Assembly (NCBI GenBank): GCA_963826115.1
Contig: CAWGVS010000012.1
Location: 544,001-608,000, forward strand
DNA: 64,000 nt
Origin: an uncultured Candidatus Rokubacteria bacterium
GTDB lineage: Bacteria > Methylomirabilota > Methylomirabilia > Rokubacteriales > DASRDR01
Reading direction: 5' to 3'
Position numbers and translations under genes: made by a program. This document shows positions 1-64,000 of the stretch, piece by piece; positions within the stretch are counted from its first letter, which is position 1, and every line of letters begins with the position of its first letter. Below the pieces are notes generated by a model. That model saw only the letters and a list, made by a program, of their open reading frames with translations, did no database searches and was not told the origin of the DNA.

Positions 1-408
1 ATCGAGGAGATCGGACGGCGCGGTGAGGTCGCGTCCCGCGTCGGCCGGCGTGACGACCACCAGCACGTTGCGCGCGAACGCGCGCCGCGTGTCGCGGAGG
101 ATCAGCCCCTTCTGCTCGAGGTCGTCCATCTGGCGCGTCGCCGCCGAGACGAACACGTCGATCGGCGCGCCGGCCTCGATCTGCTTCTGGAGGTCGCCGG
201 ACGCGCCGAAGTTGTAGCGGAGCGTCACCCCGGACTGGCGCGCGGCAAAGCCGCGCCCCAGGGTCTCCACGGCCTCCTTCATCGAGATGGCGACGGAGAG
301 CGTCAGCTCCTGGGCCGAGGCCGCCGCCGGTCCGCCGAGCGCCAGGAGCGCGGTCGCCGCGAGGGTCGCAAGTCCGCGCAGCCCGCCGCGGGGACGGCGC
401 CGCCTCAT
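1..408 (-). CDS. modA: Molybdate ABC transporter substrate-binding protein (3' part outside window)
   Basis: Manual translation: signal peptide, then ELTLSVAISMKEAVE..YNFGASGDLQKQIEAGAPIDVFVSAA; ATG overlaps the tupA stop (ATGA). Confidence 0.9.
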   Translation of the reverse strand, partial: MRRRRPRGGLRGLATLAATALLALGGPAAASAQELTLSVAISMKEAVETLGRGFAARQSGVTLRYNFGASGDLQKQIEAGAPIDVFVSAATRQMDDLEQKGLILRDTRRAFARNVLVVVTPADAGRDLTAPSDLLD

Positions 409-1247
409 TTCCCGAGGTCCTCTTCCCGCTGGCCCGCTACCGGGACGAAGAGCGCCTGGCCGTACTTGTCCACGCCGAACGTCCGGACCACGTCTTGGAT
501 GGCGGGGGACACCATGAAGTCGGCGAAGGCCTTGCCGGCGGCCGCGTTCACTCGCGGGCCGTTCGCCGGGTTGACCTCCATGACGGAGTAGATGTTCAGG
601 AGCGGCCGGTCCTTCTCCACCAGGATCGGCAGGTCGACACGCTTCTGGAACGCGAGGAACGTGCCGCGGTCGGTGAGCGTGTAGGCCCGGCGGTCGGTGG
701 CGATGCCCAGCGTCGCCCCCATCCCCTGGCCGGACTCGATGTACCAGGGCGCCTTCGGCTCGACGCCCGCCTGCTTCCAGAGGGCCTGCTCGAGCAGGTG
801 GGTGCCCGACTTGTCGCCCCGCGACACGAAGCGCGCCTCCCCGGCCGCGACGCGCCGGAGGGCCTCGGCCGCCGGCTGGCCCTTGATCCGCGCCGGGTCC
901 TCGGCGGGGCCGATCACGACGAAGTCGTTGTACATGACGAGGCGGCGGTTCAGCATCTTGCCTTCCTCGACGTACTTCTTCTCGAGCGCGGGGGCGTGGG
1001 CGAGCGTGACGTCGGCCTCGCCGCGGGCCGCGAGCGCCAGGGCCTGGCCCGTGCCCACCGAGATCGTCTTGACCGAGTAGCCCGTGGCCTGCTCGAACAT
1101 CGGCACCAGGACGTCGAGGAGCCCCGAGTCCTGCGTGCTGGTCGTCGTCGACAGGATGAGCGTCCGGGAGGCCGGCGCCTGGGCGGCGGCGGCCCCCGCG
1201 GCCACCAGGATCGCCAGGGCGGCAAGGACGAGTCGGCGTCGCGTCAT
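405..1247 (-). CDS. tupA: Tungstate ABC transporter substrate-binding protein
   Basis: TTTSTQDSGLLD, VGTGQAL, SRGDKSGTH and YIESGQGMG motifs; signal peptide from ATG 1247. Confidence 0.9.
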   Translation of the reverse strand: MTRRRLVLAALAILVAAGAAAAQAPASRTLILSTTTSTQDSGLLDVLVPMFEQATGYSVKTISVGTGQALALAARGEADVTLAHAPALEKKYVEEGKMLNRRLVMYNDFVVIGPAEDPARIKGQPAAEALRRVAAGEARFVSRGDKSGTHLLEQALWKQAGVEPKAPWYIESGQGMGATLGIATDRRAYTLTDRGTFLAFQKRVDLPILVEKDRPLLNIYSVMEVNPANGPRVNAAAGKAFADFMVSPAIQDVVRTFGVDKYGQALFVPVAGQREEDLGK

Positions 1248-1338
1248 GCGTGGCTTCCTCCTTGGGAGACCAGTATGACCGAGACCGGGCGGCCCGGGCA
1301 GGCCCGATCCGGGCCCGGCCGGGCCGCGCGGCCAGCCG

Positions 1339-2265
1339 TCAGGCCACCTCGCCGAGGACGCGCCCGGTCCGCGTCCAGTCGTACCCACCGAGCCGCTCCA
1401 GCCCGCGCCGGAACCGCTCCGAGCGGACGGCCTCGAGGAGGGTCTGGACGGGCGGCTCGAAGAACCGGGCCTTCGGGATCACGAGGTCGAACCGCTCCCG
1501 CGCGAGCGGCACGAAGCCGAGGCTCACGGCCCCCGCCACCGCGCGGGTGGCGATGCCGACGTCGGCCTCGCCCCGGACGATCCGGAGCGCCACCGCCCAG
1601 TGCGTCGACACCTCCTCGCGGTAGCCGACGACGCTCGCCTCCTCGATCCCGACGGCGGCGAGGGCCTGGTCGGTGAACGCGCGCGTCGCCGAGCCGGGCT
1701 GGCGGTTCACGAACCGGAGGCCGCGCCGGGCGAGGTCCGGCACGCCCGCGAGCTTGCGCGGATTGCCCGTCCAGACCAGGAGCCCGAGCTCCCGAGCGAA
1801 GGCGTGGACGAGCACGGCCGGGTGACCCGCCAGCCCGCGGGTGACGGGCGAGAGGTCGGGATCCCCGGCGGCGGGCTCGACGAGGGCACACGCCGCCACG
1901 TCGGCCCGCCCCTGCCCGAGGGCGGTCAGCCCGCCCAGCCGCCCGACGGTCGCGACGAAGAGGAGCGGGTGGCCGGCCTGGGCGCGGAGCGCATCGGGGA
2001 GGATCGCGAGCGCCGGGTCGTCGCTGCCCGCGAGGAAGAGATTGCCCGACGGGAGCGCCGGACCGGCCGCCGGCTCCCCCTGACTCCGGGCGCGCCCGCG
2101 CGCGCTCGTCTCGATCCACTCGTCGAGCAGCTGGACCGGAAAGAGCCACTTCCCCGTGACGCGGCTCGCGGGAATGCCACCGCGCTGGGCGAGGAGATAC
2201 ACCGAGCGGGGATTCAGCCGGAGGTAGCGGGCCGCCTCGGCCACCGTGAGGAAGCGTGGCTCCAT
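1339..2265 (-). CDS. Excisionase-type HTH + PBP (molybdate-binding-like) domain transcriptional regulator
   Basis: N-terminal LTVAEAARYLRL..IPASRVTGKWLF; C-terminal FVNRQPGSATR..GEADVGIA..ERFDLVI. Confidence 0.85.
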   Translation of the reverse strand: MEPRFLTVAEAARYLRLNPRSVYLLAQRGGIPASRVTGKWLFPVQLLDEWIETSARGRARSQGEPAAGPALPSGNLFLAGSDDPALAILPDALRAQAGHPLLFVATVGRLGGLTALGQGRADVAACALVEPAAGDPDLSPVTRGLAGHPAVLVHAFARELGLLVWTGNPRKLAGVPDLARRGLRFVNRQPGSATRAFTDQALAAVGIEEASVVGYREEVSTHWAVALRIVRGEADVGIATRAVAGAVSLGFVPLARERFDLVIPKARFFEPPVQTLLEAVRSERFRRGLERLGGYDWTRTGRVLGEVA

Positions 2266-2275
2266 CCCAGGGCCA

Positions 2276-2315
2276 AGATTAGCACTCAGATCAAATTAGA
2301 TCAAAATGAATCATA
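2276..2315 (-). promoter_or_regulatory. sigma70-type promoter (TTGATC-N17-TAATCT) overlapped by three 10-bp direct repeats
   Basis: AT-rich island in GC-rich DNA; + strand TCAGATCAAA/TTAGATCAAA/ATGAATCATA at 2286-2315; -10 lies ~10 nt from ATG 2265. Confidence 0.65.
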
Positions 2316-2395
2316 TACACTCATTAATAGTACATCTTAGGGGAGGGGTGTCTCGCCTCTCGAGAAGAGCGGGGGACCGCCGGATTCCGGGGCTC

Positions 2396-4006
2396 TTAGC
2401 GGGCCGGGATGAGGACGCGGCCGGTCGGTCGCGCGTGGAAGCGCCCGGCCTCGAGGACGGCGCCGCCGTTCACCCAGACCCAGTGGATTCCGGCCGGGTA
2501 GCGGTGCGGCGCCTGATAGGTGGCGAGATCGTCGACGGTCCGAGGATCGAAGACCACCACGTCCGCCACGGCGCCCGGACGGAGCACCCCCCGGTCGCCG
2601 AGGCCGAGCCGCGCGGCCGACTGGCCGGTCATCTTGTGGACGGCGGTCTCCCAGTCGAGGACGCCGCGCTCCCGGACGTAGGTCCCCAGGACTTTCGCGA
2701 AGCACCCGTGCTGGCGGGGGTGGGGCTTCCCGGCGTGGGCCTCCTCGGGCCCCGCGCAGAGGCCGAGGTTGTCGGAGCCGATGGTGACGTGGGGGAACTG
2801 GAGGCCCCGGGCGACGTTGGCGTCCAGCATGAGGAAGTTGATCATGGACACCTGCCCCTCGGCCTCGAGGAGAAGCCCGATCAGGACATCCTCGGGGGCC
2901 GCGCGTCGGGCGACGGCGACCTCGGCCATGGTCTGCCCCTCGACGCCCGGCACGCGGGGACACTCCGCGACCATGACGTCGGACCACGCCACGGGACCGT
3001 TCGGCCCGTTCCACTCCCCCTCCGCCGCCCGGCCCCCGTCGAGGATGCGCCGGCGCGCGGCGCCGTCGGCCAGCCGGGCGAGGAGCGCCGGCATGCCGCC
3101 TTCGTGCGCCCACGTGGGGAGGAGACTCGCCAGCGTGGTCGACCCGGCCGTGTAGGGGTACATGTCCGCCGTCACGTCGATGCCTCGCGCGCGCGCCGTC
3201 TCGATCGTCCGGAGAGCCTCGCCCATCTTGGGCCAGTTGGCCTTCAGACACGCCTTGAGGTGCGAGACCTGGACCGCCACGCCGCCCTCGTCGCCGATCC
3301 GGATCGCCTCGGCCAGCGCCGCCTCGAGCGTCGGGCCCTCGCCGCGAATGTGGGAGCTGTAGAGGCGGCCCGGCCGGCGCCCCGCCACGCTCGCGAGGGC
3401 GATCAGCTCGGCCGTGTCCGCGTAGACGCTGGGCGCGTAGATGAGCCCGGTGGACAAGCCGAAGGCCCCGGCGTCGAGGGCCTCGTCGAGGAGGCCTTCC
3501 ATGTGGCGCGCCTCGTCGAGGGTGGGCGGCCTCTGCTCGAAGCCCATCGCGGCGATCCGGAGGGTCCCGTGGCCGACAAAGGGGACGACGTTCCCGGTGA
3601 GCCCGGCCTGCCGCAACCGGTCGAGCCACGAGCCGAAGCTCGTCCAGTCCCAGTCGAGGTGGGGCGAGAGGAAGGCAGCCCACTCGCGCAGGAGCCCGCC
3701 ACCCGGTGGGGCCGGCGCCGGCGAGAAGCCGCACATGCCGGTCACCTCGGTCGTGACCCCCTGGCGGATCTTCGCCTCGGCCGACGGGTAGGCGAGGAGG
3801 GCGAAGTCGGAGTGCGCGTGCATGTCGATGAAGCCGGGCGCCACCACCCAGCCGGTGGCGTCGACGACGCGCGCCGCCTGGTCGGCGGGCAGGTCCGGTG
3901 CGACGGTGGCGATGCGGTCCCCGGTGAGCGCGACGTCCGCGCGCCGGCCCGGGGCGCCGGTCCCGTCGATGACCGTCCCGCCCCGGATGAGCCAGTCCAC
4001 GGCCAC
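2396..4006 (-). CDS. D-aminoacylase (N-acyl-D-amino-acid deacylase)
   Basis: [33 protein letters not shown] and HPRQHGCF motifs. Confidence 0.88.
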
Positions 4007-4040
4007 GGCGGGACTCAGGCCGGCCCGGTGCCGGCGCGGG

Positions 4041-4565
4041 TCAGGGCTTCGGCTCCTCGATCTTGACGCTCTTCATCTTGTCGCCCGGCTTGATCCGGTC
4101 CACGACGTCCATGCCGGCCGTGACCTGTCCGAAGATCGTGTAGTTGTTGTCGAGGTGCGGCGCCGGGGCGAAGCAGATGTAGAACTGGCTCCCCGCCGAG
4201 TCGGGGGACTGGGAGCGGGCCATGGCCACCGTCCCACGGAGGTGCTTCCGCTTGTTGAACTCGGCCTTGAGCTGGTACCCGGGGCCGCCCGTCCCATCGC
4301 CCTTCGGATCCCCGCCCTGGGCGACGAAACCCGGCACGATCCGGTGGAACGTGAGCCCGTCGTAGAAGCCCTTCTTGCTGAGCGTGATGAAGCTCTCCAC
4401 CGTCTTCGGCGCGTCCTCCGGGTACAGCTCGATCCGGATCTCGCCGCCCTTGTCCATGGTGATCACCGCGGTCGGATGCATCCGTTGTTGCCCCTCCGCG
4501 CCGCCCGGCATCGCCGGGAGCGCCGTCACGAGTCCCCAGAGCACGAGCGATCGCCACCGTCGCAT
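4041..4565 (-). CDS. Cyclophilin-type peptidyl-prolyl isomerase, exported
   Basis: [35 protein letters not shown]; signal peptide. Confidence 0.93.
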
Positions 4566-4628
4566 GTCGGCCTCCTCCTCCCCGCCGAAGCGCCGGCCAT
4601 TCTACCCCATCTGCTACACTGGAGGGAC

Positions 4629-6428
4629 ATGGAGACTCGGCCCGACCTCCGCAATGTCGCCATCATCGCGCACGTCGACCACGGCAAGACGACCCTGGTC
4701 GACGCGATGCTCTGGCAGGGCGGCATCTTCCGCGCGAACGAGTCCGTGCCCGAGCGGATCATGGACTCGATCGACCTCGAGCGGGAGAAGGGCATCACGA
4801 TCATGGCCAAGAACACCGCGATCACCTATCGCGGCCTGAAGATCAACATCGTCGACACCCCCGGGCACGCGGACTTCGGCGGCGAGGTCGAGCGGACGCT
4901 GACCCTGGTCGACGGCGTCCTCCTGCTGGTCGACGCCGCGGAGGGGCCGCTCCCCCAGACCCGGTTCGTGCTGCGGAAGGCGCTCGAGGCGGGGCTCCCG
5001 CCGGTGGTCGTGATCAACAAGATCGACCGCGCGGACGCGCGGCCCGCCCAGGTGCTCGACGAGATCTACGACCTGTTCATCGACCTCGAGGCCGACGAGA
5101 GCCAGCTGGACTTCCCGGTGCTGTACACCGACGCCCGGCGCGGCACCGCCACCCGCCGCCTCGACGAGCCCGGCCGCACCCTCGAGCCCCTGTTCGAGGC
5201 GCTCCTCGCCACGGTGCCCGCCCCCCACTACGACCCCACGATGGGGCTCCAGCTCCGCGCGGCCAGCCTCGACTGGGACGACTACGTCGGGCGGCTCGTG
5301 ATCGGCCGCGTCACCAACGGCACGATCCGAGCCACCGACCGCGTCGCGGTCGTCCGCCGCTCAGGCGCCGTCGAGCCCGCCAAGCTGACGGTGGTCTACG
5401 TGTACGAGGGCCTCCGGCGGGTCGAGGTGGCCGAGGCCGGCCCCGGAGAGATCGTCGCGGTCGCGGGCATCGAGGCGATGGACATCGGGGAGACGCTCGC
5501 CGATCCGGAGCGGCCGGTCGCGCTCCCGCCGATCCACATCGACGAGCCGACGGTCGCCATGCTGTTCTCGTCGAACGTGTCGCCGTTCGCGGGGCGCGAC
5601 GGCAAGTTCGTCACGTCCCGGCACCTCCGCGAGCGCCTCTTCAAGGAGGCGCGCACCAACGTGGCCATCCGGATCGAGGAGACCGACACGCCGGACACGT
5701 TCCGCGTGTCCGGGCGCGGCGAGCTCCAGCTCGCGATCCTGATCGAGATGATCCGGCGCGAGTCGTACGAGCTCGAGGTCGGGCAGCCCGAGGTCATCAC
5801 GCGGACGGAGGACGGCCAGCTCCTCGAGCCCATGGAGCACCTCGTCGTCGACTGCCCCGAGGACTACATCGGCGTCGTCACCCAGAAGGTCGGGGGGCGC
5901 CGCGGCCAGATGGTCAAGATGACGAACCACGGGACGGGCCGGGTGCGCCTGGAGTACCGGATCCCCGCGCGGGGTCTGATCGGCTACCGCTCGGAGTTCC
6001 TGACGGACACGCGCGGCACCGGGCTCCTCAACCACCTGTTCGACGGCTGGGCGCCCTGGCACGGGGAGATCCCGCGCCGGACGACGGGCGCCCTCGTGGC
6101 GGATCGCGAGGGCCGCGCGACCGGCTACGCCATCGACCACCTCCAGCCGCGCGGCACCTTCTTCGTGCGACCGGGCGATCCCGTCTACGAGGGCCAGGTC
6201 GTCGGCGAGCACGTCCGGGAGAACGACCTCGACGTGAACGTGACGAAGGAAAAGAAGCTGACGAACATGCGCGCGTCCACCTCCGACGAGGGCATTCGCT
6301 TGGCGCCGCCGCGCGTCCTGAGCCTTGAGCAGTGCCTCGAGTGGATCCGGGACGACGAGCTGCTCGAGGTGACGCCGACCGCCTTGCGCATCCGCAAGAA
6401 AGCGCTGGTTGCCCGGCGACGCTTCTAG
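4629..6428 (+). CDS. typA: Translational GTPase TypA/BipA
   Basis: [27 protein letters not shown] and [11 protein letters not shown]; GGAGGG RBS before ATG 4629. Confidence 0.97.
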
Positions 6429-7578
6429 GGCCGCGCGGAGCCTCGTCCCGCTCGTCGGCCTCGTCCTGCTTCTCGTCCTGCCCGCCGCGCCCGCCCGGGC
6501 GCAGCCCGATCCCGAGCCGCGCGCGTACCTGGAGGTGGGCGTCGAGGCGCCGCTCAAGGGCAACGCGTCGGTCACCGGCTCGGGCTACGCCTTCTTCCTC
6601 TGGAACCAGCCGCACTTCCCGGAGCCCGATCAGTACCTCCGCGTGGTGCTGTCGCCGACCTACCTCCTCTCGGAGCTCGTGGTGGACCACTGGCCCTTCG
6701 GGCGCCACGCCGTCAGCATCGGGCTGAACGGCGGCGGCTTCCGGTTCGGACACGAGGAGTTCCGGCACGGCAGCTACCAGGCCGAGGAGTCCTTCTGGGG
6801 CCACGGCGCCGAGATGCCGATCTCCTACTACGCGGGCACGAAGCTCTTCGACAAGCTTCCCCTCCAGGGCCAGATCCGCGTCACCCCGGCGTTCGTCGTC
6901 TACCAGGACTCGTTCGACACCGACGACCGCTTCGGGTTGCCGCCGGACACCGGGCTCGTCACGGGCCGGGTGGGCCTCCGCCTCGGCGGGGTGCCGCCGG
7001 AGCTCTTGCCGAAGCTCGCGCTCGAGGCCTCGGCGTGGTACGAGGCGACGTACCGGTCCAACACCGGGACCTTCGGCCTCCCCGACCGCCCGGAACGGCT
7101 GGAGTCCCTGACGCAGCGGGCGTGGGGCCGCCTGGCCGGCGTCTTCATCCCGGCCGAGGGGCACACGCTCGACGTCACGGTCACGGCCGGCCTGTCGCAC
7201 GACGTCGACCTCCTCTCGAGCTACCGGCTGGGCAGCTCGCTCCCGTTCCGGAGCGAGTTCCCGCTGATCCTCCACGGCTACTTCGTCGAGGAGATCTTCG
7301 CCAAGCGCTTCTGGCTGGTGAACGCGTCCTACCGCTTCCCGGCGTGGCCGGGCTCGCGCAAGGTGACGCTCCGGATCGCGGCCGACATGGCGGGCGTCGA
7401 GTACGTCGACGGGCACAAGCTCCCGCGGGAGCATCTCCGCGGGGTCGGCGTGGACCTCTCGGTCGCGGTCACGCCGCGCGTGACGGTGGTCGTCGGCTAC
7501 GGCTACGGCCTCGACGCGCCCCGGAACGGGGGCTTCGGCGGCCACGAGGCCAGCGCGCTGGTCGAGCTGAAGTTCTGA
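6409..7578 (+). CDS. Hypothetical exported protein, probable outer-membrane beta-barrel
   Basis: Signal peptide, alternating aromatic/Gly strands, C-terminal ..LVELKF. Confidence 0.65.
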
Positions 7579-7579
7579 G

Positions 7580-9013
7580 CTAGACCGCCGGCGGCCCGGG
7601 CGGGGCGGCGGCGCCCGGGGCGGTCCCGGGCCGGCGGCGACGGCGCCGGCGGCGCGGCGCGCCCTCGGACCCGGGCGCGGGCGGGCCGGACCGGGCCGGC
7701 GCGGGGGGCGGGCTGTCCCGACGAGGCCCCTCCATCGGCCGGCCCGACGGAGGACGGCGCGGCGGGCCGCCGGGGCGCGCGCCGCGGCCCCCGAATCCGG
7801 CGCGGCGCGCCTCGCGCGCCTCGGCCGCCCGGCGGCGCTCCTCGGCCGTGGGCTTGATCTCCGGGAGGAACATGTCGTCCTCCGCCCACTCGACCTGGAT
7901 GCGCTGCCCGATGAAGCGCTCGACCGCCTCGAGCGAGAAGGCGCTCGCCTCGTCGACGAGGCTGATGGCCTTCCCCGAGGCGCCGGCGCGCGCCGTCCGG
8001 CCGATCCGGTGGACGTAGTCCTCGGCGTCCTGCGGCAGGTCCCAGTTGAAGACGTGGGTGACGTCGGGGATGTGGAGCCCCCGCGAGGCCACGTCGGTGG
8101 CCACCAGGATGCGCACGCTCCCGTCCTTGAACCCCTCGAGCGTCTTCAGGCGCTTCCGCTGGTCCACGTCGCCGCTCAGCGCGCGCGCCGCGTGGCCGTT
8201 CCGCTCGAGCCGCTCCACCAGGCGGTGGACCTCGTCCCGCGTGTTGGTGAAGATGAGGGTCCGCCCCCCCTGCTCCGCCGCGAGCAGGCCCAGCAGGAGG
8301 CCGAACTTCTCGTGGCGCCCCGCGTGATACAGCCGCTGCTCCACCCGCTCCACGGTCACCTGCTCCGGCGACACGGTGATCTGGGCCGGGTTGTTCATGA
8401 ACTCGTAGGTGAGCTCGAGGACACGGAAGGACAGCGTGGCGGAGAAGAGGAACGACTGCCGGGTCTCGGGGGGCGGAAGCCGCCGGAGGATCCAGCGGAT
8501 GTCGGCGATGAAGCCCATGTCGAACATCCGGTCCGCCTCGTCGAGGACCAGCACCTCGACCCGGGCCGGCGACCACGCCCGCTGCTTCAGGTAGTCGATC
8601 AGCCGCCCCGGCGTCCCGATGAGGAGGTCGATCGGCTCCTGGAGCGAGTCCCGCTGCTTGACGTAGTCCACCCCGCCGAAGACCAGCGCCGAGCGGAGGC
8701 CCGTGAACTCACCGAGCTGGCGCGCGTCCGCGTCGATCTGGACGACGAGCTCCCGCGTGGGCGCCATGATCAGGGCGCGCGGCGAGCCCTCGCGGGGCCC
8801 CGCCGGCGGGTGGCGGAGGAGCCGCGTGAACGTCGAGATCAGGAACGCCGCGGTCTTGCCCGTCCCGGTCTGCGCCTGCCCCGCCACGTCCTTGCCGCGG
8901 AGGGCCACCGGGAGCGTCGCTTCCTGGATGGGCGTCGCGGTCGTGAAGCCCGCGGCCTGGATGCCGGCCTGGACCTCGGCGGGCAGGTCGAGCTCGGCGA
9001 ACCGCATCGCCAT
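7580..9013 (-). CDS. DEAD-box RNA helicase (RhlB-like)
   Basis: AQTGTGKT, PTRELV, DEAD, SAT and HRIGRTAR; Arg/Pro-rich tail; start overlaps the tatC stop. Confidence 0.93.
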   Translation of the reverse strand: MAMRFAELDLPAEVQAGIQAAGFTTATPIQEATLPVALRGKDVAGQAQTGTGKTAAFLISTFTRLLRHPPAGPREGSPRALIMAPTRELVVQIDADARQLGEFTGLRSALVFGGVDYVKQRDSLQEPIDLLIGTPGRLIDYLKQRAWSPARVEVLVLDEADRMFDMGFIADIRWILRRLPPPETRQSFLFSATLSFRVLELTYEFMNNPAQITVSPEQVTVERVEQRLYHAGRHEKFGLLLGLLAAEQGGRTLIFTNTRDEVHRLVERLERNGHAARALSGDVDQRKRLKTLEGFKDGSVRILVATDVASRGLHIPDVTHVFNWDLPQDAEDYVHRIGRTARAGASGKAISLVDEASAFSLEAVERFIGQRIQVEWAEDDMFLPEIKPTAEERRRAAEAREARRAGFGGRGARPGGPPRRPPSGRPMEGPRRDSPPPAPARSGPPAPGSEGAPRRRRRRRRPGTAPGAAAPPGPPAV

Positions 9014-9783
9014 CAGGCGGCCGCGACCTTCTTGCGGCGCCCGAACAGCCGGGCGCACACGATGCCCGCCTCGTAGAGGAGCACCAGCGGGCCCGCCATC
9101 AGGAGCTGGTTGAAGGCGTCCGGCGTCGGCGTCAGGATCGCGGCCGCGACGAAGCACAGCAGGATGGCGTACTTCCGGTTCTTCGACAGGAACTCCGGCG
9201 TGACCAGTCCGAGGCGCGCGCCGAGCGTGAGCGCGAGCGGCAGCTCGAACACGAGGCCGAAGGCCAGCGCGAACTTCAGCACGAAGTCGACGTACCGGTT
9301 GACCGAGAGCGTGGGCACGAGGTTCTGGGTCTTGTAGCTCACCAGGAACTTCACCGCGAACGGGATGATGATCTTGAGGGCGAAGGTCACGCCGATGAAG
9401 AACATGAGGGTCGAGAGCACCACGAACGGGAGCGCGAACTTCCGCTCGTGCGGGAGGAGCCCCGGCGCGATGAACGCCCACACCTGGTAGAGGAGCACCG
9501 GCAGGACCAGGAACGCGCCCGCGATGAGGGCGACCTTCATGTTGACCCAGAACGGCTCCGTCGGCTCGAGGAAGACGAGCTTGACGGGCTCGACCGGCTG
9601 CGCCAGGTACGTGATGATGCGCTCGGAGAAGCTGAAGGTCGCGGCGAAGCCGATCCCCAGCGCGATGAGCGCCACCATGATCCGCTGCCGCAGCTCGCCC
9701 AGGTGGGCGAGGAACGGCATGCGGCCCTCCTCGACGTCCTGGGAGTCCGCGCCCGGGGGGAGGGCCTTCCGGAAGAACATCAC
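9013..9783 (-). CDS. tatC: Twin-arginine translocase subunit TatC
   Basis: HLGELRQR, FIAPGLLPHE, FELP and AAILTPTPD. Confidence 0.95.
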   Translation of the reverse strand: MMFFRKALPPGADSQDVEEGRMPFLAHLGELRQRIMVALIALGIGFAATFSFSERIITYLAQPVEPVKLVFLEPTEPFWVNMKVALIAGAFLVLPVLLYQVWAFIAPGLLPHERKFALPFVVLSTLMFFIGVTFALKIIIPFAVKFLVSYKTQNLVPTLSVNRYVDFVLKFALAFGLVFELPLALTLGARLGLVTPEFLSKNRKYAILLCFVAAAILTPTPDAFNQLLMAGPLVLLYEAGIVCARLFGRRKKVAAA

Positions 9784-10508
9784 TCGGCCGGATCGGGGGT
9801 CGCGCCCGACTCGCGCGGATTGACCACGAGCGTGACCTCGCCCCGGACGCCCGCGGCGGCCAGCGCCGTCCGGAGGCCGCTCGCCGACCCCCGGCGGAAC
9901 TCCTCGAACCGCTTCGTCACCTCGCGCGCGACCACGACCTCCGCCTCGCCGAAGACGGTCTCGATGGCCTCGAGCGTGGCGAGGAGACGGTGCGGGCTCT
10001 CGTAGAGCACGACCGGGCGCTCGAGGGCCGCGAGCTCGCGCAGGCGAGAGAGACGGCGGCCGGGCTTCACCGGGAGGAACCCCTCGAACACGAACCGGTC
10101 GGCGGGGACGCCCGCCGCCGACAGCGCCGCGACGAGGGCGGAGGCGCCCGGGACGGGCACCACAGGGACGCCCGCGTCGCGGCAGAGCCGGACCAGGCGG
10201 AAGCCCGGGTCCGACACCCCGGGGGTCCCGGCGTCGGTCACGAGCGCGATCCGCGCGCCGGTCTGGAGCCGGCGCAAGAGCTCGGGCCCGCGGCGCGCCT
10301 GGTTGTGCTCGAAGTACGAGACGAGCGGCGCCCGGACCCCGTACGCCTGGAGGAGGCCCCGGGTCCGCCGCGTGTCCTCGGCCGCCACGAGGTCCACCTC
10401 GCGCAGCACCCGGAGCGCGCGCAGCGTGATGTCCTCGAGGTTACCGATGGGGGTCGCGACGACGAACAGGGTGCCCGCCGGCAGCGGGGCCGGCGCCGCC
10501 GGGAGCAC
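9780..10508 (-). CDS. rsmI: 16S rRNA (cytidine1402-2'-O)-methyltransferase
   Basis: VVATPIGNLEDITLRAL, AAEDTR, DAGTPGVSDPG and YESPHR; start uncertain (GTG 10508). Confidence 0.93.
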   Translation of the reverse strand: MLPAAPAPLPAGTLFVVATPIGNLEDITLRALRVLREVDLVAAEDTRRTRGLLQAYGVRAPLVSYFEHNQARRGPELLRRLQTGARIALVTDAGTPGVSDPGFRLVRLCRDAGVPVVPVPGASALVAALSAAGVPADRFVFEGFLPVKPGRRLSRLRELAALERPVVLYESPHRLLATLEAIETVFGEAEVVVAREVTKRFEEFRRGSASGLRTALAAAGVRGEVTLVVNPRESGATPDPAE

Positions 10509-10570
10509 GCCCTCGTCGCCCGGCGCCGGCGCGGGAGCCGCCGGGACGGCCAGGGCCGATCCCGGCCCGC

Positions 10571-11821
<1,251 letters not shown>

Positions 11822-11840
11822 GCGCTCCCTCCGGGCCCGC

Positions 11841-12470
11841 CTAGCTCCGCCGGCCGTCGCCCGCCGTGGGCGCCGCCCGGAGCACCGGGGTGTGGGAGAC
11901 GATCACCTGGTCCACGATCCCGTACTCCTTGGCCTGCTCGGCGGTCATGAAGAAGTCGCGGTCGGTGTCCTTCGAGATCCGCTCCAGCGACTGGCCCGTG
12001 TGGTGCAGCAGGATCCGGTTCAGCTCGTCGCGGATGCGCAGGATCTCCCGCGCCTGGATGTCGATGTCGGTCGCCTGGCCCTGCACCCCCGCCAGCGGCT
12101 GGTGGATCATGATCCGCGAGTGGGGAAGGGCGAACCGCTTGCCCTTGGCGCCCGCGCACAGGAGCAGCGCCCCCATCGACGCCGCCTGCCCCATGCAGAT
12201 CGTCGAGACGGCGGGCTTCACGTACTGCATCGTGTCGTAGATCGCCATGCCCGCCGTCACCGACCCGCCCGGGCTGTTCACGTAGAGGTAGACGTCCTTG
12301 TCGGGATCCTCGGCCTCCAGAAACAGCATCTGCGCGATGACCAGGTTGGCCATGTCGTCTTCGATGTAGCTGGGGAGGAAGATGATGCGCTCCTTGAGGA
12401 GCCGCGAGAAGATATCGTACGCGCGCTCGCCGCGCGGCGTCTGCTCGACAACCATGGGAATGAGTGCCAC
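11841..12470 (-). CDS. clpP: ATP-dependent Clp protease proteolytic subunit
   Basis: [30 protein letters not shown] and MIHQP; AGGAGG RBS before GTG 12470. Confidence 0.98.
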
Positions 12471-12507
12471 AGAGCCTCCTACCCGGCCCGACGTCCCGTC
12501 GGGCGCT

Positions 12508-13812
12508 TCAACGATCTGATTCGGGGCCCGAGTCGGCCGAGGGGGCCGGCTCGATCTTCGCGTGCTCGATGAGGAATGCCACGGTCTTCGCCTCGCGGAG
12601 CGAGAGCCGGAGGCCGGCCAGGTCGCCGCCCCGCTCGAGGAGGCTCCGGATGACCTGGGGCGGGCGGCCCGACTCCTCGGCCAGGCGCGCCACCTCGGCG
12701 TCCACGTCCGCGTCGCTGATGGCCAGCTCCTCGCGCCCGGCGATCGCCTCCAGGAGGAGCGCGCGCCGTACCGACCGCTCGGCGTCGGGCCGGAGCTCGG
12801 CCGACAGCTTCTGGTAGTCCCAGCGGACGGCATCCGGGTCGACGCCCTGCCGGCGCAGGTTCTCGCGGGCGTGGCCGATCCGGTGGGAGACCTCGCGGAT
12901 GACCAGGCTCTCCGGCACCACGAACTCGTGGCGGGCCAGCACCGCGTCCACCACGGCCTCCTCGAGCCCCTGCCGGTCCTGGCGCGCGCCGTCCGCCTCG
13001 AGGCGGGCCCGGACCGCGTCCCGCAGCTCGGCGAGCGTCTCGTGCGTGCCAAGCCCCCGGGCCAGCTCGTCGTCGATCGGCGGCACTTCCTTTTCCTTCA
13101 CCTCGACGACCCGGAGCGTGAGGTCGCCCGGCCGGCCCCGGAGCTCCTCGCGCGGGTGCGTGTCGGGGAACCGCACCTGGACCCGTCGCTCCTCGCCGGC
13201 CTCGAGCCCGATCACCGCCTCGTCCATCTCGGGCAGCACGCGGCCGCCGCCGACCTCGAAGGCGTACCCCTGCTCGCGCCGCGGCTCGCCTCCCTCCGGG
13301 TGGAGCTCGTAGTCGACCACCACGAAGTCGCCGACCCGCGCCGGGCGCGTGGCCGTCACGAGCGTCGCCCGCTGCTCCGCGATGGCGCCGAGCGTCCGTT
13401 CCACGTCGGCCTCGGTCACGGGCCGGGGCGAGTGCCGGGCGGTGACGTCACGGTACTCCCCGAGGGCGATGGCGGGCTTGATCTCGACCACCGCGGTGAA
13501 GCGGAGGGGCCGCCCCTCCTCCAGCTCGAGCTCCCGGAACTCCGGGTCCTCGACCGGCCGGAGCTGCGCCTCGTCCACCGCGCGGCGGTAGACCGCCGGG
13601 ATCAGCGCCTCGGCGACGGCCTGGCGGACCTCGTCCCCGAACCGGGACCGCACGAGGGGCATGGGGACCTTGCCCCGGCGGAAGCCCGGGAGCCGGGCGT
13701 CCCGCTGGACCCGGTCGCACGCCGCCGTGAAGGCCGCCCGGACTTCTTCCTCGGGGGCCTCGACGACCAGCTGCCGCTTACACGGATCGAGCTCTTGAAT
13801 CTCGACTTTCAT
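12508..13812 (-). CDS. tig: Trigger factor
   Basis: PGFRRGKVP ribosome-binding motif; position upstream of clpP. Confidence 0.95.
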
Positions 13813-13845
13813 CAGGTGGACCGTGCCATTGTCCTAGGCGAGATG

Positions 13846-13933
<88 letters not shown>

Positions 13934-14037
13934 CGTTCGGGTGTCGCGGCGGCCTCGACCTCCCTGCCCCGCGCGTGATCTCGTGCCGACCTGGAGGAGT
14001 ATACCGGACGGGGGGACCCCCGGCAAGAAACCGCGTC

Positions 14038-14859
14038 TCAGGCGCCGTTCCAGGGCGTGCTGCGAATGCTGACGGCGAGTCGATGGCGATCGCCGGGCGC
14101 GAGAGTGACGGCGCCGGCGCCGACGTTCCCCGACTCGACGCAGAGGAACGCGGGCCACTCGTCGTCTCGGAGGTCGGGCAGGACTCGCGCGCGCGCCGGG
14201 CCCGGGTTCCACACGACGGTCGCCATGGAGCCGGTCTTGGCCACCCTCAGGTGGCGCCGCGCGCCCGGATCCTCCACCACGCACGTCGCGGCCGACTCGG
14301 CATACACCCGGTCCGTCTCGCCCCGGATGCGGAGCGGCGTCGGCTCGCCCCGTTTCCGCGTGAAGCCGTCCGCCTCGTCGAGAAACTCGGCGCCCTCCAG
14401 GCCGGCCACGGACACCTCCGCGACGTCGGTCACGGCGAGATACGTGTGGAGCGCCTCCTCGAACGTCACCGGCGCCGGCCCGCGGTTGTCGACCTCGAGC
14501 GCGAGCCGGAGGGCGTCTCCGATTTCCACGTGGTAGCGCAGGCGGCAGCCCGCCGGCCACGCCGGCTCCGTCACGGGCGCGAGCCCGAAGGTGAGCTGGA
14601 CGACGCCCGCCGCGTCCGCGCGGGCGCCCTCGAGGTCCCACGGAACGAGCCGCGCCAGCCCGTGCAGCGGCGCCGCGGGCTCGCCGGCCTTCCGCCCGAA
14701 CCACGGGAAGGCGAGCGGGATCCCGCCGCGGATCGGGAGGCCCGGGGCGAAGCGGCTCGTTTCGCTCAGGAAGAGGACCGGCGCGCCCCCGCGCGGCGCG
14801 TAGGCGGTGACGTGGGCGCCCTGGAGGTAGATCTCGGCCAGCGCGAGGGCCGTCGTCAC
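14038..14859 (-). CDS. D-hexose-6-phosphate mutarotase (aldose 1-epimerase family)
   Basis: IRGGIPLAFPWF, HGLAR, ALHTYL, VVWNPG and FLCVE; frame stays open upstream, so the true start may be earlier. Confidence 0.88.
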   Translation of the reverse strand: MTTALALAEIYLQGAHVTAYAPRGGAPVLFLSETSRFAPGLPIRGGIPLAFPWFGRKAGEPAAPLHGLARLVPWDLEGARADAAGVVQLTFGLAPVTEPAWPAGCRLRYHVEIGDALRLALEVDNRGPAPVTFEEALHTYLAVTDVAEVSVAGLEGAEFLDEADGFTRKRGEPTPLRIRGETDRVYAESAATCVVEDPGARRHLRVAKTGSMATVVWNPGPARARVLPDLRDDEWPAFLCVESGNVGAGAVTLAPGDRHRLAVSIRSTPWNGA

Positions 14860-14956
14860 CTCGACGCGCGGGAGGCCGCCACGCCCGACCGTGAGCCGGA
14901 CCCCGGGCGGGAGCGTCCCGCCGCCGCCCAGGGTGCCTATGCCGCGGGGGCCGGCC

Positions 14957-15709
14957 TCACTCGGCCGGCGCGTAGAGACGGATCGACACGCGCCGATTCT
15001 GGTCCCGGCCCTGCTTGGTCTTGTTGTCCGCCACCGGCCGGATGTCCCCGAGCCCGATCGAGTGGATCCGCGGGAGCTCGACGCCCTTCTCCACCAGGAA
15101 CCGCCGCACCGCCTCGGCGCGGCGCTGGCTGAGCTGGATGTTGTAGGGCACGGTGCCGATGGTGTCGGTGAACCCTTCGAGCTCGATGGAGAGCTGCGGC
15201 TGCTCCTGGAGCTGCTTGGCGAGGGCGAGGAGCTGCGTCTGCGCCCCGTCGTTCAGCATCCACTTGTCGAAGTCGAACTGGACGACGATGGTGTCGGTGA
15301 GCGTCCGCTTGTCCCGATTCGCCCAGAGCTTCGTCAGGCGCTGGTCGGTGTCGGTCGCCTTCCCGAGCGCCTCCTTCGCGGTGGCGCCCGCGGCATCGGC
15401 CCGCGTCGCCGCCTCGGTCGCCTTCACGTTGGCCTCGTCGGCCTTGCCGACGGCCCGGCTCGCCGCCGCGGCCGCCTCCTGGGCCTTCTTGTCCGCGTCC
15501 TCGCTGGCGGCCTTCGTCGCGCCGAGATCCTTCTGGAGCGTGTCCACGCGGGCCTTCTCGTCACTGAGCGTCTTGTCGACGCGGCCGACCTCGGCCCCGG
15601 TCCGCTGCTGGCTCTTGGCGACTTCCTCCTGGACGAACTTCTTCGTGGCGCAACCCGTCACGAGCAGAGCGCTGCCCAGGAGACTCCCGATCACCATCCG
15701 CCACGTCAT
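14957..15709 (-). CDS. OmpA-family lipoprotein with Ala-rich coiled coil
   Basis: Lipobox LLVTGC; FDFDK..EGFTD..YNIQLSQRRA..NRRV. Confidence 0.9.
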   Translation of the reverse strand: MTWRMVIGSLLGSALLVTGCATKKFVQEEVAKSQQRTGAEVGRVDKTLSDEKARVDTLQKDLGATKAASEDADKKAQEAAAAASRAVGKADEANVKATEAATRADAAGATAKEALGKATDTDQRLTKLWANRDKRTLTDTIVVQFDFDKWMLNDGAQTQLLALAKQLQEQPQLSIELEGFTDTIGTVPYNIQLSQRRAEAVRRFLVEKGVELPRIHSIGLGDIRPVADNKTKQGRDQNRRVSIRLYAPAE

Positions 15710-15937
15710 GACCGCGCCCCCTCTTCCTCCGGAATTACGCCATCGCGCCGCCGGCCACGCCGGCGCTCTCCTGGCGCCGAGCCTGCCGGGCCCTCGCTCC
15801 GCTTGCCCCCGGAACCCCGTCGAGGCCCGGGCCGAACGATTACACCACAGGGGCCACCCGCCGGGCCAGGTGGCTTCCCGGGGCCCCCACGACCCCTGCC
15901 GGACCACGCCCGCGCCCGGGTCAGCGGTCGGCGCCGG

Positions 15938-16174
15938 TCAGAATCCCTCGCGCCGGGCCCCACGACCGGCCTCGGCCGCCTTGATCTCCTCGGAGAACAT
16001 CCCCAGGTTGAGCGGGCAGGGCGGCTCGTTCGCCTCGACGTACTGGCACTCCGTCTGGTCGCACTGGACGAAGTAGCCCATCCGGCGCATGAGGTGGGTC
16101 GGCCGGGTCAGCTTGATGAGGACGGCCTCCGACACGACGGGACACCAGAACTCGCGGGGGCGCGTCCAGCGCAT
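15938..16174 (-). CDS. Small Cys-containing hypothetical protein (78 aa)
   Basis: GGAG RBS; FWCP...CDQTECQY..PPCP; non-random composition. Confidence 0.6.
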   Translation of the reverse strand: MRWTRPREFWCPVVSEAVLIKLTRPTHLMRRMGYFVQCDQTECQYVEANEPPCPLNLGMFSEEIKAAEAGRGARREGF

Positions 16175-16309
16175 GACTGGCTCCTGCTCCTCACCTGGGG
16201 GGGTCGAGCGGGTCCGGCGCCTCGGCGGGCGCGCGGCGCTCCTCGCGGCGTCCCCCAGGGCGCGAAATCTGGCGGGACCACGCGGAGGATAGCACACCCC
16301 GGCAGCCCG

Positions 16310-17254
16310 TCAGCCGCCGGCCACGCCCTGCGTGTTCACGTAGAGCGCATAGAGGCTGTGGCTGGCCGCCATGAAGAGGCGGTTCCGGTGGCGGCCGCCG
16401 AAGCACACGTTGGCGCAGCGCTCGGGCAGGTCGATGTGGCCGATCGGCTGACCCCCCGGCGCGAAGACGCGCACGCCGTCCAGGCCGGCCTCGCCCATCC
16501 CCCAGCCGCACCAGAGGTTGCCGTCCACGTCCACGCGGAACCCGTCGGGCGCGCCCCCCGGCCCCGCGTCGATGAGGAGCCGTCCGTTGGCGAGCTTCGT
16601 GCCGCCCGCGACCACGTCGTAGGCGAGGATCGTCCGGTGCGGCATCGCGCGCGAGGCCACCACGTAGAGGGTTCGCTCGTCGGGCGAGAAGGCGAGCCCG
16701 TTGGGTCCCGGGATGTCGTCCGCCATCACGGCGAGCTGGCCGGTCTGGACGTCCAGCCGGTAGACGGCGGGCGTGTTCTCCGACTCGTCCTTGTGCCCCT
16801 CGTAGTAGCCGAGGATGCCGAACACGGGGTCGGTGAACCAGACCGCGCCGTCGCGCGCCACCACGACGTCGTTCGGCGAGTTGAGCTTCCGGCCGCGATA
16901 GGCGTTGGCCAGCACCGTGACGGAGCCGTCGTACTCGGTGCGCGTGACACGCCGCGTGTCGTGCTCACACGTGACGAGACGCCCCTGGCGATCGCGCGTG
17001 TTGCCGTTCGCGTTGCTCGAGGGCTTGCGGAACACCGACACCGCGCCGGTCTCCTCGTCCCACCGGAGGATCCGGTTGTTCGGGATGTCGCTCCACAGGA
17101 GGTAGCGCCCGTCGCCGACCCATACCGGCCCCTCGGACCACCGGCAGCCCGTGTAGAGCCGCTCGACCGAGGCCAGCATCAGCCGGTACTGGTTGAAGGC
17201 CGGGTCCAGCACCCGCACCGCCGGGTCCGGGTAACGCTCGCTCGGCTGCCACAT
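16310..17254 (-). CDS. SMP-30/gluconolactonase family protein
   Basis: WSEGPVW, WSDIPNNRI, LNSPNDVV, PNGLAFSPDE and PDGFRVD. Confidence 0.92.
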   Translation of the reverse strand: MWQPSERYPDPAVRVLDPAFNQYRLMLASVERLYTGCRWSEGPVWVGDGRYLLWSDIPNNRILRWDEETGAVSVFRKPSSNANGNTRDRQGRLVTCEHDTRRVTRTEYDGSVTVLANAYRGRKLNSPNDVVVARDGAVWFTDPVFGILGYYEGHKDESENTPAVYRLDVQTGQLAVMADDIPGPNGLAFSPDERTLYVVASRAMPHRTILAYDVVAGGTKLANGRLLIDAGPGGAPDGFRVDVDGNLWCGWGMGEAGLDGVRVFAPGGQPIGHIDLPERCANVCFGGRHRNRLFMAASHSLYALYVNTQGVAGG

Positions 17255-17368
17255 GGGTCGTCTCCGCGCTGGGGGTTGGGGCTCGGGTCCCGCCATTCTA
17301 CTCAGGCGGGGCCGCGAGCGGGCCCCCCGGAGCGGCGGGCTCGCGCCTGTGATAGTAGATGAGTGCCC

Positions 17369-18844
17369 ATGGCCGACGTCGATCCCTTCGCGCCCGCCAC
17401 CGAGCTCCTGGCCGCCCGGGCCGCCGGGCGCGTGACGGCGAGCGAGCTGACCGACCTCTACATCCGCCGGATCGAGCGCCACGACGGGCGCCTCAACGCG
17501 GTCGTGGTCCGCGACTTCGCGCGCGCCCGCCAGCAGGCGCGCGCCGCCGACCGGGCCGCCGCGCGCGGCGAGGGCGGCGCCCTCCTGGGCCTCCCGATGA
17601 CGATCAAGGAGTCCTTCAACGTGGTCGGGCTCCCCACGACCTGCGGCGTCCTGGACTGGCGCGATTTCGTCTCCCGCCACGACGCCCCCGCCGTCGAGCG
17701 GACCCGCGCCGCCGGCGCGGTCCTGCTCGGGAAGACCAACGTCCCGCCGATGCTCGCCGACTGGCAGTCCGCCAACCCGATCCACGGGCGCGCGAACAAC
17801 CCCTGGGACCTCGGCCGCACGCCCGGCGGGTCGAGCGGGGGCAGCGCGGCGGCGATCGCGGCGGGCCTCTCGGCCTTCGAGGTGGGCAGCGACATCGGCG
17901 GCTCGATCCGGGTGCCCGCCGTCTTCTGCGGCGTCTACGGCCACCGGCCGAGCGAGACGCTCCTGCCCAAGAGCGGGCAATTCCCCTTCCCGCCGCTGCC
18001 GAACTCGGTCGCCGTGATGGGCGTGCAGGGCCCGATCGCCCGCAGCGCCGAGGACCTCGAGCTCGGCCTCGCCGTCCTGGCCGGGCCCGACGCGGGCGAG
18101 GACGTGGCGTGGCGCGTCGCCTTGCCGCCCGCCCGCCACGACCGCCTCGCCGACTTCCGCGTCGCGGTGCTGCCCGCCATCCCCTGGATCACCGTCGACG
18201 ACGAGCTCACGCTCGCCCTTCACGACCTGGCGGGACGGCTCGGCCGGCTCGGCGCGACGGTGCAGGAGGTCCAGCCTGGCGTCTTCGGCGACCACCGCGC
18301 GCATCACCAGCTCTACCGGTCGCTCCTCGCCGCGATGACGAGCGCCCGCGACACCCCCGAGGGGCGCGAGAAACGGATCGTCTTCTGGAAGACCGGCACG
18401 GACGAGTTCTCCCGCGCGCACCTCCGCGGCCTCACCGGCGCACCCGGCGACCTCGTCGTGTGGGGCGCCCAGCGCGAGGGCTTCCGCCAGGCGTGGCGCG
18501 CGTTCTTCCAGGACTGGGACGTCCTGCTCGCCCCCGCCATCAACGTGCTCGCCTATCCGCATGTCGAGCGCGCCTGGCCCCCGGACGACAGCGACCTCCG
18601 TCTCACCCTCGACGTGAACGGCCGCGCCGTGCCCTACCTCCACGGGCTGGTCTACCCCGCGCTGTCGACGGTGGCGGGGCAGCCCGCCACCGCGTTCCCG
18701 GTGGGGCTCTCGCGCGGCGGGCTGCCCATCGGGCTGCAGGCCGTGGGCCCGTACCTCGAGGACCTGACGCCGATCCGCTTCGCGGCGCTCCTCGCCCGCG
18801 AGATCGGCGGCTTCCGCAAGCCGCCCGGCTTCGACGCGAGCTAG
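17369..18844 (+). CDS. Amidase signature family enzyme
   Basis: PMTIKES, GGSSGGSAAA and GSDIGGSIRVPA. Confidence 0.93.
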   Translation: MADVDPFAPATELLAARAAGRVTASELTDLYIRRIERHDGRLNAVVVRDFARARQQARAADRAAARGEGGALLGLPMTIKESFNVVGLPTTCGVLDWRDFVSRHDAPAVERTRAAGAVLLGKTNVPPMLADWQSANPIHGRANNPWDLGRTPGGSSGGSAAAIAAGLSAFEVGSDIGGSIRVPAVFCGVYGHRPSETLLPKSGQFPFPPLPNSVAVMGVQGPIARSAEDLELGLAVLAGPDAGEDVAWRVALPPARHDRLADFRVAVLPAIPWITVDDELTLALHDLAGRLGRLGATVQEVQPGVFGDHRAHHQLYRSLLAAMTSARDTPEGREKRIVFWKTGTDEFSRAHLRGLTGAPGDLVVWGAQREGFRQAWRAFFQDWDVLLAPAINVLAYPHVERAWPPDDSDLRLTLDVNGRAVPYLHGLVYPALSTVAGQPATAFPVGLSRGGLPIGLQAVGPYLEDLTPIRFAALLAREIGGFRKPPGFDAS

Positions 18845-18858
18845 GCTGGCGTCGCGGC

Positions 18859-19005
18859 CCGGCGATCGCGCTGACGGCCCACGCGAGCGCGGACGCCCGC
18901 GTCGATTCCCTGCGCGCCGGCTACGACATCTACCTGGCGAAGCCGGTGGACCCGGCCGAGCTCGCGGTCGTGGTCAACCGGCTCGCCCGGCGCGCCGGCC
19001 CGTAA
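18859..19005 (+). pseudogene. Orphan C-terminal fragment of a receiver domain (hybrid kinase type)
   Basis: PAIALTAHA..SLRAGYDIYLAKPVDPAEL with no start and no N-terminal half. Confidence 0.7.
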
Positions 19006-19014
19006 CGGGCGCCG

Positions 19015-19740
19015 CTACTGCCGGCGCCTGCGGGAGCGGCCGGTGGCCCCCCGGTACCCCGCGGCCGCGGCTTCGAGGCGCGCCCCGAGCTCTTCCAGGC
19101 GCTCGCGCCCGAGCGCCTGGGCGCGCTTGAACATGTCCCGCTCCTCCTCCTTCACGTGATGGTCGACGATCTCGGACAGGACGGTCATCTTCGCGTCGAA
19201 GCGGTCGTCCCGAGGGCTCACCCGCGGCAGCTCGGCCAGCACCAGGTCGACGACGTGGTGCTCCTCCAGGGCCTCGTCGATGAGCGTCGTCGCTTCCTCG
19301 GTCCCGAGGCCGCGCACGGCGGGATAGAAGATGTCCTCCTCGATCTTCGTGTGCATCGCGAGCGCGCTCGCGATCTCGTGGAGGAGCTCGCGCCGCGCCC
19401 GGACCTCGTGGGCCTCGAGCACCTTCCGAAAGAGCTCCTCCAGCTCGCGGTGCTGGCCCTTCAGGACGCTCACCGCGTCGTGGCCCGCGGCCAACGTGCT
19501 GGTGATCGCCTCGCGGGCCGTGTTCACGAGCCCGGCGCCGACCTGCTTGACGGTGTCCGTCGACCCCCGCAGGACCTTGCCCATGGTCGACCCGGCCGCC
19601 TCGAGCATGGTCGACGCGCCCTGGCGCGGGCGCCGCTTCGATCGGGCGCGGGCCTCCGGCGGCCGCGCGGACGGCTTGACCTTGTTCGGCCGGCGGGAGC
19701 CGGCCGTCTTCGGACGGGGCGAGGCTGCGGTGCGAGTCAT
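19015..19740 (-). CDS. Hemerythrin-domain protein with basic N-terminal extension
   Basis: LKGQHRELEELF..HTKIEEDIFYP..EEHH..HHVKEEE. Confidence 0.88.
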   Translation of the reverse strand: MTRTAASPRPKTAGSRRPNKVKPSARPPEARARSKRRPRQGASTMLEAAGSTMGKVLRGSTDTVKQVGAGLVNTAREAITSTLAAGHDAVSVLKGQHRELEELFRKVLEAHEVRARRELLHEIASALAMHTKIEEDIFYPAVRGLGTEEATTLIDEALEEHHVVDLVLAELPRVSPRDDRFDAKMTVLSEIVDHHVKEEERDMFKRAQALGRERLEELGARLEAAAAGYRGATGRSRRRRQ

Positions 19741-19796
19741 GGGGCTCTCCTTTCGGTGGCGGCCGAGCCGGCTCGGCCGTCCCTGGTCCGCAATCG

Positions 19797-19812
19797 TGCA
19801 AGTCCGCTGCCG
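19797..19812 (-). promoter_or_regulatory. Putative sigma54 -24/-12 promoter of the hemerythrin gene
   Basis: CGGCAGCGGACTTGCA (GG-N10-GC); 15/16 identical to the site at 22523-22538. Confidence 0.55.
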
Positions 19813-19888
19813 CGCTCGTGTCCCGTGTCGGCGGGCGGGACCGCGCACGACAGGCCGTCGGACGCGCGACCGCGGGACCAGCGGCCCG

Positions 19889-20836
19889 CTAGCTCGCCTG
19901 GCGCGCCAGCCGCGAGCGGGTCCCGCGCGTCCTTGGCAGCGCCGCCGGCCGCGTCCGGCCCTCGAGGCTCGCTTTCAGGGCGTCCATGATGCTCACGACC
20001 GGGGCGCGCGCCGCCGCCGGCGTCTCCACCTCGATCACTCGCCCGTTCGCCTTGGCCCGGGCCGCCTGGAGCACGCGGCCGCGGTACGCGTCCTCGTAGC
20101 GCTCGGGCCTGAACGTGTCGCTCGCGAGCTCGCCGATGAGCCGGCGCGCGAGCTGGAGCTCCTCCGGTCGGCTGCGGCCCGGCGCCCGGGCGCCGGCGGG
20201 CCGCGCCCGGACCTCGTCGGCGAAGAAGAGCGTGTGGAGGATGAGCGTGCCCTCGACCGCGCGGAGCGCCACCAGGTTCTCCTTGCCCCGCATCAGGAAC
20301 GTCGCCAGGGCGACGCGCGAGTCCCCCTCCATGGCCTCGGTGAGGAGCCCGTACGCCTTCTCCCCGTCCTTCGCGGGCGCCAGGTAGTACGCCGTCTCGT
20401 AGTAGATGGGGTCGACGGCGGCCAGCGGCACGAACTCCGCGATGTCGATGGTCCGGGGGACCTCGCCCTCGAGCCGCTCGAGCTCCTCCGGGCTGAAGAC
20501 GACGTACTGGTCCTTTCCGACGTCGAGCCCTCGCACGAGCTCGCTCCGCTCGACGACGCGCCGGCAGACCGGGCAGTAGATCTGCTGCTGGATGCGGCTC
20601 CCGCAGGCCCCGTGGACCAGGTGGAACGCCGGCGCGAGCGACCGGGTCGCGCTCCGGAGCTCGACCGGAATCGTCACCAGGCCGAAGCTGATCATCGCGC
20701 TGCTGAGCGGGCGGGACTCCGGGCGCCCCTCGTCGACCACCGCCCGCGCCGGCTTCGCGCCACCGGGCCGGCGCCGGCCGGCGGGACGCTTCGCCGGGTT
20801 CGCTGACCCGATCGGGCTAGCCGTTCTCATCGACAT
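19889..20836 (-). CDS. ku: Non-homologous end joining protein Ku
   Basis: ISFGLVTIPV, IDIAEFVPLAAVDPIYYETAYYLAP, YEDAYR and SIMDALKASL. Confidence 0.93.
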   Translation of the reverse strand: MSMRTASPIGSANPAKRPAGRRRPGGAKPARAVVDEGRPESRPLSSAMISFGLVTIPVELRSATRSLAPAFHLVHGACGSRIQQQIYCPVCRRVVERSELVRGLDVGKDQYVVFSPEELERLEGEVPRTIDIAEFVPLAAVDPIYYETAYYLAPAKDGEKAYGLLTEAMEGDSRVALATFLMRGKENLVALRAVEGTLILHTLFFADEVRARPAGARAPGRSRPEELQLARRLIGELASDTFRPERYEDAYRGRVLQAARAKANGRVIEVETPAAARAPVVSIMDALKASLEGRTRPAALPRTRGTRSRLARQAS

Positions 20837-20906
20837 GCTCTCCTCCCGGCCGCGGCCGTCCCGCGGGCCGGCGCCGCGGCCCGGGTCTCATCCCGCCCCG
20901 TCACCA

Positions 20907-22499
20907 TCACTCGCGGGTATCCGCCGAGCGGACCTCGCGGTCGAAGCCGGGCAGGATCGCCTTGAAGAAGGCGTTCTGGATCAGCTTCACGATGGCCTGC
21001 GCCGTGCTCGTGTTCGGGTTGTCGAGGCGGCCCGAGATGTCGACCTCGGTGGCGACCTCCTTCCGCGGGACGTTCTTCATGACCTTCGCCACCCCGGTCA
21101 CGACCTGCTCGTAGAGCTTCTTCATCGCGCTCTTGTGCCGATCCTGCGCCGGGTCGTAGGCCTGCACGTCCTTGAACAGGGGCTTCACGTAGCCGCGGAC
21201 CTGTGCGTTCTTCACCGCGAGCTCCGAGTAGAAGGAGAACACTCCGGAGACGACGTCGAACTTGCCGTGGGCGCGCAGCATGTCGTTCATCGACCGGAGG
21301 TCGGTGGCCTCGATCGCCACGCGCAGGTCAAAATCGGGGCCGTCGACCTCCGGCCGGAAATGCGCCGTGATCTGAGTCGGGCCGTTGCCCATGAAGCGGC
21401 CGGTGACGGTCGCCGTCATCTCGCCTTCGCTCTTCTGGTTCGTGAAGTTCTCGACCCGCAGGCGCCTGACGTCCACGAAGGCGCGGTAGGCGGGTGTCGT
21501 CTTCTTGTTGAAGAAGCCGACGCGGCTGTCGACGAGCTCGACCTGGCGCGCGCGAAGCTTGAGGCCGGGCGCGTTGTTGGCCTTCTGCAGCGCCTGGACG
21601 GTCTTCCGGGCGGCCTTCTCGGGCACGCCGGTCGTCTGCGGGGTGGAGACGTACTCGATCTTCATGCCGCTGATCGTCGCCTCCCGCAGATCCGCCATCC
21701 GGACGGTGGGTCCGTACTCGAACGCGCCGGCGGCCGACAGGGTCCCGCCCTCGCTGGCGACGCTCCCGTGGTTCAGCACCGGCTTGAAGTAGTCGAGGGC
21801 GATCCCCGCCAGCGTCACGTCGCCCTGGATCCCCGGGATGGGCACGGCCAGGAAATCGGCCTGTCCGTCCAGGGTCACGCGACCGCTCTCGAAGACCACG
21901 GCGTCGACGTGCACGTCCGACGGATACGTCCGGTCCTGCGACCGGATGTTCCGGATGTTCCGGGCAATGAGGTTGATCCGGCTGGCCTCGAGCGGGGCGA
22001 ATCGCCTGTCGTCGACGTACGTCACGAGCCCGTCCGTCACGCGGACCTCGTTGATCTTGAGAGGGTAGATCGCCTGGAACGCTTCCTGCCAGCCGTGGTC
22101 CTTCACCGGGGTGGGGTCCGTCGCCTCCGCGCGGAGCTGCTGGAGGTTCACGTACAACGCCGGCTGATCCAGCGCGAAGTTCGCCACGAGGCGCCCGTGG
22201 AGGAGCGCCCGCCAGTGGACGCTCGCGTCGAGGCGCCGCGCGAGGAACACCGGCGGATCGGGGTGCGCCTCCTGCACGAACTCGAGGTCGTAGACGGTGA
22301 GCGAGAGCCCGACCGGGTGGAAGCTCACCGCCCGGATCCCTGCGCGGTAGCCCTTCAGCCGCTCGTTCATCTGGCGGACGATGATCCGCCGCAGCGGCTC
22401 GTCGACGAGGTGCGACGCGACGGCGGCCGCGCCGAGCAGGACGACGAGCGCGAGCCCACCAACCCAGACCCAACGTCGCCGGCGCCCGCTCGTGCGCAT
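20907..22499 (-). CDS. DUF748/AsmA-like membrane-anchored protein
   Basis: N-terminal TM; repeated beta-rich units; C-terminal GYVKPLF..LIQNAFFKAILPGFD. Confidence 0.75.
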   Translation of the reverse strand: MRTSGRRRRWVWVGGLALVVLLGAAAVASHLVDEPLRRIIVRQMNERLKGYRAGIRAVSFHPVGLSLTVYDLEFVQEAHPDPPVFLARRLDASVHWRALLHGRLVANFALDQPALYVNLQQLRAEATDPTPVKDHGWQEAFQAIYPLKINEVRVTDGLVTYVDDRRFAPLEASRINLIARNIRNIRSQDRTYPSDVHVDAVVFESGRVTLDGQADFLAVPIPGIQGDVTLAGIALDYFKPVLNHGSVASEGGTLSAAGAFEYGPTVRMADLREATISGMKIEYVSTPQTTGVPEKAARKTVQALQKANNAPGLKLRARQVELVDSRVGFFNKKTTPAYRAFVDVRRLRVENFTNQKSEGEMTATVTGRFMGNGPTQITAHFRPEVDGPDFDLRVAIEATDLRSMNDMLRAHGKFDVVSGVFSFYSELAVKNAQVRGYVKPLFKDVQAYDPAQDRHKSAMKKLYEQVVTGVAKVMKNVPRKEVATEVDISGRLDNPNTSTAQAIVKLIQNAFFKAILPGFDREVRSADTRE

Positions 22500-22522
22500 C
22501 GAGTGACTCCGTCCATCGTCAG

Positions 22523-22538
22523 TGCAAGGCCGCTGCCG
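22523..22538 (-). promoter_or_regulatory. Putative sigma54 -24/-12 promoter of DUF748-ku
   Basis: CGGCAGCGGCCTTGCA (GG-N10-GC) ending 24 nt before ATG 22499. Confidence 0.55.
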
Positions 22539-22785
22539 GAGAAAAGCCGCTGGAATGGCGGGCGTGATCGGCGCGGCGAGCGCCGACACGGCGTCGTGAC
22601 CGCGTCAGGTTGGCCGGATCCCCGGCGGCCGCGTGGACCCCGGCCGCGGGACGGCGGAGGACGCGCCGGAGCTTGCCTCGCCGCGTGTTCCCGCCCGCGG
22701 GTCCAGCACGACGCGTACGTGGGACCGGGGCCATGGCTTCGGGGCCCCGGGGTGCCCGGCTACACTCGAGGCGGGGAGGGAGACC

Positions 22786-24012
22786 ATGGGCCCCGAGCCT
22801 GCCTACGAGACCATCGACGTCGAAGGCGGCGTGCCGATCAAGGCGTGGATCCGCGGTGTTGCCCTCGAGGACGCGGCCGCCCAGCAGCTCCGGAACGTCG
22901 CCCGGCTGCCGTGCGTGCACGGCTGGGTGGCCGCGATGCCGGACGTGCACTGGGGCATCGGGGCCACCGTCGGCAGCGTCATCCCGACGGTCGGCGCGAT
23001 CATCCCGGCCGCCGTCGGCGTCGACATCGGCTGCGGCATGGCCGCGGTTCGGACCACGCTGACCGCGAGCGACCTGCCCGAGAGTCTCCGCGAGGTGCGC
23101 GGGGCCATCGAGCGGGCCGTCCCCCACGGCCGGACGTCACGGGGCCGCGACAAGGGGTCGTGGGAGCATCCGCCGGCGCCGGCTCTCCGCGCCTGGACGT
23201 CGCTCCGGCCGCGCTTCGACGCGATCACCGCCAAGCACAACAAGGTCACGCGCTCGAACCACGTGACCCACCTCGGCACGCTCGGGACCGGGAACCACTT
23301 CGTCGAGGTCTGCCTGGACGAGGCGGACCGGGTCTGGGTGCTGCTCCACAGCGGGTCCCGGGGCGTGGGGAACCGGATCGGGACGTACTTCATCGAGCTC
23401 GCGAAGCACGACATGCGGAAGCACCTGGCGAACCTCCCCGACGAGGACCTCGCCTACCTCGACGAGGGCACCGCCCACTTCGCCGACTACGTCGAGGCCG
23501 TCGGCTGGGCACAGGACTTCGCCCTGGTGAACCGCCGGCTCATGATGGACGCGATCGTCCAGGCGATGCGGGCGGTGCCCGGGATCCCGCCGTTCGAGGT
23601 CGGCGCGACCGCCGTGAACTGTCACCACAACTACGTGACCCGGGAGCGCCACGGCGGGCGCGAGGTCTATGTCACGCGGAAGGGCGCGGTCCGGGCCGGT
23701 GCCGGGCAGCTCGGCATCATCCCCGGGAGCATGGGAGCGCGTTCCTACATCGTGCGAGGGCGCGGCAACCCCGAGAGCTACGAGAGCTGCAGCCACGGGG
23801 CGGGCCGCGCAATGTCCCGCAACGAAGCGAAGCGGCGCTTCACGCTGGCGGACCACGCGGCCGCGACCGCGGGCATCGAGTGCCGGAAGGACGCTGACGT
23901 CCTCGACGAGACGCCGGGTGCCTACAAGCCCATCGACGCCGTCATGGAAGCGCAGCGGGACCTCGTCGAGATCGTGCACACCCTCCGGCAGGTCGTGTGC
24001 GTGAAGGGGTGA
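22786..24012 (+). CDS. rtcB: RNA ligase RtcB
   Basis: MPDVHWG, GVDIGCG, GTLGTGNHF, HSGSRG, CHHNY, SCSHGAGR and AYK. Confidence 0.95.
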   Translation: MGPEPAYETIDVEGGVPIKAWIRGVALEDAAAQQLRNVARLPCVHGWVAAMPDVHWGIGATVGSVIPTVGAIIPAAVGVDIGCGMAAVRTTLTASDLPESLREVRGAIERAVPHGRTSRGRDKGSWEHPPAPALRAWTSLRPRFDAITAKHNKVTRSNHVTHLGTLGTGNHFVEVCLDEADRVWVLLHSGSRGVGNRIGTYFIELAKHDMRKHLANLPDEDLAYLDEGTAHFADYVEAVGWAQDFALVNRRLMMDAIVQAMRAVPGIPPFEVGATAVNCHHNYVTRERHGGREVYVTRKGAVRAGAGQLGIIPGSMGARSYIVRGRGNPESYESCSHGAGRAMSRNEAKRRFTLADHAAATAGIECRKDADVLDETPGAYKPIDAVMEAQRDLVEIVHTLRQVVCVKG

Positions 24013-24023
24013 GGGGAGGAGAG

Positions 24024-24485
24024 ATGGCACCGGCGCAGGACGAGGCCCTCATCCGCGAGCTGGTGGACCTCTTCGTGGAGGGATGGAACGCCGCCGACGG
24101 GGCAGCCTGCGCGCGGCCCTTCGCCGCCGACGCGGACTTCTTCGCCGTGACCGGCTTGAAGGCCCGCGGCCGCGACCTGATCGGACGCGCGCACGCCGAG
24201 ATCCTGGCCACGGTCTTTCGCGGCACGCGGCTCGCCTCCACGGTGGAGGCCGTTCGCTTCGTGCGCCCCGACGTCGCCCTGGCGGACGTCACGTTCCGTC
24301 TCACGCTGGCGGACGGCGCCCCGTTCATGCCCGGCCACTACCCGGGGCATTCCTCCGCGGGCGTGCTGGCGGTCAGGGAGCGCGACGCCTGGGCGATCGT
24401 GTCCTTCCGGAACATGGTGCCCTTCGGCCGCCCGACGCCCGGCCCCGTCGAGCACTCACTGACGAAGCGGCCCGGCGGGAGCTAG
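24024..24485 (+). CDS. SnoaL/NTF2-like (SgcJ/EcaC family) protein
   Basis: GWNAADG..FAADADF..GRDLIGRAH..VRFVRPDVA. Confidence 0.8.
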   Translation: MAPAQDEALIRELVDLFVEGWNAADGAACARPFAADADFFAVTGLKARGRDLIGRAHAEILATVFRGTRLASTVEAVRFVRPDVALADVTFRLTLADGAPFMPGHYPGHSSAGVLAVRERDAWAIVSFRNMVPFGRPTPGPVEHSLTKRPGGS

Positions 24486-24496
24486 GCCCCCCGGCA

Positions 24497-24719
24497 CGCC
24501 CCGCCCAGGCCCGGCAGTCGCTCAGCGCTGCGCCATTCCAGGAACGGCGCGCCCGGATCGTTCATGGGCACGAGAGTCCACCCGCATCGTCTCGGCGCTG
24601 CCGCGGTCGTAGCCCGTCATCCACGTCTGGGGCGCCTCCACGATCGCCTGACCGGCCGCCGCCGCGAGGGGGCACGCCCTTCGATCTCCAGCGTGAGGGT
24701 GGTCTCCAGCCCGTAGACC
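24497..24719 (-). pseudogene. Degenerate copy of the 3' half and downstream flank of the cupin gene at 30264-30680
   Basis: Nucleotide alignment with 30238-30462; residual TLEIEGRAP / AAAGQAIVEAPQT. Confidence 0.85.
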
Positions 24720-24899
24720 CGGCCGGCGGGCCAATTGCCCACACTTCCTGCACATTGGGACGGCGGCGCGACCCTCAGAGCACGCCGAAGCTGGTGGTGC
24801 AAACCTGACCACCGGCGGTGTGCCGGATCCCGAGGCACGCGGAATATCCGCGCGGCCCTCATCGGTCCGAGTGGGCGCAGGGCAGGCAATACGGGGGAC

Positions 24900-25021
24900 T
24901 GCACTGTAGACGGTGCAGGTGTGCACTGCTGGCTGTGCAATCGGGCTAGGTACACGAACTTTCAGACTTCTCTCGCCACGTGGCCGCGGTCGCAGTCCTC
25001 GACTGCACACCGCACTGTGCA
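24900..25021. promoter_or_regulatory. Three perfect TGCAC-N8-GTGCA palindromes (candidate enhancer-binding-protein sites)
   Basis: At 24900-24917, 24922-24939 and 25004-25021. Confidence 0.7.
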
Positions 25022-25099
25022 CCACGCCACGGGGGCCCCGGCGGGGATGCCAGCGGAAAACCTCTCCGCCCTCGCAGGGTTGGCGTTCAGGCGACGGCA

Positions 25100-25115
25100 A
25101 GGCACGGTGTATGCA
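25100..25115 (+). promoter_or_regulatory. Putative sigma54 -24/-12 promoter
   Basis: AGGCACGGTGTATGCA (GG-N10-GC), downstream of the palindromes. Confidence 0.6.
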
Positions 25116-25380
25116 CACGTCAGGGGCTCGTCGATCCGCATCGAGCTTCTACCATGATGCGTCGCGTAGTGCCCCGGACCCGGTCTCGGGACGGTCCAGA
25201 AGCCGCTCCCCCCCGTGGCATGTCCCGCGGGCCCGTAACAATCACGCCGACGCCGGCGACGGCTCCGACGCGGCGCCGCTCCCCGCGGTGACCCGGCCTT
25301 CGAGAAAATCGCGACTAGACGGCGGTCACGACGAAACTGCCGCTCCGCGCCACTTTCGCGGTCGTTCCGATCTCGCGACG

Positions 25381-26256
25381 ATGACGGGCTCGGGTTCCGG
25401 GCCGGCTTGCAGCGTTCAGCCAGCGGGGACGGCCGCGTCGCTCGCCGTTCTGGTCGTGGAGGACGACGAGCCAGTCCGCGCGCTCGTCCGGATCGCCCTC
25501 GAGGATGTCGCGCGCGTGCGCGAGGCTGGGGGCGCGGACGAAGCCTTGACGATCCTTGAAGACCGCGGCGCAGGAGAGATCGACGTCCTGCTCGTCGACT
25601 ACATGATGCCCCGGCGCTCCGGGCTCGAGCTCCTGCGTCTCGTCAAGGCTCGGTGGCCCTGGCTGTCGATGATCATGATGACCGGGTTCGGCTCGGAGGA
25701 GCTCGCGATCCAGGCGCTTCGCGCCGGCGCGCGCGATTACCTGAGAAAGCCGCTCGACGTGACGGAGCTCCGGCGCGTCGTCGTCGCGTGCGCGCGCGCC
25801 GAGAGACCTCCCGCCGCCGGCGCCCCGGCCCTCTCCGGGACGCCGGCCCCCGCCGAGCGCTCCGGCGTGCGTCAGGCGCTGGCCTTCGTCCGCGAGCACT
25901 TCACCGAGCCCATCACGCTGTCCCAGGTCGCCCGCGAGGCGCGCCTCAGCAAGTTCCACTTCTGCCGTCTGTTTCAGCGCCGCGTCGGCATGTCCTTCCG
26001 GGAGTACCTGTGCGGCCTCCGGCTGGAGCGGGCCCAAGTCCTCCTGGCCGATCGCGACCTCACCGTCACCGAGGTGGCCTACGCGATCGGGTTCAACGAT
26101 CTCTCCCACTTCGACAAGGTCTTCAACCGGATCGTCGGGATGTCGCCGACCGAGTACCGGCGATCGATCTGGACGCTCCCTGAGCAACCGCCGCCAAGCT
26201 TTTCGCAACCGAGCCCAAGACCCGCGCCCCGTCCTCCCCTAGGCTCCCTCTCCTAG
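25381..26256 (+). CDS. Response regulator receiver + AraC HTH transcription factor
   Basis: VLVVEDD..DYMMP..YLRKP; LSKFHFCRLF..EVAYAIGFNDLSHFDKVF; start uncertain. Confidence 0.88.
   Translation: MTGSGSGPACSVQPAGTAASLAVLVVEDDEPVRALVRIALEDVARVREAGGADEALTILEDRGAGEIDVLLVDYMMPRRSGLELLRLVKARWPWLSMIMMTGFGSEELAIQALRAGARDYLRKPLDVTELRRVVVACARAERPPAAGAPALSGTPAPAERSGVRQALAFVREHFTEPITLSQVAREARLSKFHFCRLFQRRVGMSFREYLCGLRLERAQVLLADRDLTVTEVAYAIGFNDLSHFDKVFNRIVGMSPTEYRRSIWTLPEQPPPSFSQPSPRPAPRPPLGSLS
26184..26245 (+). promoter_or_regulatory. AraC-type tandem half-sites and -10 box for the 717-aa gene
   Basis: GCAACCGCCGCCAAG (26184) and GCAACCGAGCCCAAG (26205), 21-bp period; TAGGCT at 26240. Confidence 0.55.
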
Positions 26257-26309
26257 GCCCAAGGCCGTCGTCACAACGCCCGGACCCGCAACACAGGGGA
26301 GGATCGGCC

Positions 26310-28463
26310 ATGGCTGCACAGCCGGAGGCGAAGCCCGCTCCCGCCCGCATCGAGAAGGAGCGCGTCCAGTTCAACCGGCTGCTCGCCGGCAATCCCAACT
26401 ACTTCGGCAATCTGGCCCAGAGTCCCTTCAAGCCCGTCAAGCCGATGGCCTCCAACACCACGTACGAGGAGATCACGTGCGTGGGGTACACCCCCGACAA
26501 GGCGCAGCTCGAGGCGACCGTCCACATCAAGCGGGCCACCGGCTACGGCGGCGACCTCTGCGCCAATGGAACCGTCGAGTACGTGCGCTTCTTCCTCGAC
26601 TACGGAGCGGGCTGGGAGGACCAGGGGGTCATGGGCTTCAACGTCCACGACATCCCGAACTCCAGCGACTGCCACAAGGATCCGACGAAGCCGCTCAGCT
26701 ACGTCGCCTCGCTGAAGATCGACCCGAGGCGGAAGGTGTGCCGGATCCCGGTGCTGCCCAAGGTCCGGGCGATCCTGTCCTGGCAGGCGATTCCGCCGGC
26801 CGGCAATGCCGGCTACCACCCGGTCTGGGGCAACGTGGTCGACGACCACATCCAGATCACCCCGTGGGTCAAGAACTTCGCCGCCGCGTTCGACCACGTC
26901 GCCGTGGCGCTCGGCCAGAAGCTCGACCTTCCGGACGCGTTCGAGGAGCTGGCCGTCACGCCGATCCCGATCCCGGAGCCGCCTGAGCTGTCCGTCGCCG
27001 AGCTCGCGAAGCTGTATGCGGGGGCGCCCCACGCCAAGGCGCCGGCGCACGCGGTCGAGCCCCACCGCTTCGGCCTGGCGGACATCCACGCCGCCGTGAG
27101 CGGGCCGGGCGCGAGTCAGGAGGTCCTGCTCGCGAAGGGGGCCGAGTGGACGCTGGCCGGGCTCGACCTCGCCGCCGCCATCGCCGCCCTCGACGACGTC
27201 TCGGCGAACACGACCTACGAGGAGCTGAAGTGCCTCGGCATGGACAGCAACACCGAGACGCTCGCGGCCACCCTCCGGGTCAAGCTCTCCTCGGGATATT
27301 CGGGCAAGCCGTGCGACAAGGGCAGCTACGAGTACGTCGCCTTCTGGGCCGACTGGGACAACACCTGCGACTTCACGTACCTGGGAACGGTCAAGATCAA
27401 CGTGCACGACTACACCCCGCTCCCGGCGGGCGGGCTCTCCTACACGGCGCTCCTCAAGGTGAACCTCGATCACCACCGGCGCACGTGCAAGGAGCCCAAG
27501 ATCGGGCGCATCCGGGCCGTCCTCTCCTGGAGCTCACCGCCCTCCACGACCGATCCCGACGCCCTGAACTACTGGGGCAACCGGATCGACACGCACGTGC
27601 TGATCAACCCATCCGGCTCCGGGACCTCGTCGCACGCGGAGCTCCGGTCCATCGGCGGCATCGCGGTGCCGCACATCAACCCGGTCACCGGTCTGACGGA
27701 CGCCACCGCGGTGTTCCACTTCAACTGGCTCCCGCCCGATCCCGCCGGGCGGCCCTGCCCCTTCGCCCAGTGGGTCGTCATCACGGGGCCCACGGTGCCC
27801 GGCATGCGGTACGGCATCACCGTGGAGAACCTCACCGTGCCGGCGCCGCCGGTCGCGGTGGGCAACAGCTTCAAGGTGCTGGACAGCTCCGGGACGGTCG
27901 AGACGACGCAGACGGCGAGCTTCACGCCGCTCCACACCTACGCCTACCTGAACACCTTCCTGAACCCGGAGCTGATCCTGGCCCGGTGGCTCTCGTCCGG
28001 CGACGACCTCTGGCGGATCACGCTGCAGCTCTACACGCCGGCGGAGGTGCCGGTCGGCCCCCCCATCAGCCACCGGATCCAGCTCAAGAACACCGGCGTC
28101 AAGGACTGCCGCCTCCACATCGACCCGGCGTCCGGAGGCGACTGCAACACGTTCCACGTGGGCAACGTCATCGACGGACACTTCGTCGCCCGCGACCCGT
28201 ACCTGAGCGGCTACTCCCTGCACACCGAGCCGTTCGCGGCCCCGGCCGGGCAGCTCACGCCGACGTCGGGCTCGGTGCAGACCCCGTTCGCCGGACCCGA
28301 TCCGGCTCCCCCGCCGGGCGGGACGGCCTGGCACCTGGACACCCAGAACATGCAGCCGTGCGGCTACATCGTGCGCCTCGAGGCGTCCGACCGCGCGATC
28401 ATCGACAGCACCCACGTCGGTCACGGCGCGGCCGCCGCCGTGGGCTGGTGCCTGGAACCCTAG
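26310..28463 (+). CDS. Uncharacterised 717-aa protein with an internally duplicated Cys-containing domain
   Basis: Strong coding bias and GGAGG RBS; two NTTYEE.xC...RA.LSW..PP..WGN units. Confidence 0.85.
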   Translation: MAAQPEAKPAPARIEKERVQFNRLLAGNPNYFGNLAQSPFKPVKPMASNTTYEEITCVGYTPDKAQLEATVHIKRATGYGGDLCANGTVEYVRFFLDYGAGWEDQGVMGFNVHDIPNSSDCHKDPTKPLSYVASLKIDPRRKVCRIPVLPKVRAILSWQAIPPAGNAGYHPVWGNVVDDHIQITPWVKNFAAAFDHVAVALGQKLDLPDAFEELAVTPIPIPEPPELSVAELAKLYAGAPHAKAPAHAVEPHRFGLADIHAAVSGPGASQEVLLAKGAEWTLAGLDLAAAIAALDDVSANTTYEELKCLGMDSNTETLAATLRVKLSSGYSGKPCDKGSYEYVAFWADWDNTCDFTYLGTVKINVHDYTPLPAGGLSYTALLKVNLDHHRRTCKEPKIGRIRAVLSWSSPPSTTDPDALNYWGNRIDTHVLINPSGSGTSSHAELRSIGGIAVPHINPVTGLTDATAVFHFNWLPPDPAGRPCPFAQWVVITGPTVPGMRYGITVENLTVPAPPVAVGNSFKVLDSSGTVETTQTASFTPLHTYAYLNTFLNPELILARWLSSGDDLWRITLQLYTPAEVPVGPPISHRIQLKNTGVKDCRLHIDPASGGDCNTFHVGNVIDGHFVARDPYLSGYSLHTEPFAAPAGQLTPTSGSVQTPFAGPDPAPPPGGTAWHLDTQNMQPCGYIVRLEASDRAIIDSTHVGHGAAAAVGWCLEP

Positions 28464-28643
28464 CGCGCCGCGCGGAACACACCGGCGCACCCCGGCTCGA
28501 TCGAACACGCGAGTTGCGGCCGAAGGGGGCGGGCAGACGGCCCGTGCCCCTCGGCCGCCCGAGGAGCCGACCTCATCGAGCAGTCGCCGACGAGAACGCG
28601 GGCGGTCCCTAGGACACCGGCCGCGCGGCGGCCCGCGAGCCGA

Positions 28644-28732
28644 TCAGCGCTGGGCGATGTCCAGGAACGGCGCGCCCGGATCGCTCACGTAGAAGATCGC
28701 CCCCCGCGTCGTCTCGGTGCCGCTGCGGTTGT
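28644..28732 (-). pseudogene. Second, shorter copy of the cupin gene 3' end
   Basis: NRSGTETTRGAIFYVSDPGAPFLDIAQR vs intact NRSGAETTRVAIFYVSDPGTPFLDVAQH. Confidence 0.85.
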
Positions 28733-28853
28733 GCCAGGGCTCGTTCCGATGGCGCCCGGCGTAGATCAGCCGCCCCACGACGAGCGGCAGGGTCAGATAG
28801 CACGACGCGTTGACCACCGTCTTCCGCGGCAAGACCCTGTCCAGTCTCGGCTC

Positions 28854-29315
28854 CTAGCGGACGGGATCCAGCACGACCACCGGGATCTCGCGGTCGGTCT
28901 TGCGCTGATAGTCGGCATAGGGGGGCCAGAACTTCAGCGCCTCGCTCCATAGCCGCGTCCGTTCCGCCCCCGTGGTGGTCCGCGCTCGCGCGGGAAGCGT
29001 CTTGGTCCCGACCTGCACCTCGACCACGGGGTTAGCCAGGATGTTCTGGTACCAGCCGGGATGTTGCGGGGCCCCGCCTTTGGAGGCGACCACGAAATAG
29101 CTGTCGCCCACCTCGCCATAGAACAGCGGGAACATGAACTTCTCCCCCGATTTCCGTCCTGTCGTCGTCAGCAGCAGCGACGGCACGGTCATCTCCGGCC
29201 GGCCGGGCTGCGTGATCTTGTACAGGTGCCCGTCGGTGCCGCCGCTCGAAACATATCGATTCGCGTGCTCCACCATCCAGTCCGGAAGATTCGGGGCGAG
29301 CTTGGCTCCGGCCAT
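28854..29315 (-). CDS. Deazaflavin (F420)-dependent nitroreductase family protein
   Basis: LLLTTTGRKSG, VVASKGGAPQHPGWYQNILANP and YQRKTDREIPVVVL. Confidence 0.92.
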   Translation of the reverse strand: MAGAKLAPNLPDWMVEHANRYVSSGGTDGHLYKITQPGRPEMTVPSLLLTTTGRKSGEKFMFPLFYGEVGDSYFVVASKGGAPQHPGWYQNILANPVVEVQVGTKTLPARARTTTGAERTRLWSEALKFWPPYADYQRKTDREIPVVVLDPVR

Positions 29316-29731
29316 GACCTGACCTCCTCTTCGTTCACATCAGTACGCCGTAGCACCGGCGCCTGGTAGATCTCTTACCATCTCCTCACGCTTCAGACCA
29401 ACCACCAGGCTATGGGCCACGGCCTTCGCGATGGTGGCCCGGATGCGCCGGAGGCCGGTCGCGCGAGACACGGGATGTCACCGGTGCCCACGGATCGGAC
29501 CGCCTGACACGTCGGCCCGATAGCCAGTCGCCGCGCATCGTATGGTGGGGCACCGGACACGTCGGGGCTCACGACGTGGCGCTCTCCAAGGGCACTGGCG
29601 CTGCCCAGATTTGCCAGGCCCACGGCTTCTGAATGACTATTTGCGCGCGGCTAGGCAGCTGTCGGAGTCAGCCAGGCATTAGATATCCATACGTTAGGTC
29701 CTGGCATGGGTTGCGCATACCGTCAACGACC

Positions 29732-29998
29732 ATGGCCGGTCTTCTCGTCAACTGGTGGATAGAGCTCTGCGATACCTTGACGGCCGGGCGTCTTTCTCTT
29801 TGCCTGCCGGACGACCGTCTCTTTATCGCCATGTTGGCAGCCTGGGTGGTCCTGGATGCCCTGGTCAGCTGTGCCCTACTCGGTTGGCAAGGCGGCGCGT
29901 GGGTCATCCTCGCCGTCGGGGGACTGGTCGGCATGGTGGCGATTGCGGTGCAGTCCAACGAGCGCCCTCGATCGGACCGGGCCGCAGAGCCGTCGTAG
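29732..29998 (+). CDS. Small hypothetical membrane protein
   Basis: Two hydrophobic segments in a lower-GC patch; start uncertain. Confidence 0.35.
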   Translation: MAGLLVNWWIELCDTLTAGRLSLCLPDDRLFIAMLAAWVVLDALVSCALLGWQGGAWVILAVGGLVGMVAIAVQSNERPRSDRAAEPS

Positions 29999-30263
29999 TT
30001 TCGGTCCGTTCCACTCCGACCGCCGGATCGACGCGTCGGCGACCAAGGCTCGCAGCTTGTCAAGCCGTGGGCACCGCCCCTTCGTGATCCGTCCTGGCCA
30101 CCTCTACCTGATCGCGGGCGCCGAGCAGAATCGACGCCGCTGAGCTCGGCCTGCCGAACCTCACCGGCCCGGCGTTCGAGGAGGAGCGCGGGGTCACTCC
30201 CTCGGCTCTCCCCGCCACAACCAGGACGCGTTCACGCCGCCCCGCCCACGCCCCGGCAGTCGC

Positions 30264-30680
30264 TCAGTGCTGCGCCACGTCCAGGAACGGCGTGCCCGGA
30301 TCGCTCACGTAGAAGATCGCCACGCGCGTCGTCTCGGCGCCGCTCCGGTTGTAGCCCGTCATCCTCGTCTGGGGCGGCTCCACGATCGCCTGACCGGCAG
30401 CCGCCGCGATGGGGGCGCGCCCTTCGATCTCCAGCGTGAACGTCCCCTCCAGCACGTAGACCGTCACCGGGAACCGGTGGGTGTGGAACGGGGTCATCTC
30501 GCCGGGCTTGAGGGTCGCCACGATGACCCGGATCTCCTGCTTGTCGCCCGTGGGCATGCCCTGCACGACCTCGCGCAGGACCGGCGCCGGCGGCCCGGGC
30601 GGGCCCTGCGCGACCGCCACCGACGCGAGCGACGCGATCACAGCCAGGAGCGCGAGACCGATTCCTACCGAGTGGCGCAT
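30264..30680 (-). CDS. Exported cupin-domain protein
   Basis: Signal peptide; TPFHTHRFPVTVYVLEG. Confidence 0.88.
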   Translation of the reverse strand: MRHSVGIGLALLAVIASLASVAVAQGPPGPPAPVLREVVQGMPTGDKQEIRVIVATLKPGEMTPFHTHRFPVTVYVLEGTFTLEIEGRAPIAAAAGQAIVEPPQTRMTGYNRSGAETTRVAIFYVSDPGTPFLDVAQH

Positions 30681-30915
30681 ATCAGGGTCCTCCCATGACG
30701 GCAATGCTTACGGTTCTCGTGGCCGCCGCATGATACCAAACGTCGATCGCGTGAACCGAGGCGGTGGGTTGCGGGCAGCCACCCGGCCGGTGAGAATGCT
30801 GCCGTGTCCATCCGCCACATCGGCCGGGCGGGCGATCGAGTCGCCCCGGCGGCCGGCGAATCCGGGGGCGTGCCGCGGCCAATGGGCGAACACGCTCCCC
30901 ACTTCGAGCCATCGC

Positions 30916-32172
30916 ATGCATGAGGCTCATGTCCCCTTCCTAGTCATCGCCGTTCTGCAGCTTCTGCTTCTCGCGTCCATTGCCGCGGTTCTGTTCCGAC
31001 GTCTCCGATTCCCCTACACGATCGGGCTCATGATCATCGGGATCCTGCTCGCGTTCGCGCAGGATCGTCTGCCCGTTCTGGAGTCGGTGCGACTGATCCG
31101 GCTGACCCCCGACGTCGTGCTCTATCTCTTTCTTCCAACTCTGGTGTTTCCAGCCGCGGCCCAGCTCGATCTGCGCCTTCTCAGGGAGAACCTGCTTCCG
31201 CTGGTGTTGTTGGCGTTCCCCGGACTGATCCTGTCGACGGCCATCGTGGGCAGCGTCGTGGCGGCGCTGACACCCCTCTCCTGGAGCGCGGCCCTGCTGT
31301 TCGGGGCGCTGATCTCCGCCACGGATCCGGTCGCGGTCATCGCCCTCTTCAAGGACCTGCGGGTGCCGGAGCGGCTGTCCGTCCTGGTCGACGGCGAGAG
31401 CTTGTTCAACGACGCCGCGGCGATCGTGCTGTTCCTCATCATCCTCTCGGTGGGCGCCTCCGGCGGGGTTGGACCCCTGACGGTGGTGCGCGGAGCCGTG
31501 GATTTCGTCTGGGTGTCCATCGGAGGCATCGGCGTCGGCGCCCTCCTCGCCGTGCTCTATGCGAGGGTCGTGCGCTTGGCGGAGGATGACCCTCTCGTCG
31601 AGATTGCCCTGTCGACCGTCCTTGCGTACACGGCCTTCGTGGTCGCGCATCATTACCTGCGGGTATCGGGAATCCTGGCGGTGGTCGGCGCCGGGCTGGT
31701 TGGCATTCGGCTCCGCCGAACGCACTTCGACAGGGCGCCGGACACGCGGGCGCACGTCGAGCATTACTGGAGCTATGCCGTCTTCGTCGCCAACAGCTTC
31801 GTGTTCCTCTTTCTGGGAATCGGCGAGAACACGTTTCTGACGCGCCTGCGGGGCGAGGGGGCGGCCGAGCTCCCCTACGTCGCTGGCGCGATCGTCGCCG
31901 TCCTGGCGGCCCGCCTGGTCGTCGTGAATGGCGTCATCGGCCTCGTGAACATCTGCTCGAGGATCCCGCCGATCGATTGGCGCTACCGCGCCATCATCTT
32001 CTGGGGCGGGGGGCTGCGGGGCGCGCTGCCGCTGGTCCTCGTGCTCAGCCTGCCGCTCGACTTCCCGGAGCGGCAGCGCATCCTCGATCTCACGGCGGGC
32101 GTCGTGCTGTTCACGCTGCTCGTCCAGGGCACGACAGTCGGTCGTCTGATCCGTTCTCTCGAACCGACGTGA
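30916..32172 (+). CDS. CPA1 family Na+/H+ antiporter
   Basis: LFGALISATDPVAV, GESLFNDA, GLRGA and FTLLVQG. Confidence 0.92.
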   Translation: MHEAHVPFLVIAVLQLLLLASIAAVLFRRLRFPYTIGLMIIGILLAFAQDRLPVLESVRLIRLTPDVVLYLFLPTLVFPAAAQLDLRLLRENLLPLVLLAFPGLILSTAIVGSVVAALTPLSWSAALLFGALISATDPVAVIALFKDLRVPERLSVLVDGESLFNDAAAIVLFLIILSVGASGGVGPLTVVRGAVDFVWVSIGGIGVGALLAVLYARVVRLAEDDPLVEIALSTVLAYTAFVVAHHYLRVSGILAVVGAGLVGIRLRRTHFDRAPDTRAHVEHYWSYAVFVANSFVFLFLGIGENTFLTRLRGEGAAELPYVAGAIVAVLAARLVVVNGVIGLVNICSRIPPIDWRYRAIIFWGGGLRGALPLVLVLSLPLDFPERQRILDLTAGVVLFTLLVQGTTVGRLIRSLEPT

Positions 32173-32323
32173 GACGACGAGTCGCGCTCTCCGCCGGGAT
32201 CCGGGCGCCGGGAACGACTCGCCCTACCGGGACTCCGACAAGGACAGCGGGGGCGGCCTCCGGGCCCCGAATCTCTCACGCGCGAGCCGCGCCCAAAGGG
32301 TGTACGGAACGGTGCGCACGCAG

Positions 32324-33577
32324 CTACGCTCCCGCTCGGCCACCGCGCTCGATGCGATCAGCCGCGCCACGCTGTTCATCCGGATGACGGGCCTGGTGGC
32401 GAAGCACTGACTCCCGCTCGAGCCAGGTCGCCAGGGCCTCGCCGATGCGCCGGTGGCCCTCACGGTTCCAGTGCGAGTCGTGCGCGAACGTGAATCGCGC
32501 GACGTCGGCCGCGGAGATCGTCCGCGCGCTATCGAAGCACGCCGCCCCCCGGGCCGCGCACGCGGCATGGAGGCCCGCCAGCGTCGGATCGGCCGGCCGC
32601 GGCTCGCCGCTGTGGGCGACCAGGAGCGTGCGCAGGGGGATGCCGCGGGCGCCGGCCGCCCGCTCCATGGCGTCCACCAGGAAGAGGTGGTAGCGCAGAC
32701 GGAAGCTGGGGCTCACGGCCAGGGCTCGCTGCAGGTCGTCCGGGTGCACGCGGGTGATCTCCCGAGCGGGATCGCTGGTGAGCCACTCCGGCGCCGCCGG
32801 TTGCGCTCGCTGGACGGCCACCGCGGCCGAGGCCTTCGCCAGCCGGAAGCGCAGCCAATGGTAGAGGAGCGAGTGGTCCCGGAGCCACGCCTCCCACGGC
32901 CACGGCTCGCGCGGCAGCGCGACCCGCCCCGCTCCACGGTAGCGCATGCGTCCGGTGGCATCGATCATCCGCCACATCGGCTCGATACGGACCGGGAGCC
33001 GGTCGGCGCCGAGCGTGAGACGATTCAGACTCAGCTCCGTGAGGTCGTTCTCGCTCGAGGCCAGCAGGATCAGGTCGGGCTGGAAGTCCAGCCCCTGCGT
33101 CAGAAGATAGACGTAGTGCTGATCGGTGCTCCAGCCCGGTACGGCCGCCACCAGCACCTCGACCGGTCCCACGCGCTCGCTGAGGAGTCGCTCGAGCCGA
33201 GCGCCGAAGGCTTCCTCCTGCTCGACACCCCACCCGAAGGCGAACGAGTCGCCGAGCAGCAGGATCCGTGCGGCGCCCGCGGGCCTCGATGGGTCACGGT
33301 CCGGACCGCGCATGCCGAGGGCGTTGACGGCGACGGTCACCGCGAAATCCTGGTCGACGTGTCGGACCCGAACTCCGGGGCGCAGGGTAAAGCCCAGCCG
33401 CCCGTCGGGACGGTAGGGGTTGAAGGCGAAGCGATCGTCGCGCGTCGTGGCGCGGCTCAGCGCCGGCACCCAGTGCAGCACGACCTCGAAGAGGCCCAGG
33501 GTGAGCGCGCACGATGCGACGACCAGCCCGAGGCGTCCCAGCCAGCCGCGCATCCACGCCCACCGCCCGGGGATCAC
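32324..33577 (-). CDS. SGNH/GDSL-type hydrolase or acyltransferase, membrane-anchored
   Basis: LLLGDSFAFGWGV and DSHWNREGH. Confidence 0.8.
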   Translation of the reverse strand: MIPGRWAWMRGWLGRLGLVVASCALTLGLFEVVLHWVPALSRATTRDDRFAFNPYRPDGRLGFTLRPGVRVRHVDQDFAVTVAVNALGMRGPDRDPSRPAGAARILLLGDSFAFGWGVEQEEAFGARLERLLSERVGPVEVLVAAVPGWSTDQHYVYLLTQGLDFQPDLILLASSENDLTELSLNRLTLGADRLPVRIEPMWRMIDATGRMRYRGAGRVALPREPWPWEAWLRDHSLLYHWLRFRLAKASAAVAVQRAQPAAPEWLTSDPAREITRVHPDDLQRALAVSPSFRLRYHLFLVDAMERAAGARGIPLRTLLVAHSGEPRPADPTLAGLHAACAARGAACFDSARTISAADVARFTFAHDSHWNREGHRRIGEALATWLERESVLRHQARHPDEQRGAADRIERGGRAGA

Positions 33578-33870
33578 GATCTACGAGCGGCCCCGGCGCG
33601 CCGCGGTGGGGCTTGGCGCTCGGCCCGGCACGCCATCTCGCCGGCCAGCCCGTCCTCCGGGTGAATGGAGACGTGCTCGATGGTGCCCCCCGCGGCGGGC
33701 GCCTTCTTCACGGTCGCGTCGACGTCGAGCATGACACGGAGTCGCCAATGCCGATCTCGGCGCGACCTATCTTACCGCCGGGGCCCGGCCTCGCATGCGC
33801 CCGGTGGCGCCGAGGGGCCGCCGTGGCCGTCCGGTCTTTGCGGCGCCATCCAGCCAGAAGCCCACGTCAG

Positions 33871-33902
33871 AGAAAAGAAATCGGGCGACGGTATCGCGCC
33901 CG
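33871..33902 (-). terminator. Intrinsic terminator-like hairpin with U-tract and no adjacent minus-strand gene
   Basis: CGGGCG..CGCCCG followed by ATTTCTTTTCT. Confidence 0.5.
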
Positions 33903-33936
33903 TAGCAGCAAACGGAGCCTCGGGTAGGATGGAGTT

Positions 33937-34599
33937 GTGGATCCCGCCCTCCGATACCCTGCCGAATTCTACATCCCGCCGATCCTCGAGCTCATCGCCA
34001 TCATTCTCTTCGCCATTACGGGCGCGCTGAGCGCCGCGAGGCGCGGCTACGATTGGATCGGCGCCATGTCGATCGCCCTCGTCACCGGAGTCGGCGGCGG
34101 GCTCATGCGCGACATCCTCCTGAACGTTCGCCCGGTGTTCCTCGAGCATGAAGTGCACATCTGGGCGGTCCTCGCCGCCGTGCTCCTGAGCATCTTCCTG
34201 TTCCCGCTCGTTTCGCGAATGCGTTGGATCTTTCTCGGGGCCGACGCGCTCGGACTTGCGATGTATGCGGTGATCGGCACGCAGAAATCGCTGAATACCG
34301 GGCTGGGGATCTCCGCCGCCATCCTCATCGGCACGCTCAGCGCGATCGGCGGCGGGCTGATCCGGGACGTTCTCACCCGGGAGGAAGCGAGCCTGCTGAA
34401 GCCGGGGCAGTGGTACGCGGGGATTGCGCTCGGGGGAAGCGTGCTCTTCTGTCTCCTGAGCCGATTCTTGCACGTGCCCCCCGCCGTCGCCGGGACCCTC
34501 GTCGTTCTCGTCGCCTTCACGGCGAGAATTCTCGCGTACCGCTACGATCTTCAGACCCGGGCGGTCAGGCCCGTGGGATTCGATCCGCATCATTCCTGA
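33937..34599 (+). CDS. TRIC/UPF0126 family membrane protein
   Basis: FAITGAL, TGVGGGLMRDILL, DALGL and GGGLIRDVL. Confidence 0.9.
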   Translation: MDPALRYPAEFYIPPILELIAIILFAITGALSAARRGYDWIGAMSIALVTGVGGGLMRDILLNVRPVFLEHEVHIWAVLAAVLLSIFLFPLVSRMRWIFLGADALGLAMYAVIGTQKSLNTGLGISAAILIGTLSAIGGGLIRDVLTREEASLLKPGQWYAGIALGGSVLFCLLSRFLHVPPAVAGTLVVLVAFTARILAYRYDLQTRAVRPVGFDPHHS

Positions 34600-34788
34600 C
34601 CACCGCTGCCGGACCGGTCCCGCCCCGCATGCCCCGACCGGCAGACGGCGCGCGCCTCGGTCGACGTCGACACCCTCGAGTGGGCGGACCGCGAAGGCCG
34701 CCTCCGCGCCCAGAGATCCATCGGGACGCTTCGGTGCGCCTCGCCGGAGCGATGCGGCCCCCCAGGCCTGCCGGGCGGCTGCCCGGTA

Positions 34789-35427
34789 CTATGCGGTCCG
34801 GGGCCGGCCGGTTGGGTTGAGCGCTTTGAAGGCGAATGCCGCCGCGGTCCCTCCCAGCAGCTCCGCAGCGATGTAGAGCCATAGGGTGGACCACGGGAGC
34901 AGGCCCCGGATCGTGGCGCCGAAGGCGACGGCCGGGTTGAAGGCCGCTCCCGACACCTGGCCGACGGCAAATGCGCCAGCCAGGACCGTGAAGCCGATCG
35001 CGAGACCGAAGTAGGAATTCCCGGCTGTTGCGTCGGCCGTGGCCACGTTCAACACGACGTACACCAGCGCAAACGTGAAAATGAGCTCGGCCAGAAACAC
35101 CCCGACTACGGGGGCATGGAATGGAGTCACCGGCGCGCCCCGAAGGGCGAAGCCGACGATCCAGGCCGCGGCGGCGGCACCCAGCAGTTGCGCCCCGCAG
35201 TATGGCAGCACGTCCGAGGCCGGACACCGCCCCCGCAGGAACACCCCGAGCGTGACTGCCGGGTTGTAGTGGGCGCCCGAGATGTGGCCGCCCGCGTAGA
35301 TCATCGCCATCAGCACGGCCCCGATGGCCAGCGGCGCGATCACGCCCGGAGCCGCTGCGAGCCCCGTGCAGCCGATCGTCAACACGAGAAAGAACGTTCC
35401 GATGAATTCCACGGCGTACTGGCGCAT
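34789..35427 (-). CDS. Aquaporin (MIP family)
   Basis: Two NPA motifs (HYNPAVT, AFNPAVA). Confidence 0.93.
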   Translation of the reverse strand: MRQYAVEFIGTFFLVLTIGCTGLAAAPGVIAPLAIGAVLMAMIYAGGHISGAHYNPAVTLGVFLRGRCPASDVLPYCGAQLLGAAAAAWIVGFALRGAPVTPFHAPVVGVFLAELIFTFALVYVVLNVATADATAGNSYFGLAIGFTVLAGAFAVGQVSGAAFNPAVAFGATIRGLLPWSTLWLYIAAELLGGTAAAFAFKALNPTGRPRTA

Positions 35428-35729
35428 GGCGCGTCCTTTCGTCCGGATTGTCGGACCTCGTCCGCGGCCAACCTCAACTAAGAAGCGGTGTATCGTGGCG
35501 CGGCCGACACCTTCAAGATCCCAGGTGGTGCGAAGCCTGCTTCCCGCCCCTTCCCCGATTCCGCCGTCAGCCCAGTGGGCGCATTCCCCAGGATGGCCGC
35601 ACTCTAGCGTGCGGCCGGCCGGCCCGACAAGGCTGGAGCGGGCCGGGGCGGCTCGGGGAGACGCAGGTGAGACCCGGCCCCTGCGCGCGGCCCGCCGCCT
35701 TCCTGGCTCTTCCGCGCGGAACGCAACGG

Positions 35730-37142
35730 CTACGTGGCTCGCGCCGGCCACACCGGCTCGTGGTAGCCGAGCGGCACCGAGGGCCGGGCCCAGCGCGGCG
35801 CCGTCTCGGAGAGGCGCACCACCGGACCGAGATGGTGCAGCCGACCGGCCGGCGTCTCGCTCGTCATCGACCAGCGCTCCAGCTCCGCGGGGGTGAATTC
35901 CTTCGGCACGTCCTTCAGCTCGGCCTCCGACACCTGACCGCGGCCGACGAGCCAGTGCCCAGTCTGCGCCAGGGAGATACGCACGAGCCAACTACCCCCC
36001 TCACGCACGCGGCGGGTGAGAGCCACCACCGCGCCGAACGCCATCAGATACCCAGTCAGATAGTCGATCGCCGACGCCGGATAGAACTGCGGGCCCGACG
36101 AGGGACCGGGAAAGAGTTCCCCCTGACGGCCGGCGATGCCACTGACCGCCTGCACGACCGTGTCGAAACCACGCCGCGCCGCCCACGGACCGGCATGGCC
36201 GAAAGCGCACAGCGTGACGAAGACAATCCCGGGTCGCAAGCGCGTCAGCGCCTCGGGCGAGAACCCGCGATCGCCGAGGGTGCCCGGCCGGTAGCCTTGG
36301 GAAAACACGTCGGCCTCGCGGACGAGCCCGCGTAGGGTCTCGATGTCTTTCGGCTCGCGCAGATCCAGATGGGCGCAGAGCTTTCCGTGGCCGGTATCGT
36401 ATTCCTGGTAGCCGAGATTCGGCAGGTGCGCACCCGTGATCTTCAGGACGTCGGCGCCGTGCTCGGCGAGGGTGCGCGCGCAGGTCGGCCCGGCGAGGAC
36501 CCGTGTCAAGTCGAGCACCCGGATCCCCGACAACGGCCGACCCGCGTCGGGGAGCTCTTCCGGCGGGCTGTCGCCGATCTTGACGACCTCCATCAGCGGC
36601 AACGAGGCGATGGCGGCGGCCTGCGGGTGCCGAGTCCATTCCCGCATGGTGCGCACCATGCCGCCCGCGCCCTTCGCGGCGATGATCGCCTCCTCGAGCG
36701 CGAGCGCATCCCACTTCGCCACTGCTTGGCGCACCGCCTCGCGGTCTTCCGGGACGCCCAGCACGCGGAGGGCGGCGGCACGATGGTTCGGGAAGTTGCA
36801 GTGGAGATAGCTCCAGCGCCCGTCCTTGGCCGGATAGAAACCCATCACCGTGTTGCGCTCGGTCGACACGGGCGCTCCGTCCAGCTTCATGTAGTGCCCG
36901 CTGCGGAGCGAGGCCGTCGCCTGGCGACTGTCGACCGCGACGTCCTGATGGCGCCCGGTGCGCAAGGCCCACAGATCGGAGACGGCGAGACCGAGCGCCG
37001 CCAGCGCGGCCGCCGCGGTCTCGCCAATGCGGAACGGCGTCGGCAGGATCGGATCGGCGCCACCAGTGATCTCGACCGCGCGAGCGCGATCCTCGCCCCA
37101 GCCGGCGACCGGCAAGATCGTGCGCAGGGCATCATTCGGCAT
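35730..37142 (-). CDS. CaiB/BaiF family III CoA-transferase
   Basis: LSGIRVLDLTRVLAGP, LAEHGADVL and RRGFD. Confidence 0.9.
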   Translation of the reverse strand: MPNDALRTILPVAGWGEDRARAVEITGGADPILPTPFRIGETAAAALAALGLAVSDLWALRTGRHQDVAVDSRQATASLRSGHYMKLDGAPVSTERNTVMGFYPAKDGRWSYLHCNFPNHRAAALRVLGVPEDREAVRQAVAKWDALALEEAIIAAKGAGGMVRTMREWTRHPQAAAIASLPLMEVVKIGDSPPEELPDAGRPLSGIRVLDLTRVLAGPTCARTLAEHGADVLKITGAHLPNLGYQEYDTGHGKLCAHLDLREPKDIETLRGLVREADVFSQGYRPGTLGDRGFSPEALTRLRPGIVFVTLCAFGHAGPWAARRGFDTVVQAVSGIAGRQGELFPGPSSGPQFYPASAIDYLTGYLMAFGAVVALTRRVREGGSWLVRISLAQTGHWLVGRGQVSEAELKDVPKEFTPAELERWSMTSETPAGRLHHLGPVVRLSETAPRWARPSVPLGYHEPVWPARAT

Positions 37143-37386
37143 GGTGGGAACTCCCCCTCGTCGCGAGGTTGGCGCCTATTAACCCACATTTTCGATTGAG
37201 GGCCGAACGGACCCGGCGCGACTTCCCGCGAGGGGAAGCAGCCTCGGCCGCCGCCTCGGACCGGGACCGCCGGAGGACCAGCCCGCCCCAGGGGCGCCGT
37301 GCGACCAACGCATCGGAAAGCCCGGGCCGCACTTCAGCGTCGGCGGCGACCGGCAAGGAGGCCCGAAATGCGGAAGCTGCCGCGGG

Positions 37387-37557
37387 TGGTGCGCCGTGAA
37401 GAAATCGACCCTTCAACCGACTGATCAAGAGTCCCCGCAGGGGTCCACGCATCGCCACGCGTCAGGCCCCATCCGCCCGTCACACCGAGAACACGTCTTG
37501 CGTGTTCCCTCCCGTTCGTCGTCGTCCATCTCGGCGACTTGGCACCGTCGTGGAACC
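37387..37557 (-). mobile_element. att-like site 1: tRNA-Lys(CTT) 3' half (37387-37433) plus arm repeats
   Basis: 5 mismatches in 47 nt vs the copy at 54056; TGGCACC (37540) and TGGAACC (37551). Confidence 0.75.
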
Positions 37558-37581
37558 GGACTACGTGCCCCGCCGGGTCGG

Positions 37582-38679
37582 CTACTCCTCGAGGAGCACG
37601 CAGTCCCGGGGGTCGGCGCTGACGAAGACCTCCTCGCCCTCGGCCATCGGCTCCGATGCCGCCGAGCGCACGATGAGGCGCCGCCCGTCCCAGTCCACAT
37701 GGTATTGCGTGAAGTCGCCGTGGAACACGCGCTGCCGGATCCGGGCGGGCCACACGTTGACCGATCCGGGCGACGGCGCGCGCGCCAGGCGGAGGCGCAC
37801 GGTGCGGATGGCCACGAGCGCCTCGGCGCCGCTTCGGCGGTCGAGGGCGGTCCCGTGGAGGAGCGCGCCGCTCGGCGTCTCGATGACCACGAGCCCGTCC
37901 TGCTCGAGGTCGGGCCGCCGCCGGCCGCGGATGAGGTTCGCCGATCCGACGAAGTCGGCCACGAACGTGTTGCGCGGGCGGTCGTAGATCTCGGCCGGCG
38001 TCCCGACCTGCTCGATGGCCCCGTCCCGCATCACCACCACGCGGTCGGAGATGGCCAGCGCTTCCTCGAGGTCGTGGGTGACGTACACCGAGGTGATGCC
38101 GAGTCGGCGCTGGAGCTCCTTCAGCTCGACCCGCATCTCCGCGCGCAGCTTGGCGTCGAGGTTCGACAGCGGCTCGTCGAAGAGGAGCACCGCGGGGGAG
38201 AAGACGAAGGCGCGGGCGAGAGCCACGCGCTGCTGCTGGCCGCCGGAGAGCTTGGCGGCGCTACGGCGGCCGAGGTCACCCAGCTGGACCAGGTCGAGCG
38301 CCTCGCGCACCCGCGCCGTCACCTCCGCGTCCGGCCGCTTCCGCACCCGCAGGCCGTAGGCGACGTTGTCGAAGACGCTCATGTGCGGCCAGATGGCGTA
38401 CGACTGGAAGACCATCGAGAGTCCGCGGTCCTCGGCGGGAACGTTCACCCGCGCGGTGGACGAGAAGACCGGGCGACCGCCGATCCGGATCTCGCCCGAT
38501 GTCGGCCGCTCGAGGCCGGCGATCGCCCGCAGCGTCGTCGTCTTGCCGCAGCCCGAGGGGCCGAGCAGGGTCAGGTGCTCGCCCGCGCCGACGTCGAACG
38601 TCACCCCGCGCACCGCGACCACCGCGCCGTAGTGGACGGTCAGGTCGCGGACCTCGATCGATGCCTGGCGCGTGCTCAC
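37582..38679 (-). CDS. ABC transporter ATP-binding protein (Fe3+/polyamine type)
   Basis: [16 protein letters not shown] and FDEPLSNLD. Confidence 0.93.
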
Positions 38680-40376
38680 TCCGCTCCCGCCTGGACGGCT
38701 CGGCGCGCCGCCGCGAAGAGCACCGCCAGCGCGACGGCCACCGCCAGGGTCTGCAGCACGGCCAGCGCCGCGGTGAGCTCGGAGTGGGTGGAGAACCAGG
38801 ACTCGACGATGGCCGGCGTCAGGACCTTGGCCTTCGGTCCCATGAGCAGGATGGACGCGCCGAGCTCCCGCACGCTGGCGATGAAGAGCAGGAGCCACGC
38901 CGCGATCAGGCCCGGCCGGAGCAGCGGCATGGTGACGGTGCGCAGCCGGTAGCCCCAGCCCGCGCCGCACATCTGGGCGGACTCCTCGAGCGAGCGGTCG
39001 ATCTGGAGGATGACGCCCGCGATCGTCCGGAGCCCGAGCGGCAGGAACACGGTGAGGTATGCGATCAGGAGCAGCCACAGCGTGCCGTAGATGGGGATCG
39101 GGAAGACCAGCCACGCCCACAGCATCCCGAACGCAAAGACCAGGCGCGGCACCGCCTGCGGGAGCATCAGGAGGTACTCGATGGCGCCGGCGCCGGGCAG
39201 CCGCGAGCGATAGATCAGCCACGCGAGGAACCCCATCAGGGGGACGCCGATGCTCGCGGTGGCGACGCCGAGGAGGAGGCTGTTCCAGAGCGCGGACTGG
39301 ACCGCGTCGAGGGACAGGGCGGTCGCGTAGTTGGCCAGCGTGAAGTTGTCCCGGCGCGGCCAGAGCGTCGTCAGCCGCTGGAACGAGGCGTAGACGATCG
39401 TCAGCACGGGCAGGAACACGGCGACGACGAGGTACGCCACGCAGAGGGCGAAGAGCGGCCAGCGGAGGCCGCGGACGTCCAGAACGCGCGGGCGGAAGGC
39501 CTTGCCGGTGATGGTGGCGTAGGTGCCGCGGGTCACGATGCGGCGGTAGATCCGCACCATGGCGAACATCACGGCGAACAGCGCCACCCCCATGGCGGCC
39601 GCCGTCGGGAACCGCGGCGGGTACTGCGACACCATCTGGTACATCGCCGTGGTGACGACGTAGAAGCGGCTCGGGAGCCCCAGGACCAGCGCCGCCGAGA
39701 ACGAGCCCAGCATCTCGGCGAAGACGAAGATGGCGGCGCCCAGAACGCCGGGCAGGACCAGCGGCAGCGTGATCCGGAGCATGGTCCGCAGGCGCCCGGC
39801 GCCCAGCACCTGCGAGGCCTCCTCGAGCGCGGGGTCCATCGACTTCATCACGGCGGCGATCATCACGAAGGCCACCGAGCCCTCGAAGAGGGCCATCACC
39901 CACGCGATCCCCCAGGGCGTGTTGATGTCGATCAGGTGGCTCCGCCCCCCCAGCGCTCGCCAGAGCTGGTTCGCGAAGCCGCTGCTGGCCGAGCCGATGA
40001 GCGCCCACGCCAGAGCGCCCATGAGCGGGGTCACGTAGTAGGGCATGGCCATCAGCTGCTCGAGCGCGCCACGGCCGGGGACGTTCGCGCGCGAGAGAGT
40101 CCACGCCAGGGCGAATCCGGCGACCACCGCGAGGACGGTGGCCACGCTCGCCACCATCAGCGTGTTGCCGAAGATGTGGGCGTAGCGGCCGAGGCCCGTG
40201 AAGTTGTCGAGGCCGTACGCCTCCGGCGGGCGCGCCTGCGGGTCGCCCACGCTGAGCGAGGCCTGGATCAGATAGGCGATCGGGTAGAGAACCAGGGCGG
40301 CCGCGGCGCCGCTCACCACCAGGCTGACAAGGAGCGGGCCCGGCCGCCAGGACCGGGCCCGCCCCACGAGGTCCAC
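38676..40376 (-). CDS. Fe3+-type ABC transporter permease (duplicated TMD)
   Basis: Two EAA loops ([20 protein letters not shown]). Confidence 0.9.
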
Positions 40377-40386
40377 GGCGCGGGGC

Positions 40387-41487
40387 TCAGAGCCCCATGA
40401 GTGCGTTCCACTCCTTCACGAACACGGGATGGCTCGCCACGTAGTCGTTCCAGTCCGACGGGAACAGGAGCTTGAAGTCGGCGAGCCGCTTGCCGGTGGG
40501 CATCGGCTCGGCGTCCGTCCGCAGCGACCCGTAGAGGAGGATCTTCTGGTTCTGGTAGACGGCCTGGCCGCGCTTGGACAGCGCCCAGTCCACGAAGAGC
40601 TTCGCCGCCTCCGGATGGGGCGCCCGGTTGACCACCCCGATGAAGAACGACGTCGCCGGGAGCCCGTCGGTCGGCGCCACGAACTCGATCTCCGCGCCCT
40701 TCTCCGAGAAGAGCGTGTAGCCGGCGTACTCCGCCAGCACGCACATGCGATCCTCGCCCTTCGACAGCCGGTCGAAGAGCTGGGCGCGCGCGTCGAACCC
40801 CTTCGGCCGCTGCTTGGCGAACTCCTGCCAGAACTCGGCGCCGTAGAGCTTCCTCAGCATGTACCACTGGGCGTGCTGCATGCCCGACGTGGCGAGCTTG
40901 GCGCTGATCCCGTCCTTGTAGGCCGGGTTGAGGATGTCCTTCCACCCCTTGGGCGCCTGGTCCGCGGTCATCTTGGTGCGGTTGTAGGCGATGCCGGCGA
41001 AGGTCACGCCGCCCCAGCCGTAATAGCCCGCCGGGCTCGACTGGTGCTCGGGCTTGTACGCCGCGTACTCCGGCGAGAGGTACTGCTCGTACCCGCCCTT
41101 CTTCTGGAAGTCCATCGCCGGCGAGATGTCGGAGACCTGCAGCACGTCGACGCCGAAGCGCCCGGCCGACCGTTCGGCCGTGATCTTCGCGTAGAGCGCG
41201 CCGGTCTGGAGGCGCACGTAGCTCGTCTTGATCTTCGGGAAGTCCTTCTTGAACCCGTCGAGCAGGGTCGCGATCCCGGCCTCGCCGTCGTGGCCGTAGT
41301 ACACGACCTCACCCTCCTGCTCGGCCTTGGCGACGTCGGCGCCGGTCTGGAAATCCAGTACCTTCGTGCTGCGCACCTGGGCGGAGGCGACCGGCGCGCG
41401 TCCCAGGATCGACGCTCCCGCGGCGGCGAGGGCTCCGGTCGCGAGGAAGCGGCGCCGGCTGACAGGGAGGTTGCCAGGCTCAGCCAT
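40387..41487 (-). CDS. ABC transporter substrate-binding protein with Tat signal
   Basis: SRRRFL twin-arginine motif; APHPEAAKLFVDW. Confidence 0.88.
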   Translation of the reverse strand: MAEPGNLPVSRRRFLATGALAAAGASILGRAPVASAQVRSTKVLDFQTGADVAKAEQEGEVVYYGHDGEAGIATLLDGFKKDFPKIKTSYVRLQTGALYAKITAERSAGRFGVDVLQVSDISPAMDFQKKGGYEQYLSPEYAAYKPEHQSSPAGYYGWGGVTFAGIAYNRTKMTADQAPKGWKDILNPAYKDGISAKLATSGMQHAQWYMLRKLYGAEFWQEFAKQRPKGFDARAQLFDRLSKGEDRMCVLAEYAGYTLFSEKGAEIEFVAPTDGLPATSFFIGVVNRAPHPEAAKLFVDWALSKRGQAVYQNQKILLYGSLRTDAEPMPTGKRLADFKLLFPSDWNDYVASHPVFVKEWNALMGL

Positions 41488-41982
41488 GGGATCTCCTCCA
41501 AGTTGAGGATGTCGAACGGCGGGTTGGTCACCCCGTCCCCCGACACTATCACCGGATCGCGGACCAGTGCCAGCCGTCGATGTCCATCCGCCCGGCCACG
41601 GACAAGCCGGCCTTGGCGAAGATGACGTCGTCCTAGTGGAGGTGCACCCACTTGCCCACCGCACCGCGGCGGACGGGCGCCTCGGGTCCAATGGCCGTCG
41701 CGGGACCCGGCTACCTGCCACCGGAGCAGCAGGAGGCACGCGCGATCGCATTTCCGGGGCACGCGAGATCGGCCCGCGTCAGCGGGACGGAGGCGGTGGA
41801 GACAACCGCCCGCCAGGTCGCGAGGGCGGGAAAGAGGGCGGCATCGATCATTAAGTCCTTCTTACCATTCTGGTGAGAACGTTTCCCTGGACTACAGAGT
41901 CTCGGGTGGACAGGATGCGGCAACGCCAGGGCCACCGGTCGCCGTCTCGACGGCCGGACGAGCCTCGCGGAGGAGGCGCTTC

Positions 41983-42085
41983 ATGCCACGCACCCTGCTC
42001 GACAAGGTGTGGGACGCCCACACGCTTCGGACGCCGCCGTCCGGTCAAACCCGGCTCCTTGCCGGACTCCACCTCATCCACGATG
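41983..42085 (+). pseudogene. leuC: N-terminal relic of 3-isopropylmalate dehydratase large subunit
   Basis: RBS plus MPRTLLDKVWDAHT..GQTRLLAGLHLIHD, after which similarity stops. Confidence 0.75.
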
Positions 42086-42218
42086 GTGACGTCGCCGCAA
42101 GCCGTCCAGGCGCTCAAGCGGTGACGGCGCCCAAACGGCTCGAGGGCGCGCTCCGGACCCCGCTCGAGTGGGTGGTCGACATGAAGCTCGTTCTCAGCTG
42201 TTTCCCCCGGGGAGGACA

Positions 42219-43364
42219 ATGACACTCACCATGCAAGACTCGCTGACGCTCGGATTCTTCATCCAGCCGGTTCACCCGCCGGGCCGCCCCTACGCGGACG
42301 TTCTCCGCGAGGATCGCGAAGCCGTCGTGCTCGCCGATCGACTCGGCTATCGCGAAGCCTTCATCGGCGAGCATCTCGTCGACGCGGCCGAGACGATCAC
42401 CTCGAGCCTCGCGTTCATTGCGAGCCTGGCCGATGCCTGCCCGTCGATCACCTTCGGTACCGGCGTGCTTCCGCTTGCCAACTACCATCCGGCGATGGCG
42501 GCGGCGCAGGTCGCCATGGTCGACCATCTGGTCCACGGCCGGCTCGTGCTCGGAGTGGGGCCCGGCGTTCGCCCCGACGCGGAGGCGATCGGAGACCTGG
42601 GCTCGGATCGCAACCGAAAGACCCAGGAGGCGCTCGAGCACATGTGCCGGATCTGGAGCGAAGCGCCACCGTACCGGATCGAAGGCGAGTTCTACCGGAC
42701 CACCACGGAGGGCTCGTTCGATCCGCAGATCGGGGTCGGCGGCGCAGTCCGCCCGCTGCAACGGCCGCATCCGCCGATCGCCATCACCTCGATCCGCCCC
42801 GACGGCCGCGGCCCGCACGCGGCGGGAGCTCGCGGCTGGACCGGGATCTCGGCCAGCTACGTCGGCGCGTACGTCGTCCGCGCCCACATCCGGAGCTACC
42901 TGGAGGGCCGGCGCTCGGCGGGCCTGTCAGCCGACGCCTCCGGCTGGCGTGTCGCGCGCAGTGTCTTCGTCGCCGATGAAGACCTCACGGCGCGTCGCTA
43001 CGCGCATCGCGAGGACGGCGCCCACGGCTTCTACTTCCACGTGATGAAGACCAAGCTCGCGAAGGCCGGCGCCCTGGACGTGATGCGCGACTTTCGCGAC
43101 CAGCCGGATTCCGAGCTCTCGACGCAGCGGCGCCTCGAGCGGCTCGTGATCGCGGGGACCCCGGAGAGCGTCGCGGACCAGATTCTCGAGTTCCGCAACG
43201 AAGTCGGCGCGTTCGGCACCTTGCTGTACACGGGACACGACTGGACCGATCCGGCGCTCGCCCGGCGCTCGATGGAGCTCATGGCGAACGACGTCTGGCC
43301 CCGGATCGATCGAGCCCTGCGTGAGACGACACCGCGAACGGGTGGAACGGGACGCCCTGATTGA
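42219..43364 (+). CDS. LLM-class flavin-dependent monooxygenase
   Basis: ADRLGYREAFIGEH, FGTGV, LQRPHPPI and IAGTPESVADQI. Confidence 0.88.
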   Translation: MTLTMQDSLTLGFFIQPVHPPGRPYADVLREDREAVVLADRLGYREAFIGEHLVDAAETITSSLAFIASLADACPSITFGTGVLPLANYHPAMAAAQVAMVDHLVHGRLVLGVGPGVRPDAEAIGDLGSDRNRKTQEALEHMCRIWSEAPPYRIEGEFYRTTTEGSFDPQIGVGGAVRPLQRPHPPIAITSIRPDGRGPHAAGARGWTGISASYVGAYVVRAHIRSYLEGRRSAGLSADASGWRVARSVFVADEDLTARRYAHREDGAHGFYFHVMKTKLAKAGALDVMRDFRDQPDSELSTQRRLERLVIAGTPESVADQILEFRNEVGAFGTLLYTGHDWTDPALARRSMELMANDVWPRIDRALRETTPRTGGTGRPD

Positions 43365-43450
43365 GGGACATCCACATGTCGCCAAGCGCAATGCCGGCAA
43401 GCCGGCGCATCGTTCAGATATGCCCGTCGTGGTAGGAGGTGATACGCCCA

Positions 43451-44238
43451 ATGCGTCGAGGGTGGATCGGAAATGCGTTCGCCGACGGCGTCGAGCTCTC
43501 GCGGTTGCGCGCGCTGGAGGGAGTCTGGGACGAGAACACGTGCGCGGTTCTAGGTGAGCGAGTGATGGTGCAGCGCGGCTGGCGCTGCCTCGAATTGGGC
43601 GCCGGAGCCGGGTCGATCGCGCGCTGGCTGGCCGACCGGGTCGGGCCCTCGGGGTCGGTGGTTGCCGCCGATCTGAACTGCAGGTTCCTGGTCGACATGC
43701 CCAGCAACGTCGAGGTTCGCGCTCTGGACGCCGCCGACGCGGAGTTCGGCCGCGAAGCCTACGACCTTGTCCACCATCGCTCGGTGCTCTCGTACGTCTC
43801 GAGCCGAGAGCAGGTGCTTGGCCGCCTGGTGGAGAGCCTGCGGCCGGGCGGGTGGCTGGTGAGCGAGGAGCCGGACTTCCAGTACCGAGTCGTCGCGGGT
43901 GATTCGCACGATCGTCTTCTGGCGCGGTTCTTCGAGGCGCTACGTCAGATTCTTGCCGCAGCGGGCACCGACTTCTCTTTTGCGCCTCGCCTCGCGATTC
44001 TGCTCCGGGGTCTCGGTCTGCACGACGTGGATCAGCTCGCCCGGAGCCACGCGGTACAGGGCGGCAGCCCGATGTCCGAAGTGATCTGGCGAGCGGTGGA
44101 ACCGCTCCGGTCGCAGCTGCTGCACGTCGCGGGCTTCACGGACGATGAGGTTGACCGCAGCACGCGCTGCTTCGGAGCCGCGCCGCGTCGTGGATCGATC
44201 CGTCGGTCATATCCGCGTTCGGTCGGCGGCCGGCTTGA
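43451..44238 (+). CDS. Class I SAM methyltransferase, probable frameshift near the 3' end
   Basis: CLELGAGAGS and LRPGGWLVSEE; a natural-looking end (SWIDPSVISAFGRRPA*) lies in another frame. Confidence 0.75.
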
Positions 44239-44493
44239 GGCCACCGCCGAGTCGATCCGCGGGATGACGGCATCCATTGACGACTTCTGTGCGGACATCC
44301 CCAGGCGGATCCGAGGGTGGAGCATGTCCGCGGCGTCGGCGGCTCGCCCATTCACCGGGGCAGCCGGAGACAGCAGCGCCATGGCTGTCCACTGCCCCAC
44401 CCGCGGGTCGTCACGCACCCGGAGTCGATGTTGAGGGCGCGCTCGACGATCTCTCGGGTCCGGTCGGCAAAAATGGATTAGAGTGTCCGGAGC

Positions 44494-45705
44494 ATGGCAT
44501 CGCCCCCGTCGCCGTTCGCGGGAACTCCGCATCCGGGGCAGCCGGACTTCTCCCTGGTCCTGGGCGGGCCTCTCTTCCAGCTTCTGCGTCGGGCGCACAT
44601 GACCGACGATGCGCTGGCGCTGATGCGCCGGCGCGTGGTCGTCATCTCGCTGTTCGCGTGGGTGCCCCTGCTGGTGCTCTCGGCTCTCGATGGGCGGGCG
44701 TGGGGCGGAGGCGTGGCCGTGCCCTTCCTGCGGGACTGGGACACTCACGCGCGCTTTCTGGTGGCGCTGCCGCTGCTCGTCGTGGCGGAGCTGGTGGTGC
44801 ACCAGCGGATGCGTCTCGTGGTGAAGCAGTTTCTGGAGCGCAACCTGATTCCCCCGAGCGCCCTGGGCCGGTTCGACGCCGCCATCCAATCGGCGTTTCG
44901 CCTGCGCAACTCGGTGCTGGCCGAAGTGCTGCTGATCGCCTTCGTGGGCCTCGTCGGGGTCTCGCTCTTCTGGCGGCAGTACGTCGTGCTCACCACGGCC
45001 ACGTGGTACGCGACCCCGACGGCCGCCGGCATGACCCTCTCGCGCACCGGGGTGTGGTATGCGTACGTGAGCCTGGCGCTCTTCCAGTTCCTGCTCATGC
45101 GCTGGTACTTCCGGATCGTCATCTGGGCGCGCTTCCTCTGGCACGTGTCACGCATCGAGCTGAGCCTGATTCCCACGCATCCGGACCGGGTGGGCGGTCT
45201 CGGATTCCTTGCGAACACGGTCTACGCCTTCGTCCCCCTGGCGGTGGCCCACGGCGCATTGCTGGCCGGGGTGATCGCCAACCGCATCTTCTACCTCGAC
45301 GCCCGGCTGCTCGACTTCAAGGTCGAGGTCGCGGTCGTCCTGGCGTTCATGCTGTGCCTGGTATTCGGTCCACTCGTGGTGTTCGCGGTTCAGCTCGCTC
45401 AGGCGAAGCGCACGGGAAGCCGCGAGTACGGCACGCTCGCGGAGCGGTATGTCCGCGAGTTCGATGCCAAGTGGCTGCGCGGCGGAGCCCCCGCCGACGA
45501 GCCCCTGGTGGGGAGCGCCGACATCCAGTCCCTCGCCGATCTGGCGAATAGCGTCGAGGTCGTGCGGACGATGCGCGTGATGCCCGTGACGAAGGAGGCG
45601 GTCCTCTATCTCGCCGCCGCGACGCTCGCGCCGGTCGTGCCGCTCGCGCTCACGATGATGTCGCTGGAGGAGCTGCTGAAGACGCTGCTCGGCACCCTGT
45701 TCTAG
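44494..45705 (+). CDS. Multi-pass membrane protein of unknown function
   Basis: FSLVLGGPLF, HPDRVGGLGFL and DIQSLADL; several TM segments. Confidence 0.8.
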   Translation: MASPPSPFAGTPHPGQPDFSLVLGGPLFQLLRRAHMTDDALALMRRRVVVISLFAWVPLLVLSALDGRAWGGGVAVPFLRDWDTHARFLVALPLLVVAELVVHQRMRLVVKQFLERNLIPPSALGRFDAAIQSAFRLRNSVLAEVLLIAFVGLVGVSLFWRQYVVLTTATWYATPTAAGMTLSRTGVWYAYVSLALFQFLLMRWYFRIVIWARFLWHVSRIELSLIPTHPDRVGGLGFLANTVYAFVPLAVAHGALLAGVIANRIFYLDARLLDFKVEVAVVLAFMLCLVFGPLVVFAVQLAQAKRTGSREYGTLAERYVREFDAKWLRGGAPADEPLVGSADIQSLADLANSVEVVRTMRVMPVTKEAVLYLAAATLAPVVPLALTMMSLEELLKTLLGTLF

Positions 45706-45924
45706 GGGCCGCTCGGTGCATCGAGGGCCACGCCGGACACGCGCTCGAGGACCGGTAAGGGAACCCCGGCGGGCCGGAGACCGGTCCAGGCGCCGGATCG
45801 GACCATCGGTCGCTCTCAGCCCTTAGCGCTTCGCTCGAACCAGGCCGGCCGGTACCATGCCGGCGCGGTTGTTTCGTGCACCGGGACGAACAGCGGAACC
45901 GAGCAAGCAATCTACCGACTGATG

Positions 45925-45974
45925 TGTTCGCCTGCGTGTGGTGAAGTTCGGCGGAGTTTGGCACCGGTGCGTCA
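45925..45974. repeat. Copy of the att arm at 54176-54225
   Basis: 41/50 nt identical, including GAGTTTGGCAC. Confidence 0.75.
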
Positions 45975-45976
45975 AG

Positions 45977-46135
45977 CCGTAGCGGCCGTCGCCGAGCCGC
46001 ACCGGGCCCTCCGACCACCGGCAACCGTGTAGAGTCGCTCGACGGCGGCCAGCGCCAGCCGATACTTGCCGACGGCCGGGATCCGGCACGCGCACGGCCG
46101 GGTCGGGATATCACTCGCTCGGCTGCCACGCTGGT
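45977..46135 (-). pseudogene. Degenerate 5' fragment of an SMP-30/gluconolactonase gene
   Basis: WQPSE*YPDPAVRV..GCRWSEGPVRLGDGRY vs the intact gene at 16310-17254. Confidence 0.8.
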
Positions 46136-46145
46136 CCGGACTCCT

Positions 46146-47906
46146 TCATCGGCCGCCGCCGCCGCCCCCGCCTCCCCCTCCGCCCGACGACCCGCCACCA
46201 CCTCTCCCACTCGACGAGCCGGGCGGGCTCGAGGACGACGCGATCTGCGAGCTCAGGCTGCCGCCGACGGCTCGAGTCAGATTGCCGAGATTCGAGGCCC
46301 CGTTGCCCCGGTACCAGGCGATGCCGGCGGTGGCGGCCGCGACGGCGGCCGCCCCGGCGGCGGCCGTGAACTTCGTCGTCCAGGCGTCCTCGACCTCGAG
46401 CGCCACCGCGTACGGGAGCAGCGTTTCGTAGCGCTTGGCGTCCAGCGCCGGCGGAGCGCCCGGCCCGGGCAGCCGCTCGAGCTCGTCCCGCTCGGCCACG
46501 CTCAAATAGAGCTTCAGCCCCTCGACCTGGTCGAGCAGCGCCCGGCCCTCCGTCGTCGGCGCGCGCACGAGGCGGCTGAACTGGCTGATCGTCGCCACCA
46601 TCGCGACGAGCACCGCCACGATCGCCACGATGCCCGCCCCGTCCGAGAGAAAGAACGCGAGGACCGCGGTCCCCACCGCGATCAGGAGCGCAACCGTCAC
46701 GCTCCCGGCGTTGCGCCGAAAGTAGCGCGGCTGGAGCGCCTTCTCGAGTGCGCCGGTGTGCGCCCGCTGCGCGCCGGAAATCGTGGCGGCGTTGGCCTTC
46801 TTGAGCTCGATGCGCGTCGCGCCGCCAGGGAACAGGCTGTCGAGGAGCTTCCGCTGGCCGGGGTCCGTCGGCGGGTTCGACTTGGCGCCGGTCCGCTCCA
46901 GCCCCCAGCCATCGCTGAGCCAACCATCCTCGTGGTGGATGCGGAGGTGCCCCGCCACCGCCATCGCCAGCACGTCGGCCGAGAAGCAGCGCGTGTCGTA
47001 TCCCATCCGGCGCACGAAGCGCAGCCCCGCCGGCGCGTATCCGTCGGGCGGCTCGTACCGCGGGATGATCACGCCCTGCCGGGGATCTCGGCCGACGAGG
47101 CGCCAGCGCCACACGCAGAAGGCCAGGAGCCCCACGAGGCCCGCCAGCGCGACGAGCACGCCGCGGTTGTCGGCCAGCAGCCACCAGAGACGCTGGCCCC
47201 GGCCGGGTTCCGGAACGAGTCCCTTCGGAAAGCTGAGGACGATCGTGAGCCCTGCGTTGGGTGCCAGTGGCGCGGTCAAGCGCCAGCGCGCCAGCCCGGC
47301 CTCGGGCACGTCGGCCGCGTACGCCCGTTCCTGCGCGCCCTGCGGTCCGGTGTAGCCCTCGGCGCGCAGCTCCCCGACCGGCACCGGAGTGGGAAGGCGC
47401 ACGGTGACGCTGCCCTGGTCGATCGGGAAGATCCAGTCGGTGCCGATCGCGTTCCAGTAGAGCTCGTCGTGATCCGAGAAGAAGCCGAGCTGGCGCGTCG
47501 TGCGATAGCGCAGCGTGAACGCGTACTCGGCGGGCACGCGCAGGAAGTCGTCGTTGCCGGTGTTGATCCGGATGCCGTTGGCCACGGACTCGGTGAAGTG
47601 CGGCTCCGGCTGGCCATTGCGCCGCACGTCCAGCAGCTCGAACCCGACGACGACCTGGTTGCCGTATCGATCCCGGTAGCGGGTCGGGAAGTCGCGATAG
47701 ATGCCGCGGCGGATCCGGCTCCCCTCGGCCCGCACGGTGATCCGCTCGGTCACGTCCAGGCTGCCGTCGGCCTTGACCTCGACGGCGATGTCGTAGGCGC
47801 GGATGCGCTCCTGGGCCGACGCCGGGAGCGCCGCCAGCACGCTCGCCCACCCCAGCAGGAGACCGCCGACGAGGCCCCGGGGGATCGCGCGCGCTCGGTA
47901 TCTCAT
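46146..47906 (-). CDS. DUF2207 family membrane protein
   Basis: DELYWNAIG, LLPYAVAL and Gly/Ser-rich C-terminus; downstream of lemA. Confidence 0.88.
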   Translation of the reverse strand: MRYRARAIPRGLVGGLLLGWASVLAALPASAQERIRAYDIAVEVKADGSLDVTERITVRAEGSRIRRGIYRDFPTRYRDRYGNQVVVGFELLDVRRNGQPEPHFTESVANGIRINTGNDDFLRVPAEYAFTLRYRTTRQLGFFSDHDELYWNAIGTDWIFPIDQGSVTVRLPTPVPVGELRAEGYTGPQGAQERAYAADVPEAGLARWRLTAPLAPNAGLTIVLSFPKGLVPEPGRGQRLWWLLADNRGVLVALAGLVGLLAFCVWRWRLVGRDPRQGVIIPRYEPPDGYAPAGLRFVRRMGYDTRCFSADVLAMAVAGHLRIHHEDGWLSDGWGLERTGAKSNPPTDPGQRKLLDSLFPGGATRIELKKANAATISGAQRAHTGALEKALQPRYFRRNAGSVTVALLIAVGTAVLAFFLSDGAGIVAIVAVLVAMVATISQFSRLVRAPTTEGRALLDQVEGLKLYLSVAERDELERLPGPGAPPALDAKRYETLLPYAVALEVEDAWTTKFTAAAGAAAVAAATAGIAWYRGNGASNLGNLTRAVGGSLSSQIASSSSPPGSSSGRGGGGSSGGGGGGGGGGGR

Positions 47907-48454
47907 CGAGAGAACCCCACCGGCACGACCTGACGCTCCTCTTCGCTGGCCTGGAAGAGCTCGGCCGGGCCGAATCCGAACGTGCGGGCCACCAGGAGAT
48001 CCGGAATGCGCTGGATGCCGTTGTGATAGTCGCGCACCGACCCGTTGTAGAACCGGCGGGCGTACTGCAGGTGGTCCTCGATCTCGACGAGATCGCGCTG
48101 GAGCTGGAGGAACGTCTCGTTCGCCTTGAGGTTGGGATACGCCTCCTGCAGCACGATGATCCCGGCCAGCGCCTGCTGCAGGGCCGACTCCACCTCGCCC
48201 AGCCGGGACGGGCTCCGGAGGGCCGCCGCCTGCGTCCGCAGCTCGGTGACCCGCTCGAGCGCGCCGCGCTCGTGGGCCGCGTACCCGGTGACGGTGGCCA
48301 CGAGATCGGGCACCAGGTCGTGGCGGCGCTTGAGCTGCACGTCGATGTCGGCCCAGGCCGACCGCACCTGGTTGCGCAGCCGCACGAGTCGGTTGAACAC
48401 GAACACGGCCCAGGCCAGGATCGCCAGACCGACCAGGAGCCAGACGACGGTCAC
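47903..48454 (-). CDS. lemA: LemA family protein
   Basis: AWADIDVQLKRRHDLVP, EAYPNLKANE and ARRFYN. Confidence 0.92.
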   Translation of the reverse strand: MTVVWLLVGLAILAWAVFVFNRLVRLRNQVRSAWADIDVQLKRRHDLVPDLVATVTGYAAHERGALERVTELRTQAAALRSPSRLGEVESALQQALAGIIVLQEAYPNLKANETFLQLQRDLVEIEDHLQYARRFYNGSVRDYHNGIQRIPDLLVARTFGFGPAELFQASEEERQVVPVGFSR

Positions 48455-48518
48455 CGGCCCACCGTGGCGCCGGACGGAGAACGGGCCCATGCGTCCATGC
48501 TTCGCTTCCCGCCGTAAT

Positions 48519-48745
48519 CTATTGACGGCGCGACCGGAATGCAAACGCCGATCGGCGCGGGCGAGGGTCGTCGCGGGTCACCGCGTACAGGACGGCGTGG
48601 AGGCCGAAGACATCCACGTCGCGCTCGTAGCGCAGGCCGAGCTTCTCCAGCACGTGGCGCGACCGCGCGTGCTCAGGGCGGGTCCCGCCGACGACCCGGG
48701 ACAGCCCCACCTCGTCGAAGCCGTAGTCGCCGTCGGCCACGGCCG
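48519..48745 (-). pseudogene. C-terminal fragment of a RimJ/RimL-type GNAT acetyltransferase
   Basis: YGFDEVGLSRVV..SRHVLEKLGLRYE; N-terminal part missing. Confidence 0.65.
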
Positions 48746-48876
48746 TGAGCGCGGAGAGGCGCGCGACGGTCGAGCCGTCACCGGCAGCAGCGGCGGCGCC
48801 GGTCGCGCCGGCCCCATTGCGGCGTGAAGCGCTTCCTGGGGGCGGCGGTAGCGGCAGGGAAAGGGACCGCGCCGGG

Positions 48877-49707
48877 TTACTTCAGGACCACGGCGGTGAT
48901 CTCGTCGTCGACGCGCCAAGTCCCGCCCTGGTTGACGAGGATGGCCTCGCCGGTGAGCTTCAGCACGCTCGATTCGCCGTCGAACAGGATTACCGCGGCC
49001 TTCCCGTTGCTCCAGCCCTTGGTGATCCTCACCGATTGCGTGGGGTGCTCCTTCGCCAGGTAGTCCATGTACGCCGCGCCCCTCCCTCCTTTGATGGCCC
49101 TGGCCTGGATCTCGCGGACGTCGTCCGACAGCACGGTCCGCAACGCCTTGGCGTCGCGTTTCACGAGCGCGGCGTGATAGTCGAGGTAGGCTTGGCCGGG
49201 CGCACCGCCGGCCGGCGGAAGCGGGGGGCCGTGGTCGTCGGACAGCACCGCCACGTCGAGGGCAATGTCGAAGGCGCGATTCGTGTCGGTACCCGTGAGC
49301 TTGCCCGCGAGGCGGCCCTTCGCGAGCTTGACCGTCGTGGCGATCCCCATGTTGCCGCCGCAATAGCCACAGCCGTTGCCCGAGGCAAAGTGGAAGGAGT
49401 AGCCCTGGTAGTCGCCGTCGGGGTGGAACTCGAAGTAGACCACGCCCGTGTCGTTGTCCTCGACGCGCCGCGCGATCGCCCGGCGGCGATCGTAGTAGGC
49501 GTGGAGGGCGTCCCGGTCTATCTCCGCGAGGGTGACGGCGACGACGATCACGTCGCTCTTGTCCAGTATCGACTTGCCGCGGAAGGCGAGCGCGCTCTTG
49601 ATCTCCATCCCCAGACCCCGACTCTTGAACGACCCCGAGACCGTGTCCGCGGCCGCCGCGGATCCCACCCACGCCGCCAGCGTCGCCGCAAGCAGAAGCG
49701 TCTTCAT
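48877..49707 (-). CDS. Secreted hypothetical protein with GCGYCGG motif
   Basis: Signal peptide MKTLLLAATLAAW; strong coding bias. Confidence 0.75.
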   Translation of the reverse strand: MKTLLLAATLAAWVGSAAAADTVSGSFKSRGLGMEIKSALAFRGKSILDKSDVIVVAVTLAEIDRDALHAYYDRRRAIARRVEDNDTGVVYFEFHPDGDYQGYSFHFASGNGCGYCGGNMGIATTVKLAKGRLAGKLTGTDTNRAFDIALDVAVLSDDHGPPLPPAGGAPGQAYLDYHAALVKRDAKALRTVLSDDVREIQARAIKGGRGAAYMDYLAKEHPTQSVRITKGWSNGKAAVILFDGESSVLKLTGEAILVNQGGTWRVDDEITAVVLK

Positions 49708-49798
49708 TGTGGCCCCCCCCTTTGGATGACCAGACATCCTACTGCGACAGCATCAGCGCGGCTACGACGGCGAGAAGCGGCACGCGCGGCTTGCCGGG

Positions 49799-49832
49799 AA
49801 GAACGAATCGGGGGGCGTCGCCGCCCCCGATC
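49799..49832 (-). terminator. Intrinsic terminator downstream of tRNA half 2
   Basis: ATCGGGGGCG-GCGA-CGCCCCCCGAT followed by TCGTTCTT. Confidence 0.7.
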
Positions 49833-49850
49833 GAGGCCCCCGCCGCGAAG

Positions 49851-50021
49851 TAGTGCGCCGGGAAGGAATCGAACCTTCAACCTACTGATTAAGAGTCCAC
49901 GCTGGAGGCCACGCACCGCACGCCATCGGCAGCTATCTGCACGTCAGATCAAGGAAGCGCCCTGAGACGACCTGTTCCCGCCTCACGGTGCCCTCGCGTG
50001 AGTTGGAACCAGCCTGGAACC
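49851..50021 (-). mobile_element. att-like site 2: tRNA-Lys(CTT) 3' half (49851-49897) plus arm repeats
   Basis: 3 mismatches vs the 54056 copy; TGGAACC at 50004 and 50015. Confidence 0.8.
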
Positions 50022-50162
50022 AGGACCGCCCCGCGATGGGGGCGCGCGCAGCGGCCACTGCCTGGCGGTGTCCATTGACGGCAGGGAGGGCGGCTGGTGA
50101 TAGTCTCACATGCTCGAAGACCGTGGCGTCACGCCACGAAGTCCCCCCCCAGAGGCCGGTTG

Positions 50163-51716
50163 ATGCTCGACATCGCCGATGCCCGGGCTGGCGCACGCCT
50201 GCTCCGGCGACTCCCCCCGTTTCTGAAGAGGCCCATCACGGCGGAGGAGGCGCGAGCGACGCTGCGCGATCGCCTCGAACACCGTGACGCGGATTTCCTC
50301 ACGCTCGCGCGCCGGTTGATCTTCGGCCACACGGTCAGTCCCTACCGCGCCCTTCTCCGCATGGCCGGCTGCGAGTACGGAGACCTCGAGCGACTCGTCA
50401 AGATCGGCGGTCCGGAAAGCGCGCTCGCCACCCTCGCCGGCCAAGGGGTCTACCTGACCGTGGACGAGTTCAAGGGGCGGCGACCTGTGGTCCGCGGGAG
50501 CACGCACCTCCTTCCCGACCCTCGCGCATTCACGAATCCCCTGTGCGCGCCCGACGTGCCAGGCCGCAGCAGCGGGAGCCGCGGCGCCGCCACACCCGTC
50601 CTCGTCGCGCTCGACTACATTCGCGACTGCGGCGTCGATACCCGTCTCACACTTGATGCCCGCGGTGGCGGAGACTGGCTGAAGGCGTACTGGGGCGTGC
50701 CGGGCGCGTCGGCGACAGTCGTGGTCCTTCGCCTGAGCGCCTTCGGAGCCCCTGTCGTGCGCTGGTTCTCACAGATCGATCCCTGGGCACGCGGGCTCGA
50801 CGCCCGCTACGGATGGAGCGTGACGGGCCTCCGGTGGGGCAGCATCCTCGCCGGCCGTCCTATTGCCGCTCCCGAGTTCGTCAGCGTGGACGACCCGCGC
50901 CCCATCGTCCGATGGATGGCCGACGTACGGAGATCGGGGCGGACTCCATTCCTCCAGACGTTTCCAACCTCGGCGGTGCGACTCTGTCAGGCCGCGCTCG
51001 CCGCCGGCGCCGACATTACGGGCGCGAAGATGATCATGGGGGGGGAGCCGACCACCCGCGCGCGGCTCGCGACCATTCGGCAGGCCGGCGTGGACGCCGT
51101 CCCGCGGTACTCCAGCATCGAGTGCGGGCCGATCGGGCACGGATGCCTCAACCCCGAGGCGCCCGATGACATCCATCTCCTCCATGATCTCCACGCGGTC
51201 GTGCAGCATACCGGCACCGATCTCCTCGTCTCGTCCCTGCGGATGACGGCACCCCTCGTGCTCTTCAACGTCTCCCTCGGCGACCGCGCCACCCTTCGAC
51301 GGCGTGACTGCGACTGTCCGATGGAACGGCTGGGCTGGGACACGCACCTCCAGGGCATCCACAGCGTGGAGAAGCTGACGGCGGCCGGGATGACCTTCCT
51401 GGATTCCGACTTGGTCCGGGTGCTCGAGGAGGTCCTCCCCGCTCGCTTCGGTGGCGGGCCGGCCGACTATCAACTGGTCGAGGGTGAGGACGCCGGCGGC
51501 CGATCGACACTCCGGTTGCTCGTCCATCCACGGCTCGGCGAGGTGCCCAGCGAAGCCGTGGCCGAGGTCTTTCTCTCGGCCGTCGGTCCGGGCGCGGGGG
51601 TCGAGCGCGTGATGGGGCTCGCCTGGCGCCAAGGCCGCATCCTTCGCGTGGAACGGCGCGCACCCCTCGTCTCGACGACCGGCAAGATCCTGCACCTGCG
51701 TGCCGGAGCACAATGA
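50163..51716 (+). CDS. Phenylacetate-CoA ligase/CapK-like adenylating-fold protein
   Basis: RSSGSRG loop, YSSIECG, NVSLGD and TGKILH. Confidence 0.7.
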   Translation: MLDIADARAGARLLRRLPPFLKRPITAEEARATLRDRLEHRDADFLTLARRLIFGHTVSPYRALLRMAGCEYGDLERLVKIGGPESALATLAGQGVYLTVDEFKGRRPVVRGSTHLLPDPRAFTNPLCAPDVPGRSSGSRGAATPVLVALDYIRDCGVDTRLTLDARGGGDWLKAYWGVPGASATVVVLRLSAFGAPVVRWFSQIDPWARGLDARYGWSVTGLRWGSILAGRPIAAPEFVSVDDPRPIVRWMADVRRSGRTPFLQTFPTSAVRLCQAALAAGADITGAKMIMGGEPTTRARLATIRQAGVDAVPRYSSIECGPIGHGCLNPEAPDDIHLLHDLHAVVQHTGTDLLVSSLRMTAPLVLFNVSLGDRATLRRRDCDCPMERLGWDTHLQGIHSVEKLTAAGMTFLDSDLVRVLEEVLPARFGGGPADYQLVEGEDAGGRSTLRLLVHPRLGEVPSEAVAEVFLSAVGPGAGVERVMGLAWRQGRILRVERRAPLVSTTGKILHLRAGAQ

Positions 51717-51822
51717 CCCTTCTCCTCGCGCCGCCGTTCCGTCCCCCGCCCCTCGGGAGGGCCGCCGGCACCCCGCCAAGGGCTCGGCCCGCCGTCGAGA
51801 TTGGCGAGCCCCTGTGCGTTGA

Positions 51823-53718
51823 TCACGGGGTCACCGTCGCTCGCCGGTGTCTAGCCGGGTGGCGGAACAGAACGTCCCAGAGCTGCACGCCCAGCACCAT
51901 CAGCAGGAGTCGGGCGTGGAGGGTCCTCCCCGCTCGGATGTCCGTGACCAGGCCCTGGACGACCGCGGGCTCGAAGTAGCCGGCCGCCTTGACGCTCGCC
52001 GGCGACAGGAGGTCGTCCGCGAACGCCGGTAGCGGACCGCGGAGCCATGCCTCGATCGGCGCCATCAGCGGACGCTTCCGCCGCCACAGGATGTCGCGCG
52101 GCAGCACGCCTTCCAGGGCGCGCCGCAGGACGTACTTCTCGCGCAGGCCGCGCAGCTTCAGTGAGAGCGGAATCCGGGCGCACAGCTCGACGAGCTCGTG
52201 GTCCAGGAACGGAACCCGCGCTTCGAGACCGTATGCCATGCTCGCGGCGTCGAGCGTGTGGTTGATGTATGCGGGCAGGCGCAGGGTCATGTCGAGCTGC
52301 TGGAGCTGGACGAAAGGGTCTTGCCCGGAAGGCCCCACTGGCTGCTGGCCGCCATCGATTCCATCGGCCCCGAGCTCGTGCCGGATGTCGGCCGAGAAGA
52401 CTGCCTCTCTCCGCTCGCCGCCCAGTGGGCCAACGAGCCGGGCGTAGCGGGCGGGCCCCATCGAGCGCGGCCCGAGCAGGAGCCGGCGGGCGAACGACCG
52501 CCGGGCTGGGCCCAGCGGCGCGAGCAGGACCGCGCGTTGGAGCGGGACCGGCAGCGTCGCGAGCGGCCGGAAGAGGCGGTCGATCAGGAACCAGAGATAG
52601 CCGCCGAGCGCCTCGTCCGCGCCCTCGCCGGTGAGGACCACCTTGACGCGCCGGGCCGCCGCCTCCGACAGGAGCAGCCGGAGGAGACCGAGCAGCCCCC
52701 CCGCGGGTGTCTCCGTGTGCCAGAGCGCCTCGGGGTACCGCTCGAAAGCACGGCGGTCGCAGGGGACGCGCTCGTTGGGGAGCTCGTACCCCGGGATGCG
52801 GTCGAGCGTCCGTTGACCGCGCGTCTCGTCGAACGCGGCATCGTCGAAGGCAAGCGTGAACGTGGGAAGCGGCCCGACGAGCTTCCGGGCGAGGCTCACC
52901 ACGGCGCTCGAATCGACCCCACCGCTCAGCCAGGCGCCGACCGGTACGTCGGCGCGAAGGTGGAGACGCACGGTCTCCTCGAGCTTCTCCCGGAGGCGCT
53001 CGGCCCACACACGGGCGCCAATGTGGTCCTCGCAGACGGCGACGTCGCCGTACCGCCAGTATCGGCGCAAGGTGACGTGTCCCCCCTCGTAGAGCAACCA
53101 CTGGCCCGCCTCCAGGCGGCGGACGGAACGGAGCAGGGTCCGCGGGTCCAGCACGAAACCGAAGGCGAAGAGTTCGTCCAGGGCGCGCACGTCCAGTTCC
53201 CTCGCCACCCCACCGGCGGCGAGGATGGCTTTGATCTCCGAGCCGAAGTAGAGCCCCTCGACCGTCAGGGCATAGTGAAGCGGCTTGATTCCCAGGCGAT
53301 CGCGGACGAGCCACAGGCGTCGGCGTGCGCTGTCCCAGAGCGCGAAGGCGAACATTCCGCGCAAGCGTCTGACGCTCTCGAGCCCGAGCTCCTCGTACAG
53401 ATGGACGAGAACCTCGACGTCCGAGGTCGAACGGAAACGGTGCCCCCTGGCAGTCAACTCAGCACGGAGCTCCGCATGGTTGTAGATCTCGCCGTTGCAG
53501 ACCACGGTCACGGTCCCGTCCTCGTTCCCCATGGGTTGGTCCCCGGTCACGAGGTCGATGACGGCCAGGCGCTGAATGCCCAAGCTCACACCCGGGCCGA
53601 CGTGGAAGCCCTCCCCGTCGGGCCCGCGATGGCGGAGCGTCGCGGCCATGGAGTCGACGAGGACGGCATCGCCCGGGCGTTCTCGATCCGCCCATGCAAC
53701 CCCCGTGATGCCGCACAT
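51823..53718 (-). CDS. asnB: Asparagine synthase (glutamine-hydrolysing) family amidotransferase
   Basis: MCGI start, HRGPDG, NGEIYN, LSGGVDSS, TGEGADE and EARVPFLD. Confidence 0.93.
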   Translation of the reverse strand: MCGITGVAWADRERPGDAVLVDSMAATLRHRGPDGEGFHVGPGVSLGIQRLAVIDLVTGDQPMGNEDGTVTVVCNGEIYNHAELRAELTARGHRFRSTSDVEVLVHLYEELGLESVRRLRGMFAFALWDSARRRLWLVRDRLGIKPLHYALTVEGLYFGSEIKAILAAGGVARELDVRALDELFAFGFVLDPRTLLRSVRRLEAGQWLLYEGGHVTLRRYWRYGDVAVCEDHIGARVWAERLREKLEETVRLHLRADVPVGAWLSGGVDSSAVVSLARKLVGPLPTFTLAFDDAAFDETRGQRTLDRIPGYELPNERVPCDRRAFERYPEALWHTETPAGGLLGLLRLLLSEAAARRVKVVLTGEGADEALGGYLWFLIDRLFRPLATLPVPLQRAVLLAPLGPARRSFARRLLLGPRSMGPARYARLVGPLGGERREAVFSADIRHELGADGIDGGQQPVGPSGQDPFVQLQQLDMTLRLPAYINHTLDAASMAYGLEARVPFLDHELVELCARIPLSLKLRGLREKYVLRRALEGVLPRDILWRRKRPLMAPIEAWLRGPLPAFADDLLSPASVKAAGYFEPAVVQGLVTDIRAGRTLHARLLLMVLGVQLWDVLFRHPARHRRATVTP

Positions 53719-54015
53719 GGCGCCCGCTCCTCTCCCCCGACCCGTCGAGACGTCAGCGGGTCTGCCGGTATCCCTCGCGCCCGACGCTGGCGGTGGAGCG
53801 CTCGACCGAGAACTCGGGCGGTCCGGTCCTTGCCAGCTCCGACGCCGGTGGCGCGACGGATCGACCCCGGTGCTGCTGGACCCGCTGAGTTGCTCGAGCG
53901 CTTGCCGGCCCTCATGCCATAGCTCGAGCAGCCGGTCCCGGGCGCCCGGCGCGCAGCCCGACGATAGCGCACCCCACGGCGCGGGACGAGGGGCCGTGGA
54001 CGACCGATCATCTCC

Positions 54016-54052
54016 AAGAAAAACGAATCGGGGGCGTTGCCGCCCCCCGATC
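54016..54052 (-). terminator. Intrinsic terminator downstream of tRNA half 3
   Basis: ATCGGGGGGCG-GCAA-CGCCCCCGAT followed by TCGTTTTTCTT; homologous to 49799-49832. Confidence 0.75.
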
Positions 54053-54055
54053 AAG

Positions 54056-54227
54056 TGGTGAGCCGTGAAGGAATCGAACCTTCAACCTACTGATTAAGAG
54101 TCGGTTCGGGGCCCGAACTCCTACGCACTCAGGAGGAGCTAAGGCCACGACTTTTCTACGCGGCAGCGTGACGGATGTTCGCCTGCGTGGGGCGGAGTTC
54201 GCTTGAGTTTGGCACTGGTATGTCACC
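54056..54227 (-). mobile_element. att-like site 3: canonical tRNA-Lys(CTT) 3' half (54056-54102) plus arm repeats
   Basis: GACTCTTAATCAGTAGGTTGAAGGTTCGATTCCTTCACGGCTCACCA with no 5' half; TGGCACT (54210) and TGTCACC (54221). Confidence 0.85.
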
Positions 54228-54450
54228 GAGATTCGAGAGCTCCCACAGACCGAGCCACGGCCCATCGGGCCGCCTGGGACCTCGCGTCCTCGGACGCCTT
54301 CCCAGCGCCCTCGCGAACCTGCCGTCCTTCACATTCGTCCTGGGCCCATGTGGCGACATCGTCACCTAGCCGTCTGCCCGCCGATTGACGACGCATTTCG
54401 CGTCGAGAACAATGGGGCGGTCGTCCGCCGGCTCGGGTGCGGGGAGGCGC

Positions 54451-54515
54451 GTGCGAGACCAGGCGCCGGGGTCATCGTCGGTGGCGGTATCGCCGACTGC
54501 AGCATCGTCTACCAC
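54451..54515 (+). pseudogene. N-terminal relic of a GcvT/sarcosine-dehydrogenase-like FAD oxidoreductase
   Basis: GGGAGG RBS, MRDQA../VIVGGGIADCSIVYH with a frameshift. Confidence 0.55.
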
Positions 54516-54586
54516 GAGAGCGCGATGGGCCCGTTCAGAAATGCGCCAGTGTATGGCCTTTCCTTCGGGCTCACTCGGGAGGTGAG

Positions 54587-55582
54587 TTGCGTAAGACTCG
54601 ACGCCGGCAGTTTCTGATCGAGGCGGGCGCGCTCCTGGCGGCGCCGCTTCCGGGGTTCGCCCAGCAACCAGCCGCGACGGTCCCGCGAATTGGGTTCCTG
54701 GGAGTGGCCACGCCGGCGGCGTGGGCGACCCGCGTCGATGCGCTTCAAGCGGGATTTCGCGACCTGGGCTACATCGATGGCAAGAACCTCGTCATCGAGT
54801 ATCGCTTTGCGCAAGGTCGGTACGATCGTCTTCCCGAGCTCGCGGCCGAGCTCGTTCGCCTCAATGTCAAAGTCATCGTGACACACTCGTCACTGGGTGC
54901 CGTCGCCGCGAAGCAGGCAACCGCAGCGAATCCGATTCCCGTCGTCATGACGAATGTCGGCGATGCCGTGGGGTTTGGCCTCGTTGCGAGCCTCGCGCGC
55001 CCTGGCGGCAACATTACCGGCGACACATTCTTCACTTCCGAGATCGCGGCGAAGCGACTCGAGCTGCTGAAGGATGCGGTTCCGAACGTACGCCGCGTGG
55101 CCATCCTGGCAAATCCGGACACCCTCGTAACGGCGCCCGCCATCCAAGCCATGGAAGTCGTGGCCAAGGCGCTGAAGGTGGCGCTGCAGCGCTTCGACGT
55201 GCGGGATCCCGCTGCCCTGGACGCCGCGTTCAGCTCAATGGCGCGGGACAATCTTGACGGGCTCACCGTGATCGAGGACGTCAAGCTCATCAGCAGCTTC
55301 AAGAGAATTGCGGAGGTTGCGATCAAGCTCCGCCTCCCGTCGATTGGCTTTGTCGACTATGCCGACGCCGGAGGACTCTTCGGCTACGGCGCGGATTTTC
55401 TCGCCTTGTATCGCCGCGTCGCGGTCTTCGTGGACAAGGTCCTCAAAGGCACCAAGCCCGCGGATATCCCGATAGAGCGAGCCACCAAGTTCGAATTCGT
55501 AGTCAACCTGAAGACGGCCAAGGCACTTGGCCTCACCATTGCGCCGGTAATCCGATTGCGCGCGGAACGAATCATTGAATGA
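54587..55582 (+). CDS. ABC transporter substrate-binding protein (ABC_sub_bind type), orphan
   Basis: RRQFL signal; LVASLARPGGNITG and PTKFE-like ATKFEFVVNLKTAKALGL. Confidence 0.9.
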   Translation: MRKTRRRQFLIEAGALLAAPLPGFAQQPAATVPRIGFLGVATPAAWATRVDALQAGFRDLGYIDGKNLVIEYRFAQGRYDRLPELAAELVRLNVKVIVTHSSLGAVAAKQATAANPIPVVMTNVGDAVGFGLVASLARPGGNITGDTFFTSEIAAKRLELLKDAVPNVRRVAILANPDTLVTAPAIQAMEVVAKALKVALQRFDVRDPAALDAAFSSMARDNLDGLTVIEDVKLISSFKRIAEVAIKLRLPSIGFVDYADAGGLFGYGADFLALYRRVAVFVDKVLKGTKPADIPIERATKFEFVVNLKTAKALGLTIAPVIRLRAERIIE

Positions 55583-55699
55583 CCAGGCGCGGCGCGGTTC
55601 TTGGTACGTCGACCGACCCTCAGCTGAAGAAAAGGCCGAGCGACCCGACAATGGCGACCTAGCGTCCATCGCCAATCGCGCTCGGAATGCAGAAGCGAG

Positions 55700-55870
55700 T
55701 GGTGAGCCGTGAAGGAATCGAACCTTCGACCTACTGATTGAGAGACCGCCGGCGGACGTGAGCCACGCCAGTCCAGACCAACGGAGACCAAGTCTTTCAC
55801 GGGCTTCACCCGCCCTCTTCTGGGTCTGGTTGGGCGGGCACGGCGCAGGTTCTCGGACAATTCTCGGACA
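55700..55870 (-). mobile_element. att-like site 4: tRNA-Lys 3' half (55700-55746) plus arm repeats
   Basis: 3 mismatches vs the 54056 copy; TTCTCGGACA at 55850 and 55861. Confidence 0.8.
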
Positions 55871-55924
55871 GAGACCCACTGGCCGGACCCCGCTCCTCAC
55901 GCCTCCGGACCGAACCTGGCGTCC

Positions 55925-57316
55925 GTGACCTGGCGCGAGCGAGCCTACTGGGCGCTTCGAAGGCTCGACGGGACCCTGGCCACCGGGATCCTCCAGGAAC
56001 TGCGCGATGCGGAGCGCTGGCGTCCCGCCCGACTTCGCGACTACCAGGAGGGACGGCTCCGCGCGCTGCTCCTGCACGCCTTCGAGCACGTGCCGTACTA
56101 CCGGACCCCGCTCCTCGAGGCCGGGGTCGTGGCGCCGGGTCCCCCGGCCACCGTCGACCTCACGAACTTCGCCCGCTTGCCGCCGCTGGACCGGTCGATC
56201 CTGCGGCAGCAAGCGGTGCCGCTCCAAGACCGTCGGATGCCCGCGGGTCGGCACGGCTCGACCTGGGTCCTGACCGGCGGCACCACCGGCGAGCCGATCC
56301 GCGTGCTGCGGGACCACCGGGCCTACGAGCACGCCACGGCGGTGACCCATTGGTTCGACGAGTGGACCGGCCACCGGGTGGGGGAGCGGACGGTGCTCGT
56401 CTGGTTCAACCGGCTGAGCCGGCGGCCCCGCTGGGACGATCGGCTGCGTCGCCGGGTTGCGGCGTGGCTCCGGAACGAGATCACCCTCGGGAGTGACGTG
56501 CTGTCGACCGCCACCCTGGACGAGCACCTGGAGCGGATCGACCGGTTCCGGCCCACCCGCATCGTTGGATACCCCGGACCCCTGTGGGAGCTGGCGCGGC
56601 GCGCGGAGGCCACCGGGCGGGTCGTCGCCGCCCCGGCGACGATCCTGGTCTCGGCGGAGCGGCTGTTTCCCGACATGCGTGCCACGATCGAGCGGGCGTT
56701 CCGCGCCCCCGTGTTCGACCGGTACGGCACCGACGAGCTGGGCGGAGTGGCCTGCGAGTGCGCCGAGCACCGGGGTCTGCACGTGGCGGCCCTCAGCCAC
56801 TGGGTCGAGATCCTGCGGCCCGACGGAAGCCCCGCGGCGCCGGCGGAGATTGGGGAGATCGTCGTCACGTCGTTCGCGAACCAGGCCATGCCGCTGATCC
56901 GGTACCGGATCGGCGACCTCGGCGTCCTCGCGCCGGCGAGCGAGCCCTGTCCCTGTGGGCGCCCGTTCCCGAGGCTCCTGGAGATCGCGGGGCGCGTGAC
57001 GGATCCGTTCGTCCGCGCCGACGGCACGCTGGTCCACGGGCTGTACCTGCGCAACATCTACCGGACCGTGCCCTGGATCGCGCGCTTTCAGGTGATCCAG
57101 GAGACGGTGACCCGCGTACGGGTACGCCTCGTGGACGCCGAGCGCGCGCCCACGCCGCTCCTCACCCGCCGAGACGACCTCGCGCGGATCGCGACGCACA
57201 TCCGCGCGGGCATGGGACCGGAGTGCGACGTCACGTTCGATCTCGTGGACGAGATCCCGCTCGCCCCCTCGGGCAAGCATCGGACCACGCTGTCCCTCGT
57301 GCCGCGCCCGGGCTGA
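55925..57316 (+). CDS. Phenylacetate-CoA ligase/CapK family protein
   Basis: TGGTTGEP, DRYGTDE, MPLIRYRIGD and SGKHR. Confidence 0.85.
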   Translation: MTWRERAYWALRRLDGTLATGILQELRDAERWRPARLRDYQEGRLRALLLHAFEHVPYYRTPLLEAGVVAPGPPATVDLTNFARLPPLDRSILRQQAVPLQDRRMPAGRHGSTWVLTGGTTGEPIRVLRDHRAYEHATAVTHWFDEWTGHRVGERTVLVWFNRLSRRPRWDDRLRRRVAAWLRNEITLGSDVLSTATLDEHLERIDRFRPTRIVGYPGPLWELARRAEATGRVVAAPATILVSAERLFPDMRATIERAFRAPVFDRYGTDELGGVACECAEHRGLHVAALSHWVEILRPDGSPAAPAEIGEIVVTSFANQAMPLIRYRIGDLGVLAPASEPCPCGRPFPRLLEIAGRVTDPFVRADGTLVHGLYLRNIYRTVPWIARFQVIQETVTRVRVRLVDAERAPTPLLTRRDDLARIATHIRAGMGPECDVTFDLVDEIPLAPSGKHRTTLSLVPRPG

Positions 57317-57330
57317 GCGCCGCGCCGCGC

Positions 57331-58569
57331 CTAACCGCCTGAGGCGCACTCCGCGTAGAGGCGGCCGACGGCGTCGACGACGCGCTCAGCGGTGAACCGG
57401 CGGACGAACGCGTCCCGAGCCCCGCGGGCGAGCGTCTTGCGGAGCGCAGGGTCTCCGATCAGCCGCGCGAGCGCGGCGCCGAGCGCGGCGGCGTTGCCCG
57501 GCGCCACCAGAAGCCCGCTTCGGCCATCCTCGACGTCCTCCGGGATCCCGTCGCAGCCCGACGCCACGACGGGGATCTCGGCCTGGAGCGCCTCGATCAG
57601 CGACAGGGATCCGCTGCTCTCTCGAAGGGATGGCAGGACGAAGATGTCCGCAGCCCGGAGATAGGGCCCGGGGTCTGGCACGAAGCCGGTGATCGACACG
57701 GCCGCGTCGAGACCGAGCCGCGTGGTGAGGCGTCGATGGGGGTCGAGCAGCGGTCCCCCGCCGACCAGGCAGGCGGAGAAGGGCACGCCACGGGTGCGAA
57801 GGCCCGCGAGGGCCCGGAGGAGCACGTCGACACCCTTGCGGCCGTCGTGGCGCGATACCGCCACGATCAACGGGGCGCCGGTCGCGGGCGGGAGCCGAAG
57901 TGGCTCGTGCGAGGCGCCGGACGCCGTGGCGGTCCCGAATGCGGATTCGACCGTGTACGGCATCAGCCGGCACCGAGTCCCCAGACCGTACGAGTCCTCG
58001 AGAAGCCGGCGCACGGACTCGTAGTTCACGAGCAGCACGTCCGCATTCGCGTAGCCCTGTCGTTCGATGCGGTCCACGACGCGCCGGGACCAGGCGTGCA
58101 GCACTCGGTGCCGGACGCGAACCCCCCACCGGTACCCGGTCGCGACGCCCTCCACCGTCCCGTGGGTCTCGTACGCGTACGTCGCGTACGCGCTCACCAC
58201 GGCGGTCGCCCGGACGCCGTGTTTCCGGAGTCGACGGGCAGCCGTGACCCCGGCGGGCCCCCACAGGCCGAACGCATGGATCACCGCGCTCGTGAGTCCA
58301 CGCGATCGGACGAAGCGCTCGACGCCGCGGGCCAGCGTGGAGACGTGCCCGGGCGCCATCCAGGCGCGGTCCGGCCAGAGCCGGCACGCCTGGCGGTGGA
58401 GCGTGCCGAAATCGGTCTCGAGCCGTTCCGCGCGCGGCATGACCGAGAAGACATGGGGCGCGAACCCCGCGGCGATGGCGGCGCGCCCGTAGGCGCGGAC
58501 GTACGCCCCGTGGCCGCCGATGGACACGAACGGATCCTTGCCCGCCACCAGGAGCACTGGCGTCCCCAC
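57331..58569 (-). CDS. Glycosyltransferase family 4
   Basis: RHDGRKG and ADIFVLPSLRESSGSLSLIEA. Confidence 0.88.
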   Translation of the reverse strand: MGTPVLLVAGKDPFVSIGGHGAYVRAYGRAAIAAGFAPHVFSVMPRAERLETDFGTLHRQACRLWPDRAWMAPGHVSTLARGVERFVRSRGLTSAVIHAFGLWGPAGVTAARRLRKHGVRATAVVSAYATYAYETHGTVEGVATGYRWGVRVRHRVLHAWSRRVVDRIERQGYANADVLLVNYESVRRLLEDSYGLGTRCRLMPYTVESAFGTATASGASHEPLRLPPATGAPLIVAVSRHDGRKGVDVLLRALAGLRTRGVPFSACLVGGGPLLDPHRRLTTRLGLDAAVSITGFVPDPGPYLRAADIFVLPSLRESSGSLSLIEALQAEIPVVASGCDGIPEDVEDGRSGLLVAPGNAAALGAALARLIGDPALRKTLARGARDAFVRRFTAERVVDAVGRLYAECASGG

Positions 58570-58575
58570 GCCGAC

Positions 58576-58915
58576 CTACTCCAGGCGGTCCGGCAAGCGC
58601 GGATCGGCGAGATCGCGTAGGCCGTCGCCAACGAGGTTCAGGCCCCACACCGTGGCGCTGGTCACCAGGCCGGCACCCGCGCGACCCAGGGTGCCCGCTC
58701 GCGCGCGGCGACCCCGGCGACCACCATGCCGCCCCACGACGGGGCCTCGGGCGACGCGCCGACGCCGAGGAAGGCCCGCGTGGCCCCCGCCACGATCGCC
58801 TGCGCGACGCTCACACTGCACAGCACCACGAAGGTCGGCAGGATTTCCGACGCTACGTGACGCAGAACGATGCGCAGATCGGAGCGCCCGGTGGCGCGCG
58901 CGGGCTTGGACACCT
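58576..58915 (-). pseudogene. Frameshifted C-terminal fragment of a DppC/OppC-type ABC permease
   Basis: ARATGRSDLRIVLRHV..FLGVG..PSWGGM and, in another frame, NLVGDGLRDLADPR. Confidence 0.8.
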
Positions 58916-58950
58916 TCCATTCTGGGCGCGGGTTGGGTCTCCTGCGGCCC

Positions 58951-60120
58951 TCACGCGGCGACGCGCGCCCGCGAGGGAAGCTGGTAGAGCTTCGTGACGT
59001 TCTCGCTCGTGATCTTCCGGCGGACGCGCTCCGGCAGTCCGCCCAGGTTCTTCTCGAGGTGGCGCCGCGAGTCGGGCCAGAGGCAGTCCGGATGCGGGTA
59101 GTCGGCGCCCCAGATGATGTTGTCCTCCCCCACGATGGGGATCGCGGGCTCGAGATACTGATCCTGCTGGTACGTGGTGAATCCCTGGCGCCGGAAGTAG
59201 TCGCTCGGCTTCAGGGAAAATCCGAGCGATCGGCCGCGATCCTCGTACTCGGTGTCGAGGCGATCGAACACGTAAGGGATCCAGGTCACGCCGGCCTCGC
59301 CGAGGACGAAGTTGAAGGCCGGATAGCGCTCGCAGGCGCCCGAGGCGATCAGGGAGACGAGCACCTCCATCCCGTCGAGCTGGAACAGGCTCGCCCGCAC
59401 GAGGCGCCAGGTCACCGCGTATTCCTTCTCCATCTGCGGCGTGTCGGGCGCCCGCAGTCCCTTGAAGCCGCTGGAGTGGAACGAGATCGGGAACCGGCAC
59501 TCCTGGGCGGCCTCCCAGAGGGGATCCCAGCCGCGGTGATAGAGGGGCACGCTCAGGCGCTTGAACGCGAGATCCCCGCCCCGGAGCCCGAGCTTGGCGC
59601 AGCGCCGCGACTCGGCGGCGGCCAGGGCGGGATCGGTGTTGGGAATGATGGCGAGGGGAAAGATCCGGTCGGGATCGCTGCGCTTGGCAAAGTCCGCGGC
59701 CCAGTCGTTGTAGATCTGGTTGGTCCAGGCGCGCAGGTCCGCGTCCTCGATCAGCTCGTTGATCATGAGGCAGCCGTAGATAATCTCAGCGTCGACGCCG
59801 TCGCGATCGAGATCGGCGAGCCGGAGGGCCGGGGTGGTCGGCCGGGGCTGGGCGCCGGGGCGATAGTCCCAGGTGAAGCCGACCGCCTTCATCTCGTCGA
59901 TGTGGCCGAAGACGCCGGGCTCGTACTTCAAGAACCGCGGCCCCACCCCGTTCCACATGCCCTGGTCGCGCCCCTCCACGAGCCAGTGGCAGCCGTCCTC
60001 CCGTTCCTCCACGCGCGGCGCGAGGAGCTGCCACTTGGCCGGCGCCTGGGACGACCAGAGATCGGGCGGGCAGTAGGTGAGGTCGATGTGGTTGTCGCCG
60101 GAGATCAGTCGCTCGTGCAT
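58951..60120 (-). CDS. Amidohydrolase_2 family protein
   Basis: ISGDNH, LDRDGVDAEIIY, YNDW and WGADYPH. Confidence 0.88.
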   Translation of the reverse strand: MHERLISGDNHIDLTYCPPDLWSSQAPAKWQLLAPRVEEREDGCHWLVEGRDQGMWNGVGPRFLKYEPGVFGHIDEMKAVGFTWDYRPGAQPRPTTPALRLADLDRDGVDAEIIYGCLMINELIEDADLRAWTNQIYNDWAADFAKRSDPDRIFPLAIIPNTDPALAAAESRRCAKLGLRGGDLAFKRLSVPLYHRGWDPLWEAAQECRFPISFHSSGFKGLRAPDTPQMEKEYAVTWRLVRASLFQLDGMEVLVSLIASGACERYPAFNFVLGEAGVTWIPYVFDRLDTEYEDRGRSLGFSLKPSDYFRRQGFTTYQQDQYLEPAIPIVGEDNIIWGADYPHPDCLWPDSRRHLEKNLGGLPERVRRKITSENVTKLYQLPSRARVAA

Positions 60121-60182
60121 GGGAGCCTCCTATCCCGCTCAGACCGTGTGGCGTCGGTCGCGCGCGTTCCACGGGCGTCGTT

Positions 60183-63100
60183 TCAGCCGATCCCGTCGAG
60201 GGCAGCCTCCGCCTTCTTCAGCCAGAAGTCCATGCCCATCTCGCGATACATCGCTGTCGCGGTCGTCCGGTGCTTCCGCGCCTTCCCATGGTCTCGGCCG
60301 GCAAGCATCCCGAGTCCGAAGTAACAATGGGCCACGAGCGGGCGCATGCCGAGCTCCTCGGCGAGGGCGAGTGATTCCTGGTAGTGCTTCTCGGCGATCT
60401 CGACCTCAGGGGGATCGCAATGCGCGTGAATGTCGCCGAGGAGCCGGAGCGCCCATGCCTCGTGGCCGCGCTCTTTCCGGTCGCGCGTGAGGGCGAGAGC
60501 CTGCCTGGCGATTGACAGCGCCTCCTCGGGGTGACCGGCGAGCAGGTGTGCCTCGCCGAGAAAGGCGGTGAAGAGCGCGCGATGAACCAAGGGGGCCTTT
60601 GACCCAGGCTCCAGTAGTGGGAGCGCTTCGTCGCCTCGCCCGTCCAGTGCGTACGCGTACCCCAGGGCGGCGAGGAGCGCAGGCAGCTGGGACTCGATCT
60701 GCCACGCCTGGCACGTCGCGACGCCGCGCTCGAGCAGGGGGATGGCCTGCTGAACGTCTCCCCGGCGCACGCGCACATAGCCTGAGCTGAATAGCGAGAT
60801 CGCGACGCTGAATGGATGAGCGGCCAATTCCGCAATCCGGATGCCTTCGTCCCCGACAGCGAGCGCCTCGGTGAACTCACCACGCTCGGTGTGACACCAG
60901 GCTAGCCAGTTGCAGCAGGAGACCGATGGCGAGTACGGCTGACCGAAGCGCTCGGAGAGCCGATCGCCGTGGAGCGCCTGTAAATTGCCTCTGAGCAGGG
61001 CCATGGCTTCGGGATATTGACCCAGAACTCGAAGCGCATGGCCTAGAAAGGCAGTTGTCACGATCTGAAGGCCGAAGTCACTGACTTCGCGGGCGATGGT
61101 CAGGGCCTGTCGACCCGATTCCACGGCACGGTCGGGCTGGCCGTATCGGAGGAAAGAGTTGGTCAGGTGGGCAGAGACCCAGCCCAGCCGCCGCCGGTCG
61201 TCAATAACCCGAGCGAGGGCGTCGGCTTCGCGCAGGATGCCGAAGACCTGCGAGGTCTCGGCCAATGACCAGAGCGCGTTGCGCAGATCGAGCCGCACGT
61301 CGATGGCCTGTTCGATTGTCTTCTGGTTCTCGGGGACATGCGCGAGGGTGCTGCGCGCCTGCTCGAGGCGCCTCACTGCCTCACGATACGCGGAGCGGGC
61401 GAGCGCCTTGGCGCCCGCCTGGTGGAGATAGATGACCGCCTTCTCCCACACCTCTCCGCGAAGGGCGTGGTCGGCGAGGCGCTCGACTTGCTCTGCCAGG
61501 CGTTCTGGATAGAGCCGCTCGATGGCCTCGACGATCCGGGCGTGGAGGCCACGCCGCCGGTCGGAGAGCACGCCATCGTACGCCACGTCGCGCGTGAGGC
61601 TGTGCTTGAAGGTATACTCGACGTCAGGCGTGAGGCGTGTCTCGTAAAGCAGCTCGGCGCCCTGCAGAGCGGCGAGACCGTCACGCAGGGCGTCCTCGGG
61701 GAGCTCGATGAGCGCCTGCAGGAGCGCGAGCGGCGCGTCCTTCCCGATCACCGAGGCTGCCTCGAGCAGGCGTCGTGTCTCCGCGGGTAGTCGGTCGATA
61801 CGCGCGGCCAGGACGGCCTGGACTGTCGCCGGCACCTCGATCGCGTCGATCGGCCGGGCCAACCGATGCGCTCCCCGCTCGCCCACGAGCGCGCCGGTCT
61901 CGGCCAGTGTATGGACCGTCTCCTCCAGGAAGAATGGATTCCCTTCGGTGCGCTCGATCAGGAGTGCCTTGAGTCGCTGCAGCCCGGGATCATGGCCCAG
62001 GAGCGAATCGAGAAGCGCCTGGGCGCTCTCCGGCGGCAGCGAGTCGAGTCGGAGCTGACTGTAGGCCGCCTTGTTGCCCCAGACGTGCTGATACTCGGGA
62101 CGATAGTCGATCAGAAGGCATAACCGCGCGGTCGGAAGGCTCTCGACGAGGCCATCGAGGAGCGCCTGCGTCTCGGAATCCACCCACTGGAGGTCCTCGA
62201 GCACGAGAAGCAGGGGCTGAGCCTGAGCCTCCCGGAACTCGAGCCGCTTGACCGCCTCGAAGGTGCGTTGACGCCGCTGGGAGGGATCGAGGGCTTGCCA
62301 AGGCTTGTCGTCCACGGGCACGTCGAGCAACGCCAGCAGCGCGGATAGGCTGGGGCCGAGGGCCGGGTCGAGCGCGAGGAGCCGTCCGGTCACCTTCTCT
62401 CGAATCGTCGGCGGATCGTCGCGGTCCTCAATGCGGAAGTACGCCTTGAGGAACTCGATCACGGGCAGATATGGAGTCGCCTGGCCGTAGGAGAGTGCGG
62501 TCGCGTGCAGGACCAGCCAGCCCTGACCGCGATGCGCCTGCATGACCTCCCAGACGAGGCGGGACTTGCCGACGCCGGGTTCCCCGATGATGGCCACAAC
62601 CTGGCCGTGACCGGACGCGGCCCGTTCCAGGGCGCGGCGGAGCAGTTCCAGCTCCAGATCCCGACCAACGAGCGGTGTCATGGGACCGCGTGGCGCCAGG
62701 CCGGCGCGCTCGAACCCCTCGAGCCAGTAGCCCTCTGAGTCGCTGGAGTTGAGCGGCACCAGCTCGAACCGTCGCTCGAGCATCCGTGCGGCGGCGGTGC
62801 TCACCGTGATGGCGCCCGGCTCGGCGGCGGCGATCAGCGTCTCGAGCGCTGCGTACGCCTGGGACGTGGCCGCGACGTCGATCAGCATGCCCTCTCCCGT
62901 GTGCCCGACGAGACCCCGCGTCGCGTGAATCGCGATCCGCGTGCCGACATCCTGGGACGTGGCGCGTCGCGCGCGCTCGGCGGCCTTGCGCATCGCGATC
63001 GCGGCATGGGCCGCTCGCCTCGGAGCGTCCTCGACCGACTCGAGCCCGAACGCCGCCACCACGCTCAGCGGCCCCAATCCCTCGACGCGGCCGCCGAAGC

Positions 63101-64000
63101 TCTCCGCCTTTTCGGCGAGGATCTCGAGGACGCGTGTGCCCTCGGGCCCAACCTCACCGTCCGCGGGCGCGACGAGAGTGGCCCGCAGGAACGCGAGCTG
63201 GCGACGCTCCCAGACCGGCGCGCCCCGGACCAGACCAGCCCGTGGCGGCAGCGTCAGCTCGGACGTCGAGCCGGGTACCGGCGGTTGCGAGCGGGCTGAC
63301 GCTGCCTCGCTCCGCCTGAGCTCGAGCTTCTCGATGCGATACCGGAGCGTGCCGCGAGGGATCTGGAGGCGGACCGCCGCCCGCGCGATGTTCCAGTCCG
63401 TCTCGCGGAGCGCTTCGAGAAGGTGCTCCCGTTCGGCCGTGCCCATCGCGTCCCTGAAGGGCATCGGCTCACGCTCGCCGGGAGCGGTCACCCCATGTCC
63501 GGGCGTCACCGGCAGCCCCAGGGTGTTGGCGGTGATGAGCCGTGTCTCGCTGAGGAGAGCGACGCGCTCCATCAGGTTCGACAGCTCCCGCACATTGCCC
63601 GGCCAGGTATAGGCGAGGAGCGCGTCGCGAGCGTCGGCGGTGAGGGTCTTCGACCCGAGGCCGTAGTCAGCGCACGCTCGCCCGAGGAAGTGCTCAGCCA
63701 GGAGGAGGATGTCCGACGCCCGCTCGGCGAGCGAGGGGAGCCGCACGGTGACGACGGCGAGCCGGTGATAGAGGTCCTCGCGGAATCGGCGGGCGCGGAC
63801 CGCGTCACCGAGGTCCTCGCTGGTCGCGGCGACGAGCGCGACGTCGGCTGGCTCGCTCTGTGTGCTACCGAGCCGGCGCACCGCCTGGTCCTCGAGGACC
63901 TTCAGGAACTTCGCCTGGACTCGCTCGGGCAGCAGGCCCACCTCGTCCAGGAAGAGCGTGCCGCCGTGCGCCGTCTGGAAGAGACCCGCTTTGGGCTGGC
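60183..64000 (-). CDS. sigma54-dependent activator fused to cyclase-like, AAA ATPase and TPR domains (5' end outside window)
   Basis: GGTLFLDEVG, FREDLYHRL, WPGNVREL and Fis HTH; then GEPGVGKSR, EDLQW, GNPFFLEE, FKH and TPRs. Confidence 0.9.
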   Translation of the reverse strand, partial: QPKAGLFQTAHGGTLFLDEVGLLPERVQAKFLKVLEDQAVRRLGSTQSEPADVALVAATSEDLGDAVRARRFREDLYHRLAVVTVRLPSLAERASDILLLAEHFLGRACADYGLGSKTLTADARDALLAYTWPGNVRELSNLMERVALLSETRLITANTLGLPVTPGHGVTAPGEREPMPFRDAMGTAEREHLLEALRETDWNIARAAVRLQIPRGTLRYRIEKLELRRSEAASARSQPPVPGSTSELTLPPRAGLVRGAPVWERRQLAFLRATLVAPADGEVGPEGTRVLEILAEKAESFGGRVEGLGPLSVVAAFGLESVEDAPRRAAHAAIAMRKAAERARRATSQDVGTRIAIHATRGLVGHTGEGMLIDVAATSQAYAALETLIAAAEPGAITVSTAAARMLERRFELVPLNSSDSEGYWLEGFERAGLAPRGPMTPLVGRDLELELLRRALERAASGHGQVVAIIGEPGVGKSRLVWEVMQAHRGQGWLVLHATALSYGQATPYLPVIEFLKAYFRIEDRDDPPTIREKVTGRLLALDPALGPSLSALLALLDVPVDDKPWQALDPSQRRQRTFEAVKRLEFREAQAQPLLLVLEDLQWVDSETQALLDGLVESLPTARLCLLIDYRPEYQHVWGNKAAYSQLRLDSLPPESAQALLDSLLGHDPGLQRLKALLIERTEGNPFFLEETVHTLAETGALVGERGAHRLARPIDAIEVPATVQAVLAARIDRLPAETRRLLEAASVIGKDAPLALLQALIELPEDALRDGLAALQGAELLYETRLTPDVEYTFKHSLTRDVAYDGVLSDRRRGLHARIVEAIERLYPERLAEQVERLADHALRGEVWEKAVIYLHQAGAKALARSAYREAVRRLEQARSTLAHVPENQKTIEQAIDVRLDLRNALWSLAETSQVFGILREADALARVIDDRRRLGWVSAHLTNSFLRYGQPDRAVESGRQALTIAREVSDFGLQIVTTAFLGHALRVLGQYPEAMALLRGNLQALHGDRLSERFGQPYSPSVSCCNWLAWCHTERGEFTEALAVGDEGIRIAELAAHPFSVAISLFSSGYVRVRRGDVQQAIPLLERGVATCQAWQIESQLPALLAALGYAYALDGRGDEALPLLEPGSKAPLVHRALFTAFLGEAHLLAGHPEEALSIARQALALTRDRKERGHEAWALRLLGDIHAHCDPPEVEIAEKHYQESLALAEELGMRPLVAHCYFGLGMLAGRDHGKARKHRTTATAMYREMGMDFWLKKAEAALDGIG

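Follow-up and report, generated by a model that had tools for sequence, protein, structure and literature searches.

Probable serial accretion of integrase-less cargo islets at the single-copy tRNA-Lys(CTT) gene of an uncultured Candidatus Rokubacteria genome

The window analysed here, i.e. the whole 64,000-nt stretch of DNA under study, represents positions 544,001 to 608,000 of contig CAWGVS010000012.1 (hereafter C12) of an uncultured Candidatus Rokubacteria bacterium. The four tRNA halves it contains were confirmed to be the distal part of a 13-islet array situated at one tRNA gene. The locus is probably a tandem accretion array at a single-copy tRNA-Lys(CTT) gene, whose integrase modules were later lost and of which non-autonomous, CIME-like cargo islets remain.

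A 25-nt probe taken from the copy at 54056 matched the window at exactly four sites, all on the minus strand (37387, 49851, 54056 and 55700), and gave no match in any of 100 shuffled sequences. Within the 6.24-Mb genome the same probe detected 14 sites, all on the minus strand of C12 (581387-647525) and none elsewhere. The fourteenth site belongs to the 3' end of a tRNA-Lys(CTT) gene that is intact (C12 647501-647576, equivalent to window positions 103501-103576), which lies 39.5 kb past the window end and is the only one of its kind among the 64 tRNAs of the genome. Downstream of it stand 13 co-oriented, displaced 3' halves, which together with the intact gene cover 66 kb (C12 581387-647576) and delimit 13 islets of 1.0-12.4 kb. 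Each half, as read from the sequence, comprises 47 nt that begin on the 5' side of the anticodon loop and extend to the CCA, and the point at which tRNA homology starts agrees within 2-3 nt in all copies.

The preliminary description had reported four co-oriented minus-strand halves with 5, 3, 0 and 3 mismatches to the 54056 copy, and both the probe search and inspection of the sequence bear this out; the intervening segments, given there as about 12.4, 4.2 and 1.6 kb, measure 12417, 4158 and 1597 bp. It had also proposed that these attR-type halves were stacked downstream of an intact minus-strand tRNA-Lys(CTT) beyond position 64000, and the gene was indeed found there. The stack is real, but it consists of 13 islets instead of three, and the tyrosine integrase that was to be looked for further to the right is present only as a 3' remnant. 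ARAGORN predicted just two tRNAs in the window (Leu at 13846 and Ser at 32475), with none at the four halves and, in keeping with the earlier claim, no 5' halves between them; an Rfam search of window positions 36000-64000 yielded no match at E<=0.01. A tRNA-like structure formed by the halves and the A arms was considered and rejected, as both programs were silent and the arm, judged by eye, is unable to pair with the 3' strand of the anticodon stem. The features of the window are as follows (positions are those of the window).

35730-37142, minus strand: CoA-transferase family III gene, 470 aa (Pfam PF02515, E=5.8e-53), the chromosomal flank just distal to the last half (B' side)
37387-37433, minus strand: tRNA-Lys(CTT) 3' half no. 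1, the most distal and most diverged (5 mismatches)
37434-37560, minus strand: P arm of family E, from alignment, extent approximate
37434-49850, no strand: islet 1, 12417 bp, 70.0% GC (Pfam scans, GC)
45920-45974, minus strand: relic of a family-A P arm (distal part) with no adjoining tRNA half; 86-88% identity to A arms over 50-57 nt (blastn)
49851-49897, minus strand: tRNA-Lys(CTT) 3' half no. 2, 3 mismatches
49898-50023, minus strand: P arm of family B; its direct-repeat pair is GGTTCCAGGCTGGTTCCAAC (50002-50021)
49898-54055, no strand: islet 2, 4158 bp, encoding a 539-aa protein without a Pfam family and an asparagine synthase (743 aa)
about 54018-54055: terminator-type P' arm at the tRNA-proximal end of islet 2
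54056-54102, minus strand: tRNA-Lys(CTT) 3' half no. 3, identical to the 3' half of the intact gene
54103-54245, minus strand: P arm of family A; its repeat pair is GGTGACATACCAGTGCCAAAC (54207-54227)
54103-55699, no strand: islet 3, 1597 bp, 63.8% GC, essentially a single-gene cassette (ABC substrate-binding protein of 381 aa, plus a 64-aa ORF)
55700-55746, minus strand: tRNA-Lys(CTT) 3' half no. 4, 3 mismatches
55747-55870, minus strand: P arm of family D; its repeat pair is TGTCCGAGAATTGTCCGAGAAC (55849-55870)
55747-64000, no strand: the part of islet 4 (10.5 kb) inside the window; it continues past the window end to C12 610274

Every half proved to be an attR-type junction, with a P arm of 120-150 nt on its 5' side and a terminator-containing arm of about 60-70 nt on its 3' side. 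The P arms fall into five sequence families (seven copies of A, three of B and one each of C, D and E), none of which was found by blastn in the genome outside the array. In families A-D a direct-repeat pair is located at a constant distance, 103-125 nt upstream of the half, so that the block of identity is flanked by attP-derived arms with arm-type repeats; these repeats may bind integrase. Two short hairpins of the A arm showed no compensating changes across the seven copies when the alignment was examined by eye. One P' family, T2, carries GCTACCA repeats, and most arms of this type end at about 66-72 nt, just past the repeats. The T1 P' arm is paired with P arms of all five families. The halves and terminators constitute a near-identical direct repeat of 47-90 nt every 1-12 kb. 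The array also contains relic arm pieces without halves. The relic at 45920-45974 marks a lost junction, and islet 1 is probably two fused islets.

The islets hold from one to about ten genes on both strands, their cargo being miscellaneous metabolic, transport and regulatory genes. Islet 1 encodes an ABC ATPase, a permease and a solute-binding protein, a luciferase-like monooxygenase, a methyltransferase, a DUF2207/LemA protein, a GNAT fragment and a SnoaL-like protein; islet 4 carries genes for an AMP-binding-like protein, a GT1 glycosyltransferase, an amidohydrolase, a 1365-aa sigma54-AAA+/AAA_16/TPR regulator and a second CoA-transferase. The GC content of the islets ranges from 63 to 71% against 72% for the genome, and the array as a whole (67.8% versus a median of 72.1%) is the lowest 66-kb stretch of the genome, none of 279 such windows being as low, which marks its composition as foreign. 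GC3 of long ORFs, a set that includes spurious frames, was not clearly different between the array and the rest of the contig (p=0.06).

A six-frame search of the array with PF00589 revealed one match only, a C-terminal remnant, while the other 12 of the 13 islets gave none. PF00239 had no match in the whole array, neither profile matched in its window part, and no recombinase was detected when 61 ORFs lying within the array or immediately next to it were scanned against Pfam. The earlier statement that no integrase was present stands for the window part and needs a single exception for the full array: the 3' remnant of a tyrosine integrase gene occupies C12 629413-629733, where it adjoins the half at C12 629691 on the P' side and converges with the tRNA. 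The remnant shares 74% identity with residues 317-423 of a 431-aa protein and covers positions 112-165 of the 172 of PF00589. Its full-length relatives adjoin tRNA-Lys(CTT) in other genera, one of them at the equivalent position beside a tRNA-His/Arg(CCG)/Lys(CTT) cluster. A cognate full-length integrase was not found in the array genome or in nine other genomes of the genus examined; the best full-length relatives within the genus are only 36-37% identical, and no intact integrase lies near any tRNA-Lys(CTT) site of the ten genomes. Two proteins of 214 and 164 aa beside the intact tRNA were considered as a split, divergent integrase and rejected, having no Pfam match at E<=0.01 and no resemblance to a recombinase.

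The T2-type P' arms contain integrase 3' remnants of differing length, whereas no parent element was found for the T1-type arms, which most islets possess. In a search for a helper, the 46-nt type-A junction had no exact match in viral contigs and occurred exactly in four stretches of metagenome contigs and eight of genome contigs; among those examined, an integrase match was present on L066 only, and that integrase is truncated. In the case of the G021 integrase, phage and plasmid collections gave only distant relatives (<31% identity).

Three other species of the genus (Rokubacteria-labelled MAGs G012, G015 and G016) possess arrays of 12-19 sites with the arm families and architecture of the array genome, and a comparable array is found on a separate 157-kb metagenome contig. 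The recurrence of this architecture in independent assemblies makes misassembly unlikely. Arms related to family E are present at G016 523803 and at G015_C7 22627/37972, and a stretch of the CoA-transferase flank is 90% identical over 610 nt to the DNA immediately beyond the final half in the G015 array. The order and content of the arrays vary between species. None of the 45 islets bounded by two halves in the four species encodes a full-length integrase, and only one has any PF00589 match. Nevertheless, some integrase-less islets are common to species at 93-96% identity in the company of different neighbours, while the flanking core is 80-90% identical, which implies that at least some islets moved after integrase loss. 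The preliminary description had advised a comparison of relatives at the halves, and the boundaries of the shared segments do coincide with them. A 1.6-kb integrase-less cassette, for example, is shared by G015 and G016 (95.8% identity) with halves at both ends and different neighbours on either side, and three further shared islets have one end at a half; in G016, a half is missing beside a shared cassette.

Under the favoured reading, tyrosine integrases of the lambda type, representing five attP families or more (P arms A-E), would have inserted circular elements successively into the anticodon-loop region of the tRNA-Lys(CTT) gene. At each insertion the tRNA would be rebuilt from the element's own 3' half and the earlier half displaced outward as attR, each islet representing a linearised circle that reads P' arm, cargo, P arm. 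Because older halves are pushed out each time, the newest islet should lie by the gene and the oldest by the CoA-transferase flank. The GC content of the islets tends to be higher the more distally they lie (Spearman rho -0.60, p=0.03, n=13), and divergence is also high in the two halves farthest from the gene: with 5 and 3 mismatches they belong to the most diverged copies, although the fourth half likewise has 3. Islet 3, at 63.8% GC, is an exception to the gradient. Subsequently, the integrase modules would have been deleted, leaving 13 att-flanked, non-autonomous islets of CIME-like structure, and internal deletions would have remodelled the array by fusing islets. Species would have traded whole islets at the att boundaries, through an external integrase or through homologous recombination in the repeated att sequence. 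The array, its arm families, the integrase remnant with full-length relatives at this tRNA, the foreign composition and the shared islets were all observed directly; the order of events, integrase binding by the arm repeats and the route of exchange are inferred.

Decay in place is indicated by integrase remnants of unequal length, by relic arms and by broken cargo genes (among them a 97-aa HerA_C piece and the C-terminal half of a kinase). Plain decay, however, does not easily explain why full-length integrases are missing from all bounded islets while 10 of the 14 probe sites of the array genome are perfect and cargo ORFs of 743, 1171 and 1365 aa remain open. The complete arms retained on single-gene islets of 956-1597 bp, the T2 P' arms that end alike and the shared integrase-less islets are awkward for it as well. 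The age of the halves could be masked by gene conversion, with the live tRNA as the template that maintains their identity.

These observations lend some support to a different reading, which we regard as possible yet doubtful, namely that the locus is an active tRNA-anchored cassette system. The non-autonomous islets would be moved by a cognate tyrosine integrase acting in trans from a helper (phage, plasmid or ICE) that is absent or unbinned, the sole requirement in cis being an attP of some 265 nt made up of P arm, tRNA half and P' arm; the locus would then be a gene-capture platform analogous, not homologous, to an integron. Plasmids and phages are often lost in MAG binning. Beyond the want of an intact integrase in the bounded islets and near the tRNA-Lys(CTT) sites of all ten genomes, mobilisation in trans is favoured by the intact arms of the smallest cassettes, by arms trimmed to the stretch from the outer repeat pair to the core, by the shared islets ending at halves amid a more divergent core, and by the dissimilar arrays of the different species. 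On the other hand, no helper was found, the remnant has only remote relatives within the genus, and the type-A junction is unmatched in the viral collection. The unequal integrase remnants among T2 arms suggest independent decay in place, and the promiscuous pairing of T1 with P arms A-E implies that in many islets the two arms may not be cognate. Also against it are the relic arms, the loss of some halves, the broken genes, and the occurrence of genes in both orientations, which leaves no shared promoter logic; homologous recombination in an identical repeat of 47-90 nt could explain the exchange equally well. Mobilisation of the islets in trans is possible, and it is only tentatively that tRNA-Lys(CTT) could be regarded as the docking site of a natural gene-cassette system, in which cargo of 1-12 kb with a minimal attP is inserted in trans by integrases of several specificities and traded between species.

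Homologous processes might also have built most of the array, through unequal crossing-over, segmental duplication and allelic replacement after DNA uptake, with one or a few true integrations and the halves serving as portable homology. The closely spaced direct repeats would suit such a process, shared islets do end in repeats, and a pair of P' extensions in G016 shares 97% identity across 291 nt. This origin nonetheless seems unlikely, since five unrelated P-arm families and several P' families, with their own repeat pairs at a conserved distance, call for many independent attP donors; the composition is foreign, and no long cargo duplication was detected within the array (blastn matches there are arm or junction sequence).

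Four public runs (Logan contigs) were inspected over window positions 37100-57000, the best covering 0.32 of the sampled words. Joints at the halves were seen from 49895 to 54169 (skipping 4273 nt, one contig, with a side of 29 nt) and from 49824 to 55712 (23 other letters in between), both low-depth, imprecise and below the reliability guide, and of no weight on either side as regards excision or misassembly. An assembly or binning artefact, in which strain variants or foreign contigs were chained at a repeated tRNA fragment, is highly improbable: although the genome is a MAG with 5.3% estimated contamination and the read data are short low-depth contigs, none convincingly spanning a junction, the array sits within an 880-kb contig whose core genes on both sides are syntenic with relatives, comparable arrays occupy long contigs of three species and the separate metagenome contig, the sequence of each islet is unique and no repeat reaches 300 nt.

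The closest known systems include the CIMEs of streptococci. Pavlovic and colleagues reportedly described in 2004 both CIMEs and the tandem accretion of ICESt1/ICESt3-type elements. Described CIMEs occur as one or two beside a functional ICE able to mobilise them. Like these deletion derivatives of integrative elements, the islets are att-flanked, devoid of recombination and transfer genes and in tandem with related elements; unlike them, they lack a functional partner in the genome and form an array longer by an order of magnitude. In Dehalococcoides, as described by McMurdie et al. (2011, PMC3146451), tandem islands are found no farther than 100 kb downstream of a single small-RNA gene, 16 of 31 keep an integration module and the 15 without it were proposed to be cis-mobilizable. 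Direct repeats of the 3' end as limits, conserved sequence beside the repeats and variable content (there between strains) are common to both systems; according to that account, however, Dehalococcoides uses ssrA as the target, a 20-bp repeat and the serine integrase DsiB, in place of the tRNA-Lys(CTT), 47-nt half, tyrosine integrase remnant, at least five arm families and lack of any intact module seen here.

The arrangement also conforms to the tDNA islands of the Islander survey as outlined by Hudson et al. (2015, PMC4383910), i.e. an intact tDNA with co-oriented displaced 3' fragments, crossover in the anticodon loop, an attP of about 250 bp and a gene regenerated from the element's copy. 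It departs from the islands described there in having 13 islets at one tRNA and an intact integrase in none, nor do the islets each have a tyrosine integrase beside the att site. By the description in that survey, an island was counted only if it held its own integrase, and tandems of three or more were noted in just four cases among 2168 genomes; since such a pipeline requires an integrase, the present array would go unreported.

Of the two alternatives put forward in the preliminary description, the integron-like array mobilised in trans is doubtful; the defining features of integrons are absent, and the array is not an integron. The likeness to chromosomal integrons is one of outcome only (a long one-sided stack, short and mostly integrase-less units, a repeated site and content that differs between species). 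No intI, attI or Pc was found, and there is no PF00589 match near the tRNA end of the array, beside which ORFs encode a membrane protein, an HTH/DinB protein and glycosyltransferases; the 553-aa protein encoded 5' of the tRNA cluster looks like a polytopic membrane protein. In place of folded attC sites, the units are separated by tRNA 3' halves that bear lambda-type, direct-repeat arms, and the cargo comes in units of 1-10 genes in both orientations without a common promoter, not as mostly single, promoterless, co-oriented ORFs.

The locus is an unusually large example of a known gene-gathering route, in which almost all islets are without their own insertion enzyme. Tandem tRNA islands are well known, but three or more in tandem are rarely reported by surveys that require an integrase; with 13 islets here, up to 19 sites in a relative and no working integrase, standard island finders would miss this locus. 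It offers sequence-defined att sites, five arm families and one identified integrase lineage. If mobilisation in trans were true, an integron-like cassette economy would have been reached by a second, independent route, the locus would be a source of new tRNA-directed integrase/att pairs, and tRNA-Lys(CTT) as a docking site would amount to a functional analogue of the integron made from parts of lambda-type integrases. In this uncultured soil phylum, a single tRNA gene can hold about 1% of the genome as a fast-changing store of accessory genes.

A 25-nt probe derived from the tRNA-Lys(CTT) 3' half at window position 54056 matched the window at four positions, 37387, 49851, 54056 and 55700, all on the minus strand, and none of the shuffled windows (n=100) gave any match. 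The halves are 47 nt long and run from the anticodon loop through the 3' strand of the anticodon stem, the variable region and the T arm to the 3' acceptor strand and CCA; as stated in the preliminary description, they are co-oriented and carry 5, 3, 0 and 3 mismatches, respectively, relative to the 54056 copy. At these four positions ARAGORN detected neither a tRNA nor a 5' half, and the Rfam search of window positions 36000-64000 produced no match at E≤0.01. The search of the whole host genome (6.24 Mb, 72% GC, 12 contigs) with up to three mismatches allowed yielded 14 sites, all located on the minus strand of contig CAWGVS010000012.1 (C12) within 581387-647525, and none elsewhere. One of them belongs to an intact gene:

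C12 647501-647576, minus strand: intact tRNA-Lys(CTT), the 3' end of which is the 14th probe site

The remaining sites therefore represent 13 displaced halves, which delimit 13 islets. The intact gene, predicted beforehand to lie past position 64000, was found 39.5 kb beyond the window end, so that the anchoring of the array at this tRNA is real, although the structure as a whole proved to be larger than the four genuine window halves had implied. The gene is present in a single copy (1 among 64 ARAGORN tRNAs in the genome), with tRNA-Arg(CCG) directly upstream. From the distal end (the side of the CoA-transferase flank) to the proximal one (the side of the intact tRNA), the islets measure 12417, 4158, 1597, 10528, 2639, 8579, 2352, 1231, 4380, 4622, 6370, 956 and 5674 bp. 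Two further minus-strand tRNA genes, tRNA-Leu(TAG) (13846-13932) and tRNA-Ser(CGA) (32475-32567), are situated in the window upstream of the array.

The distal flank, with its CoA-transferase gene, shares 90% identity with the sequence immediately beyond the last half, on the distal side, in G015, one of three other species of the genus (G012, G015 and G016) with similar arrays; the two arrays thus terminate at one and the same chromosomal position. This seemingly chromosomal flank may itself be an older islet with a decayed outer junction. A CoA-transferase III gene is found just distal to a half twice, in the flank (window 35730-37142) and at the proximal end of islet 4 (C12 608741-610126), and the two proteins share 52% identity. 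At the other side of the array, the 3-kb stretch between tRNA-Arg(CCG)-Lys(CTT) and tRNA-Arg(TCG)-His encodes a 553-aa membrane protein and a 335-aa frame (C12 647820-648824, minus strand; 13820-14824 of locus L011), in which IS481-type transposase HTH/leucine-zipper domains are joined to DinB/MDMPI_N. The stretch is partly conserved in G012 (82% identity), and the His-Arg(CCG)-Lys tRNAs are contiguous in other genera.

The alignment of all sites in tRNA orientation (250 nt upstream and 200 nt downstream) revealed that the tRNA homology starts at the 5' edge of the anticodon loop, at the same point within 2-3 nt. Upstream of this point the intact gene continues into its own 5' half, whereas every displaced half is preceded by a conserved arm of ~120-150 nt (the P arm), which falls into the following families (C12 positions of the minus-strand halves):

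598056, 610275, 621587, 625264, 629691, 634360, 641780: family A, 7 copies, direct-repeat pair GGTGACATGCCAGTGCCAAAC
593851, 623986, 640777: family B, 3 copies, direct-repeat pair GGTTCCAGGCTGGTTCCAAC
612961: family C, 1 copy, direct-repeat pair GGCTACCGACCGGCTACCAAC
599700: family D, 1 copy, direct-repeat pair TGTCCGAGAATTGTCCGAGAAC
581387: family E, 1 copy, loosely B-like

In families A-D the distance between the repeat pair and the half is nearly constant (103-125 nt). Downstream of CCA, most copies possess a P' arm of type T1, consisting of a terminator hairpin and ~20 nt more, while type T2 (629691 and 634360) is distinguished by another hairpin, after which comes a GCTACCA repeat pair. 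Neither P nor P' arm sequences were found elsewhere in the genome. Judged by sequence, this layout is what successive integrations of circles with a lambda-type attP would leave as attR-type junctions; the P arm upstream of a half would come from the newer element and the P' sequence downstream from the older one. The sum of P (~150 nt), half (47 nt) and P' (~66 nt) is roughly the 250 bp given for attP in the Islander survey (PMC4383910). By analogy with the known architecture of such sites, the arm repeats are putative integrase binding sites.

Two observations outside the present genome may be added here. In G016 (contig C10, 468600-468666, locus L014) a family-B repeat pair lies directly 3' of the terminator of one half, resembling an "empty" cassette in which a P' arm is joined to a P arm; the following half was not detected. 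An identical 46-nt tRNA-Lys half occurs on the plus strand of a contig labelled as an Acidobacteria MAG (L041, position 3126) and of a short metagenome contig (L069, position 519), with upstream arms unlike any family of the present arrays; they may represent further element families, or another lineage may simply have the same tRNA sequence.

The absence of an integrase ORF, claimed earlier for the segments between the window halves, extends to 12 of the 13 islets, and the remaining one retains a tyrosine integrase 3' remnant (C12 629413-629733). The six-frame PF00589 search of the whole genome gave 10 hits, of which only one (C12 629404-629568) is inside the array; it belongs to a 184-aa open frame with integrase-like sequence in the last ~90 residues only (PF00589 positions 112-165 of 172). 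This remnant adjoins the P' side of the half at 629691 and is convergent with it. The array has no PF00239 hit, and no recombinase or transposase was detected when 61 ORFs from it and its immediate surroundings were scanned with Pfam (52 ORFs were called by codon-position GC and 10 frames were taken from gaps). Comparison of the remnant with 151 genomes of the order (including the unpublished G083 and G055) revealed full-length relatives in other genera, of which the best is a 431-aa protein with PF14659 and PF00589 from G021 (locus L050, 3510-4805); its gene is convergent with the tRNA-Lys(CTT) of a His-Arg(CCG)-Lys cluster and overlaps the 3' end of this tRNA gene. In tblastn this integrase matched the array only once, at 629413-629733 (residues 317-423, 74% identity), and its nearest match in the rest of the genome is a broken frame (C12 792377-792733, 41% identity). 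Since the remnant matches a full-length integrase residing at the same tRNA in another genus, the integrase lineage of the T2/A elements is identified. No working copy of this lineage is present in the genome under study, and no cognate full-length integrase was found in it or in nine other genomes of the genus; in five genomes of the genus beyond G012, G015 and G016, no PF00589 hit was located near a tRNA-Lys(CTT) site.

Probe counts with at most one mismatch in 21 genomes of the family reached 12 in the present genome, 19 in G012, and 12 each in G015 and G016; in 11 other, often fragmented, genomes of the genus they were 0-3, and in other genera 0-1 per genome. In the sister family (127 genomes, including the unpublished G083 and G038) a probe for its own tRNA-Lys variant gave 0-5 per genome. 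Type-A junction loci in the named genome collection are labelled as uncultured Candidatus Rokubacteria MAGs. The arm families (A, B, D, E and others) and P' types recur in the G012, G015 and G016 arrays. Not one of the 45 islets bounded by two halves in the four genomes (for the three relatives, in the array stretches examined) contains a full-length PF00589 frame, the sole scoring one being that with the remnant described here. One further weak integrase remnant lies just beyond a half in G012, and a separate 157-kb metagenome contig has an A/T2 junction adjoining a truncated integrase.

All-against-all blastn of the arrays revealed segments shared between species (islets at 93-96% identity, with ends at halves), in agreement with the earlier view of the halves as segment boundaries:

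610263-612951 in the present genome and 491220-493908 in G016: islet, 95.2% over 2692 nt; ends 12 and 10 nt from halves in the former, one end 13 nt from a half in the latter, where a deletion has removed the half expected at the other end
21059-22684 in G015_C7 and 525394-523780 in G016: islet, 95.8% over 1629 nt; halves at both ends in each genome, neighbours different; luciferase-like gene, split in G015
38727-44243 in G012_C3 and 28174-22623 in G015_C7: islet, 93.4% over 5563 nt
619338-621227 in the present genome and 30444-28555 in G012_C30: stretch, 95.9%; inside a 2.3-kb two-half islet in G012, the end of an 8.6-kb islet in the present genome

The core DNA flanking the tRNA cluster in the same genomes is 80-90% identical. 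Judging from these alignments, islets that had already lost the integrase were evidently transferred between species as whole units. As to the route, the product would be the same whether recombination was site-specific, in the half, or homologous, in the 47-90 nt identical repeat.

The cargo, encoded on both strands, includes ABC transporter parts, luciferase-like monooxygenase, methyltransferase, LemA/DUF2207, asparagine synthase, GT1 glycosyltransferase, amidohydrolase, two large AAA_16/TPR regulators, CoA-transferase, AraC/SnoaL/SDR, GMC oxidoreductase, acyl-CoA synthetase, DUF2079, APH kinase, class-III aminotransferase, DinB, SCO1, BBE oxidase and others (Pfam), along with fragments such as a HerA_C piece (97 aa), the C-terminal half of a histidine kinase and a GNAT piece (73 aa). 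The GC content of the array is 67.8%, whereas the genome median is 72.1%, and a value this low is reached in 0 of 279 66-kb windows; all 13 islets (63.0-70.9%) are below the genome mean. Islet GC tends upward toward the distal end (rho -0.60, p=0.03, n=13), which fits older islets having drifted toward host composition, islet 3 being an exception. The pair of halves at the distal extreme also ranks among the most diverged, one having 5 mismatches and the other 3 (as many as the fourth half). Both large regulators are STAND-like: that of islet 4 (1365 aa, sigma54-AAA+/AAA_16/TPR) extends from window position 60183 past the window end to C12 608280, and that of islet 10 (1171 aa, zinc ribbon/adenylate cyclase/AAA_16/TPR) occupies C12 630712-634227. 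Their relatives recur in the G012, G015 and G016 arrays at 70-76% nucleotide identity, together with a 0.8-kb stretch in G012_C30 that is 91% identical. The summed metagenome contig depth rises 50-100-fold over window 37764-39091 in all four runs, with many short skips and loose ends; the rise coincides with an ABC-transporter ATPase gene (37585-38823, minus strand) and is probably due to cross-mapping of a conserved domain from many organisms.

Taken at the level of sequence, the array probably arose by accretion followed by integrase loss, its islets now being non-autonomous and exchanged only occasionally. Decay in place is indicated by T2 P' arms which keep integrase 3' remnants of unequal length (none past the GCTACCA repeats, ~130 nt, ~250 nt and ~570 nt), by broken cargo genes, by the mixing of P' and P families (T1 is found with A, B, C, D and E), by the lack of a cognate integrase in the genomes examined, and by relic arm pieces without halves:

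window 45920-45974: A-arm piece, inside islet 1
C12 634626-634706: B-arm piece

An actively trans-mobilised cassette system is less likely, yet several features speak for continuing or recent mobility: there are zero intact integrases despite near-perfect halves and open long cargo ORFs, both arms persist in single-gene islets, T2 arms end at a common point just past the repeats, and integrase-less islets have been swapped across species at att boundaries. That the repeats spread mainly by homologous processes is improbable, and an artefactual array is hardly credible.

Tandem islands at tDNAs are an established phenomenon. The Islander survey (PMC4383910), in which an integrase was required in each island, lists 3919 islands in 2168 genomes, including 125 tandems with at least two islands and 4 with at least three. 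The closest parallel found among published systems is provided by the ssrA island arrays of Dehalococcoides (PMC3146451), where tandem islands are marked by 28 direct repeats; 16 islands have a serine-recombinase module, and 15 without it were proposed to be cis-mobilizable elements joined by accretion. The Rokubacteria array differs from these in its target, tRNA-Lys(CTT), in the recombinase class (tyrosine), in the number of attP families gathered at its single site (five or more), in the lack of any intact integration module, and in size (13 islets, and up to 19 sites in a relative). As to the likeness to an integron, proposed earlier, the array lacks every defining integron feature tested. 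The literature collection searched contained no description of the present locus. The array is a new, extreme form of the tandem accretion of att-flanked islands at a tRNA gene, in an uncultured phylum.
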